Shown: positions 1 through 64,000, counted from the stretch's first letter. The stretch is DNA of 64,000 nucleotides from Thalia democratica (GCA_965202585.1 OZ241834.1:31000001-31064000); one strand, 5' to 3'. Made by a program: numbers and translations. The notes: generated by a model not told the origin, from the sequence alone.

Positions 1-25
1 TTGTCACAAATTTTGAATAACAAAC

Positions 26-2247
26 CTCTTCGACATCCAAGTCCAACGGCGCCGACGGTGCGTTGGTTATCTTGAGACTTTCCTCCGTCTCTTTCGGCAC
101 TCCGGCGCCGTACTTGTTGAAAGCGGTCACGCGGAAGTTGTACGTCTTCCCTTCGACCAGCCCCGATATCCTCACCACGGTCCTGGTGCAGTCCACGGAC
201 ACTTTCTCCCAGTGCTGCAGCACCACGTCGCACTTTTCGACCGCGTAGTGCGTCACCGGGGAGGCTCCGTCAAACTCGGGTTCCTCCCAGGCGAGCGTCA
301 CCGCCTCGGACTTGACCTCCTTGTAGACGATCTCGCCCACCCGGCCCGGAACGTCCTTGACGTCGACGGTGAACCTGAGGCTCCTCTTGCCGGCGGCGTT
401 CTCGATCGTCAGCACGTACTTGCCGGCGTCCTCTCGCTTTACTGTTTCGAGGAAGACGCTCGAGCTTCGGTCGTTGGTTGTTGTGACAGCGTCAGATGAG
501 ATCTCTTTGTTGTTATCTCTCGCCCAAGAAGCCGTCGGAGTTGGTAAACCGATAAACGAAGCTCCGATAGTGAGAGCTCCGCCGCTGTTCACAACCATTT
601 TGTTTTTGAAGTCATCGCCAAACACGAACTCTGGTTCTTCAAAGCGGTCAACAGCTTTAATGAAGTCATTGCATTCACAAGGTTGGCCGAGACCAGCTTT
701 GTTTATTGCTTTTACCTGTATTTCATATACCTGGTCTTCTTCTAGTCCTTCAACAACCATTTTACAGTCAGTTACTGGTGTGTTATTGACAACAGACCAC
801 TCAGCACTGTCTGTTGCGTCAAACTTCTTCTTGTCAACTACATACCCGGTAACTTCACTTCCGTTATCGTTCAGTGGAGCTTCCCAGTCAATTGTAGCTG
901 AGTTCTTTGATGTATCAACCAACCTTACAAGACATGGAGGTCCTGGTGGTAAGACTGGCATGCAACATTCGATCATAGGAGATCTGTTGCTTGGTAAGCT
1001 GACACCAGCAGCATTCTCGGCGTATACACGGAACTCGTAGAAAGCTCCTTCAATTAAGCTAGTGATACGGTACTGAGTATCTGTGATGGCTTCTTCGTTG
1101 CAACTAGCCCATCTCTCGCCTTTGTTTTTGAGCCTTTCAACGTGGTAAGCTGTTATTTTGCTGCCACCGTTGTTTTCGGGTGCGTTCCACTTAATGGTGA
1201 TCGAGTTGAAGTGAGTTCTGATTGCCTCCGGTCTGCTTGGAGCATCAGGTACATCAAATTGATATTTCGGCACGAAAGGCAGTGACTGTAAGTAAGGACC
1301 GACTCCGATCGAGCTAACTGCTTTTATTCTGAAGCTATACTCGTGACCTTCTTGCAGTCTGATCACTTTGACCGCAGTCGTCTCACTGTGGTCATTTATT
1401 ATTTCCCAGCTCAGTTTTGACGTGTCGCATTTTGAAACGATGTAGTACAAAACATCGGCACCTCCGTCACAGACAGGAGGACTCCATGAAAGCATACATC
1501 CCTTTGCTGTCACTTCTGTGAACTTTACAGGACCTTCAGGTGCTCCTGGTGTGTCAACAACAACCACATTTACTGCAGCTGATGCATCTCCACTGAGATT
1601 TGAAGCTGTAAGCTCGTATTTGCCTGCATCTTCACGAGTCACTTTTTCAATGACAAGTGTAGAAGATCCACGTGTTGTTGTGATGCAACTTCTTATGTCT
1701 TCAGCGATGTCTTCTGGACTGTTTACTTTTTTCCATGATATAATTGGTCTTGGTGAGCCTGTTACAAGCATTTCAACTTGTAATTGCTTACCTTGCTCAA
1801 TTTTGATCTTATCAGAGCCAGACACAACCACTTTAGGTACTTCAGGTGTATCTTTGAATAGAATTGGGCCACAAACATCAGATGATGGTCCTACAATTCC
1901 ACTCTTGTTACGTGCAGACACTCTGAACTCATACGAAGCTAATCTAATAAGATCTTCAACTTCATACTCACATTTGTCTACAACATCATAGTTGCATCTG
2001 ACCCAAACTTTGTCAATGCTGCATCGTTTTTCAACAATGTACATAACAATTGGAGAGCCTCCGTCAAGTTGAGGTGGTTGCCACTGAAGAACCATGGTAA
2101 GTTTAGTTATTTCAATGACTTTGAGGTCAGTAGGTGGTGAAATCGTTTCAGAAGCAGTGAAAGGCTGGCAGATATCACTTGGCTCGCTCAAACCAACTTC
2201 ATTTTCAGCAATAACTCGAACTTGATAAGACGATCCATGACTTAAAT
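26..2247 (-). CDS. TTN: Large exon, 2222 nt (D6b-D11 of R11, D1-D3a of R12); absent from the ORF track, probably because the frame runs off the window without a stop
   Basis: Acceptor cag| at 2248 (DLSHGSSYQVRVIAENEVG...), donor GAG|gtttgt at 25. Same length as, and colinear with, the exon at 5046-7267. Confidence 0.9.
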
Positions 2248-5200
2248 CTGTGTTAACATTACATAAATGCATATTGATTAAATAATTTTTTGAAACAATT
2301 GATAAAATAAGTGGTATACCTTACAAATTGCTTACAAAATACTGTTGGTTTAAGTTTATTTGTAATTTACATTGTTATTTTTACAATAAAAACAATTCTA
2401 AAGACTTTAGAAAAAGTCAATTTATAATCAATTTAAATTTTTCTTGTTTGTATACTTGTTTTTAGTTCAAACATCTTTTTTTATTATCATGCTACTAAGA
2501 GACCAAAAGCTATAAGTTTAATATTATAAAGTTCATAGCTCTTTTTTGTGAAACTTCTAATAACCCTGATTGACTCAACTTTAAAACTATAAATAGTTAT
2601 TGAATCTTTTGAACATTTTTTTCTAACTTAAGTTTTTATTACATTTAGAAAACTACTTTAAACTTATAACTCAAGATAAAAACTAGTATTTAAAAAAAAC
2701 TAAAGCTGCACCTCTTAATGTGAAATCGCATCGGTTGGTTGGAGTTTTATTAGCACGAATCCACTTCATAGTTAGTTTTTCTTTATATTCAATGAAATAC
2801 CCGTGTACTTCAGGTCCTGATTTAGGGGCTTTCCATAATACTCTTGCAGATTCTTTGGTGATTTGACTAATTTCTGGCTTTCCAGGCTTGTTAGGCACAG
2901 CTGCAAGTTATTTGTGTATTTATCGTAATTTTTTTTTAAAGCTAGTGTTCTTGTTTCAATTCTACTAGTAAAACTGTTAATGTCAATTATAAGGTTTACG
3001 CAGTTTGCATTTTCGTGTTCTAAAAGTTAATTTTACTGTTTTTGTTCAATTGAAAAACAAATTTAAAAAAAATTCTTTTACAATTTAATGACACATAATT
3101 AACGAAAAGTGCTTATTTAAAACTTTTTATGGTTGCTTAGTTTGCTACAATATGTTCAAAGCTTCCTAGTTAAATAAATTTTACGTTAAGCAAGCTCTAA
3201 AATGTTTTCTTATAGTATGAACTCGTGTTTTGTATTTACAATTCTTATTTTGATGTACCTTTAGTGCTAAAGTCTTATAAGAAACTTTACGAACAATGTT
3301 TTTTTCTAATTCAAAATTTATAGATTATTGTTTCTAAACGTTTTATTTAAAGTAAAATTTAGTTAAAAACTTTTTTAAACTAGATCAGTATCTACATGTT
3401 GTTTTGTTTTTATGAATAGAAATCAAACAATATACATTTATTTAAATGATATTAGAATAGTTTAAATTACAAACAAAACAGCAAACTCAAACTGACTTGA
3501 TGCGTGCTCAACGGTGCACTTTCCTGAAACCAGCGCCTTTCCGCATCCCATCGCGTTTTCAGCTGCCACTTTGAACAAGTAAGTCTCCTTTCTCACCAGT
3601 TTAGTGATCTGTGAGATTTTATTAGAATATTATGATCATAACAGACAGTACTTATCCATTATGAAGCATCTAGAAAGTTTATTTTTTGTAGCAGTAATTG
3701 ATATTTAACTAGCAAATGTTTTTATCACCAACTCTTTTTACTTTTCTTTTACCAACTCTTTTTACTTAATTTTTAATCTTTTTACACAGTTATGTACCTT
3801 GTAGCGACGTTTTGCAGTGCAAGCTGTCACTGGTGACCACGATTCTTGTCCTATTGGTCGATAATGAACCACGTAACCAGTAATGCTTGTTCCACCATTA
3901 TCAAGTGGTTCTTGCCATGCAATTGTCACATTATCAGCTTCAATTGAGTCGAAAATAATACGACCATGAGGTTGTGCGGGTACATCTAAACATTAATAGT
4001 TGTAGTTTTTGTAAAAACATTAAGTATAGAAAATATTTAACATGATAATTATTTAAAAGTTTGAACAAAAAGTTATTTGTCTATTTTTAGTATTATTCTA
4101 AAAGAGTATAAATGTTTAAAATATATTTTTACCTAGTACAAGCACATTAATTTTGTAACTATTTTCTCCTCTTGAATTTTTAAGCTTAAGGTTGTAAACT
4201 CCGCTGCTACATCTTTGTATTTTCTTTATTTTAAGTGAAGTGTAGTTCTGGCTCGAAGACATTTTTGTTTGTTTGTTGTCTACGCAAAACAAGAAAAACA
4301 ATTAAAATATAAACCATTTATTATATTTTTTATTGCAAGTAGATTTTACCTTTAACTTTAGATTGTTATTGTCTCAACTACAGTTGAGCTTAAAAGACGT
4401 ACAAAAAATTTTACGACAATTATTTAATTTTTTTAATATTTTACCTTCGAGAGCGCTATCTTTGTAGCTCCACTCAACCTGCGGTGTCGGGTTTCCGGCA
4501 ATTGGTACTGAAATGTTCAGTGCAGAACCTGCCTTTACTTTCACCAACTTCACAGCGGAAGTATCAGCTGAAGGCATAACTGCAAAGTTTAAAGTTTGTT
4601 AGAAACTTTAAAAAATTTAAAACGCTTTGTAACTATGTATATTTTACAAAGTTGTTTAAAATGTTGAACAGAGATCATCAAATTACTTGTGTAATCTTTA
4701 GTGTGGATGTTTGTTGCTGCAATACATGGAAGTCCTTGTCCAATTTCGTTTACAGCTTTTATACGAACATCGTACTTACAATCTTCGACTAAACTGCTGA
4801 TTTCGTAGAAGAACTTCTCATCTGATTTACAGCTTTCATCGAAAGCACTTATTTCCCCGCTGATACTCCAGTCTTCTTCTTCAAACTTACTTACTTCTAC
4901 AACGTATGAAGATACTCGACTACCTCCGTCGTATTCTGGTTTCTCCCAGGATACTTTGATCGTGGTTTTAGTAATCTTTAAAAATTAAATACGTTTAAAT
5001 TTATTCTTTTTAATTGAAACTAGTAAACATTTTTTTCAAACTTACTTCTTCAACAACTAAGTTCAAAGGAGCCGTTGGAGCATTTGTTATCTTGAGACTT
5101 TCTTCTGTTTCTCTTGATACTCCGGCACCATACTTATTGAAAGCTGTCACGCGGAACTTGTATGTTTTTCCTTCGACAAGCTTATCAAGCCTGTAAAATG

Positions 5201-8200
5201 TCCTCGTGCAATCTGAGCACACGGTAGACCAGGACATCTGCAAAAGATCGCACTTTTCAATCAGATATCCAGTTAGCTCCGTGCAACCATCGAATTCTGG
5301 TTCATTCCAGCTAAGCGTTACTGATTCTGATTTTATGTCTTTGTAGATAATCGAACCAACAGGACCAGGTACATCAAGAACATTGACTTGTACTCTTAAC
5401 TTTTTGGCACCTGCTGCATTTTTAATTGTAATTATGTACTTTCCGGCGTCTTCACGTTGAATATTTTCAATTGTCAGTACAGAAGAAGATTTAGTTCCAG
5501 ATATAAGTGTAGCTGGGTTTAATTTATTGTCATTATCTCTTGACCATGTCGCTTCAACTGAAGGTCGACCAGAAAATCCTGCAGAAAGACACAAAGTCTG
5601 ACCAGAGAAAACAGTTAAGAGAGACTTAAAGTCATCATCAATAATAAACTCTGGTTCCTCAGATCGGTCAACAGCTTTTATGAAGTCGTTACATTCACAA
5701 GGTTGGCCTAAACCTGCCCTGTTGATTGCTTTTACTTGTAGCTCATAGACTTGGTTTTCTTCGAGACCCTCTACAACCATTTTACAGTCTGTTACTGGTG
5801 TTTCATTGACAACAAACCACTCAGCACTGTCTGTTGCATCAAACTTCTTCTTTTCAACTACATATCCGGTAACTTCACTTCCGTTATCGTTCAGTGGAGC
5901 TTCCCAGTCAATTGTAGCTGAGTTCTTTGATGTGTCAACCAACCTTACAAGACACGGAGGTCCTGGTGGTTTGACTTGTAGTCTGCACTCAATTGATTTT
6001 GACACTGGGCCTGGTAAACTAATACCAGCGGCGTTTTCTGCGTATACACGGAACTCATAGAAAGCTCCTTCAATCAAGCTAGTAACGCGATACTGAGTAT
6101 CTGTGATGGCTTCTTCATTACACTTAGCCCACCTTTGACCCTTGTCTTTAAGTCTCTCGACGTGATAGCCAGTTATCTTGCTGCCACCGTCATTTTCAGG
6201 AGCACTGAACCCTATGGTGATCGAGTTGAAGTGAGTTCTCACGCTGTAAGGCATGCCTGGAGCGTCTGGCGCGCCAAAGTTGTGCTTAGGTACAAACAGT
6301 TGTGACTGCAAGAAGTGGCTGACTCCCGTTGCGTTCACTGCTTTTATTCTGAAGATGTACTCGTGACCTTCTAGCAGTCTGATCACTTTGACCGCAGTCG
6401 TCTCACTATGGTCATTTATTATTTCCCAGCTCAGTTTTGACGTGTCGCATTTTGAAACAATGTAGTACAAAACATCAGACCCTCCATTATAAACCGGAGG
6501 ACTCCATGAAAGCATACATCCCTTTGCTGTCACTTCTGTGAACTTTACAGGACCTTCAGGTGCTCCTGGTGTGTCAACAACAACCACATTTACTGCAGCT
6601 GATGCATCTCCACTGAGATTTGAGGCTGTAAGCTCGTATTTGCCTGCATCTTCACGAGTCACTTGTTCAATGACAAGTGTAGAAGATCCACGTGTTGTTG
6701 TGTTACAACTTCTTACGTCTTCAGCGATGTCTTCTGGACTGTTTACTTTATTCCATGAAACAGTTGGTCTTGGTGAGCCTGTTACAAGCATTTCAACTTG
6801 TAGTTGTTTACCTTGTTCAATTTTGATTTTGTCTGAACCAGACACAACCACTTTAGGCACTTCTGGTACGTCTCTGAATAGAATAGGGCCACACACATCA
6901 GATGATGGTCCTACGATTCCACTCTTATTACGTGCAGACACTCTGAACTCATATGAAGCTAATCTGATGAGATCATCAACTTCATACTCACAACTGTTTA
7001 TAGCATCGTAGTTGCATCTGACCCAAACTTTGTCAATGCTGCATCGTTTTTCAACAATGTACATAACAATTGGAGAGCCTCCATCAAGTTGAGGTGGTTG
7101 CCATTGAAGAACCATAGTCATTCTAGTTATTTCAATAACTTTGAGGTCAGTAGGTGGTGAAATAGTTTCACAGGCAACAAATGGATTGCAAATATCACTT
7201 GGCTCGCTCAAACCAACTTCATTTTCGGCGATGACTCGAACTTGATAGCATATTCCAGTTGTTAGATCTAGAAGTATTTTAACTAATAATTAGTAACCTT
7301 TTTCATACTCATATAAACATATTTTCATAGTCAACTTTAACATAACATTTTCTTATTTCCAGTAGATTAGTTATTATTAATTCTATAGGTTTCGGTGTTA
7401 GTACTTTGTTGTAACTTGATTATTGTATGAAGCTTAAAACTTGTCATGTAGAATTTTTGACTACTAGATTTGTTTTAAAGTGTTTGTCTTATATATTGTA
7501 GTACAATTAGTAGTATATTTAAGTTGTCACATAAAATTGCTAACTTAAATTAAAAAATAAGATTTTTAACAAATTTTTAGAGCTTTATCAAAAAAAATAG
7601 TCTAGAGGTTCTGCCATTGTAAAAAAAACTATTAAGTAGCAGTTTATTACATTGCAATTAAATTTCTAATGTAAGCTTGTTATCAATGTTATGCTAGTTT
7701 TACCTTTCAACTGATAATCGCATTTATTGGTAGAACTTTCATTTGCACGAATCCATTTCATGGTTCGTTTTTCTTTGTATTCCACAAAGTATCCGTGTAC
7801 TTCAGGTCCTGATTTAGGGGCTTTCCATAACACTCTTGCTGATTCTTTAGTGACTTGACTAATCTCTGGTTTTCCAGGCTTGTTAGGCACAGCTAAAAAA
7901 CATAACAGAGTTATTTATTTTTGTAAATTTTGGTAATTATTAAATTTTTCAATGTAATTTAATGCTACAAAACTAGCACTAAACTATTTTTAACTAGCTT
8001 TTCTTTCGAAAAATTATGTGTGAATAATAAATAAATAACAAACTTTTTAAGTGATCAACAGTGCATTTTCCTGATACTAATGGTTTTCCACAACCAATAA
8101 CGTTCTCAGCAGCTACTTTGAAGTAGTAAGTTTCTTGTCGTTTAAGCTTGGTAATCTGAAAAATTTATATATTTTGTTGTTAAATGTTATTTTCTTGAAA

Positions 8201-11200
8201 TATTGTCCTTTCAATATCAAATTAATAAAATCAGACTGGTTAAAAAAAGGTGTTTTTTTTTTAAATTAAGGCTCAGATAGCCGTGAAATTTTTAATACTT
8301 TAGATAAAACAATTGAAAACAAATAGGTACTTAAATGCACATTTAACAACACGTCTCCAAAATTTGTACTGTTTTTAAATAGAACTTTTTGTGTTAGAGT
8401 GCTTTAGGTAATAGCCTAGATTTTTAAAAAGCAAGTATAGGTTTCTTTAAGGCAAAGTTCATGTAGTCGTAAGATTTTTAGTACATTACTTGAAGAACAA
8501 GAAAAATCAAACAGTTTCATAGCTGTTAACAACATTTCTGCAAAGTATAAACTGTTTTTATAAAGAATTATTTGTTTTAGAGCGCTTTGTCAGGTCTGTC
8601 CAATAATAAAACGACTGTTTACTTAAAATGATGAAACCAAAAAAAGTTAAATCCGATAACGAAATACTTTTTCTAACCTTGTAGCGACGTTTTGCAGTGC
8701 AAGCTGTTACTGGTGACCATGATTCTTGTCCTATTGGTCGATAATGAACCACGTAACCAGTTATATTCGTTCCACCATTATCAAGTGGTTCTTGCCATGC
8801 AATTGTCACATTATCAGCTTCAATTGAATCGAAAATAATGCGACCGTGAGGTTGTGCGGGTACATCTGATTATAAAAACAAGGTAAACTTTTGAATTTAA
8901 AAGATAGTTGTTAATTACAAAATTAAACTTTATTCCAAGTAAATTTAAGTTACACCTTGGCATAAATTAAGCACACTTTTTAAATTTTTGGTAATACTAT
9001 TGTACTTTTTTATACTTTAATGACTCTATAAACTTCTTTGATAAGAAATGTAATAAGACTTATGATTCTTTTATTAACCTAGCACAAGAATGTTGATTTT
9101 GTAGCTGTTCGTTCCTCGTGAGTTAGTGAGCTTGAGGTTGTAAATGCCACTGTCACACCTTTGCATGTTTGCTGCCTGCATGCTAGCATGGTAGTTTCCA
9201 GAACTCATTTTGAAGTGTTTTCCAACTATAATTTGTTACAATTTTGTATGTAAGGTTTATTTTAGAAATTGTTCAAAAAATGTTGCATTTGCTAGTAAGA
9301 CTTTTCGTCATTCAAAAAATTGAATAAAAAAGAATGTTCTCTTATAATAAAAGTTTCATCTTAAAAGCTTTTCCAGTTCTAATGTTTAACAATTGCTTTT
9401 TATTATTTTATTTGATAAATTTTAATTCCAGTTCAAAGTTTTATGTATCTCAAAAAGTAATGAGTTAAACTACAGTTTTTCATATTTAACCACATAAATT
9501 TTTGATTCTAAACTGAAAACTTATTTAAATTATCTACAAGGCAAGCTAGAAATTAAAACAAACTGGTTTTGTTGTCCTTGCGAGACCATTCAATAGTAGG
9601 TTTAGGAAGTCCTCTTATCGGAACGGAAACGTTCAGAGTTGATGAAGCTTTCAAAGTTACCAGTTTGTAGAAAGACACATCAGCAGTAGGCTCTTCTACA
9701 AAAAAAACAGATAGTTTTGTGTAAAATTTATTTGAACTGACTTTTAATGTGAAATGTTTCAAACCTGTATAGTCCTTAGTATGAATGTTTGTTATTGCAA
9801 TGCTTGGAAGTCCTTGTCCAATTTCGTTTACAGCTTTTACACGAACATCGTATTTACAATCTTCGACTAAACTGCTGATTTCATAAACGAATTTCTCATC
9901 TATTTTACAGCTTTCATCGATAGCACTTAATTCACCGCTGACATTCCAGTCTTCTTCTTCAAACTTACTTACTTCTACAACGTATGAAGATACTCGACTA
10001 CCTCCATCGTATTCTGGTTTCTCAAATGATACTTTGATTGTTGTTTTTGTAATCTAAAATTATAGTTAGATATAAACATAACTTATTTAATAAAGAAAGA
10101 ATTAACTTGCTTTAGTTTAGTTTAACTTACTTCTTCAACAACTAAGTTCAATGGAGCCGATGGGGCGTTTGTTATCTTGAGACTTTCTTCTGTTTCTCTT
10201 GATACTCCTGCACCATACTTATTGAAAGCTGTCACGCGGAACCTGTACGTTTTTCCTTCAACAAGCTTGTCAAGCCTGTAAAATGTCCTTGTGCAATCTG
10301 AACACACGGTGGACCAGGACATCTGCAAAAGATCACACTTTTCAATGAGATATCCATTAAGCTCACAACAACCATCGAATTCAGGTTCATTCCAGCTAAG
10401 TGTTACTGATTCTGACTTGATGTCTTTATAGATAATCGAACCAACAGGACCAGGTACGTCAAGAACATTGACTTGTACACTAAGCACTTTAGTACCGGCA
10501 ATGTTAGACAATGTTACGAAATATTTACCAGAATCTTCACGACTGACATTTTCGATCAACAATGTTGAACTTGACTTTGAAACTTCTACAACAGCTTCAG
10601 AATTTATTTCATTATTGTTTCTGTGCCATGTAATGTTAGGCTTCGGTCTTCCTTCAAAGTTAACTTTAAGGTTCAATGTTTTGCCAGAAAACAAGGTAAT
10701 CAAAGATGAAAAGTTTTTATCTAAAATGAAATGCGGTTCTTCAGAACGATCGACTGCTTTTATAAAATCGTTACATTCACAAGGTTGACCTAAGCCTGCC
10801 GCATTAATTGCTTTGACTTGCAGTTCGTATACTTGGTTCTCTTCTAATCCATCTACAACCATTTTACAGTCTGTTACTGGTGTCTCATTGACAGTGAACC
10901 ATTCAGCACTGTCTGTTGCGTCAAATTTCTTCTTCTCAACTACATACCCGGTAACTTCACTTCCGTTATCGTTAAGTGGAGCTTCCCAGTCAATTGTAGC
11001 TGAGTTGTTTGATGTGTCAACCAACTTTACAAGACATGGAGGTCCTGGTGGTTTGACTTGTAGTCTGCACTCAATTGGTTTTGATACTGGACCTGGTAAG
11101 CTAATACCAGCAGCATTCTCTGCGTATACACGGAACTCATAGAAAGCTCCTTCAATTAAGCTAGTGATACGGTACTGAGTATCTGTGATGGCTTCTTCGT

Positions 11201-14200
11201 TGCAACGAGCCCACCTTTGACCTCTGTCCTTTAGTCTTTCAACATGATAACCAGTTACTTTGCTACCACCATTGTTGTCTGGTTCGTTCCATTTGATGGT
11301 GATTGAGTTGAAGTGAGTTCTTACAGGCTCTGGTCTACCTGGAGAACTTGGTACACCGAAACTGTACTTTGGAACGAAAGGTAGCGACTGTAAGAAGTGA
11401 CCAACTCCCGTAGCGTTTACTGCTTTTATTCTGAAAACGTATTCGTGACTTTCTTGTAATCTGATCACTTTGAATGACGTTGTCTCGCTTTGTGAGTTAA
11501 TAATTTCCCAGCTTAGTTTTGATGTGTCGCATTTTGAAACTATATAATACAAAACATCAGACCCTCCATCATAATTAGGAGGACTCCATGACAGCATACA
11601 TCCCTTTGCTGTGACTTCTGCGAACCTTACAGGGCCTTCAGGTACTCCTGGTGTGTCAACAACAACCACATTTACTGCAGCTGATGCATCTCCACTGAGA
11701 TTTGAGGCTGTAAGCTCGTATTTGCCTGCATCTTCACGAGTCACTTGTTCAATGACAAGTGTAGAAGATCCACGTGTTGTTGTAATACAACTTCTTACAT
11801 CTTCAGCAATATCTTCTGGACTGTTTACTTTGTTCCATGATACAACTGGTCGTGGTGTTCCTGTGACAAGCATTTCAACTTGTAGTTGTTTACCCTGTTC
11901 AATTTTGATTTTATCTGAACCAGAAACAACGACTTTAGGTAGTTCAGGTATGTCTCTGAATAGAATAGGGCCACAAACATCAGATGTCGGTCCTACAATT
12001 CCACTCTTGTTACGTGCAGAAACTCTGAATTCATATGAAGCTAATCTAATAAGATCATCAACTTCATACTCACATTTGTCTACAACATCATAGTTGCATC
12101 TGACCCAAACTTTGTCAATGCTGCATCGTTTTTCAACAATGTACATAACAATCGGAGAGCCTCCGTCAAGTTGAGGTGGTTGCCACTGAAGAACCATAGT
12201 CATCCTAGTAATTTCAATGACTTTGAGGTCAGTAGGTGGTGAAATTGTTTCAGAAGCAATGAAAGGCTGGCAGATATCACTTGGCTCGCTCAAACCAACT
12301 TCATTTTCAGCGATGACTCGAACTTGGTAGCATGTACCAGTTGTTAAATCTGCATAAAGTTTTCAAAGTTTTTAGTTTTATTAAAACATAAATAGTGAAA
12401 TGTATAAACTTTTACAAAAATAAAACTTTAAAAACTTAAAATTAAGTATTGTCTTTATTTTGTTGTACAACTAATTGTATATTTACATTATAGCGGCTAT
12501 AAATCTACTAAAAAGTTTCGAATCTTTTAAATAATCTTAAGTCTTAAATTCTTTGAACAAATATAAAACTTCATTTAAGCACTGTGAATACTTGTTAATT
12601 GCGTGACTCAGTTTTCTGAAAGATCGCGCTTTGTCTTTTTCAAATTTTACAAATTATTTTTCAGGAAGACAAAATATTATCTAGATTTAAGTAATGAAGA
12701 TGTTTGCAAGGCAAACAAACCTCTTAATGTAAAATCGCATCTGTTAGTTGAAGTTTTGTTTGCACGAATCCATTTCATACTTCGTTTTTCTTTGTATTCT
12801 ACAAAATACCCGTGTACTTCAGGTCCTGATTTAGGGGCTTTCCATAAAACTCTTGCTGTTTCTTTGGTGATTTGACTGATCTCTGGTTTTCCAGGCTTAC
12901 TAGGCACAGCTGAAAATAATTTTTAGATTAAAATTGTGTTTTACACTTTTAAAGTTAAGTTGAAATAAAATGTGTAGTTTTAAACTTTTAAATTTTCAGA
13001 TACTTTTTTGTTCAGAATATTAAATTTAAGATATTTTTCAAACTTTAATGTCAGTAAAACAATAATTAACAATAATTTCTTTCTTAAATTACTAATGTTT
13101 ATTTTTACGTTGGTGCTATATTAGCTATTGAAATAATATACAAACCAATTTTAATTCTCGTTTACAGTTTTTAATGTTGAGTTAAAATTTATTGGAACTT
13201 AAAAAAGTACATTAAAGTTCAAGTTTCAATTCAAAGAATTTTCTATTACATTTTTGAAATAAAACTATTTGATACTAATATGAAATTGCTTACAGAATGA
13301 ATATTCAGGAGTGCATTTTCCTGATACTAATGGTTTTCCGCAACCAATAACGTTTTCAGCTGCTACTTTGAAGTAGTAAGTTTGTTGGTGTTGAAGTTTA
13401 GTCACCTGAAACAAAATAAAAAAGTGTAAATTAATATTTCTATTGTTATGTTTTGAATATTTTACCTTGTAGCGACGTTTTGCAGTGCAAGCTGTCACTG
13501 GTGACCACGATTCTTGTCCTATTGGTCGATAATGAACCACGTAACCAGTTATATTTGTTCCACCATTGTCAAGTGGTTCTTGCCATGCAATTGTCACATT
13601 ATCGGCTTCAATTGAATCGAAAATAATACGACCATGAGGTTGTGCGGGTACATCTGATTTTGTAATATATGTTTAACTTAAGTAAACAAGTTGATCAGTT
13701 TAATGTTTTTTTTGAATAAAAACAAGTAGCTAATTAGCAAGTAAAAACAAGTAGCTACCTAGAACTTTGACTTTGATTTTATAGGTGTTTTTGCCAAGAG
13801 CATTTGATACAGACAAAGTGTAATTTCCACTGTCTTTTCTCTGCATATCTTTGATACTCAGGTTCGAATAAACCCCACTGTACTCAACAGTTGCTCGGCT
13901 CAATTCTGTTAGATAAAATAAGTTTCATAATACCTATCACAATTAGTATAAGATGAAGATCAATATTTTTACAAAACTTTGTCTTTTTTGTTTATACCAA
14001 AATAGTTAATACCTTTGAGATCGTTGTTTTCCAAGGCCCACGAACACGTAGGTTTCGGACTGCCATAGACAGGTACAGATAACTGCAAGCAAGATCCTGC
14101 TTTCAGTGTGATAAAATCGCAACTTGAAATGTCCGCAGTGGGAAGTTCTTTAAAAAGTGCTTTCTTTTAGAACTAACTAGTTTTCTTGTAATATAAGATT

Positions 14201-17200
14201 TGTTGAATATCTTCTTAATAAAGAAAAGCGCTTTCAATAAAGTTAGTTTGAGTATAAGAGACAGCTTAAACAGCATAACCACTAAATTATATCATTTATA
14301 GTTGAGGCTTTCTAATGAATTTTACTAAAAATAAATCTATCAAACGTAGTTCACGTTTTGTTTGATTAGATATTACAAAAACATATTCGTTTTAATTACA
14401 GATTATGATAATTAATACTAAAACCAATTTTACTGTGTGTACTAAATTTTGTTTTTAATTATTATAAGTTTAACGAAAAAAATAAGACTTGTGAAAATTA
14501 TAAATGTTGTCTAAAATCGAAACTTTTTTTTTAGATACTATACAAGAATTACAATATGTCTCAAACCTTTGTAATCTTTAGTGTGGATGTTTGTTACTGC
14601 AATACATGGAAGTCCTTGTCCAATTTCGTTTACAGCTTTTACACGAACATCGTACTTACAATCTTCGACTAAACTGCTGATTTCATAGAAGAATTTCTCA
14701 TCTAGTTTACAGCTTTCATCGATAGCACTTATTTCCCAGCTGACATTCCAGTCTTCTTCTTCAAACTTACTAACTTCTACAACGTATGAAGATACTCGAC
14801 TACCTCCATCGTATTCTGGTTTCTCAAATGATACTTTGATTGTTGTTTTAGTAATCTAAAAGTATAGATGGAGTTAAATATAATTTGATCAATAAACAAA
14901 GAATTAAAATTTAGTTCAACTAACTTCTTCAACAACTAAGTTCAATGGAGCCGATGGAGCATTTGTTATCTTGAGACTTTCTTCTGTTTCTCTTGATACT
15001 CCTGCCCCATATTTGTTGAAAGCTGTCACGCGGAACTTGTATGTTTTTCCTTCGACAAGCTTATCAAGCCTGTAAAATGTCCTCGTGCAATCTGAACACA
15101 CGGTAGACCAGGACATCTGCAAAAGATCGCACTTTTCGATTAGATATCCAGTAAGCTCAGTGCAACCATCGAATTCTGGTTCATTCCAGCTAAGCGTTAC
15201 TGATTCTGATTTGATGTCTTTATAGTTAATAGGACCAACAGGACCAGGTACGTCAAGAACATTAACATGTACTCTCAATTTTTTAGTACCTGCCGTATTT
15301 TCTACAGTGACCATGTATTTACCAGAGTCTTCACGCTTAACACTATCAATAACTAATGTAGAGCATTGGTTGTGCGTACTAATGACAGCAGTGCTGTTGA
15401 GTTGTTTTGATGAAGCTCTTTCCCAGCTTACTTTAGGCAATGGTCTACCATTAAAGCCAATTTTCAAGTACAATGTTTGACCTGAAAATAGAGTTAAAAG
15501 CGACTTGAAATTTTCATCAAGAACGATTTCAGGTTCTTCAGATCGGTCAACAGCTTTTATAAAATCGTTACATTCACAAGGTTGGCCTAATCCTGCTACA
15601 TTTACAGCTTTTACTTGTAGTTCGTATACTTGGTTTTCTTCTAATCCATCTACAACCATTTCACAGTCTGTTACTGGTGTTTCATTTACAATGAACCATT
15701 CAGCACTGTCTGTTGCGTCAAACTTCTTCTTTTCAACTACATAACCGGTAACTTCACTTCCATTATCGTTCAGTGGAGCTTCCCAGTCAATTGAAGCTGA
15801 GTTCTTTGATGTGTCAACCAACCTTACAAGACATGGAGGTCCTGGTGGTTTGACTTGCAGTCTGCACTCAATTGGTTTCGATACTGGACCTGGTAAACTA
15901 ATACCAGCAGCATTCTCGGCGTATACACGGAACTCATAGAAAGCTCCTTCAATCAAGTTTGTTATGCGGTACTGAGTATCTGTGATGGCTTCTTCGTTGC
16001 AACGAGCCCACCTGTGGCCCTTGTCTTTAAGTCTCTCAACATGATAACCAGTTACTTTGCTACCACCATTGTTATCCGGTTCGTTCCATTTGATAGTGAT
16101 AGAGTTAAAGTGAGTTCTTACTGGCTCTGGTCTGCTTGGAGAACTTGGTACACCGAAACTGTACTTTGGAACGAAAGGTAACGACTGTAAGAAGTGACCA
16201 ACTCCCGTAGCGTTTACTGCTTTTATTCTGAAAACGTATTCGTGACTTTCTTGTAATCTGATCACTTTGAATGACGTTGTCTCGCTTTGTGAGTTAATGA
16301 CTTCCCAGCTTAGTTTTGATGTATCACATTTTGATATGATATAATATAAAACATCAGACCCTCCATCATAAGTAGGAGGACTCCATGAAAGCATGCATCC
16401 CTTTGCTGTAACTTCTGTGAACCTTACAGGACCTTCAGGTACTCCTGGTGTGTCAACAACAACCACATTTACTGCAGCTGATGCATCTCCACTGAGATTT
16501 GAGGCTGTAAGCTCGTATTTGCCTGTATCTTCACGAGTTACTTGTTCAATGACAAGTGTAGAAGATCCACGTGTTGTTGTAATACAACTTCTTACATCTT
16601 CAGCGATATTTTCTTTACTGTTTACTTTGTTCCATGATACAACTGGTCGTGGTGTTCCAGTGACAAGCATTTTAACTTGTAGTTGTTTACCCTGTTCAAC
16701 TTTGATTTTATCTGAACCAGAAACAACCACTTTAGGTAATTCAGGTATGTCTCTGAATAGAATAGGGCCACAAACATCAGATGGTGGTCCTACAATTCCA
16801 CTCTTGTTACGTGCAGACACTCTGAATTCATATGAAGCTAATCTGATGAGATCATCAACTTCATACTCACATTTGTCTACAACATCATAGTTGCATCTGA
16901 CCCAAACTTTGTCAATGCTGCATCGTTTTTCAACAATGTACATAACAATTGGAGAGCCTCCGTCAAGTTGAGGTGGTTGCCACTGAAGAACCATAGTCAT
17001 TCTAGTTATTTCAATAACTTTGAGGTCAGTAGGTGGTGAAATTGTTTCACAGGCAACAAATGGACTGCAAATATCACTTGGCTCGCTTAAACCAACTTCA
17101 TTTTCGGCGATGACTCGTACTTGATAGCATGTACCAGTTTTTAGATCTGTTAAAATGTTTTTATTTTTTGCTTGTTCTTATTTATCCTTATTTATGTTTC

Positions 17201-20200
17201 ATTTGTTTAAATATTTTACTAAAAGAATCAAGTAAAGCCCTTAAAACTTACAATACAATAACACATGAGTATTTTAAAGTACATACTTTAAATTTTATCA
17301 TATAATTAGAGTTACAAAGTTATTTTGAGTTATTGATATAAATATATTGCTGTAACAATTTATTAAACTAATTTTAAAAGTTATTTTTAACAACTTCAAA
17401 ATTTTAAAAACCTGCAAAGCTATAACATTAACAAATTTATAGCAAATAATTAATAGCTACGTCATAATGCTTAAACTGTTCTCTTATATTAAACATTTTA
17501 GTTCAATTATTCGAAGTGTAGTTTGTTAAAGTGCTTAAAGTAACTAGTAAGTTTATCGATGTTCATTTGCAAGTTTTCCTATATTTAGTTCGTAAACCTT
17601 TTTCATTAGTTTGATTATTAACTGACTTACCAACTATGAAAACTTTCTATAAGTAGTATTTTCTAAATAGATTCAAATTTTTCATTAGATTTTAATTTGT
17701 CATAAACATAGTTGGTAAACTTAAGTTTAGCCTTGATGTCCACATTTACATTATATTTAATTTTCTGAGCTTGGTCTTAATTTAATATTGCTAATCGAGT
17801 AAAACAGTGAATGTTTAATAACGAAATTCTTTAAAATAAAATATTTTCACTTATAGTTACTACTAGTAAACTGAACCACTAGTATCCTTTTAAAAACTTA
17901 GTTGTATATACAAATACTTTCATTGTAAAAAATAAGTGTTTTGAAACGAACATAACACCTATAGTAAAATAATTTACAAGATGAAACTAAAAATTTTAAC
18001 CTTTTAAATTATAATCGCATCTATTGGTAGAAGTTTTATTTGCACGAATCCATTTCATGGTTCGTTTTTCTTTGTATTCTACAAAGTATCCATGTACTTC
18101 GGCTCCTGATTTAGGGGCTTTCCATAATACTCTTGCTGATTCTTTGGTGATTTGACTAATCTCTGGTTTTCCAGGCTTGTTAGGCACAGCTGTACAAATG
18201 TTTTGTTACATCAAATTGACAATTGTTAGTTGAATGAAAAAACTAACAAAGTTTTTACAGTTTGTTAGGGTTTATATTCTAACTGTGTTTTTAAGTTTTT
18301 TAAACCTTTGGTATAAATAATTTGATACTGTTTTTTATCAGACTTTAAGTGATCTTTTTTTATGTTTTTGTATTCAGTTTATAATTGTTTTCAGCATAAA
18401 TTTAAAATGTTCTCACAAGAGCTCTTATTAAGTTAAAAAAAAAGTTCACTTTATTTTCACTAACTGAAAGAGTAGTCCAAGGTGCATTTTCCTGAAACCA
18501 GTGGAGGACCGGATCCGATTGCGTTTTCAGCCGTCACTTTGAAGTAGTACGTCTCTTGTCTTTTCAGATTTGTTACCTGCGCACATAGATTGTAAATATT
18601 TTACTACTAATTAAATAGTATTTTAGTACATTTAACTGCCCGTTATAAAAGTAAAAGCTATTTTTTAACATTTGCTTATTAATTACAACTAAAGTCAACT
18701 TAAGATATTTTAAATTTATCGATAATAGTTCCCTGATTTTTATTTTCAGGTTTTAAAATAGTATGTAAAGCTCATAAATATTAAAAAAAAAATTTTGCAG
18801 GCTTAAACATAAAAAAGAAAACTTAAATCATTTTTGGTAATTTTAAGTAATTTAATACTAAATATTGTAATATTTTAAATCATGCGCACATAAACTCATT
18901 AAAAATATTTTAGTTCTGTTTGTACTTGTCATAAATTGAATCATACTTTATAACGACGTTTTGCAGTGCAAGCTGTCACTGGTGACCACGATTCTTGTCC
19001 TATTGGTCGATAATGAACCACGTAACCAGTTATATTCGTTCCACCATTATCAAGTGGTTCTTGCCATGCAATTGTCACATTATCAGCTTCAATTGAGTCG
19101 AAAATAATGCGACCATGAGGTTGTGCGGGTACATCTGTTTTTTTACACTGACATATTTCATGTAACAATTAAAAAAAATAAAACACATCTTATGTAAAGG
19201 TATCTTGAAAAAAATTGTACATCTTTTTTCTTTTTTTTTGGTGATATGAAAAACATACAAAACATTTTTTAAAACAATTTCCTAATAAAAAGGTTGTTCG
19301 CAAAGCTGAAAGTAATTAGTAATATGTAAAATCTTACCGAGCACAGTAACTTGAAGAGCGTATTTGTTCGAGCCGACAGAGTTGGTCAGTGAGAGATTGT
19401 AAATCGCTGAGTCGCTTCTCCTGACGTCCTTCATTGTGATTTGCAAACTCGACATTCTTGTCGACATTTTTATGCGGTTGTCGTCTGTATTGTTAAATTT
19501 TTTGTTAAACTTCATAAAGCTTTTGTGCATAAAAAAATGTATAAAGTAATATAAGTAAATTAATTTATATTAAGTAATGTGTATAAGTACTATAAAATTC
19601 ATCGTTACAATAATATAAAATTATAAATATCAAGTTTATAAGTCAGCAATTAAAATAGAAACTTTCAATTGGCTAGTATTTTCTTTATTTTTGCAAGACA
19701 GTTTTTAATAGAAAGTTTGTTCATATTTCAAATACTATAAAAAAATATACCTGAAATTTCTCTGTCTCCTTTCATTAGTGTAGCAGTTGGTGCTGGGTTG
19801 CCACTGATAGGCACTGTAGCATTCAGAGTAGACCCAGCCTTCACTGTAATCACTTTGTAGGCAGATACATTGGCAGAAGGAAGTTCTGAATAATTTAGAC
19901 AAGTATAGAAGTAAGCAAGTGGTAATTTTTCATTGTTTTACAATTCATTACTAGCTAAAGAGGAATCGTAAAAATTAGCTTTTTATTTCATAGGGTCTTG
20001 TTACTAATTGAAAGCAAAATTTTATAAAGCAAATATATAAAGTTTGCATGTGTTTGTAATTTAATTTTATTCGTTTATGTCTGAAAAGTTGTAGCCAAAC
20101 CCGTAAGTTTTATACGCATTTTTATGTTTATATGACCTATTTGCTTTACTTAAACAATCAATAAGAACCTTTGTAATTTTTCGTGTGGATGTTTGTTGCT

Positions 20201-23200
20201 GCAATACATGGAAGTCCTTGTCCAATTTCGTTTACAGCTTTTACACGAACATCGTACTTACATTCTTCAACTAAACTGCTGATTTCATAGACGAACTTCT
20301 CATCTAGTTTACAGCTTTCATCGAGAGCACTTATTTCCCCGCTGACACTCCAGTCGTCTTCTTCAAACTTACTAAATTCTACAACGTATGAAGATACTCG
20401 ACTACCTCCATCGTATTCTGGTTTCTCAAATGATACTTTGATCGTTGTTTTTGTAATCTACGAAATATAATTATTAAAAATCTTTTTATTATTTGTTTAA
20501 CAGAAAATGAAAAAAATAGCTTACTTCTTCAACAACTAAGTTCAAAGGAGCCGTTGGAGCATTTGTTATCTTGAGACTTTCTTCTGTTTCTCTTGATATT
20601 CCGGCACCATACTTATTGAAAGCTGTCACGCGGAACCTGTATGTTTTTCCTTCAACAAGCTTGTCAAGCCTGTAAAAGGTTCTCGTGCAATCTGAGCACA
20701 CAGTAGACCAGGACATCTGCAAAAGATCAAACTTCTCAATGAGATACCCAGTAAGCTCACAACAACCATCGAATTCAGGTTCATTCCAGCTGAGTGTTAC
20801 TGATTCTGACTTGATGTCTTTGTAAATAATTGGACCAACTGCACCAGGTACATCAAGTACATTGACTTGTACACTAAGCACTTTAGTTCCAACAATGTTG
20901 GACAATGTAACGAAATATTTACCAGAGTCTTCACGACTGACATTTTCTATCAGCAATGTTGAACTTGATTTTGAAACTTCTACTACAGCTTCAGAATTTA
21001 TTTCATTATTGTTTCTGTGCCATGTAATGTTAGGCTTCGGTCTTCCTTCAAAGTTAACTTTAAGGTTCAGTGTTTTACCAGAAAACAAAGTTATCAGAGA
21101 AGAAAAGTTTTTATCCAAAACGAAATGAGGTTCTTCAGAACGATTGACTGCTTTTATAAAATCGTTACATTCGCAAGGTTGTCCTAATCCTGCTACATTT
21201 ACAGCTTTTACTTGTAGTTCATATACTTGGTTTTCTTCTAGTCCATCTACAATCATTTTACAGTCTGTTACTGGTGTTTCATTAACAATGAACCATTCAG
21301 CACTGTCTGTTGCATCAAACTTCTTCTTTTCAACCACATATCCGGTAACTTCACTTCCGTTATCGTTCAGTGGAGCTTCCCAGTCAATTGTAGCTGAGTT
21401 GGTTGATGTATCAACCAACCTTACAAGACATGGAGGTCCTGGTGGTTTGACTTGTAGTCTGCACTCAATTGGTTTTGATACTGGACCTGGTAAACTAATA
21501 CCAGCAGCATTCTCAGCATATACACGGAACTCATAGAAAGCTCCTTCAATCAAGTTAGTTATGCGGTACTGAGTATCTGTGATGGCTCCTTCGTTGCAAC
21601 GAGCCCACCTTTGACCTCTGTCCTTTAGTCTTTCAACATGATAACCAGTTACTTTGCTACCACCATTGTTGTCTGGTTCGTTCCATTTGATAGTGATAGA
21701 GTTAAAGTGAGTTCTAATTGGCTCTGGTCTACCTGGCGAACTTGGTACACCGAAACTGTACTTTGGAACGAAAGGTAGCGACTGTAAGAAGTGACCAACT
21801 CCCGTAGCGTTTACTGCTTTTATTCTGAAAACGTATTCGTGACTTTCTTGTAATCTGATCACTTTGAATGACGTTGTCTCGCTTTGTGAGTTAATAACTT
21901 CCCAGCTTAGTTTTGATGTGTCGCATTTTGATATGATATAATACAAAACATCAGATCCTCCATCATAAGTAGGTGGACTCCATGAAAGCATACATCCTTT
22001 TGCTGTCACATCTGTGAACCTTACAGGACCTTCAGGTGCTCCTGGTGTGTCAACAACAACCACATTTACTGCAGCTGATGCATCTCCACTAAGATTTGAT
22101 GCTGTAAGCTCGTATTTGCCTGCATCTTCACGAGTCACTTGTTCAATGACAAGTGTAGAAGATCCACGTGATGTTGTGATGCAACTTCTTACATCTTCAG
22201 CAATATCTTCTCGACTGTTTACTTTGTTCCATGTAACAGCTGGTCGTGGTGAGCCTGTGACAAGCATTTCAATTTGTAGTTGTTTACCTTGTTCAATTTT
22301 GACTTTGTCTGAACCAGACACAACGACTTTAGGCACTTCGGGTATGTCTCTGAATAGAATAGGGCCACAAACATCAGATGGTGGTCCTACAATTCCACTC
22401 TTATTACGTGCAGACACTCTGAATTCATATGAAGCTAATCTGATGAGATCATCAACTTCATACTCACATTTGTCTACAACATCATAGTTGCATCTGACCC
22501 AAACTTTGTCAATGCTGCATCGTTTTTCAACAATGTACATGACAACTGGAGAGCCTCCGTCAAGTTGAGGTGGTTGCCACTGAAGAACCATAGTCATTCT
22601 AGTTATTTCAATAACTTTGAGGTCTGTTGGTGGTGAAACTGTTTCAGAAGCAATGAAAGGCTGGCAGATATCACTTGGCTCGCTCAAACCAACTTCATTT
22701 TCAGCAATTACTCGAACTTGATAGCAACTTCCAGTTGTTAGATCTATTAGAAGAATGAATTTTGTTAAATTAGGAAATTATTTTGTTTTTTATGTCAAAC
22801 GCTATTAATAAATTTTACTTCTCTTTTTATCAAACGCAATTTAAATGATCTGTATTTTAGTAATCTATAGTAGAAATATTATGTATCGTTATGATACTTT
22901 TTTGTTTGTTTTTCTTGTTATGAATAGTAATAGTCATACATTACTGTTAAATGCGCTAACACTAAACCTCTTAGTGTAAAATCGCATCTGTTAGTTGAAG
23001 TTTTGTTCGCACGAATCCATTTCATAGTTCGTTTTTCTTTGTATTCTACAAAATACCCGTGTACTTCAGGTCCTGATTTAGGGACTTTCCATAATACTCT
23101 TGCTGATTCTTTAGTGAATTGACTGATCTCTGGTTTTCCTGGCTTGTTAGGCACAGCTAGAACGATTATTTAATAATTAGATATTTAAATTAGTTTTAGT

Positions 23201-26200
23201 ATGTAACATTTTATTAGTTAGCACATACGTAAATTTACAAAGTTTTTGCATTGTCTGTGAAATTGTTAATCAACTTTTTTGAAACAAAAAATAAATTTAG
23301 TTTTTAAAGGAATAAGCTTTTAAAACCAGTTTGTATTAAAATTTGACTTTATTTATTTGGTCTAACTAATGTCTTAGGTATATTTTTGTATATATTTTCT
23401 TATTATGAAAATTACAAATAAGTATAGTAATACAAATAAAAATAGGTGTTTAGTTAATAAAAAATCAATAAAACAGCATATCTTCAAAACTAGTATGAAG
23501 ATAACTGTTATCTTTTTATAAATTTATTTTTTTTTATAAGAATCAAACTTGTACTTTTAAACTGTAAGTCCTAAATATTTTTAAACTATAAAACATCAAC
23601 AAAATAAAATAGTTTATTAATATCTCAAACTGTTTCGATATTTTTTTTTACTAATAAAGAAAGTTAGAAATACTTATGCAAGTTAAAATACTTTTTGTGA
23701 TTAATCAAGTTTTTCAGATAAATAATCCTTCTGTGCATGTTAATTTTACTTTACTTTATAATTATTTGAAACGTTTTTGATAGGTCAAAGATTTATCAAA
23801 AGAAATTATAAAAGAAAAAGCAATAATATAAGTTCTAAAAATATAAGAACATACTGAAACTATAGTCAACAGTGCATTTTCCTGATATCAGTGGTTTTCC
23901 ACAACCAATAACGTTCTCAGCAGCTACCTTGAAGTAGTAAGTTTCTTGTCGTTTCAGCTTAGTGATCTGAAAAATTTTAAAGTGTTAATATTAGTTTGAG
24001 TCTACTTTCAATGCAAAATTTAATTGTAAAATATTTTTTTTAGTGCAAAGTACATGTATTAACAGTGAAGAGTTTATATTCTAAAGCTAAGACAGTGTGT
24101 TCAAGTTCAATATGGTTATAAAGCAGCAAAAAAAAATTATAAGACATTAAAAGCTACTTGCCAAATTATGATTTTATTCTGCAAGTGTTTTTTTATTTTA
24201 CTACACATTAAATATATACTTTTTATATTGAAAGTTAAATATTAATTAATCTAATTAAATAAATCAATATTTAATAAGTTTACACGAATCTAAAAACACA
24301 TAAAAATGTAGAAACATTATCTAATTTTATAAAAGCTTTACTAACTCGATAGCGACGTTTTGCAGTGCAAGCCGTTACTGGTGACCACGATTCCTGTCCT
24401 ATTGGTCGATAATGAACCACGTAACCAGTTATATTTGTTCCACCATTATCAAGTGGTTCTTGCCATGCAATTGTCACATTATCAGCTTCAATTGAATCGA
24501 AAATAATGCGGCCGTGAGGTTGTGCGGGTACATCTGATGCAAATTTTCAAAATAAGTTGACAAGTTTTAAGCTTAACTTTTTTTAAAGAAACAGAATCTT
24601 TAAAAACTCAGTTAAGAATTTTGTTTTACCCACCCAGCACTATGACTTGAATCTGATAGGTGTTGGTGCCTTGGGAGTTCGTTACAGTCAGACTGTAGTT
24701 TCCACTGTCGCGTCTTTGCATGTCTTTCACGCTCAGCGTTGTGTAAACTCCACTCGATGAGGTGTTTGCACGAGAGTCGTCTGTACAATTAAAATACAAA
24801 ATAGTTAGTATAACAAAAAGTAATTTAGTTGTTATTCTTTTAGGTATAAAATTATGAAGTCCTCTTCACTTCACCCTGTATAGTAGTAACAGCTGTTATT
24901 ATTTAAACTTTTATTTATACAACATAGCTACAACGTTATTTTTCTATTAACAATAATATTAAAGTAAATAAACACTTGTAGGGTATACAAAATACATTTT
25001 ATGTATTAAAAAACAGCAATAAAAAAAATATTTTCGAGATATGTTTATGTTATTTACGTGTTTCTTTCTTACTTACTTTTTTTTGTGAAAAATGTTTTAT
25101 AAACTTTCTTTCTTTTTTTAAAGTATATGTCCAACCAATATAAATATTTGAAAATAAATTTAATTCTAAAAGTATATTTATTGCACAAATATTGTAAAGC
25201 GTAAGAGGCTACTTGATACAAATATTGTGATTAATAGAACTAATTATACTAGTTTAAGATACCTAATACGTCTTTATCGTTCAGTTTCCATGCAACAGTC
25301 GGTGTTGGATTTCCGTATACTGGCACGGACAGAACTAGTTCAGCTCCAGCTTTCAAGTTCACAGACTTATATGCTGTCACATCAGCGGTTGGAGCGACTA
25401 AAACAAAAATTAGATAGATTAAATTAGTAATTATAAAAAAGTATGGGTATAGCTATTTTCTGTATAGCATTGATACTAAAGTTTACACTTACTTAATAAA
25501 ATAATTTAAAAAAAGCTTACATTTATAATCTTTAGTATGAATGTTTGTTACTGCAATACATGGAAGTCCTTGTCCAATTTCGTTTACAGCTTTTACACGA
25601 ACATCGTACTTACAATCTTCGACTAAACTGCTGATTTCATAGAAGAATTTCTCATCTAATTTACAGCTTTCCTCGAAAGCACTTAACTCTCCGCTGATAC
25701 TCCAGTCTTCTTCTTCAAACTTACTTACTTCTACAACAAATGAAGATACTCGACTACCTCCATCGTATTCTGGTTTCTCAAATGATACTTTGATCGTTGT
25801 TTTTGTAACCTATGAAAATTAAATGTATTTAATAGATGTCAAAAAAAAAAGAAATCTAAATAAACTTACTTCTTCTACAACAAAGTTCAATGGAGCTGAC
25901 GGAGCATTTGTTATCTTGAGACTTTCTTCTGTCTCTCGTGAGACTCCAGCACCATACTTGTTGAAAGCAGTCACACGGAAATTGTATGTTTTTCCTTCGA
26001 CAAGCTTATCGAGCCTGTAAAAGGTTCTGGTGCAATCTGAGCAAACAGTAGACCAGGACATCTGCAAAAGATCGCACTTTTCAATCAGATATCCAGTTAG
26101 CTCCGTGCAACCATCGAATTCTGGTTCATTCCAGCTAAGCGTTACTGATTCTGACTTAATGTCTTTGTACTTAATGGGACCAACTGGACCAGGTACATCA

Positions 26201-29200
26201 AGAACATTGACTTGTACTCTTAACTTTTTGGCACCTGCTGCATTTTTAATTGTAATTATGTACTTTCCGGCGTCTTCACGTTGAATATTTTCAATTGTCA
26301 GTACAGAAGAAGATTTTGTTCCAGATATAAGTGTAGCTGGGTTTAACTTATTATCATTATCTCTTGACCATGTCGCTTCAACTGAAGGTCGACCAGAAAA
26401 TCCTGCAGAAAGACACAAAGTCTGACCAGAGAAAACAGTTAAGAGAGACTTAAAGTCATCATCAAGAATAAACTCTGGTTCCTCAGATCGGTCAACAGCT
26501 TTTATGAAGTCGTTACATTCACAAGGTTGGCCTAAACCTGCCCTGTTGATTGCTTTTACTTGTAGCTCATAGACTTGGTTTTCTTCGAGACCTTCTACAA
26601 CCATTTTACAGTCTGTTACTGGTGTCTCATTGACAATGAACCATTCAGCACTGTCTGTTGCATCAAACTTCTTCTTTTCAACTACATATCCGGTAACTTC
26701 ACTTCCGTTATCGTTCAGTGGAGCTTCCCAGTCAATTGTAGCTGAGTTGGTTGATGTATCAACCAACCTTACAAGACATGGAGGTCCTGGTGGTTTGACC
26801 TGCAGTCTGCACTCAATTGGTTTTGACACTCGGCCTGGTGGACTGATACCAGCAGCATTCTCAGCATATACACGGAACTCATAGAAAGCTCCTTCAATAA
26901 GGCTAGTAATGCGATACTGAGTATCTGTGATGGCTTCTTCATTGCAACGAGCCCATCTCTGGCCCTTGTCTTTAAGTCTCTCAACGTGATAGCCAGTAAC
27001 CTTACAGTTTTCTGGTTCGTTCCATTTGATGGTGATTGAGTTGAAGTGAGTTCGAACAACTTCTGGTGCTCCGGGACAATTTGGGACATTAACACTATGT
27101 TCGGGAACAAAAGGTTGAGACTGCAAACAGGGTCCTATTCCGTTTACATTTACAGCATTTATTCTAAAGATGTATTCTTTGCTTGCACTCAGTTTACCTA
27201 CTCTAAATGCTGTTGTCTCACTTTGGGAATTTATAACTTCCCAGCTTAGTTTAGAGGTGTCACATTTTGAGATGACGTAGTATAGTATGTCAGATCCTCC
27301 ATTATAAACAGGAGGACTCCATGACAGCATACATCCCTTTGCTGTCACTTCTGTGAACCTTACGGGACCTTCAGGTGCTCCTGGTGTGTCAACAACAACC
27401 ACATTTACTGCAGCTGATGCATCTCCACTGAGATTTGAGGCTGTAAGCTCGTATTTGCCTGCATCTTCACGAGTAACTTGTTCAATAACGAGTGTAGAAG
27501 ATCCACGTGTTGTTGTGATGCAACTTCTTACGTCTTCAGTGATATCTTCTTTACTGTTTACTTTGTTCCATGATACAACTGGTCTTGGTGTTCCTGTGAC
27601 AAGCATTTCAACTTGTAGTTGTTTACCTTGTTCAATTTCAATCTTGTCTGAACCAGACACAACAACTTTAGGTACTTCAGGTATGTCTCTGAACAGAACT
27701 GGACCACATACATCAGAAGCTGGTCCTATAATTCCACTCTTATTACGTGCTGAAACTCTGAATTCATACGAAGCTAATCTAATGAGATCATCAACTTCAT
27801 ACTCACATTTGTCTACAACATCATAGTTGCATCTGACCCAAACTTTGTCAATGCTGCATCGTTTTTCAACAATGTACATAACAATCGGAGAGCCTCCGTC
27901 AAGTTGAGGTGGTTGCCACTGAAGAACCATAGTCATTCTAGTTATTTCAATAACTTTGAGGTCAGTTGGTGGTGAAATTGTTTCAGAAGCAGTGAAAGGC
28001 TGGCAGATATCACTTGGCTCGCTCAAACCAACTTCATTTTCAGCAATGACTCGAACTTGGTAGCATGTTCCATTTATCAAGTCTGCAACAATAAAGTGTT
28101 TGTCAAATAGGTATGTCAAATATATTTTATTTTATTTATTTTGAAATAGAATTTAGCAATACAAAGCTACTTTCTAAGAGATTGTTTTATTTACATAAAT
28201 CAGACTTTTTAAGAATTTGTTGTTAAATATGGTTATCTATTTATTTATTCGTGGAACTACTTATACCTTTTGTTAAAAAAATATTTACAAGATAGTAATA
28301 TTTTCGTTTCTGCAACTTTAAATCTATATTTTTAAATACAGTTATACCGAAGAACCTTGTTTTTACAGACAGTTTTGATATAATAATAGTTTTGATACAG
28401 ACACTTTGAATATTTTAACTTTTCAATGCAATATGTTGACTTTTATTTTTTAACCTAACATAACTTTTGAACATTATTTATATACTTTTTCTACGTCATA
28501 TGTGATTGTCAGAAACATTCATTACTAAATTGAAGGAAAACTTTTTTTATAACTAAAACATCATTTACCTTTTAGAGTGATTTCATTTCTACTGTATGGT
28601 TGCAAGTTGTACCTCGCCCATGTCAATGTGGATTTTTCTTTGAACTCGATATAATATCCGGTCACGTGAGCTCCCGACTTGACCTTGTCCCAAACAACAG
28701 TGGCTTGAGTCTTGCTGATGCTTTTGACCACCGGTTTGCTCGGTTGGTCAGGAACAGCTATAAAATTTTAGTACAAAATTAAGTAACTAATGAACATATA
28801 TTAATCTTTTATTACTAATATGTTAGGTAAACTAACTGAATGAATACTCTGCAGTGCATTTTCCTGAAACTAGCGGTTTGCCACAGCCTATGATGTTTTC
28901 AGCTGATACTTTGAAGTAGTACGTTTGCTTCAGTGTTAAGTTTGTTATCTGAAATGAGGTATTAGTTTATTACCAACTCTTTTTACTTGATTTTTAAGCT
29001 TTTTACACAGCTATGTACCTTGTAGCGACGTTTTGCAGTGCAAGCCGTTACTGGTGACCACGATTCTTGTCCTATTGGTCGATAATGAACCACGTAACCA
29101 GTTATATTTGTTCCACCATTATCAAGTGGTTCTTGCCATGCAATTGTCACATTATCAGCTTCAATTGAGTCGAAAATAATGCGACCATGAGGTTGTGCGG

Positions 29201-32200
29201 GTACATCTGTTTTTTTGTTATATATTAAGTTGACACAATTTTATTATAATGTTATATTAAAAAGTACATAGCTTTATTTGGTGACAAAAAATATATTTAG
29301 AAACATGGTGTTATATTTTTTAAATGCTTAAAGTGTTTTACGGAGTAAGGTAGTTTAAAGAAAACACTAATTTATAAATATTATAAGATTGTTTTAACGG
29401 TTAGATATTTCTAAGACTTAGCACATTGTTTTGTTTTTCTCTAGCGATTGATTTGAAGCCTAACAACTTAACTACTAATTCTATTTTCATTTTAACATTT
29501 TTAAACTCAGCGTTACAAATTTTCAAATATATCAAAAACAAAAACAATAAAAATAATTTAAATTGTTATAATATATAACAGTAAAGTTTAAAAGTAGAAA
29601 AACCAGTTAATACAGCTGTACTTCAACCTCAAACTACAATTAAAACTGTTTACCAAACTACTTAGTATACTCACCTAGCACCAAAACTTCGATTTTGTAA
29701 GTGTTGCTTCCGTGCGAATTCGAAACAGTCAAGTTCAAAATTCCACTGTCAGTTCTCTGCATCTTCTCTATGGCAATCGATGTGTGGTTCGCACCAGAGG
29801 TTATGATACACCTCTTGTCATCTGAAATACGTTTAATAAAACCTTGGTAAGTATAAGTTTTTTTTTTGCTATTTCTTTACCGTCTGAATTTCTTACCTGA
29901 CAGCAGCTTGTCGTTACGCGACCATTTTACGCTTGGCCTTGGATTTCCACGAATTGGTACGGAAACGCTTAATGTGTTGTTTGCTTTAACCTTGACCAGT
30001 TTGTAGCCAGACACATCAGCAGTCGGTTTTTCTGCAAGCATAAATGGAAGTTTAGTATAGTTTGAAGTTTGTAACAAAAAATTTCAAACAACAAAAACTA
30101 CTACCTCTATGGTCTTTAGCCTTAAAAGATAATATATTAGCAATAAAAATGTCTCAAACCTGTGTAATCTTTAGTGTGGATGTTTGTTACTGCAATACAT
30201 GGAAGTCCTTGTCCAATTTCGTTTACAGCTTTTACACGAACATCGTACTTACAATCTTCGACTAAACTGCTGATTTCATAGACAAATTTCTCATCTAACT
30301 TACAGCTTTCATCGAAAGCACTTATTTCTCCACTGACATTCCAGTCTTCTTCTTCAAACTTACTTGCTTCTATAACGTATGAAGATATTCTACTACCTCC
30401 ATCGTATTCTGGTTTGTCCCAAGATACTTTGATCGTTGTTTTCGTAATCTACAAACAATAAAAAAAGAGTTTTAAAAAATCAAACTTGAAATAAATAGTC
30501 AAATACTTTGGACTTACGTCTTCGACAACTAGATTAAGCGGTGCCGATGGAGCGTTTGTTATCTTAAGACTTTCTTCTGTTTCTCTTGATACTCCGGCAC
30601 CATACTTATTGAAAGCTGTCACGCGGAATTTGTATGTTTTTCCTTGAACAAGCTTGTCAAGCCTGTAAAATGTCCTCGTGCAGTCCGAGCACACGGTAGA
30701 CCACTTCTGTTGTAAAAGATCGCATTTTTCAATGAGGTACCCAGTGAGCTCAGTGCAACCATCGAATTCAGGTTCGCTCCAGCTGAGCGTCACTGACTCT
30801 GATTTTATTTCCTTGTACGCGATGGGTCCGACGGGGCCAGGCACGTCAAACACGTTGACGGTGAACCGGAGCTTCTTGCAACCGGCCGGGTTTTCTATTG
30901 ACACAACGTACTTGCCGGCGTCCTCGCGCTTGATATTTTCCAAGTTCAAGACCGCGTTCGGTCCGGTTGTGTAAGATTGAGAGGAAGTTATTTCCTTATC
31001 GTCTTTGAACCATTTAGCGGTTGGGAACGGTTTTCCGTTGAAACCGGCTTTCAAGCACAGCGATTGGCCGGAGAAAACGTTTTGTATGGACTTGAAGTCG
31101 TCGTCGAAAATAAACTCTGGCTCTTCGAGACGATCGACTGCTTTTATGAAGTCATTACATTCACAAGGTTGGCCTAAACCTGCCTTGTTTATAGCTTTCA
31201 CTTGTAGTTCATAGACTTTGTTATCTTCTAGTCCTTCTACGACCATTTTACAGTCTGTTACTGGTGTCTCATTGACCATGAACCATTCAGCACTGTCTGT
31301 TGCATCAAATTTCTTCTTTTCAACTACATACCCGGTAACTTCACTTCCGTTATCGTTCAGTGGAGCTTCCCAGTCGATTGTAGCCGAGTTCTTTGATGTG
31401 TCAACCAACCTTACAAGACATGGAGGTCCTGGTGGTTTGACTTGTAGTCTGCACTCAATTGGTTTTGACACTAGGCCAGGTAAACTGATACCAGCAGCGT
31501 TTTCTGCGTACACGCGGAACTCGTAAAAGGCTCCTTCGCTCAACCCTATTATCCTGTACTGGGTATCGTTTACAGGCTCCTCGTTACAACGAGCCCACCT
31601 CGACCCTTTGTTTTTGAGCCTTTCAACGTGATAGCCGATAACTTTGCTGCCTCCGTCTTTCTCCGGAGCGTTCCACTTGATGGTGATCGAGTTGAAATGA
31701 GTTCTCGCTTCCTCGGGTTGGCTCGGCGCGCTCGGCACCGAAAACTGGTGGTCCGCGGTCATCTTGGACGAAATGAGGGGATGTCCCGATCCGTACTTGT
31801 TCACGGCGATCACCTTGAATATGTACTCGTGCTTCTGCTTGAGCCCGATGACCCTGCACGTGGTTCCCTGGTTCTCCCTGTTGTGCGCCTTCCAGCTGAG
31901 CTTGTCCACGTCGCAAACGTGCACCTCGTAGTGGAGGATCTCCGACCCGCCGTTGTTAGCGGGCGCGCCCCAGCTGATCGTGCACCCCGTGGGCTTGACG
32001 CCGTCGATGGTAATCGGTCCGGTCGGCTCGGCGGGAACGTCGAGAACTTTGACTTTGATCACCGCCATGGCCTGCCCGACGGAGTTGGTCGCCGTGACCT
32101 TGTACACTCCGCTGTCGAACTTGTTTGCTGTTTCGATCTTCAGCACCGACCCGTCCCTGGAGCTTTGCACGGCGGTTCTCAGGTTCGCTTCCAGCTCGTC

Positions 32201-35200
32201 TTCGTCCTCGTCTTTGATCCACGCGACTTGCGGACGAGGGCTGCCTCTCAGGTTTGCTTTGATTTCCAACGGTCTTCCTCCGTCCACCGTCAGTTCCTTC
32301 ACGTCGAAGGAAATCTTTGGTTCCTGCTCAGGTATCTTGAACTCTATCGGTCCGCACACTTCCGAGGTGGGGCCGCAGACTCCCTTGGAGTTTCTCGCCG
32401 TCACCCTGAAGTCGTAGACGAACGTCTTGGTGAGATCGGAAACTTCCAGTTCTCTTTCCGTTATGACGTCATAGGTGCACATCTCCCACCGGCCGTCGGG
32501 GCTCTTCCGCCTCTCGACGAAGTAGCTGGCGACGGGAGCACCTCCGGTGGACAGGGGCTCGTCCCATGCGAGGAAGATCGACGTCTTGCTGACCTCGACC
32601 ACCCTGAGGTTGAGCGGTTGGCTGACTTGCTCCACGGCGCAGAACGGTCTGCAGTACTCGCTCGGCTCGCTCCACCCCGCCTCGTTTTCTGCGATGACGC
32701 GCACCACGTACGTCAGCTCCTCGATCAAGTCTGTTTAAGAAAATTTGTACAATTTTAAGTTTAAATTTTCTAAAAAGTCTGTTTGTTAAAAGGTTTCAGT
32801 TTTTGTTGAAATCTAACTTTATAATTGTTTTTGCAAAGTATTAAAGTTTAGTTAATTATGTGCTAACCATAGTAAAAAACAATAACATAGCTAAAACATA
32901 GCTAAAACTTTTTTTAAAATAAAAAATACTTAACGTCTTTTTGTAACGTTTTTTAATTTATATAAGCGTTAGTGTGAACTTGACCAGAAAGGTGTTTTAG
33001 AAAAAACAAATTAAATTTTTTTTTGACTTGTTTTAAGTATTGAAATGTACAATTCATTTTCAATTTCATTTAAGTATTATGAAACATGATCATTAATGGT
33101 ATTAAAGAAATTAAAAAGAAATCAAACCTTTAACAACGTATTTGTTCCTTTTAATTGAGTTTTTATTCACTCGTTCCCAATTCACGTTGTTGCGCTCTTT
33201 TATTTCGACAAAGTATCCGTCCACTGCCGGTCCGGACTTGGGTACCGGCCAGCTGATCAACGCTGAATTGTTTGTTATTTGGCTGGCCGTCGGTTTTTCC
33301 GGTTGACTTGGTGCAGCTGTGAAAATTGAGTTACCTTTACGAAGCTTGAAACGGTAGTTTTAAAAGTATTAATTTTCAAACAACATGAATTCACTGTACT
33401 TTCGATAGAAAAAACTTCAACTGACCGAAATCGAAGTCGGGAGTGCACTTGTGCGATACCAAAGGCATTCCGCTTCCGAATTTGTTTTCTGCTGCAACTC
33501 TGAACTGGTAAGGAACATGGCGTTTCAGTCCAGTTACCTGAAGAAATTTTATCATAATTTTTCAAATATTCAACTTAAACACAACCTAAAATGTGCTTAA
33601 CAAGATTTTTATCAGCCATACTGTTCCGTATAAACAAACAATTACTTTTATCCACGTCTTTGAGGTCAGAACGGTAACGGAGGACCAGGTTTCGAGGCTC
33701 GACTCCTTGGACTCCACCGCGTACCCCGTGATAGGGGATCCCCCGTTGTCGAGAGGAGGAGACCACACGATGGTGACCGAGTCAGCTTCAACCGTGGTGA
33801 ACCTGATCGGGCCCTGCGGAGCTCCCGGCACGTCTGTTTGGAGGGTTAAGTGTTGTTCGTTTGAACTAAGTAGACTTTTTTTATTTATTGGTAACAAAAT
33901 TTTTGCGAGACAGTTAGGTTTTAGTACTTTATTCTAGTTTTAAATATGATCAAATAAGTGTAGGTTTGTTTTTGTTTGCGTTAAAAAAGTTCTGTTTGAA
34001 TTGAATTTAAAGTGACTATTAGCCTACTTTTTTTTTTTGAACCTAATTTTTTAAAGTTTTTTTAAACAATAATATTAATATAAATTTGAATACCTATGAC
34101 GTTTAGAACGATCTTGTATTCGTTTTTGCCAATATTGTTAGACAACGAAAGCTTGTATGTGCTGGTGTCTTTCCTCGTTGTGTTTTTTATTTTAATACAA
34201 GCGTGTGTCTTCGTGGACTTTGCGGATATTCTTTCATCTTCTGTTATAAATTTAACTCCAATCAATAAAGTTAACTATAAACAATTAAACTTGAATGCAA
34301 GCAACAACTTATGTAATTGTCAAAATAAACAAAAACTATAATTTTCAACCCTCACCTTCTAACTCGTCATCCCCTTTCTGCCACGAAACAACCGGGATCG
34401 GTTTCCCGCTGATCGGCACCTTCATGTCGAAGACTGATCCCCTCTTCAGCATCACCTTCTTCACTTCGTCCATGTCGGCGGTGGGCGCCTGTGACGTGTC
34501 TCTGACGACCAATGACGTCAGCCTGTCGTTCGTTTCTCCCCCACCCATCTCGTTAACCGCTCTGATCCTCACGTCGTACTTTTCTCCTTCCTCGAGGTTT
34601 TCGAGCTCGCACGACGTGGATTTTCCGTCGACGCGCGCTGAACTTGCGTCATAGCTGTTCAGCTCGGCTTTCGACGCTTCTACGACGTAAGCGGTGACTT
34701 CGCTTCCTCCGTCGTGTCGAGGAACCTTCCATGAAAGCATCACGCTGTTCTTTTTGATCTAAAAATATTTGATCATGTAAATAGATTTGTTTGAATTATT
34801 ATTTTACCAGCTTTTTTTGCATAAAGTTAATTTTATGTCTTACTTTTATTGTTAACTTTTAAAGCCAGGTTGAAATCATTGGGCATCTAAAAAAGTCTGT
34901 CATTTATAGTTTAAACCAGTGGTCGGCACGCCAATTTGAATCCGTGAACCCTAAATCACAAAATTAAAATTTGGTGCACCCCAATTTCCATTTTTTAGCG
35001 CCGCTAGTGTTGAAGAATATGTAAATACTTTAAATCGATTTTTTTACTAATAATTCGGGAACACCCAATTAATTTTTACAAGATAACTTAAAATTGTTCA
35101 CTTTACCCTATCCATTTTAATAAACTTATATCGGTGATCTAATTTTTACAACAATATTTTACTTGTATCACCCAGGTCTAAAATACTAACTAGATTAATT

Positions 35201-38200
35201 TAATACATTGCCACAATCCCAATTAACAATCAGCAGTCTTGGTACTTTTTATTGCATGGTAAATTTAATTATTTAGTTAACTCTACTTAATGATTTTTTA
35301 ATAATCGATTACTATATGTGTTTAACAGATGTATTGCCACGAAAAAATTAAGGAAACAAAAATTACACCAAAAAGTAACGACAAAAAAGACATGAAAATA
35401 TTATCCTAGCTAAATCCGTTTTGTTGATCTGGAACTGTATGTGTTGGTCTTGTTGCTTGCACGAATCTGATCAAACCTAAAATTAAGGTTTTAAAGTTAA
35501 TGCTTAGTAATAATTCAGGTCTTAATGAGGTTTATTGAAAAAATTGCTCAAAAATTATTTTTGGATGAAGGACCTGGATACACAAAAAGACCTCTCGGTC
35601 ATCGAGTTGCATACCCAACTTTAATCAAATTTATAATGAGCTAAAAAATTATAAAAAAACTTAAGAGTTAAAATCAAACTCTAAAACAAAAACTTTTTAA
35701 AATGAGACTATTAAAATTTAAAACATCAACTATTTTTTATGAACAAAAATATCAATAAAAAAAAAATTATATAATAGTATCTAACATCATACACACATAA
35801 AATCTATATTGAACTTTACGTTAAAAGGTAAAGTTTTAACATGAAATGTTTTTAAGTTTAAAATTTATTAATAATTTAATCTTTTACATGTCTTAAAAAA
35901 AAAAATTATAAATATTTAAATTTTAAAAAGTATGTTTAAGAATTTGGACTCTACTATTCAACTTATTAAAATAAGTAAGAATAAAAATGAGCTATAACAT
36001 AAAGAAAATAAAATTACAATGTTCAAAAAAAAAGCAAAACAAAGCTGTTACTAATAAAAACAAGTAATTTTTTAAACTAAATAAAATGTTTATGATTTCA
36101 AAAAAAAACAAGTAAATTAATGAAAATTAATTAAATTTACATATTAATAATTAGATTTTTCTCAAGAGTTATTAAGCACCTATAAAAATGAATAAATCAT
36201 TTTTGTAAAATTTACACTTTAATCAATATTAGTAGAATTGACTTTTAATTTTTTTTAGTGTAATATAAGAGACTAAAATACCAAGAGACCTATTATTCTA
36301 AAACTATCTTACCATAATGAGCTGTTTATTGGAACTGCTACTGGGTTGTGGTTTAACTTGTCAAGTAAGTTCTTCAATTGAGGTATAATGTCTCAGCATA
36401 AGTATCTTTTAAAAAGTTACTTTGCCAAAGTTTTCCAACCTTTAAAATAGCATAAGAGTTATCCAAAGTAGTTTGAGTGTGTGAAAATTTTATCAAAAAA
36501 CTAATGTCATTACTGACTTCTAATCTAGTTTAATCATTATTAAAAAAAAACTTTATAGCTTTAAAAAAATTGTGCTGATTTAACTTACAAAACTTTTTAT
36601 ATCTATAAAAAATATAAATAATCATCTCAAGTAAAACATTTGGTTTAAGATAAGTATTATACAGTAAATTTGATACCTTACTGTAAATATTTAAAATTAT
36701 TTTTGTGTTATATTTTTTTTAGCTTAGTTTAATAAGAGTTATATTTAAAGTCAGAGTTATAGTAAGTAAAAGTTGTAAAATGCAAGAAAAAACTCAAAAA
36801 GACAATCAATAATTCGCTAAGTAAAGAATTTAATTATATTAAGACCAGAGTTGCTTCTCTTTGAAACAAAAAACATTTTTTATTATGTCAAACATTTAAA
36901 GTAGATACTGTTGAATAAGCTTGACAGGATTGTAATCCTTTGGGTTAAAACTGATTTGACAGATCAAGACTGTCCTGAATGACTTTAAACTGAACTGTAG
37001 TCATCTAAGTTTTTTTCATTTTTTTATTTTCAAAGGCAAGAAAAACATATATCTTCAGCAAAAAATACTAAAAGTTACAAAATAATTTAATGGGACTATA
37101 TTAACTATATCTCATTCAAAATGTAGGAAAAAAATGCCTGAAATCTTAAAACTATACTGAGATAAAAAAAACTATCTTGAGTCAGCCTGGGTTTAAAAAA
37201 CAAATTCAAAATTTTCTAAGTTATCTTATGTCATACTGAGATTTTCAAAATTTTTAAATCATCCAGGATTATTCTGATTGTGTGGCAAACTTTTTGATAA
37301 CATGAAATATCAAATTTATAACAAACATACATTTTTAAACTATAGTTTTAAGGTAAAAAGGGTTGTTAATCAAAAATCAAAACCAAGCTCAAGCTCAGGA
37401 AAAGCATTCTAACCTAAAATGGGTATTTTTTTAAATCCTTACTAGTCTGAGTTTTGATAAAGTATCATAATACCTTTAAACTGTCTATATTTTTGCATTT
37501 ACATAATAAAAATACTGAAAAAGATATCAATTAACAGTAAGTTTTCTTTCAAAATATTCAAATTAAGTAAAACAACTGAGGAACTGTACATCATTTTAAA
37601 ACATTTAAAAAAAAACTATTTTCAAATAAGCACAACTAAAACAGAAAAAAAAATAGCTTAACATTTCACAAATAATAAATTTTTGGTTTTTAATATAAAA
37701 CTATAAGTTATTTATAAATTCTAAACAAAATTGTTTAGTCTTTTTTTAAATTTTTGGTAGGCATAAAGAAAGATTTACATCTTAAAAACACATACTATAA
37801 CTCTTCTAACAAAATTATTAAATTACTGCTTAGTATAATTCATAAATTTAAGATCAAGTATTAGCACTGTTGTTACTCTTTGAGTTAAAAAATTATCCTG
37901 ACTCTTAAACTTTGAAATTTTTATAAAACATCATATATAAATATTCAATATAAATAAAGTTTAAAAAACAACTCAGGTTATTCATCAAAATTGGAATTTA
38001 AAAAAAAAAATTTGAAACTACAACAAAGAAATTTCATTTAAAGAAATAGAAAATATTGGAACAAGATTCAAAAAACAAATTATCCTGAGAATTGTAAAAT
38101 ATTTATACTGTCCTGAGTTGCACTAAGTGTAGGACTCTGTAATAGTTACAATAAAACTAGCCTTGGTCATTTTTAGTTTAATAAAGAAAAGAGAAAACCA

Positions 38201-41200
38201 AAGCTCAAAAGTAGCAGTATACTTAAATTAATATTTTGATAAATGACTAAATAAATTTTTTATATTTCAAAAATAAAAATCATACATACATTCAAAGATT
38301 CTACACAAGTCCAAAACTAGACTAACTTTTGCAAGAAAAATAACATGCTTAATAAGACTTTATTTCTAATAAAAAAAAACATTTAGGCTGAGTGTGTGGC
38401 AACCTTGAATCATACAACAGATACAACATATTTTGTTAAACCAACAGATCAAAATAGTTAGTAAATAAAATAATTAAGAGAATAAATTTTTTAACTTTTA
38501 AAGTCAATAAATTAAGTAACAAGTAGTTTAATAAAAAGCATACCTAGCTAGCCTGAGTTTAAGAAAAAAAAAGAAAAGTTCTAGCCATCTTGAGATTTTC
38601 AAAAACTTTTATAAAATTTAAACTATCCTCAGTGTGTGGCAACTCAATGTCAATTTAGCCTATATTTTCTTTTAAACTTTATATGTACTATTCAATTATG
38701 GATAGGTTAATTAATTAATTAATAAAATAAATTCAAAGGTATGATATTTACTTAACTTGTGTTATTCAAAACTTAAATCTGTTACTTAAAACTTGTTCAT
38801 TACTACTTTTATGAATCTATTTAGAATTTTTTTTTAATATACTTTAACTGTTTTTATCTTTTTTAAGTATTTTTATTGAACATAAATTCTTTAATTTTCC
38901 TTTAAGTATAAAAATATTATAATTATCATGTGAATATTTTTAAAGGAATTATTGTTTAGTTTTTAAAGTAGGTAGTATTAATAATTTATAAAAGAAACTT
39001 TCTTCACTAAGCAAAATACTGTAATCTACTAATACTGTAAGTAAAAAGAAAAATACTAACCTTTTAATATATTCATGATCTTAGCTGGATGAAAGCTTCC
39101 TCCACATCAGCCAACTGATTTCACAAGATCTTCGAGTTTTCTCTCTATTCTTTCAGATGCAAACTGCTTCCTCAATGTTGATATAAAGAATGTTATGTGA
39201 TTTTCAATACCAAAATAGATCATGAGAGTAAAATGGCCAATAAATTAAAAGCTAAACTAAACACCAGGGCTAGATTTAACTTAAATATTTAAGTATGTCG
39301 CTTAAACTAAATAAATATAATAATGTAATCTCAAAATTCTGTGCACCCCTAAATGACTTTCGTGTACCCTAAAAGTTTCGTGCACCCCAAAATAAATTTC
39401 GTGTACACTAGTGTGCACCAGTGTACACCGTGCCGACCACTGGTTTAAACTATCTTTAAAGCTTATTAACAAGCGTAATACAAAAAAGTTGTTCAAAACT
39501 AGTTTTCCTGATACTGAAACAAACTTCATCAACGTGGAAATCTCTCGGCGCCGACGGCACCTGGGTGGCCTTGTACGAGCAGTCGGTGGTGCGCTCCTCC
39601 CCGGACCCGTACTTGTTCACTGCGGTGACCCGGAACACGTAGCTCCTTCCCTGCTTAACACCGCCGGTCACCTTCACCATCGTCTTCTCGCAGTCGTTCG
39701 TGACTTTCTCCCACCTCTGCTCCGTCGCCTCCCTTTTCTCCACGACGTACCTCTCGACCATCTCGCCGCCGTCGTGCTCGGGTATCGACCAGTTGACGAC
39801 CATCGACTCCGCCGTGACGTCCTTGCACGTCACAGGTCCGACCCGACCAGGAGCTCCGATGACCTTCACTTTGAAGGACATCTTCTTGGCACCCACTTGG
39901 TTGCTGATCGTCACTGAGTACTTTCCCGCGTCTTGTAACTTGCACTCTTTCAGCTCCAGCGTGGAAGCTTTGTCTGTGCTCGTCACGCTCGAGCTGACGT
40001 CGGCATCTTCCTCGTCTTCGCGTTTCCACTCGACTTTCGGCGCCGGTTTTGCCGTGAAACAGACCGGAATCGTAACGGTCTTACCTTGGAACACGGTAAA
40101 GTGCGTCTTGGTTTCCTCTGAAACGTCAAACTCGGGCTCTTTGTAACTTTCAACGGGCTTGACGAACCCTACGAGCTCGCAAGCCTCGCCTTCTCCAGCC
40201 CTGTTGATCGCCTTGACGCGCATCTCGAAGTTCTGCTCCGGCTGCAAGCCGTCCACGACGATCCTGTTGTCATGGATCGGCTCCTCGGACACCGAAGACC
40301 ACTCTCCGTCGTCTTTGGCAGAGAACATCTTCTTCTCGACGACGTAGCCTATCACCTCGCTTCCGTTGTCGTTCAGCGGCGGTTCCCACTCCAGAGTGGC
40401 CGAAGTGCTCGTCGTCTCCACCAGCCTGACCACGCACGGCGGGCCCGGGGGCACGGGCGGCAGCCGGCACTCGATCAGGTGGGAAACGGGGCTCGGGTTT
40501 CCGCTGCCGGCGCTGTTCACCGCCACGACTCTGAACTGGTAAAAAGCCCCTTCTATGAGATTGGTGATCCTGTAGTGGGTGTCGTCGACGACCTCCTCGT
40601 TGCACCTCGCCCACCGCGCGCCGTTCATCTTCATCCTGTCGACGTGGTAGCCGACTATCTTGCTTCCGCCGTCGCTCTCCGGCGCCTTCCACTCGACGGT
40701 GATCGAGTTAAAGTGCGTCCTCAGGCACTCGGGCTTGCCCGGCGCGCCCGCCACCCCGTACAGGTTCTGAGCCAGCAGCTTGCTCGATTGCAACGCCGGA
40801 CCGACTCCGTACTGGTTGGCCGCTTGCACCCTGAACACGTACTCGCGCCCTTCTACCAGCTTGCCGACTCTTACGGTCCTGTCCGTGCACATTTCGCTGA
40901 CGGTGGACCAGCTCAGTTTGGTCGTGTCGCATTTCGCCACGACGTAGTGCTTCACGTCGGCTCCCCCGTCCAACGCCGGCTTCTCCCAGCTGATCACCAC
41001 GGAGTTGGCTTCCTGCTTGGTGAACTTTACCGGGCCTCGCGGTTGTCCGGGCGTGTCCAGCACCTTGAGGCTGACCGAAGCCGTGGACTCTCCCTTGACG
41101 TTGGTCACTGTGATCTTGTAGGTTCCTGTGAACTCGCGGCTCGCGTCCGACAGCTTGAGCACGGAGCGAGTCCTCGAGTTCTCAATTGAAATTCTGTTTT

Positions 41201-44200
41201 CCCCATCCAAGCTCTCATCCTCGTCTTTCACCCAAACAACGTCGGGTTGGGGGGAGCCGGACACTTTGGCGACGAGGCTCGTCTTCTTGCCGTGCGCGAC
41301 TTCGTTCAGCGGCGGGCTCTCGAACTCCACCGTCGGCTCGTACGGCACCAGCCTGAAGCGCACCGGGCCGCACACCTCGGACGGCTCGCTCAGCGCGCCC
41401 ACGCTGTTCCTCGCGCTCGCCCTGAACTCGTAGTCGAAGCCGTACACCAGCCCGGTGATCTCCTTCTCGCACTCCTGGTCGAAGTCGTAGTCGCAGTTGT
41501 TCCACGACCCCTTCGGCAGCTGTCGCTTCTCCAGCACGTAGTCGCGTATCGGGTGGCCCCCGTCCTTGTGGGGCGGCGACCACGCGACCAGTATCGAGCT
41601 GCCGGTGATCTGCAGGACGCGGAGGTCGGTGGGCGGTCCCACGGGCTCCATGGCGACAAAGTAGGCGCTGGGAGGGCTCGGGTTGCTGAAGCCCGCCTCG
41701 TTTTCGGCGACGACGCGCACCTGGTACTCCAACCCGTGGATGAGTTCTGCGTTTTATAATGTTAGAAATTTAGAAAAGCAAGTAGTTGTTAGATGAGTCA
41801 AAAGTTTATGGTTTTTTAAGTAATCATTTATTTCAGACAGATGTATTAAGAATAATTTAAAACTTAACAATCGGGACCGATACCTGAGTGAGAAAGTTGA
41901 AATTTACAAAAATTACAATACTTTACACTTTTCATCATACTGCATTATTTAATTTTTTTTCAGCTACAACAACAAACTTTTGATTTTGTACGAGCTCTTG
42001 GTGACGGGCCTGAAGTTGTCGCGCTGCCACAAGATGGTGCTCTTCTCCTTCCTCTCAACGTAGTAGCCTGTCACTTGAACGTTAGAGGGCGCTTCGTTCC
42101 ACGTCACTAACGCCCGCGAATCTTTCACGTTGCTGACAATCGGTCTTTCCGGGCTCGGCGGTGGGCCTTAAGTTTGTTTTTTAATTACTAAAATGACTGG
42201 TATTAATTGATAGAATACGGTATTTTGGAGCAATCTGGTTTAAAAAATGTTTTAAAGTGGTAATTCTACTTATAGTGCAGTAACTAAATGATTAAACTTT
42301 AAAGTTTCTGTAGGACACAAAAAATAAGTTTAACTTTACTTTCTTCTGAAACTTTTAAAACTTTGTTTTAAATCACGTTCATATTTTATTTAATAAAATT
42401 CTTTTAATTTTTCAATCAACTTACTGAATGAGTAATCAAGGTAGTGTGGTTTGGACACAAGAGGTTCACTTATGCCCATCGCATTTTCTGCCATTACCCT
42501 GAACAAGTATGTTGAGTGCCTTTTCAGTTTTGGAATCTGAAAGTTAACATTATTAGATACTTATCATTAGCACAAGTTTTATTATAATTATCTATTTTAT
42601 CTCTGTAGTTTTTCGTAACAAGTAGGTTTAATTGTTGTTTAATAGCTACTTATCATTAAACCAATTTAGTTTATGAAAATCTAGAATTTTTTTCAAACAT
42701 GTTGTGTAAGGCTTTATAGGTTATTTATATTTTGCGATGCATAAGTTCTATTTTCTGCGTGAGTTTTTGGATTATTGTTTGCTTATAAATAGACTTTTAT
42801 TTTTAATTTTGTTTCAGCGTAGTTTTATATTAACAAACCGCGTCGACTCACCTACTTGGGCTAGATTAATTTTTATGCATTCGTAATAGACAAGTTTAAT
42901 CTGTTCTATTACAACTCAGGTTATTTCTGAACTCATCCGTTACGATTTAGTTGTTGGTTATTATTAGTGATGTACCGGACCCGGATCCGAACTTTTTTTT
43001 CATATCAAGATCCGGCCGGATCCGGATATCAGACAAAATGGCAATATCCGGCCGGATCTAGGCCCGGATAGTTAGTCCGGTACATCATTAGTTATTATTT
43101 GCATATTTCGCGCCAACTCACCCTGTAGCTGATCTTAGAGGTGCAGGCGGTGACGCAGGTCCACGATTCGTTCTTGACGTCCCTGTACTCCACCACGTAC
43201 CCGATGATGTCGGTCCCCCCGTCGTCGAGGGGATTGGCCCACGCGATCGTGACCGAGCTGACGTCAGTTTTGAGCAGCCTGATTGGTCCGTAAGGCTGAG
43301 CTGGCACGTCTTGGGAAAAAGTTTATTTTTATTGAAGTCATTGGTTTTGTTGAGTTATAAAATGTCTTCTCATTTCTTGTTACTATTTTCTTGTAAAAAA
43401 ATTTATGGAAAACACGTATAATTAAAAAATTATAAAACTATTGATTCACTTGACGTTTTCATTTTGCTCTATTGTACTACAAACATACATGAAACGATTA
43501 CTTTAACATTTCAGTTTAACAATGTTTTTTTTTTCTATCAATACTTTTATTTTATTACAGCTTGATTCAGCTCTTACCGAGAACTTCGACGTGAATGCTG
43601 TACTCGTTAGTGCCGACGTCATTGGTCAGTTTTATTTTGTATTCACCAGTGTCGCTCCTTTGCACTTCGCTCATCGCTAGGTAGGCGTGAGTGCTTGTCG
43701 ATGACGTAAGCGCTCGTTTCACGTCTGAGAAGTTTTTTAAATGGTTTTAACGTCTTAAGCGTTTTGTTAGATTACACACGATGTGGTTTTTATATATCTA
43801 GTATTTAATATCTTGTTATGTTGCAAACAGCGTTCAACAAAACAACACGACGAGACTGTTTACTTGACTTGAAAATTTTATCAGACGTACGTTTCTATTT
43901 TCTATAAAATATATTCTAGCAATTAATCCTTTTACAAACTTATTTGTTTACTTTTTTTTGTAATTAGTTTAGATTAAAAAATAACTATTAAAAGCAAATT
44001 TTATAAACAAAAGCAAAAAAAAAAACCTTTGGCTAGGACATTTTTAACTGTCCAAGTAATCTTCGGCTTGGGATTTCCATAAATAGGTACGGTAATGTCT
44101 AATCTATTATTTTTCTTCAAAACTAATTTGCTCGATCCTGAAATATTTGCTGAAGGCGGCTCTGTGTTAATAAAAATGTAAAAATTAGAAATAAACACAA

Positions 44201-47200
44201 TCATTTTTACGACTGTATCTGTTTTAAATCTTTAAAGTCAAAGTTGTATACTGACATTTGTCTTTATTACAATAAATCTTAACCAAATTCAATCAACTCT
44301 AGATCTTATTAAATTTACAAAAACACTTGAAATCTGTTATAGTTAGTAATAAGTATATCAATTGACTTCGAATAAAGTTAATTTTTAATATTAATACATT
44401 TATTATAGTTCTTACCTCTGGCGTCCTTGGGAACAACGCTGAAACACGGCACGCTCGGTTCTCCGAGCCCCATTTCGTTCACCGCCCGCACCCGGATGTC
44501 GTACCTCGCCCCTTCTTCCAGTTCCTCCAAGGTGTACTTGAACACCGTCTCCAAGGTGCGCCCCTTCTCAACGAAGCTGTACTCGTCGCTAGGAGACGCC
44601 TCTATGACGTAGGCGTTGATGCGGCTGCCCCCGTTGTGCTTGGGCGCCTTCCAGCAAATCTTCACGCTCGTTTGTTTTATCTGGAAGGAATAAGTAGATA
44701 AACGTTTTAAAGGATATATGCGCTTATTAAAATTGTCTTATATTTTAGAAAACCTATATTTACTATTTCGAACATGTACAGTAGGTACAGTCTAATTTAT
44801 GTGTTAAACTCTTAAAAACTCGTAAAAATATATTTTTTGGTATTTAGTATTTTATTTATTTCCGAAGTAACTAATTAAAAGAGAACTCAAGGTTTTAGCA
44901 AACTTAAGAAAAACGTTGTTTGACATCATAGACAACAAAAAATTCTTCCAACTTTAGGCGAACCATCAAACTCACGTTGACAACTCCGACGTCCACCGGG
45001 CACGACGGCACCTGCGACGTCTTGACGTTCTCCGCGGTGACCCGGGGTTCCCCGCTTCCGTGCACGTTCACCGCCGTCACCCTGAACAAGTAGCGCTGCC
45101 CCTCGACCAGACCCGTGACCTTGTGCGAAGTTCGCGCGGACTCGACCGTCGACTTCATCCACCGCTGCGTGCTGACGTCACAATACTCCACGACGTATTT
45201 CTCCACGAGCGCGTACCCGTCCAAGCGCGGTTCGCTCCAGCTGAGCAGGACCGCGTCCAGCATTATTTCCTTGGCGTGGATGGGGCCCACCTGGCCGGGC
45301 GGACCGCACACCTTGGCGGTGAAGAAGAGCTGCTTGGACCCTACCTCGTTCTGCACGGTCAGCGAGTACTTGCCGCCGTCGCTTAACTTACACTGATTAA
45401 TCGTTAAAGTCGCCTGCGAGTCGGAAACCGTGACGACCGCGTCCTCGCTCAAAATTTCCTCGCCGACCCTGCTGAACTGCGCGTGCGGTTCCGGGTTTCC
45501 CCTGAAGTGCGCCTGGAACTGCAGTTTTCTTCCCGCGTGCACCTCAACGTACGGCTTGTGGTCGACGTCGATGAGGAACTGCGGCTCCTCCTTCTTCTCG
45601 GTGGGAGTGACCAGCTCTGCGCACATGCGCGGCTCGCTCTCTCCCGCCAAGTTCACCGACCTCACCCTGAACTCGTAGTCGCCCTTCTCCAGCTCGCCCA
45701 CAGTGTACTCCAGGTCCTCGACCAGCTCCTCGTTGGCTCGTTCCCACACCTCCTCGTCCGTCTTCGCGTCGAACTTGCTCTTCTCGACGACGTAGCCGAT
45801 CACCGGGCTGCCGTTGTCGTTCAGCGGCGCTTCCCACTGGAGCGTGACGGAATCGTTTGTCGTCTTGACAACCTTGACGACGAACGGGGGCGTCGGCGGG
45901 GTGGCCGGCTGTCGGCAGACGACCGGTTTCGATACCGGGCTTGCGACGCTCCTACCCGCCGCGTTCACCGCGTAGACCCTGAACTCGTACGACGATCCCT
46001 CGCTCAGACCGGTGACGCGGTACTGCAGGTCGTCGAACAGCTCTTCGTTGCACCTCGCCCATCGCGACCCGCTGTTCTTCAGCCGCTCGACGATGTAGCC
46101 CGTGATCCTGTTGCCTCCGTCGTTGGCTGGCCTTTCGAAGCCCACCGTGACCGAGTTGAAGTGGATCCTCACGGGTTTGGGTACTTCCGGCGCGTCGGGA
46201 GCCCTGAACTGGTGGCTTGCCCTCAGGTTGGCCGACTGGAGCGCGGCTCCCGTTCCGAACTTGTTCACGGCGAAAATCCTGAACACGTAAATGTTGTCCT
46301 TGATCAGCTTGATGACCTTGCAGTCGGTGCCGCCGCACTCCGCGTTGACGGTGGTCCAGCTCAGCCTGGACGTCTCGCACTTTTGCACGACGTAGTGCAA
46401 AATTTCCGCGCCGCCCACGTGCGCCGGTCTCCGCCACCTCAGCGTGCAGCTGGTGGCCGTGACGTCGTCGAAGGTCACGGGTCCCTGCGGCGCGCCCGGA
46501 GAGTCGAGGACGCTGACCCTGACTTCGGATTTGTCCTCGCCCTCGTCGTTGAATACTTTTAATTTGTAGGTTCCCGCGTCGGCGCGATTGACGTTCTCGA
46601 TTTCGATCGTCGAAGCCGTGCGCGACGTGACTATCTTGGCTCGCGCGTCCCTGCTCAAGTCCTTACCCGATTCGCTCGACCACTCGACCGTGGGTCGGGG
46701 AAGTCCCGCGATGACGGCGTTCAGCCTCAGCGTTTTTCCGCTGCCGACTTCCCTGACGGGCTTCTTTGCGTCGATGCCCTCTATGTGGCAGGTGGGGATT
46801 TCCCGCATCGTCTTCAGCCACACGGGCCCCAGAACCTGCGACGGGAATCCCAGCACCCCCATGGCGTTCCTCGCGGTGACCCTGAGCTCGTACGAAAATC
46901 CCCTGACCAGGTTCTCGATCAGGAACTCGCACTCGTCCACCGTCTCGTAGTTGCACCGGACCCAGAAGCCCATGGGGAGTTCCCTGCACTCCACCACGTA
47001 TGTGGCGATCCTGCTGCCGCCGTCGCACTCTGGCGGCTGCCACTCGACCAGCATGCCGTTGTTGACGATCTCGACCAGCTTGAGGTTGAGCGGCGGTCCC
47101 ACGGCGGTGATCGCGGTGAAGGTCTTGGACACCTCGGACGGGATCGACTCACCGGCGTCGTTCACGGCCACGACTCGGATCTGGTACTGCAGGCCGTGCT

Positions 47201-50200
47201 GCAATCCTGTGTGAGGTGAAAGTTTAGGTAAAGTGAAGTTTTTCCTTCATCTATCTTAAACTGCTCGCGTGTTTCACTTTAAAATTCTAGAAGCTTTTAA
47301 ACATCGTTACTTTAAAAACATTGTTTTAGTTTTAGTTTTTAATTTCCAAAAATAGAACTGTCTGTCCATCAAAGCTTAAAACCAAGTCTTAAAATGAAGT
47401 TCAAAATCATTATAATACACGAGTCGTCAATAGATTTTTAACTTTGTTTAAATTTCACCTTTAAGCTTGTAAGTGGTGGCGACGAATACGTTCTTGTTGC
47501 TCCTCGTCCAAGTGATGGAGTTCTTCTCCTTGTACTCGACGTGGTACCCCGTGACGGGCACGTCGGACTTCAGCGGTTGCCAGGTTACCTGGACGGACCT
47601 GGCCGTTACCTGGTCAACAGACGGACGGTTTGGCTGGGGTGGAACAGCTGGAAAAAATATGTTCGTTTTACTAAAAGTTTATTTTTTAATTGTTCTGTTT
47701 TTAATATTGTTAAACTTAGTATTAATAAAAATCATTATTTTTTTTTATACATCCAGCTGGGCAAAAATTAAAAAATAATTACTTTATCTAAAACTGTCTA
47801 TATTTTTTTATTTTTGAAGGGCAAAATTTTAACTATCTATTATCTTTATAAAACAAGTATACACTTTTTGGACAACCAGGTCAACTTATGCTTATAATTT
47901 GATTAGTTGTTTGTTTTATTTAAACTTGAGAAACAATCATAAATCTCTATACTCTAACTATTTTTATATACTAATATTTTCACTATAAAAAACTAACAGT
48001 AAGCGTAGTTAGCAGTGACGCGTTTCGAAACGACTGCTTTCGAAACGCCCATTATGTTTTCCGCCATGACGCGGAACTGATAAGAGTGAAGTTTTTCCAA
48101 GTTGTTCACCTGTTATTTGTTTATTCAAAGTTTCCGTTTTGCATTGTTTGTTTTCAAAGAAATTAAAAAACAAAGACCATGATGTTTCCGGTCATAGTAA
48201 AAGAAAATACATTTTTTTTTTAATTAATTTATATAAACTTACATTTTGTTTTTCATCTGCTGCTTATTTTTATTTATTAAAATAGTTTGATATTTTTAAA
48301 AAGCAATTTTTAAGAAATTTTTACAAAAAATTTATGAAAATATTTTTCAGTCAGTACATCAATGAAACACAGCAAAATAAAAACTCATCGCACCTTGATG
48401 GTGCACTTGGCCGTGCACGAGTTGACGGTGGACCAGGACATGTTGCCCACCTCCTTGTAGTCGACCACGTACCCCGTGATGTCGGTCCCCCCGTTGTCCT
48501 TGGGCCGTTGCCATGCCAACGAAACGGAGGTGGCGTCCACCGAAACTATTTGAAGCTGGCTCGGCTTGCCAGGCACGTCTGTTGAGAATGTTTTTGTGTG
48601 AATTAGTCATAGGATTTTTTTTACAAAGTGCAACGTCTTGAAGTTGCTGGAAATATTAGTTTGTGTTTGTATTAAGAGAAAAAATTGTAAAAGTTATCTA
48701 ATAAAGTAAAAACTGCTTAACTGTAGAATAATTTTATAGTAAAATAACTTAAAAAACCGTTTTTAATCAGTCACGCACAAAAAATAAAAGTTTTTAGGTC
48801 GCTACACTTTTATGGCTTTGCAAATCAAAAAGACCATAGTGCTTTGATTAATTTGAAAAATACTATTGACACTACAAAAACGTATTAGAAATTCATTTTT
48901 TGACTTAAAATAAAAATACGTTTTTTGCTTAAAACTCTTTTCATTGAAAATGTCCCTGATGATTATTTTACTTAGCATTTAATTTTTTTACATTAATGTT
49001 TTACCTTCTGAATTTTTCTTATAACTCTTTTAAGATACAAGTAAACAAAAAAATATACTGATATATTGGTTTTTTTACTAACTGGCTATTCAAATTAAAG
49101 TTTAATATTAAATGAAAATACGTTTGAAATATCAAGGAACAATATAATAAAGTTAGCTAACAAAAGTACTAATCCTTGTAGTTAATGATTCTCTATCTTT
49201 AGAAATCTATCTTTTCTAATACATAAACTAACCAAATAATACTTAAAACAACATTTTGTTATTAAGTTGTAATAACTAGATCTACATACAAAATAAACTC
49301 TTAAGCAAGAAACTATTGAAATATTTTTAATTTTTTCAAAGGTGGATTTGTCAAAGTAATTTTAAAGTATTCAATATACGTTAAAACTAAATATCAGTTT
49401 GCAGATAAAATCAAAAAAATTATGCAGATTTTTATGCTTATTCTGCATAATTTTGGGACGATTTTAATTAGTTAGCCATTTTATTAAAGTCTTATCTTAA
49501 ACATGTTTTTAAAGTTTCATTCTTTTAATTGTAAAAAGAATCTTATGTGTAACAGCTTATGTAACCGGCATGGTTCATAATGTTTCAATGTTAAAAGTAT
49601 TTTTGCTTAACAATGCATAAATCAATTAAACTTTTTTTCTTTAACTTGTTAAATTAATTCAGTTGAAGGAGTTAATAACTTTTTTCTAGTTTTGATAAGT
49701 AAAGATATTGCTATATACTTTGATATTAAATAGAAAATTTTTATCGTTGTCGACCTCAATGCTTATCTATCTACCTTTAAAAATTAATATGTTAAAGTGT
49801 TCTCAAATATGAGTCAGGGTATTAAGAATAGCTAGTATTTTTAGTGTTAGGTTATAAGGTAAATTTAAAAATATTCACTGAAATATGTTTATACTGCATA
49901 GAAGAGTAGGTTATGATGTAAATATTTTTAATAACGTGCTTGATTTATCATACGGAGTATTAAAGTTATTTGTTATAGTTTTAAAATGTTTTTAATCAAA
50001 ATACAATCAGGTACAGAAATAGATGCCTTACTTGAACTAAAAAAAAAGTTTAACTAGTTTTAATATGTGCATAGTTTTTAAAACTACAGTATTAGACTAC
50101 TTAGAATTTTTTCAAATGGGGTCAGTAATTATTTTCAAAAACACCCTTGTATTCGAAACCTGCTATTAACTACTAACGCTTCATCTAGTTAGTCAGCATT

Positions 50201-53200
50201 ATAAATAATCGTTATAAGTTTTTTACTTGGAAACGTAAAATAATTTGACTTTGGATTGTGTGAAAGTTTTCAGAATAGAGTAACTATTCACTACGTAACT
50301 GTATGACCTGCACTATAGACTGGTGTTTCTAAACGTGTGTAAGTATATTGTAACGTGCGAAGGAAATAATTTATTATAAACAACTACAACTAAACATATA
50401 AAAGGGGATAATTAATTTCGTATAAGTTAATTTATTGGCTAATGTCTAGTGTATACCATATTATTTCACCAAGTTGTTGTGTAAACTTCTATATAGAGAA
50501 CCACTGAAATACAGTGTATAAAACGTATCTAATTCTAAAGAAAATACTTAGTAACGTTTAAAGTTATTAAAAGTAGGGTAGATTAAAAACTAGACTAAGT
50601 GTTTTAATTGGATAAAACTTAGTTATAAAACGTCTAAAACAACCTTAAATGCTAGACAATGGAATACAAATTACTTCGTATATTTTTTATTCTAAATTAT
50701 TTTAAACCAGTTTTACCCAAACTCATTTTCATAAATGCCCATTTACTAACTATTGGCCCTTAATAGTCAAAATTGAACCATATTGGCCATAAACTTTGGG
50801 AAACCCTTACAAGAGCCCATCAAGGTTAAATAAAAATGAAAACTTTTCTTTACTTTTAAAATATTAGTTTTACACAAAAAGGGTGTATACTACTATGTTA
50901 TCGATTGAAAACATAATCGCAAATTAATAAAAAGATCTTAGTCTTTATTTAATTAACTGCACTATGTTGTCTAAATATAGGATTTTACGAAAATTCTAGA
51001 CTTAACTTAACACTGTAATGAAATGAATAAATTATCTTAATTTGTAATTAGCTTTCTTAATTTTACTGTTTGTTGCATGATATTATCTCGTTGTGTTAAA
51101 CTTCATCTGTTTAAAGAGATTTTAGTATTTAAGCCTTAATATGTCTTTAACTTTTACTTTTATGAATTAAAAAGTTTTTAGTGATTGTAGGTATTTTATA
51201 ACTAAGTAGTATTCATGATTTATGATTAAGTAGTAGTCATTAGTTTGAATAGAGGATAACAATATTTGTTATAAAAATGGAGTCAATCAAATTAAGAGTT
51301 AAGTCTTTAAATTTTACATCGACGTTTGAATTCCAGTGTTATGGTAGTAAGTTTAAACCTGGCAGTTTTTATACGAGTGTACACATAAACTTTAAATATA
51401 GTAAAAGCGTATCTAAAGCAAGATTGAACTATTTTTAAATTTGTTTTTAAAAGCTAATAGGTCGTACTTAATGACAAGTTTGAATTAGTAATTTTCAAAC
51501 TTATGGACATTATAATGAAAAATTTTCGTAGCAAAGGTGTGTGTACTAGGCTTTTAACATGTTTTGTTCTTCACTTATTGACTGTGCTTCGATTTTGAAA
51601 AATTAAAAAACTAAATATGACAAACAGGAAGGTAAGGTTTGGTCTTAAGCAACACATTTAAAAACTTTGCCAATGTGTTTTAAAGTAATGTATAAAACAT
51701 AAAAAGCTATGCAGGTTTTTATTTTATTTACATACTTATTTTGTGTAGTGTTTTTTAAAGTATTCAATTTACAATTCAATAAATTTTTAACCTGCTAATT
51801 CTAAAAGGAAAATTATTAAGAATTTTATCAAAGTTATGATTTTATATTTGTTGTTTAAACTATTTTCAAAAACGTTTATAGTATATAACTTTTAAGTAAA
51901 ATGTTATAGTATTGCTTTTGAAAAGCTTTAAAAACGCTAAGAAAGAATGAAAGAGTTGTTCTTTGAAACTGTATGTTAGTTGGAATGATATCTTGTATCA
52001 ATAAAAGAAATTAAAAAGATAATTAGGAATAAATCTAGTGCAGTAACATAAGTGTATTAGCTTAAAGGGCGTTGAAGTTTTTAACCACTAAAACAGTACA
52101 CAATATTTTAGCAATGTTGAAATATTTGTAGTTGAGTTAAAGCAAAATTTCAGTGGATTTTAATTTTGTACAATTATTAGTGTCATTTTAAAATTTAGTT
52201 TTAACCTAGGTATTTAAACTCAGCCAATTAGAAATTGCAAAAAATCTACTTGTTTTTGTTTAAACTTTAATGTGTCAATACTGTTACACTGACGTAGTAG
52301 TCAACTATTACCAACAAGTTTGTAAAAATCTGTATAAATACGTGTTCTTGTGATCTTATGTTTTTATGTGGTAAAAATATTTGCCTTTATTACATTTAAT
52401 GTTTGATTTGTTTCTTATCTAAAATTAATCTTAGCAGAATGTTCATATTAAAACAAAACGGAGAAAAATAAAAATACAGTAAAAATTGTATCTCGATAAA
52501 AAACTATTGGAAGTTATTACTTTCATAGTAGCATATTGTTTTAAAATTTTTAAAGGTTTTGTACTAGTTTAGATACTTGATGAAAAAAATTTATAAAACT
52601 TTGCTAAATTTAAAGCTCAACTAAGGCATAGTTTTGCTTTAAAAAAGGTTATTTTTTGTTCCACGTTTTTACTCGTTCGTTCGTAACAATTAAAGACTGA
52701 AACTTTACATAGCGTTTTTTGGCTTAAAGTTGTGATAAAAGTAAGTCTAGTTCGATACTTTTGTTATTTGACATGACTGAAAAAGCTTGTATCCTTATTG
52801 AATGGTTTTTCAACTGTGTAAGCAAGTTTTTTATCAACACTTTTTTATTAATAAAGTTATTTAACTTAAGATTATATTCAAATTTTGACCCAACAGCACT
52901 AAAGCCTGCAATTATTTTTTGTTGGAAAAAGTTTTTTCAAATTGAAGTCACAAGGCAACATTAAAGTATAAGTTTTTATTTTATGCAGGTTAATATTGTT
53001 TTCAGTTTTAAATGTCTTAAAAAACTCTTATTTAAAAAATAATGTAAAATTAAGGCAAAATTGGTACAGTTTTGCTATACTTTTAATAATGTTATTGATT
53101 AACAGTTTATTAAATTAGTGTAAGCTGATAATAATATAATACTAAAATAATTTTGCACAGTTTTTAGCAGCTAAACATACTATATACAACCTATTTTTTA

Positions 53201-56200
53201 TAAATTAATTAGGTAATTTTAAATTTGTAGATGCGTTGTTTGGTCATAACACTAAAGTTTTTAAATATACGTACTTAATTAGGGTACTTTAGAATTTGTC
53301 TCTAAGCTAAAGTGATTTGTCTTAATTGATATTTTTCACTTGTGTGATATTCCTATAAATAACTTACTAATTCCTACATCAAAGGATATGAAAGCTGGTT
53401 AATAAGTGTAAGGTTATAAATGTAGTAGATGATGTAGATGTAATCCTTACCTTAATACTAAATTCTTACAGTATGCTATAATTACTATTTTCGTAACAGT
53501 GTCGGTCTCTTGAAACTTAATTATGTAACTTTCATTAGTCAATAGACTTTTAGTTTCCTAAAATTAACAGCATAACTTTGTCTAAAAGCTTTAAAATTCA
53601 TAATGTTTTGTTAAACTGTACAATAAGTTTAAGATAGTTTAGTTTTTTTTTTGTAACTTTAAAAGAAACTTTAAAATCAACATACTTTATGTGTTATAAA
53701 TGTATTAAAAAATATTTTCACTATGATCTTATAAGTAAAAAGTTTAATCTAGTTTTTTTCATGATTTTAGATATTCAAAGTATTCTTAGTAAAATATATG
53801 TTTTCTACTTCACTCTAGTTTTTATTTCTGACTAGCAAAAATACACTGAACATAATGTTTAAGTACAGAGTTGTTTGGTTAAGACAAGTAGTTTTAACCA
53901 TAAAAAAGAAAACGTAAACATTCAAATGGTATTGTCTTAAGGGTTTTAACCTAACTAAAAATTATTTTAAATATGTTCTTAGTTTACACACCAACTTTAT
54001 TTTTTACTTTTAAATCTTAAGTTCAGTTTAATTTGTTTTAAATCTCTATATTTTTTAGGACTTAAAAAAACTTGATAGTTTATCTTACTTCTAAGCATAA
54101 TTTGACTTATTTTTATCTTGCAACCCAATTTAAATTATTAAATTTTGCATCTCATCTATTCATGCTTAAAAGTAAATAGTTTAAAAAAATTTTAATAAAC
54201 ATTAGTGTAAAACCTTTTTGATTTTGGTGACCATGGAAACCGTCCGGCAGGTTATCATATCAAGTGCACTTATGAGTTACAATTAATTAAAAAAATATTT
54301 AAAAAGTGTGTCTTTTGCTTGGAAAGGTGTGCACTGTTACCACTCGAAAGCTGCTGCTGCGGACGACTTACCATGGTCACCCGTTACTAATTATTTTTTA
54401 TCTAGGCAGCTAGTTGTGATTAAATAAAAAGAAACAGTGCAAGTGCTTTTGGTAAGCCGTCCTCAGGCGAACTTGTTGTGGTTTATTGTCAGTACAAGTG
54501 AACGCAAACAAAAAAAACAAAATTTTGCATATATATATATATAAGGTAAAAGACAGTGTTTATCGTGTGGAGCGCCGTAAAATCCGACGGAAATTTAAAC
54601 TCAAACAGCATTCCGTGATAAAAATAAATAAAAAGTATTAAAAAAAAAAAGGCTGACTAAATTAAAAAGACATACGTGCTGCCCTGAATTAAAACAAAAT
54701 AAAAACTCTCATGCAAATAGAATGCTTGTTTTCGTTCAAATTTCCCGCCAAATTGTTTTTACGCGCGCTTTGACATACCGAGCACGTCGACTTGCAGCTG
54801 CCCGTGGGCCGAACCCTTTTTGTTGGTGGCCACCAAGTGGTAGTTTCCGCTGTCCTTTCTCGTCACCCGCGACTTCTGAACGGTCGAGATCGAATTTGCA
54901 GTTGAAATGCGAACCTCGTCGTCATCTGAAAAAGCGATGTGTTTTAGTTGAAAAAAAAGTAAAACAAACTTAAAGTATGCAAGGCCTTGCAACGAAGTTT
55001 GATTGCTTGTACGAAATTAAATCAAAAATCTGTATTTTAATTTATTCTTACGATTCTTTACACTCACCATCCAAGTCTCTGCCTGACGCCTCCCACTTGA
55101 CTTCGGGTTTGGGTTTGCCTTCCACCGCCACGCTAACGTCCAACTTGGCTCCGGCCTTCAGCAAGATCCGCTTCAAGCCCCGCATGTTGACCGTCGGCGC
55201 TTCTGCTCAATGAAAATTGTTCAGTTAAACAAACTGTTTGTTTAAAAGTCAATAAATAAATTTATACATAACTGTAGTTAAAATTTATTTATTTAGATAA
55301 AGTTTTGGCTTCAAATCATTTTATAGCATATTTTAGTTAGAGGCTTTTGTTTTTCAGAATACCAATAAGGATACTAACCAGAGTCGTCGAAGGTCTTCAC
55401 TCCGATCAGCGGTCTGCTCGGCTCGCCGTCGCCGATCGAGTTCACGGCAATCACCCTGACGTCGTAGCGGGAGTTTTCGACGAGGTCCGTCACGGTGCAC
55501 TGGAAGGTGTTTTCCCTGACCTGAGCCTTGGTCACCCACTCTTCCAGGGTGGTTGGCGACACTTGCACGATGTAGGAGGTTATCTTGCTGCCTCCGTCGT
55601 GCTCCGGACGCTTCCAACACACTTTGATTGTGGTCAGAGAAACCTGAGAAAGACATTCTTTTGAAATAATATCTAAAACTATCTGATTTTTTTAGTCATA
55701 AACATATTAATCACTTTTAAATTCGAACAATTTTTTAAAAATCTACTGCGGCAAAAACGGCAAGTTTTTTAATATTGTGCAAATCAGAATAACAGTCATT
55801 AGCGAGTGCATATTTTTCAACTCGAAACAAACCTCGATCAGTTCGAGGTAGACTGGCGGATACGGCACCTGGGTGGCTTTCACTATCTCGCTTTCGCGGC
55901 TCACCCCCTGCCCGTACTCGTTGACGGCGGTGACGCGGAACACGTAGCTCTTGCCCTCTTCCAGCTCCGTCGCCTTGTAAAAGGTCCTGGCGCAGTCCTG
56001 GCATATCTTGGTGTACCTGCTGCTCGAAGCCTCGCGCTTCTCCACGACGTACTCGCTCACCGCCGAGCAGCCGTCCATGTCCGGCTCGGTCCAGTGGACC
56101 ACCACCGAGTCGATCTTGACCTCCTTGCAAACGATGGGTCCGACGTGGCCCGGGGTGGCAAAGACTTTCACCGAGTAGGTGATCTTCTTCATGCCCAACT

Positions 56201-59200
56201 CGTTAGCGATAGTCAGCTGGTACTTTCCTCTGTCCTCTCGTCTCGCGTGAGGGATCGTGAGTGTAGCTACGCCGTTTTCGCTGTCAACGACGGCCTCTTT
56301 GTTCAAATCTCCGCCCATTCTCATCCAGCAGGCCTCGGGTTCCGGCCTTCCGTTGTACCTCACCGACAGTTGCAACTGCTTGCCCTGGTGTACTGACACG
56401 TGAGACTTGAAGTCGGAATCGACGATGAACTCGGGCTGCTCCGGCCTCTCCACCGCCTTTACAAAGTCGCAGCACTCGCAGGGCTCTCCGACTCCGGCGC
56501 TGTTCACCGCTCGCACCTGCACCTCGTACACGCTTCCCGCTTCCAGCTCCTCGATGACCATCTCGCACTTTTGCACCGCTCTCTCGTTGACGCGGTACCA
56601 CTGCTCGGTGTCGGCCCTGTCGAACTTCTTCTTCTCGACGAAGTAGCCGGTGATCTCGCCGCCGTTGTCGTTCAGCGGCGGCTCCCACACCACGCTCGCC
56701 GACCGGCAGCTGCTGTCCACGAGCCTCACGACGCACGGCGGGCCCGGGGGCGTCGTCGGCAGACGGCACTCGATCAGCGGCGAGGTCTCGCTCGGGTTGC
56801 TCTCGCCCGCCTCGTTGACGGCCGTGACCCTGAACTCGTAGGAGGATCCCTCGCTGAGTCCCGTGATCCGGTACGTCAGGTCGTCGACCGGCTCCTCGTT
56901 GCACCGGACCCACCTCGAGCCGCGGTTTTTCAGCCTCTCGACGTTGTAGCCGACTATCTTGCTGCCGCCGTCGTTCTTGGAGGCGGCGTAGGAGACGGTG
57001 ATGGAGTTGATGTGAATGCGGATGGCCTCGGGCTTTCCGGGCGCGTCCGGCTTTCCGAACAGGTTCTTTGGTACTAGTTTTGTTGACAGTAGCGCGGGTC
57101 CGGTGCCGTGGTCGTTGATGGCGTTCACCCTGAAAACGTACTCTCTTCCTTCGATCAGCTTGGTGATCTTCCACGACAGTCCTTCCCACTTTTCTTTCAC
57201 CACCGTCCACAGCAACTTATTGGTGTCGCACTTCGAAACGACGTAGCCTCTCACTTGCGCTCCTCCGTCGATCAGCGGCGGCTTCCACGTGAGCACGCAG
57301 CTGTTCGACGTCACAGCGCTTATTTCCAGCGGGGCTTCCGGCTTGCCCGGCGTGTCCATCACCAAGACTTTCACGCTGGCCTCCGCGTCGCCCTTGTCGT
57401 TTGAAACCTTGACCTTGTACTCGCCCAGGTCTTCCCTGGTCACCTTGTCCAGCAAGAGCACGCACGAGCTCCTGTCGCAAGAGATCGTGCTCCTGACGTC
57501 TTCCGCCAAATTCTTGCCGTCGCGGCTCCAAACCACGTCCGGCTTCGGCTTGCCGCTGAACTCGGCCTCCAGCTGCAGGCACCTGCCCGCTTGAACCCTC
57601 AGCGTCTTGTCCTTCGGCAGCACCGTCCTCAGGTTGATGAAGACCTTGGGCGCTTCCGGCACTATCTTGTTCAGGATCGGGCCGCACACGTCGCTCGGCA
57701 CTCCCATCGTCCCGCTGTTGGTCTTGGCGGTGACCCTGAAGTCGTAGCTGTACATCCGGACCAGCCCGCACGCCTCGTACTCGCACCTGGTCACGTGCTC
57801 GTAGTTGCACTTCTGCCACTTGCCGTTGGGCGACTGCCTCTGCTCGATGACGTAGCTGGCGACGGCTCCCGACGACTCCTCGGGAGCGTCCCACTCCAAG
57901 TTGACGCTGCCCAGGTTGATCTCGACCACCCTGAGGTTCTTCGGCGCGTTGATGGCCTTGGCGGCGGTGAAGGCGTCGCAGTGGGGGGACGGGTCGCTCT
58001 GGCCGGCCTCGTTCTCGGCGATGACTCTGACCGTGTACGAGATTCCCTCGTCCAAGCCTGATTTTGTGTTAGTTTGATAAGTGTTTGAAGTATTACTGAT
58101 GTGCTTAAAAAGAAAGCAAACGTTTTGTTAGTATTCTATATTGTATTTGTTTTTTGTTTTATTTTGTAAGGGTATTGAAAGTTAAAATATTAAAGCCATA
58201 TTCACTAAGTACCATCAAGGTAAACTTAAAATACACGTACATTTGTTTTGCACCAATAATTAAAATGAAAAATTACCTTTGAGCATGTAGTTGCTCTTCG
58301 ATATGAGCTTGGCGGTTTCTCGCTGCCACAGCAGAGTGTTCAGCTGCTTCTTTTCCACGTGGTAACCCGACACCTGCACGCCCGATGCTGGCGTGGACCA
58401 GCTTATGAGTGCGGTGTTGTGGGTTATCTTGCTCACCGTCGGCTTTCGCGGCGACGGTGGTGGTGCTGAAGTGAAAAATAATATTTAAAACTGTTTGGTT
58501 AGTAAATGTGTTAACAACAAAATAATAATAAGAAATATTTAGAAGCTAATGACAGCATGTCTTAAAACACAATTTGGTGTTTTAGATTATAGTATATTAA
58601 ACTATTCAAGTTACTCCAGGTCAAATAACTTACTAATCAACTTAAAAGCATACAGAAAACAAGTGTAAAAGTATATTTGCTGTAAAACAATGATAGTTCA
58701 AAGCGTTATTTACCGAACGGGAAATCGGTGGTGATCGTTGACGACACCAGCGGCTTTCCGCAGCCGTACGCGTTCTCCGCCACCACTCTGAACTGGTACG
58801 CCTGCCTCTTCTTCAGCTTCTTCACCTTGCACTGCATCTTCGTCGTGCAGATGTTGACGGTGGACCACGACTGCTTGCCGTACTCGCGGTAGTCCACGAT
58901 GTACCCCTGCACGGGCGAACCGCCGTCGTCGTTGGGCTTGTACCAGGCGATCGTGACGTTGTCGATGTCGATCGACTTGAACTGGATCGGTCCCATGGGA
59001 GCGCCCGGAGTATCTGTATCAATTTCAAGTTTAATGAAATTTTTCATTAAACTTGCTATTTTGATTTCTAAATTTCAAATATTCAATTCAAAAGTTCATT
59101 TATTTAGTCCTAAATTAATTTTACTCCTATTCAAAAAGAAAATTAACGTTATTATAGTGTTCTTGTTTAAATCTTGTTTGTTTTTTGTATCTAATTTCAC

Positions 59201-62200
59201 CACTTACCAAGTACGTCGACTTTAATTTTATAGCTGACCGCTCCACTGCTGTTTTTCAGTGAAATTTCGTAAACTCCCGATTCTTCCCGCTTGGCGTCGC
59301 TCACGAGCAGCGTCGCGTGAGTCGCGTTCCTCGACACTTTGAAGTGCTCACCGTCTAATTTTTTTTTAATGTAGAACTTAATTGCATTTAATTGTATGCA
59401 AAAATTCTATATTTTTTTCTTCTAGTTTTGGTAAACCGAAAGTTGGCTTATCAAATTTAAATAAAACAAAAGCATAACTTATTTGATTGAACAAACGAGC
59501 TAAACTAAACTTGAAAAAAACTAAATGATGTATCAAATTCAAATTGAATCTAATACAAGTATATTTTTGGTTCGCCAGATGTTGATATAAATTCACTACT
59601 TTTGTAATCGTGGTCTTTTTTTAGCCTAAAAACTCACTTTTGATTTGTTCACCCTTCGGTGTTTTCCAAACAACGGCTGGCTTGGGTTTTCCGAACACGG
59701 GTATTGTGATTTTGACGTTGGTTCCTGACTTGCACTGTATATTCTCCATGGTGCCGATGTCGGCAGTTGGCAACACTGAAATTTTAATTATTAAAATTGA
59801 TTAACATTAAGTACTTATAGAAAAAAGATAATAATTAGTTTTCGCTTCAAGTGGTTAACAAGTTTAAAGTTAACATTGTCCAACAAACGACAACTTTATT
59901 GAGTTAAAGTGCTCAACACTGAGGTTACGTTTATAAAAGTCCTTATTAGAAGTCACGTAAGCCAAACTATTGCTTGTAGAGCTAATAGTTAAACCATAAA
60001 GTTGAGTGTATCTCACCAGAGCTAATAAACACCAGAGCTATAAGAGTAAATGTTATCAGCAAGAGTTCAAAGAAAACAACTTTTTTTTTAGACATAAAAT
60101 ATATACAATAATGTATATTATAATAAAATACACAAATTCGTCTCACCAGAGCTGTCCTTGGTCATGATGCCGGTGACGGGCACGGACGCCTCTCCAACGC
60201 CGATGTCGTTGCACGCCCTGATCCGCACGTCGTACTTTTTGTTTTCGGCCAGATTTTCCAGCACGTACGTCGTCACGGTCGACTTGACGCGCGCCACTTC
60301 AGCGAACTGTTCGGTGTCCTCCTCCGTGGATTCACGTGATTCAATGACGTAGGAGGTGATCTTGCAGCCTCCGTCGTGCTCCGGCACCGACCACGTGACC
60401 TTGATCGTGTTCTTGGTGACCTGGTGGCGAGTTTGCTTGTAAGTCGTAAAATATACGTGTGTACGTGTTTGTTATTTATAGTTTTTTTAATTTAGTTTTT
60501 ACAGTGCTCCATCGTTAAAAAAAACGGGAAAGGTTATGTTTAAAATTAATACTGTACAATGTAGCTATCTTCAGTCGATCAAACTACTTTCAGTGTTTGA
60601 AAACAATAATTGATTTAGTTTTTATTGATTGATATTTATGTACTTTCGATATAATTTCGATTCTTTCAAAGCTTTTGAGCTAAAACTTGTTATTTAGCTT
60701 TGAATTACTTTGGCTTGTTCAGTACACTTTAAACTTAAAAAGAAAATTCACAGCAGTATTACATTACAGTTATTGTAAACAAATGCTTAACAAGTGATAA
60801 ACCAAAAGTCGCAAAAACAAACAAAACTAACGTCGTCGACGTCGATCCTGATTGGCGGAGACGGCGCCTGCGTGGCCTTGATCGCCATCGCGGTCTCGCG
60901 GGTTTCGCCGGAACCGAACTCGTTGTTGGCGGCGACGCGGAACATGTAGCTCCTGCCCTGCTCCAACCCCGCCACCTTGTGGTAGCACCTCACGCACTCC
61001 GAAGTGACCTTGCTCCACCGCGGCGACGTCACCTCCCGCTTCTCCACGCTGTATGACGTCACGGCGGAGCAGCCGTCGAACTCGGGCGCCGACCACGCGA
61101 TCACGATCGAGTCGGACTTGACCTCCTTGCAGTGGATCTTGCCCACCGGACCGGGGGCGGCGAGCACTTTGACGGTGAAGGTCAGCTTCTTGGATCCGGA
61201 GCTGTTTTCGATCTTGATCGTGTACTTGCCACGATCCTCGCGCGCACAGCTCGGAATCCGCAAAACCGCTTCGCCGTCGTCCGTGCTCGCCGCCGCCAGC
61301 TCGCTCATGGGCGCGTCCTCCTCCGACTTGGTCCAAGTTGCCGTTGGCACGGGCTTGCCGCCGAACCGCACTCGCAAGCACAGCTCCTTGGCCGCATGCA
61401 CCGCCAAGTGCATCTTGAAGTCGTCGGACACGAAGAACTCCGGCTCCTCGATCCTGTCCACCACGCGGATCAGCTCCATGCACTCGCACGCGTCCCCGGC
61501 TCCCGCCGAGTTCACCGCCCTCACCCGCATCTCGTACTCGCTCATGTTAATCAAGTTCTTCACCTCGTAGGTGTTTCCTTGCACCGGCTCGTCGGTCACC
61601 ACCTGCCACTCTTCCGTGTCTTCCTCGGTGAACAGCTTAGTCTCCACGACGAAGCCGACTATCTTGCCGCCGTTGTCCGTCAGCGGCTCCTCCCACGTCA
61701 ACGTGGCAGAATCTCTCGTGGTGTCTGTAAGCCTCACGACGCTCGGCGGGCTCGGCGGGGTCACGGGCAGCTTGCACTCGACGAACTGGCTCGCCCCGCT
61801 CGGCCTCGACACCCCGACCGCGTTCTCCGCCATCGCCCTGAACTCGTAGAACGATCCTTCGGTGAGGCCGGTGACTCGGCACTGCACGTCGTTGTACGGC
61901 GTCTTGTTGCACCTGACCCACCTCGATCCAGATTGCAGTTTCCTCTCCACGTAGTAGCCCGTGATCTTGCTGCCTCCGTCCGAGGCCGGCTCCTCGAACT
62001 TGACGATGACCGAGTTGTGCGTGAAGCTGACGATCTCGGGGGTTCCCGGCGCGTGCGGCTTCTTGTGCGCCAGAGTGGCGGCGATGGCCTTCGAGTTGAG
62101 GGGCTTCGACTTGCCCCTCTGGTTCACCGCGGTCACCCTGAACAAGTACTCGTGGTTCTTGCGCAGCTTCCGCGCCGTCGCCACCAGCCCCTGGCAGTTT

Positions 62201-64000
62201 TCGTCCAGAACGCTCCAGAAGACCCTGTTCACGTCGCAGTACTCCACGAGGTACCTCTCGATGTCCGAGCCGCCGTTGTCCAACGGGGCCGACCACTTGA
62301 AAGTAATTTTCTCGTTGGTCACGTGACTGGCGACCACCGGGCCCTCGGGGGCGGCCGGCACGTCCAGCACCTTCAAGTCGAACTTGACTTCGGCGAAATC
62401 CAAAGAGTTTTCCGCGCGAATCGTGTAGGTTCCGGTGTTCTTTCTGGTCAGCTCGGGCAGGACCAGCGTGTTCGTCTTCTTTGAAGTTTCGATGAACACA
62501 AAAGTTCTGTCGTCCTTCAACGCGCTGCCGTTGAAGGACCACACGACTTCGGGCGGGGGGATTCCGTTGATCTCCGCAAACATCCTGAACGTCGACCCGC
62601 CTTCCACGACCAGCGGCTTCGAAACGTCCCTGTTGAGTTTGATGGTCGGTCTCACCTGATCGTCGCGGCACAAGCAGATGGCGCTCGGCTTCGACGGCTC
62701 GCTCATGGCTCCTGCCGTGTTCTTGGCGATGACGCGGAACTTGTAGGCGTCTTCGGGAAGCAAATGCCTCACGGTGAACTCGCACTCCGTCACGCCCGAG
62801 TAGTCGTCCACCCGCACCCAGTGGTTCGAGTTGGCGCCGGTCATTTCCACGTGGTACAGCGACACCTTGCTGGCGTCCTTGCTCACCGGCGCGTCCCACA
62901 CCACCGTCACCGTGCTCCTGGTGATGTCGGTGCCCCTGACGTTGGTCGGCGGCTGCACCTGTATGCAGGCCTTGTGGTAGCCGCTCGCCGGGCTCGGGTC
63001 GCTCAACCCGGCCAGGTTCTCGGCGTAAACCCTGAACTGGTACTCCAAACCGGGTATCAGGTCTCCCACCCTGGTGTGCCTGTTGGGCAGTATGACCTTG
63101 TTGGCTCGCTCCCACAGCTGCGAGTGCCTGTCCTTGTACTCGACGTGGTAGCCCAGTATTTCGCTGCCTCCGTCGTGGGCGCACTTGTCCCACTCCACGT
63201 ACATCGACACCGGCGTGATGTCGCTCACCTTCGGCTTGGGCGGCGTGTCCGGGTTCTCGAAGGTGTACTCTGCAGTCACCGCTCGCGTTTCCTCGAACTC
63301 GCCCAGCCCGAACTTGTTCTCGGCGGCCACCCTGAATATGTACTCCACTCCCTTCTTTAAGTGCAGCGCTTTCACGTTGCACCTGGTGCACGAGGGGTTG
63401 ACGGCGGTCCACCAATCGTTGCCTTCCAAGGCTCTCTTCTCTATGATGTAGCTGCTGATGTCGCAGCCTCCCAAGTAGACGGGCGGCGACCATCGCAGGC
63501 AAATGCTGTCCACCGTCTTGTCAAACATCTGGATGACTCTGACCTTGCCGGGCGGTCCGTTGACGTTTATGCTGAACGCAGCCTCCTTTTCGCCGGCCAC
63601 GTTCGCCATCTTCAGCTTGTACTTTCCGGCGTCTTCCGGGTCCACCGAGTCTATGCTCAAAGTCGTGGAGTCGGCCGACCGCTTCAAGCGGATCCTGGCG
63701 TCCATGGCTTCGATTTCCTTGCCGTTCTTGTACCAGGTGATTTCCGGCAGCGGCTTTCCGGTGAACGGTATGTGCAGGATGAGGTTGGATTTTTCCCGCG
63801 CGTTGATCACTCTGCCCGCCACGGCGGACTCCAAGTAGAAGTCCGGCTTGATCGTGTGGTCGAACACCGAAGTGGGTCCCAGATGGACCCACTCTCCGGC
63901 GCCCATTTCGTTGATGGCCGCAACGCGGAACACGTACTTTTCTTTAGTTTCCAAACCGCTCAGTTTGATTACGCGGTCCTGGGTCTCCGATTCGGTCCAC
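26..64000 (-). CDS. TTN: Titin/connectin, A-band C-zone portion; 69 coding exons in the window, gene continues beyond both edges
   Basis: Spliced translation gives continuous Ig (I-set; W and D-x-G-x-Y motifs) and Fn3 (PxxP..W..P..DGG..Y.V.A.N..G) domains in the 11-domain order characteristic of chordate titin C-zone. All 68 internal introns I traced are GT-AG and phase-compatible. Equivalent exons keep their lengths (~2222, 289, 135, 147, 188, 112, 189 nt). No in-frame stops seen. Confidence 0.93.
2712..4975 (-). CDS. TTN: R11 small exons: 4687-4975, 4445-4579, 4133-4279, 3798-3985, 3497-3608, 2712-2900
   Basis: GT-AG boundaries; conserved lengths and phases. Confidence 0.88.
5046..7267 (-). 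CDS. TTN: Large exon, 2222 nt (D6b-D11 of R10, D1-D3a of R11)
   Basis: ORF 5010..7211(-); donor GAA|gtaagt. Confidence 0.92.
7704..10053 (-). CDS. TTN: R10 small exons: 9765-10053, 9564-9695, 9079-9225, 8678-8865, 8044-8155, 7704-7892
   Basis: GT-AG boundaries; D4a exon is 132 nt, others have standard lengths. Confidence 0.87.
10131..12349 (-). CDS. TTN: Large exon, 2219 nt (D6b-D11 of R9, D1-D3a of R10)
   Basis: ORF 10122..12293(-); donor GAA|gtaagt. Confidence 0.92.
12721..14855 (-). CDS. TTN: R9 small exons: 14567-14855, 14013-14147, 13759-13905, 13466-13653, 13294-13405, 12721-12909
   Basis: GT-AG boundaries; includes a 60-nt intron (13406-13465). Confidence 0.88.
14925..17146 (-). CDS. 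TTN: Large exon, 2222 nt (D6b-D11 of R8, D1-D3a of R9)
   Basis: ORF 14916..17000(-) extended in frame to the acceptor at 17147; donor GAA|gttagt. Confidence 0.92.
18001..20457 (-). CDS. TTN: R8 small exons: 20169-20457, 19751-19885, 19338-19484, 18947-19134, 18465-18576, 18001-18189
   Basis: GT-AG boundaries; conserved lengths and phases. Confidence 0.88.
20525..22743 (-). CDS. TTN: Large exon, 2219 nt (D6b-D11 of R7, D1-D3a of R8)
   Basis: ORF 20489..22687(-); donor GAA|gtaagc. Confidence 0.92.
22968..25809 (-). CDS. TTN: R7 small exons: 25521-25809, 25263-25397, 24634-24780, 24346-24533, 23855-23966, 22968-23156
   Basis: GT-AG boundaries; conserved lengths and phases. Confidence 0.88.
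25870..28082 (-). CDS. TTN: Large exon, 2213 nt (D6b-D11 of R6, D1-D3a of R7)
   Basis: ORF 25819..28119(-); acceptor gcag| at 28083, donor GAA|gtaagt. Confidence 0.92.
28569..30448 (-). CDS. TTN: R6 small exons: 30160-30448, 29897-30031, 29675-29821, 29019-29206, 28837-28948, 28569-28757
   Basis: GT-AG boundaries; lengths 289, 135, 147, 188, 112, 189. Confidence 0.88.
30518..32730 (-). CDS. TTN: Large exon, 2213 nt (D6b-D11 of R5, D1-D3a of R6); compositionally chimeric
   Basis: ORF 30449..32728(-); donor GAC|gtaagt. Confidence 0.92.
33128..34758 (-). CDS. TTN: R5 small exons: 34356-34758 (fused D3b+D4a), 34094-34240, 33646-33833, 33426-33537, 33128-33316
   Basis: GT-AG boundaries; ORF 34345..34743 runs uninterrupted from Fn3 into Ig (...VVRDTSQAPTADMDE...). 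Confidence 0.88.
34917..39442. mobile_element. hAT-superfamily DNA transposon, 4526 bp, apparently non-autonomous, inside a titin intron
   Basis: Perfect 14-bp TIRs CAGTGGTCGGCACG (34917-34930) / CGTGCCGACCACTG (39429-39442). Identical 8-bp flanks GTTTAAAC (34909-34916, 39443-39450). Clustered subterminal GTG(C/T/A)ACCC motifs at both ends. No transposase ORF in the ORF track. Confidence 0.85.
39525..41746 (-). CDS. TTN: Large exon, 2222 nt (D6b-D11 of R4, D1-D3a of R5)
   Basis: ORF 39456..41732(-); donor GAA|gtttgt. Confidence 0.92.
41978..44680 (-). CDS. TTN: R4 small exons: 44416-44680, 44027-44161, 43578-43724, 43122-43309, 42425-42536, 41978-42166
   Basis: GT-AG boundaries and conserved lengths (265, 135, 147, 188, 112, 189). 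The weak donor G|gttttt at 44026 is supported by length and phase. Confidence 0.86.
42965..43090. mobile_element. 126-bp MITE, hAT-type
   Basis: 15-bp TIRs TAGTGATGTACCGGA / TCCGGTACATCATTA (1 mismatch). Identical 8-bp flanks GTTATTAT (42957-42964, 43091-43098). Interior is a CpG-rich series of ATCCGG/CCGGAT motifs within an AT-rich intron. Confidence 0.85.
44976..47206 (-). CDS. TTN: Large exon, 2231 nt (D6b-D11 of R3, D1-D3a of R4)
   Basis: ORF 44904..47204(-); donor AAC|gtgagt. Confidence 0.92.
47459..48578 (-). CDS. TTN: R3 small exons: 48394-48578 (D5a), 47998-48109 (D5b), 47459-47647 (D6a), following a 6.2-kb intron (48579-54778)
   Basis: GT-AG boundaries; DVPGKPSQLQ..., VNNLEKLHSYQFRVMAEN..., VPPQPNRPSV... 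Confidence 0.88.
54226..54382. mobile_element. Possible degenerate MITE (GGTGACCA termini, similar to hAT-Blackjack ends)
   Basis: Imperfect inverted repeats GGTGACCATGGaaacCGTCCGGCAG (54226-54250) and its near-complement ctgcGGACGacttaCCATGGTCACC (~54357-54381). No TSD found. Confidence 0.45.
54779..55643 (-). CDS. TTN: R3 small exons: 55379-55643 (D3b), 55068-55202 (D4a), 54779-54925 (D4b)
   Basis: GT-AG boundaries; VSLTTIKVCWKRPEHDGG..., EAPTVNMRGLK..., DDDEVRIS...DSGNYHL. Confidence 0.88.
55833..58057 (-). CDS. TTN: Large exon, 2225 nt (D6b-D11 of R2, D1-D3a of R3)
   Basis: ORF 55743..58055(-); acceptor cag| at 58058, donor GAG|gtttgt at 55832. Confidence 0.92.
58277..60420 (-). CDS. 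TTN: R2 small exons: 60147-60420 (D3b), 59653-59775 (D4a), 59208-59354 (D4b), 58714-59013 (whole D5), 58277-58465 (D6a)
   Basis: AG/GT boundaries read directly. Translations VTKNTIKVTWSVPEHDGG..., VLPTADIG..., DGEHFKVS..., DTPGAPMGP..., PPPSPRKP...; phases chain correctly. Confidence 0.88.
60832..64000 (-). CDS. TTN: Large titin exon (5' end outside window): end of D3 and D4-D11 of R1, then D1-D2 and start of D3 of R2
   Basis: ORF 60787..63954(-) extends in frame to the window edge (WTESETQDRVIKLSGLETK...). Donor GAC|gttagt at 60831. GC-rich, and intronless across D4-D6 where later repeats carry introns. Confidence 0.92.

Follow-up and report, generated by a model that had tools for sequence, protein, structure and literature searches.

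In vertebrate titin, the C-zone comprises 11 super-repeats (PMC10665226, PMC5648799), each of which matches the ~43-nm myosin repeat (PMC5648799, PMC7427331, PMC10665226), and deletion of two of these repeats in the mouse results in shorter thick filaments (PMC5648799). The super-repeat is a unit of eleven domains, and the array is preceded by a D-zone and followed by the order Ig-Ig-Fn3-Fn3-Ig-Ig-Fn3, the kinase and the M-band; moreover, a mega-exon of ~5,750 codons encodes a partial Fn3, five units and an Ig-Fn3 pair. In amphioxus (Branchiostoma lanceolatum XP_066264227, XP_066263902), D- and C-type repeats are likewise followed by Ig-Ig-Fn3-Fn3-Ig-Ig-Fn3-kinase. Twitchin and projectin, which are thick-filament-associated chains of Ig and Fn3 domains, have the same kinase-proximal end. 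Nebulin, another giant protein of modular build, offers a conceptual parallel only: its number of repeats is proposed to determine thin-filament length, its fold is unrelated and its partner is actin. In the literature that we searched, which did not extend to the Ciona paper of Hanashima et al. 2012, we found no C-zone repeat number for a tunicate, nor any count except 11.

Here, we analysed a stretch of 64,000 nucleotides of the salp Thalia democratica (31000001-31064000 of OZ241834.1, in an assembly of 802 Mb), which is referred to as the window throughout. An ORF scan of the window yielded 11 long open exons of 737-1070 codons that lie ~5 kb apart, namely ten of ~740 codons and the end of a longer one. 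The only Pfam families in these exons are fn3 and I-set/Ig, and all long ORFs with Ig or Fn3 domains in the window are located on the minus strand, as is the titin gene to which they belong. For domain mapping, 100 kb were added on each side of the window, and Ig and Fn3 profiles made from the locus itself were used to scan all minus-strand open frames of the resulting 264-kb region. Short exons were recovered with a lower length cut-off, and split domains were joined in frame across GT-AG introns, the joins being scored against the profiles.

The C-zone extends in gene direction from window coordinate 94979 to -15172 and consists of 21 eleven-domain units (C1 to C21) with a total of 231 domains, all of them complete. 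Every unit shows the order Ig-Fn3-Fn3-Ig-Fn3-Fn3-Fn3-Ig-Fn3-Fn3-Fn3. Since 231 consecutive domains are in perfect register and none of the exons contains a stop, this pattern is not due to chance. The window holds units C8 to C17 as a whole, as well as parts of C7 (cut at 64000) and C18 (cut at base 1; Table 1), exactly as stated in the preliminary description, which had counted ten complete units plus a partial one at each edge. That description had also expected the array to continue past both edges with the pattern of a C-zone and not of a D-zone, and to contain at least 12 super-repeats, more than the vertebrate 11. Both expectations were borne out: six and a half units lie upstream and three and a half downstream, where the array is followed by the Ig-Ig of the P-zone, and the count, now carried through to the D-zone on one side and the titin kinase on the other, amounts to 21 copies rather than to 11 or fewer.

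Upstream of the C-zone, we found, in gene order, the I-band Ig domains, the start of the A-band with Fn3 domains, and a D-zone of about six 7-domain repeats, mostly within one exon of 3,223 codons; this number is approximate because the profiles missed some domains. In the same area, an open frame of 904 codons without Ig or Fn3 domains is present at 96395-99106. Downstream, the C-zone is followed by Ig-Ig-Fn3-Fn3-Ig-Ig-Fn3, a protein kinase, encoded by at least two exons with Pkinase positions 1-151 and 161-242 in the two that follow the last Fn3, and the M-band Ig domains. All of these elements, from the D-zone to the M-band, are arranged on one strand of one contig. The closest named matches of the locus are a titin-like protein of Branchiostoma and the Titin of vertebrates and Ciona savignyi. 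The locus is thus titin (connectin) of the chordate type with an A-band C-zone, and its 21-repeat C-zone is a departure from the known 11-repeat state of the same super-repeat. We also considered whether the salp protein is of the twitchin/projectin type. This assignment was rejected, as the eleven-domain unit is kept throughout and only the kinase-proximal end is common to both; the twitchin-like matches examined contain Ig-Fn3-Fn3 and Ig-Fn3-Fn3-Fn3 blocks with an order of at most 7 domains, but never the eleven-domain unit. As a whole, the explanation that we consider probable is that the window represents the central part of a single titin gene of a pelagic tunicate, with 21 super-repeats in its C-zone.

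Table 1. C-zone units and selected exons and introns in the window, in gene direction (window coordinates)
Feature	Coordinates	Strand	Remarks
C7	61489..64000	-	Cut by window end; domain map; 1:1 orthologue of unit 5 in the ascidian-like mega-exon P0003 (unit tree)
C7 host exon	60790-66747	-	Second half of the ancestral mega-exon
C8	56481..61407	-	First unit of the expanded clade; Ig1-Fn3-2 still at the end of the mega-exon
Large exon C8/9	55833-58055	-	Orthologue P0239, 87% identical
C9	45630..56399	-	Domain map
C9 intron	48579-54778	-	6.2 kb, AT-rich, between Ig4 and Fn3-5 exons
C10	40182..45548	-	Domain map
Large exon C10/11	39525-41746	-	Orthologue P0292, 84% identical
C11	31166..40100	-	Includes a 4.8-kb intron (34759-39524); last two Fn3 already of the low-GC3 young sequence type
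C12	26524..31081	-	First of six homogenised low-GC3 units; Ig1 90% identical to Ig1 of P0200 (related organism)
C13	21176..26442	-	Domain map
C14	15579..21094	-	Domain map
C15	10782..15497	-	Domain map; region matched by DNA contigs of three public runs and by four metatranscriptome contigs
Large exon (example)	10132..12349	-	One of the 737-743-codon series
C16	5700..10700	-	Exons, with large exon 10132-12349, colinear with P0207 ('merc')
C17	680..5618	-	Domain map
C18 start (Ig1, Fn3-2)	1..598	-	Cut by window start; unit runs to window coordinate -3570

The 21 units differ in how they are encoded. Whereas C1 and C2 are composed of many small exons, C3 to C7 together with Ig1 and Fn3-2 of C8 are contained in two exons of 3,817 and 1,986 codons. 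These correspond to the mega-exon of vertebrate titin, which in the salp is split once by a 1.5-kb intron. Units C8 to C19 are each built on one module of ~5 kb with about seven exons: the Fn3-3 exon, two exons for Ig4, two for Fn3-5, one for the first part of Fn3-6, and the large exon of 737-743 codons. The large exon encodes the end of Fn3-6, Fn3-7, Ig8 and Fn3-9 to Fn3-11 of one unit and then Ig1, Fn3-2 and the initial residues of Fn3-3 from the following unit. Ten of the large exons are located in the window and the eleventh just downstream of it, and all eleven are open. The phases at the module borders are the same in all units: the large exon ends at a phase-0 donor, and the acceptor of the Fn3-3 exon is likewise of phase 0. 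Finally, C20, C21 and the P-zone are encoded by two long exons.

The units likewise differ in age. C1 to C7 and C21 show a mean per-domain identity of about 30-36% to all others, as compared to 42-50% among C8 to C20 and 78-87% among C12 to C17; C18 is about 55% identical to the latter. In line with these values, a maximum-likelihood tree of the salp units places C8 to C20 in one clade (100/100), in which C12 to C17 are nested (100/100). For comparison with other species, the P-zone was used as query against a representative library, in which the Branchiostoma lanceolatum pieces and the proteins P0002, P0003 and P0006 proved useful; no protein longer than about 7,750 residues was retrieved from it, so that the comparisons rely on partial titins. 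P0003 (ENA, 5,756 residues) comprises a partial Fn3, five units and Ig-Fn3, i.e. the content of the salp's two long exons (3,817 + 1,986 codons) combined. It is colinear with and 63% identical to a titin fragment of Ciona savignyi, as opposed to about 45% for units out of register, and we therefore take this relative as an ascidian-like tunicate. P0006 (ENA, 2,504 residues) matches the last A-band exon of the salp from end to end, including the exon border within the kinase. At its locus (L024), the end of a mega-exon, which has 5,766 codons and is 80% identical to P0003, is followed by one set of small exons and the last exon. The small exons have exactly the split points of the salp (an exon for Fn3-3, Ig4 split near profile position 35, and Fn3-5 and Fn3-6 split near position 60), but occur as a single set. 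Hence, one unit lies between mega-exon and last exon in the ascidian-like relative, as opposed to 13 in the salp.

In a tree of all units, C3, C4, C5, C6 and C7 each pair one-to-one with a unit of P0003, as does C21 with the final unit of P0006 (support of at least 100/99 in each case). The sister of the C8 to C20 clade (100/100) is the one intervening unit of the relative (96/91). This topology indicates that twelve units were gained in the salp lineage after the split. The tree thus agrees with the proposal of the preliminary description that the excess arose by tandem duplication. Nine lineages predate the expansion, namely C1 to C7, one founder of C8 to C20, and C21; for seven of these, the ascidian-like relative has a corresponding unit, C1 and C2 lying outside the comparison. 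If two units precede its mega-exon as in the salp, the C-zone of the relative would contain 9 units. Amphioxus, whose last C unit groups with C21 of the salp, has 3 + 4 C-type units in two annotated pieces, which is a lower bound as the gene model is split. The caveat that related titins might already have the same count therefore does not apply to the ascidian-like tunicate and amphioxus, and applies only in part to salp-like sequences, which share some of the expansion. In vertebrates, there are 11 units as compared to 21 in the salp, 13 of which descend from one ancestral unit via the ~5-kb module. The five units of one sampled vertebrate mega-exon (P0002) and one salmon unit form a clade of their own, which suggests that the unit numbers of vertebrates and salps grew independently. 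A second ENA locus (P0010/L025/L026), of which 20 kb were walked, contains six D-type and three or more C-type units, encoded by small exons; it was discarded for comparison, as its layout is unlike that of both the salp and the ascidian-like relative.

The six central units C12 to C17 deserve separate consideration. Their Fn3 domains and Ig8 are 78-96% identical, as opposed to 57% for Ig1 and 46% for Ig4, and dS along the unit ranges from 0.18 (Fn3-3, Fn3-7, Ig8) up to saturation (Ig1). Ig1 of C13 and C17 differ at 3 of 246 bases, all of them synonymous (98.8% identical DNA), those of C14 and C16 share 93% DNA identity, and the remaining Ig1 pairs are 41-57% alike. Moreover, the young sequence type extends into C11 and C18, where it covers one or two Fn3 domains at the end of the unit. 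We infer from these patterns that C12 to C17 are a gene-conversion mosaic, in which Ig1 and Ig4 keep older identities, and that the Fn3 domains may make the six units look younger than they are. A simple recent burst of six units does not account for Ig1 and Ig4 being 41-60% alike when the Fn3 domains are 78-96% alike, for the rise of dS from 0.18 to saturation along the unit, or for the Ig1 types of C12 and C14/C16, which have counterparts with 88-90% identity in P0200 and P0207, two proteins from elsewhere. Furthermore, P0199, P0203 and P0269 fall outside the salp's own young clade in the tree, a position that does not by itself date the duplications. The same units are distinguished by a GC3 of 0.28-0.36 as compared to 0.70-0.89 in the rest of the gene, the boundary tracking the young sequence type and not the unit borders. 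Two readings of the low GC3 are possible: weaker codon selection in exons that are used less, or a regional bias of mutation or conversion.

The available sequences also bear on the splicing of these exons. The protein P0207, which bears the source tag 'merc' that we take to stand for a marine transcript catalogue, is one contiguous sequence of 703 residues with Fn3-10, Fn3-11, Ig1, Fn3-2, Fn3-3, Ig4, Fn3-5 and Fn3-6, the domains being 84-99% identical to those of young units. Its sequence runs colinear with the C15/16 large exon followed by the small exons of C16, six exons in a row, and thus crosses five predicted junctions. Tblastn pieces with 82-94% identity were obtained for five of the six exons (11240-10110, 9229-9080, 8866-8669, 8152-8051 and 7890-7768), and those that reach exon borders end 1-3 bases from the predicted splice site. 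As the introns contain stops, this protein cannot derive from unspliced DNA. The public runs that match the window comprise sets of DNA contigs as well as one metatranscriptome, the latter with about 97% identity; one metatranscriptome contig joins the end of a C17-type Ig4b exon (4133) to an Fn3-5 exon at the predicted sites. Thus, at least one young-type unit appears to be correctly spliced, in a catalogue protein from another source that we read as transcript-derived. A homologue search with the C11/12 large exon for transcripts that include or skip C12 revealed nothing new.

These data bear on the possibility that the 21 units are an adjustable set, from which individual muscles or life stages skip modules, with C12 to C17 as a facultative cassette. 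With symmetric phase-0 modules, skipping of any whole number would leave both reading frame and domain order intact, and the identity of the border phases in all units fits this scheme, as does the restriction of the low GC3 to C12-C17 and the short adjoining pieces of the same type, which would be expected for rarer use. However, P0207 contains young exons spliced to young neighbours, which are thus included at least sometimes, dN/dS in C12 to C17 is as low as would be expected of used exons, and no skipped junction was observed, in data hardly able to show one. On balance, we regard a facultative use of these units as unlikely.

If all 21 units are used and each extends over one myosin repeat, the C-zone would be predicted, from its ten extra repeats, to exceed that of vertebrates by ~430 nm in each half filament and, provided that titin rules as in the mouse, the thick filament to measure ~2.4-2.5 µm. 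The literature searched gave neither a thick-filament nor an A-band length for a salp, and no usable thick-filament lengths for tunicates. The extra repeats could also be expressed without lengthening the thick filament, titin not being a strict ruler in this animal, for example because its C-zone protein would be a separate thick-filament component of the twitchin/projectin kind, would overlap with itself or would extend past the filament tip. The body-wall muscle of salps is striated, unlike that of ascidians, and is thought to be secondarily so (PMC6589888); its filament design may therefore differ from that of vertebrates. Moreover, the Ig-Ig-Fn3-Fn3-Ig-Ig-Fn3-kinase end is common to invertebrate twitchins. 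On the other hand, the mouse deletion supports a ruler role for the same type of repeat (PMC5648799), and the perfect eleven-domain register over 21 copies, together with purifying selection at each position, argues for a periodic partner. We consider this uncoupling of repeat number and filament length to be improbable, slightly more so than the facultative use of modules.

The copies themselves were scrutinized with regard to assembly and decay. At the DNA level, large exons of the younger units show 84-87% identity. In alignments between young modules, exon identity amounts to 84-91% across 75-94% of the exon bases, in contrast to the introns, of which only 2-11% of bases align and which differ in length. 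For the large exons of the young block, we obtained dS values of 0.25-0.87 and dN/dS ratios of 0.09-0.20; with respect to the adjoining C11/12 and C18/19 exons, synonymous sites are saturated. Contigs with unit-specific introns are present in public DNA sets from two independent samples, with 0-3 differences. In addition to the orthologues listed in Table 1, P0204 matches the C19/20 exon with 76-93% identity depending on the domain, and P0200 is 77% identical to the C18/19 large exon. The presence of such single-unit orthologues in other marine sequences indicates that the older part of the expansion is common to at least one related species. P0200 furthermore joins a C18-like Fn3-7 to Fn3-11 with a C12-like Ig1-Fn3-2, a junction that is absent from this genome and suggests another order or number of units in a related organism. 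As judged from their sequences, all copies are intact and under purifying selection. Although tandem arrays of 5-kb units are classically prone to assembly errors, a duplication artefact or dead pseudo-exons as the source of the excess units can be dismissed as highly implausible, given exon DNA that differs by 9-16% between copies, unalignable introns of unequal length, 231 domains without stop or frameshift, dN/dS of 0.09-0.20, unit-specific contigs in a second sample, and single units with orthologues in other organisms.

Returning to the explanation that we favour, a single titin gene with 21 super-repeats, the exon layout also points to how the array may have grown. The amplification copied the ~5-kb module of about seven exons. 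The founder was the unit that followed the ancestral mega-exon of ~5,750 codons and preceded the last A-band exon, and it was amplified to 13 copies. The large exon occurs only in expanded arrays; its 5' part is the counterpart of the start of the ancestral last exon (end of Fn3-6 to Fn3-11), and its 3' part, which encodes Ig1 and Fn3-2 and carries the donor site, that of the ancestral mega-exon's end. It thus has the appearance of a hybrid of mega-exon end and last-exon start, i.e. the product expected from unequal crossing-over. This exon anatomy suggests unequal crossing-over as the growth route, which would have taken place repeatedly between the Ig1-Fn3-2 segments of successive units. Owing to the identical border phases in all copies, each such event gains or loses exactly eleven domains. 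Later, gene conversion would have homogenised the six central copies. Moreover, there are signs at the level of sequence that the unit number still varies among salps.

Taken together, the locus displays the stepwise growth of a ruler by an exon-defined module, putative unequal crossing-over and gene conversion, and this growth bears on the origin of the 11 repeats of vertebrates. Combining these elements with the skipping discussed above, one may conceive of a tunable ruler of 43-nm splice-symmetric modules, the number of which shifts between species by unequal crossing-over and within an animal by skipping of C12 to C17. We put this forward as a speculative extension with little likelihood of its own; if true, thick-filament length would be set differently per muscle, life stage or species. 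The ruler idea itself rests mainly on one engineered deletion of two repeats in the mouse (PMC5648799), whereas the salp offers a natural gain of ten. A chordate with ten more repeats, together with the unexpanded titin of an ascidian-like tunicate for comparison, hence constitutes a natural test of the ruler. If the ruler model is right, salp A-bands would exceed the vertebrate 1.6 µm by ~0.86 µm, and their length would follow the unit number from species to species; should this not be the case, the model would need revision.

The coding sequence of six adjacent eleven-domain super-repeats in the C-zone of salp titin, C12-C17, displays a GC3 of 0.28-0.36, whereas values of 0.70-0.89 prevail in the remainder of the gene. 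The limits of this block track the homogenised sequence type and do not follow exon or unit borders. Moreover, the first Ig domains (Ig1) of C13 and C17 differ at 3 of 246 bases, all of these differences being synonymous, and those of C14 and C16 share 93% identity, whereas the Ig4 domains are only 43-49% alike within the same pairs. To judge from these comparisons, the combination of close Ig1 and distant Ig4 domains looks like the result of patchwork gene conversion within the array.

Features of the salp titin gene in window coordinates; negative values and values above 64000 lie in the flanks
Feature	Coordinates	Size	Remark
Low-GC3 block C12-C17	680-31081		
Block edge	about 31166-31700		
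Block edge	-3000 to -3570		
Ig1 of C17	5373-5618		
Ig1 of C16	10458-10700		
Ig1 of C14	20852-21094		
Ig1 of C13	26197-26442		
Intron in Fn3-5 of C15	about 13406-13465	~60 bases	in frame, without stops
Long intron	34759-39524	4.8 kb	very AT-rich, GC 0.22-0.33
Long intron	48579-54778	6.2 kb	very AT-rich, GC 0.22-0.33
Intron in Fn3-5 of C6	66719-68262	1.5 kb	divides mega-exon
Open frame	96395-99106	904 codons	minus strand; no Ig or Fn3 match

Counterparts of the large exon, which recurs in the salp gene and spans two neighbouring units, are present in other sequences. P0199, a 734-residue open frame on a 2,782-bp NCBI contig, is 69% identical to the large exons of the young units C12-C17. Its database label reads 'MAG: fibronectin type III domain-containing protein [Bacteroidota bacterium]'; the DNA almost certainly belongs to a salp-like animal and was mis-binned into a bacterial metagenome genome. 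P0200, on a 2,730-bp ENA contig, is a large exon of a related organism, in which a C18-like block comprising Fn3-7 to Fn3-11 (81-94% per domain) is joined to a C12-like Ig1 (90%). This junction is absent in the Thalia democratica genome, a hint that the order or number of units differs in a relative.

A second chordate titin locus (L025/L026; ENA ERZ22157276, contig ctg13658l) contains one 3,571-codon exon that carries six seven-domain D-type repeats together with the first eleven-domain C-type unit; after it, small exons hold at least two further C-type units. Salp titin is laid out differently, and so is the titin of the ascidian-like relative.

In the salp, the D-zone exon is separated from the first C-zone exons by an 8-kb gap, within which the tabulated open frame is located.

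Both the ascidian-like relative and P0002, a vertebrate sequence, retain the ancestral mega-exon of ~5,750 codons unbroken, whereas it is split in the salp; the intron within C6 has the appearance of a gain in a giant exon. Neither tandem arrays nor long open frames were found in the two long introns, which contrast with the remaining introns of 60-850 bases. Retention of the short intron in C15 would add ~20 residues without truncating the protein.
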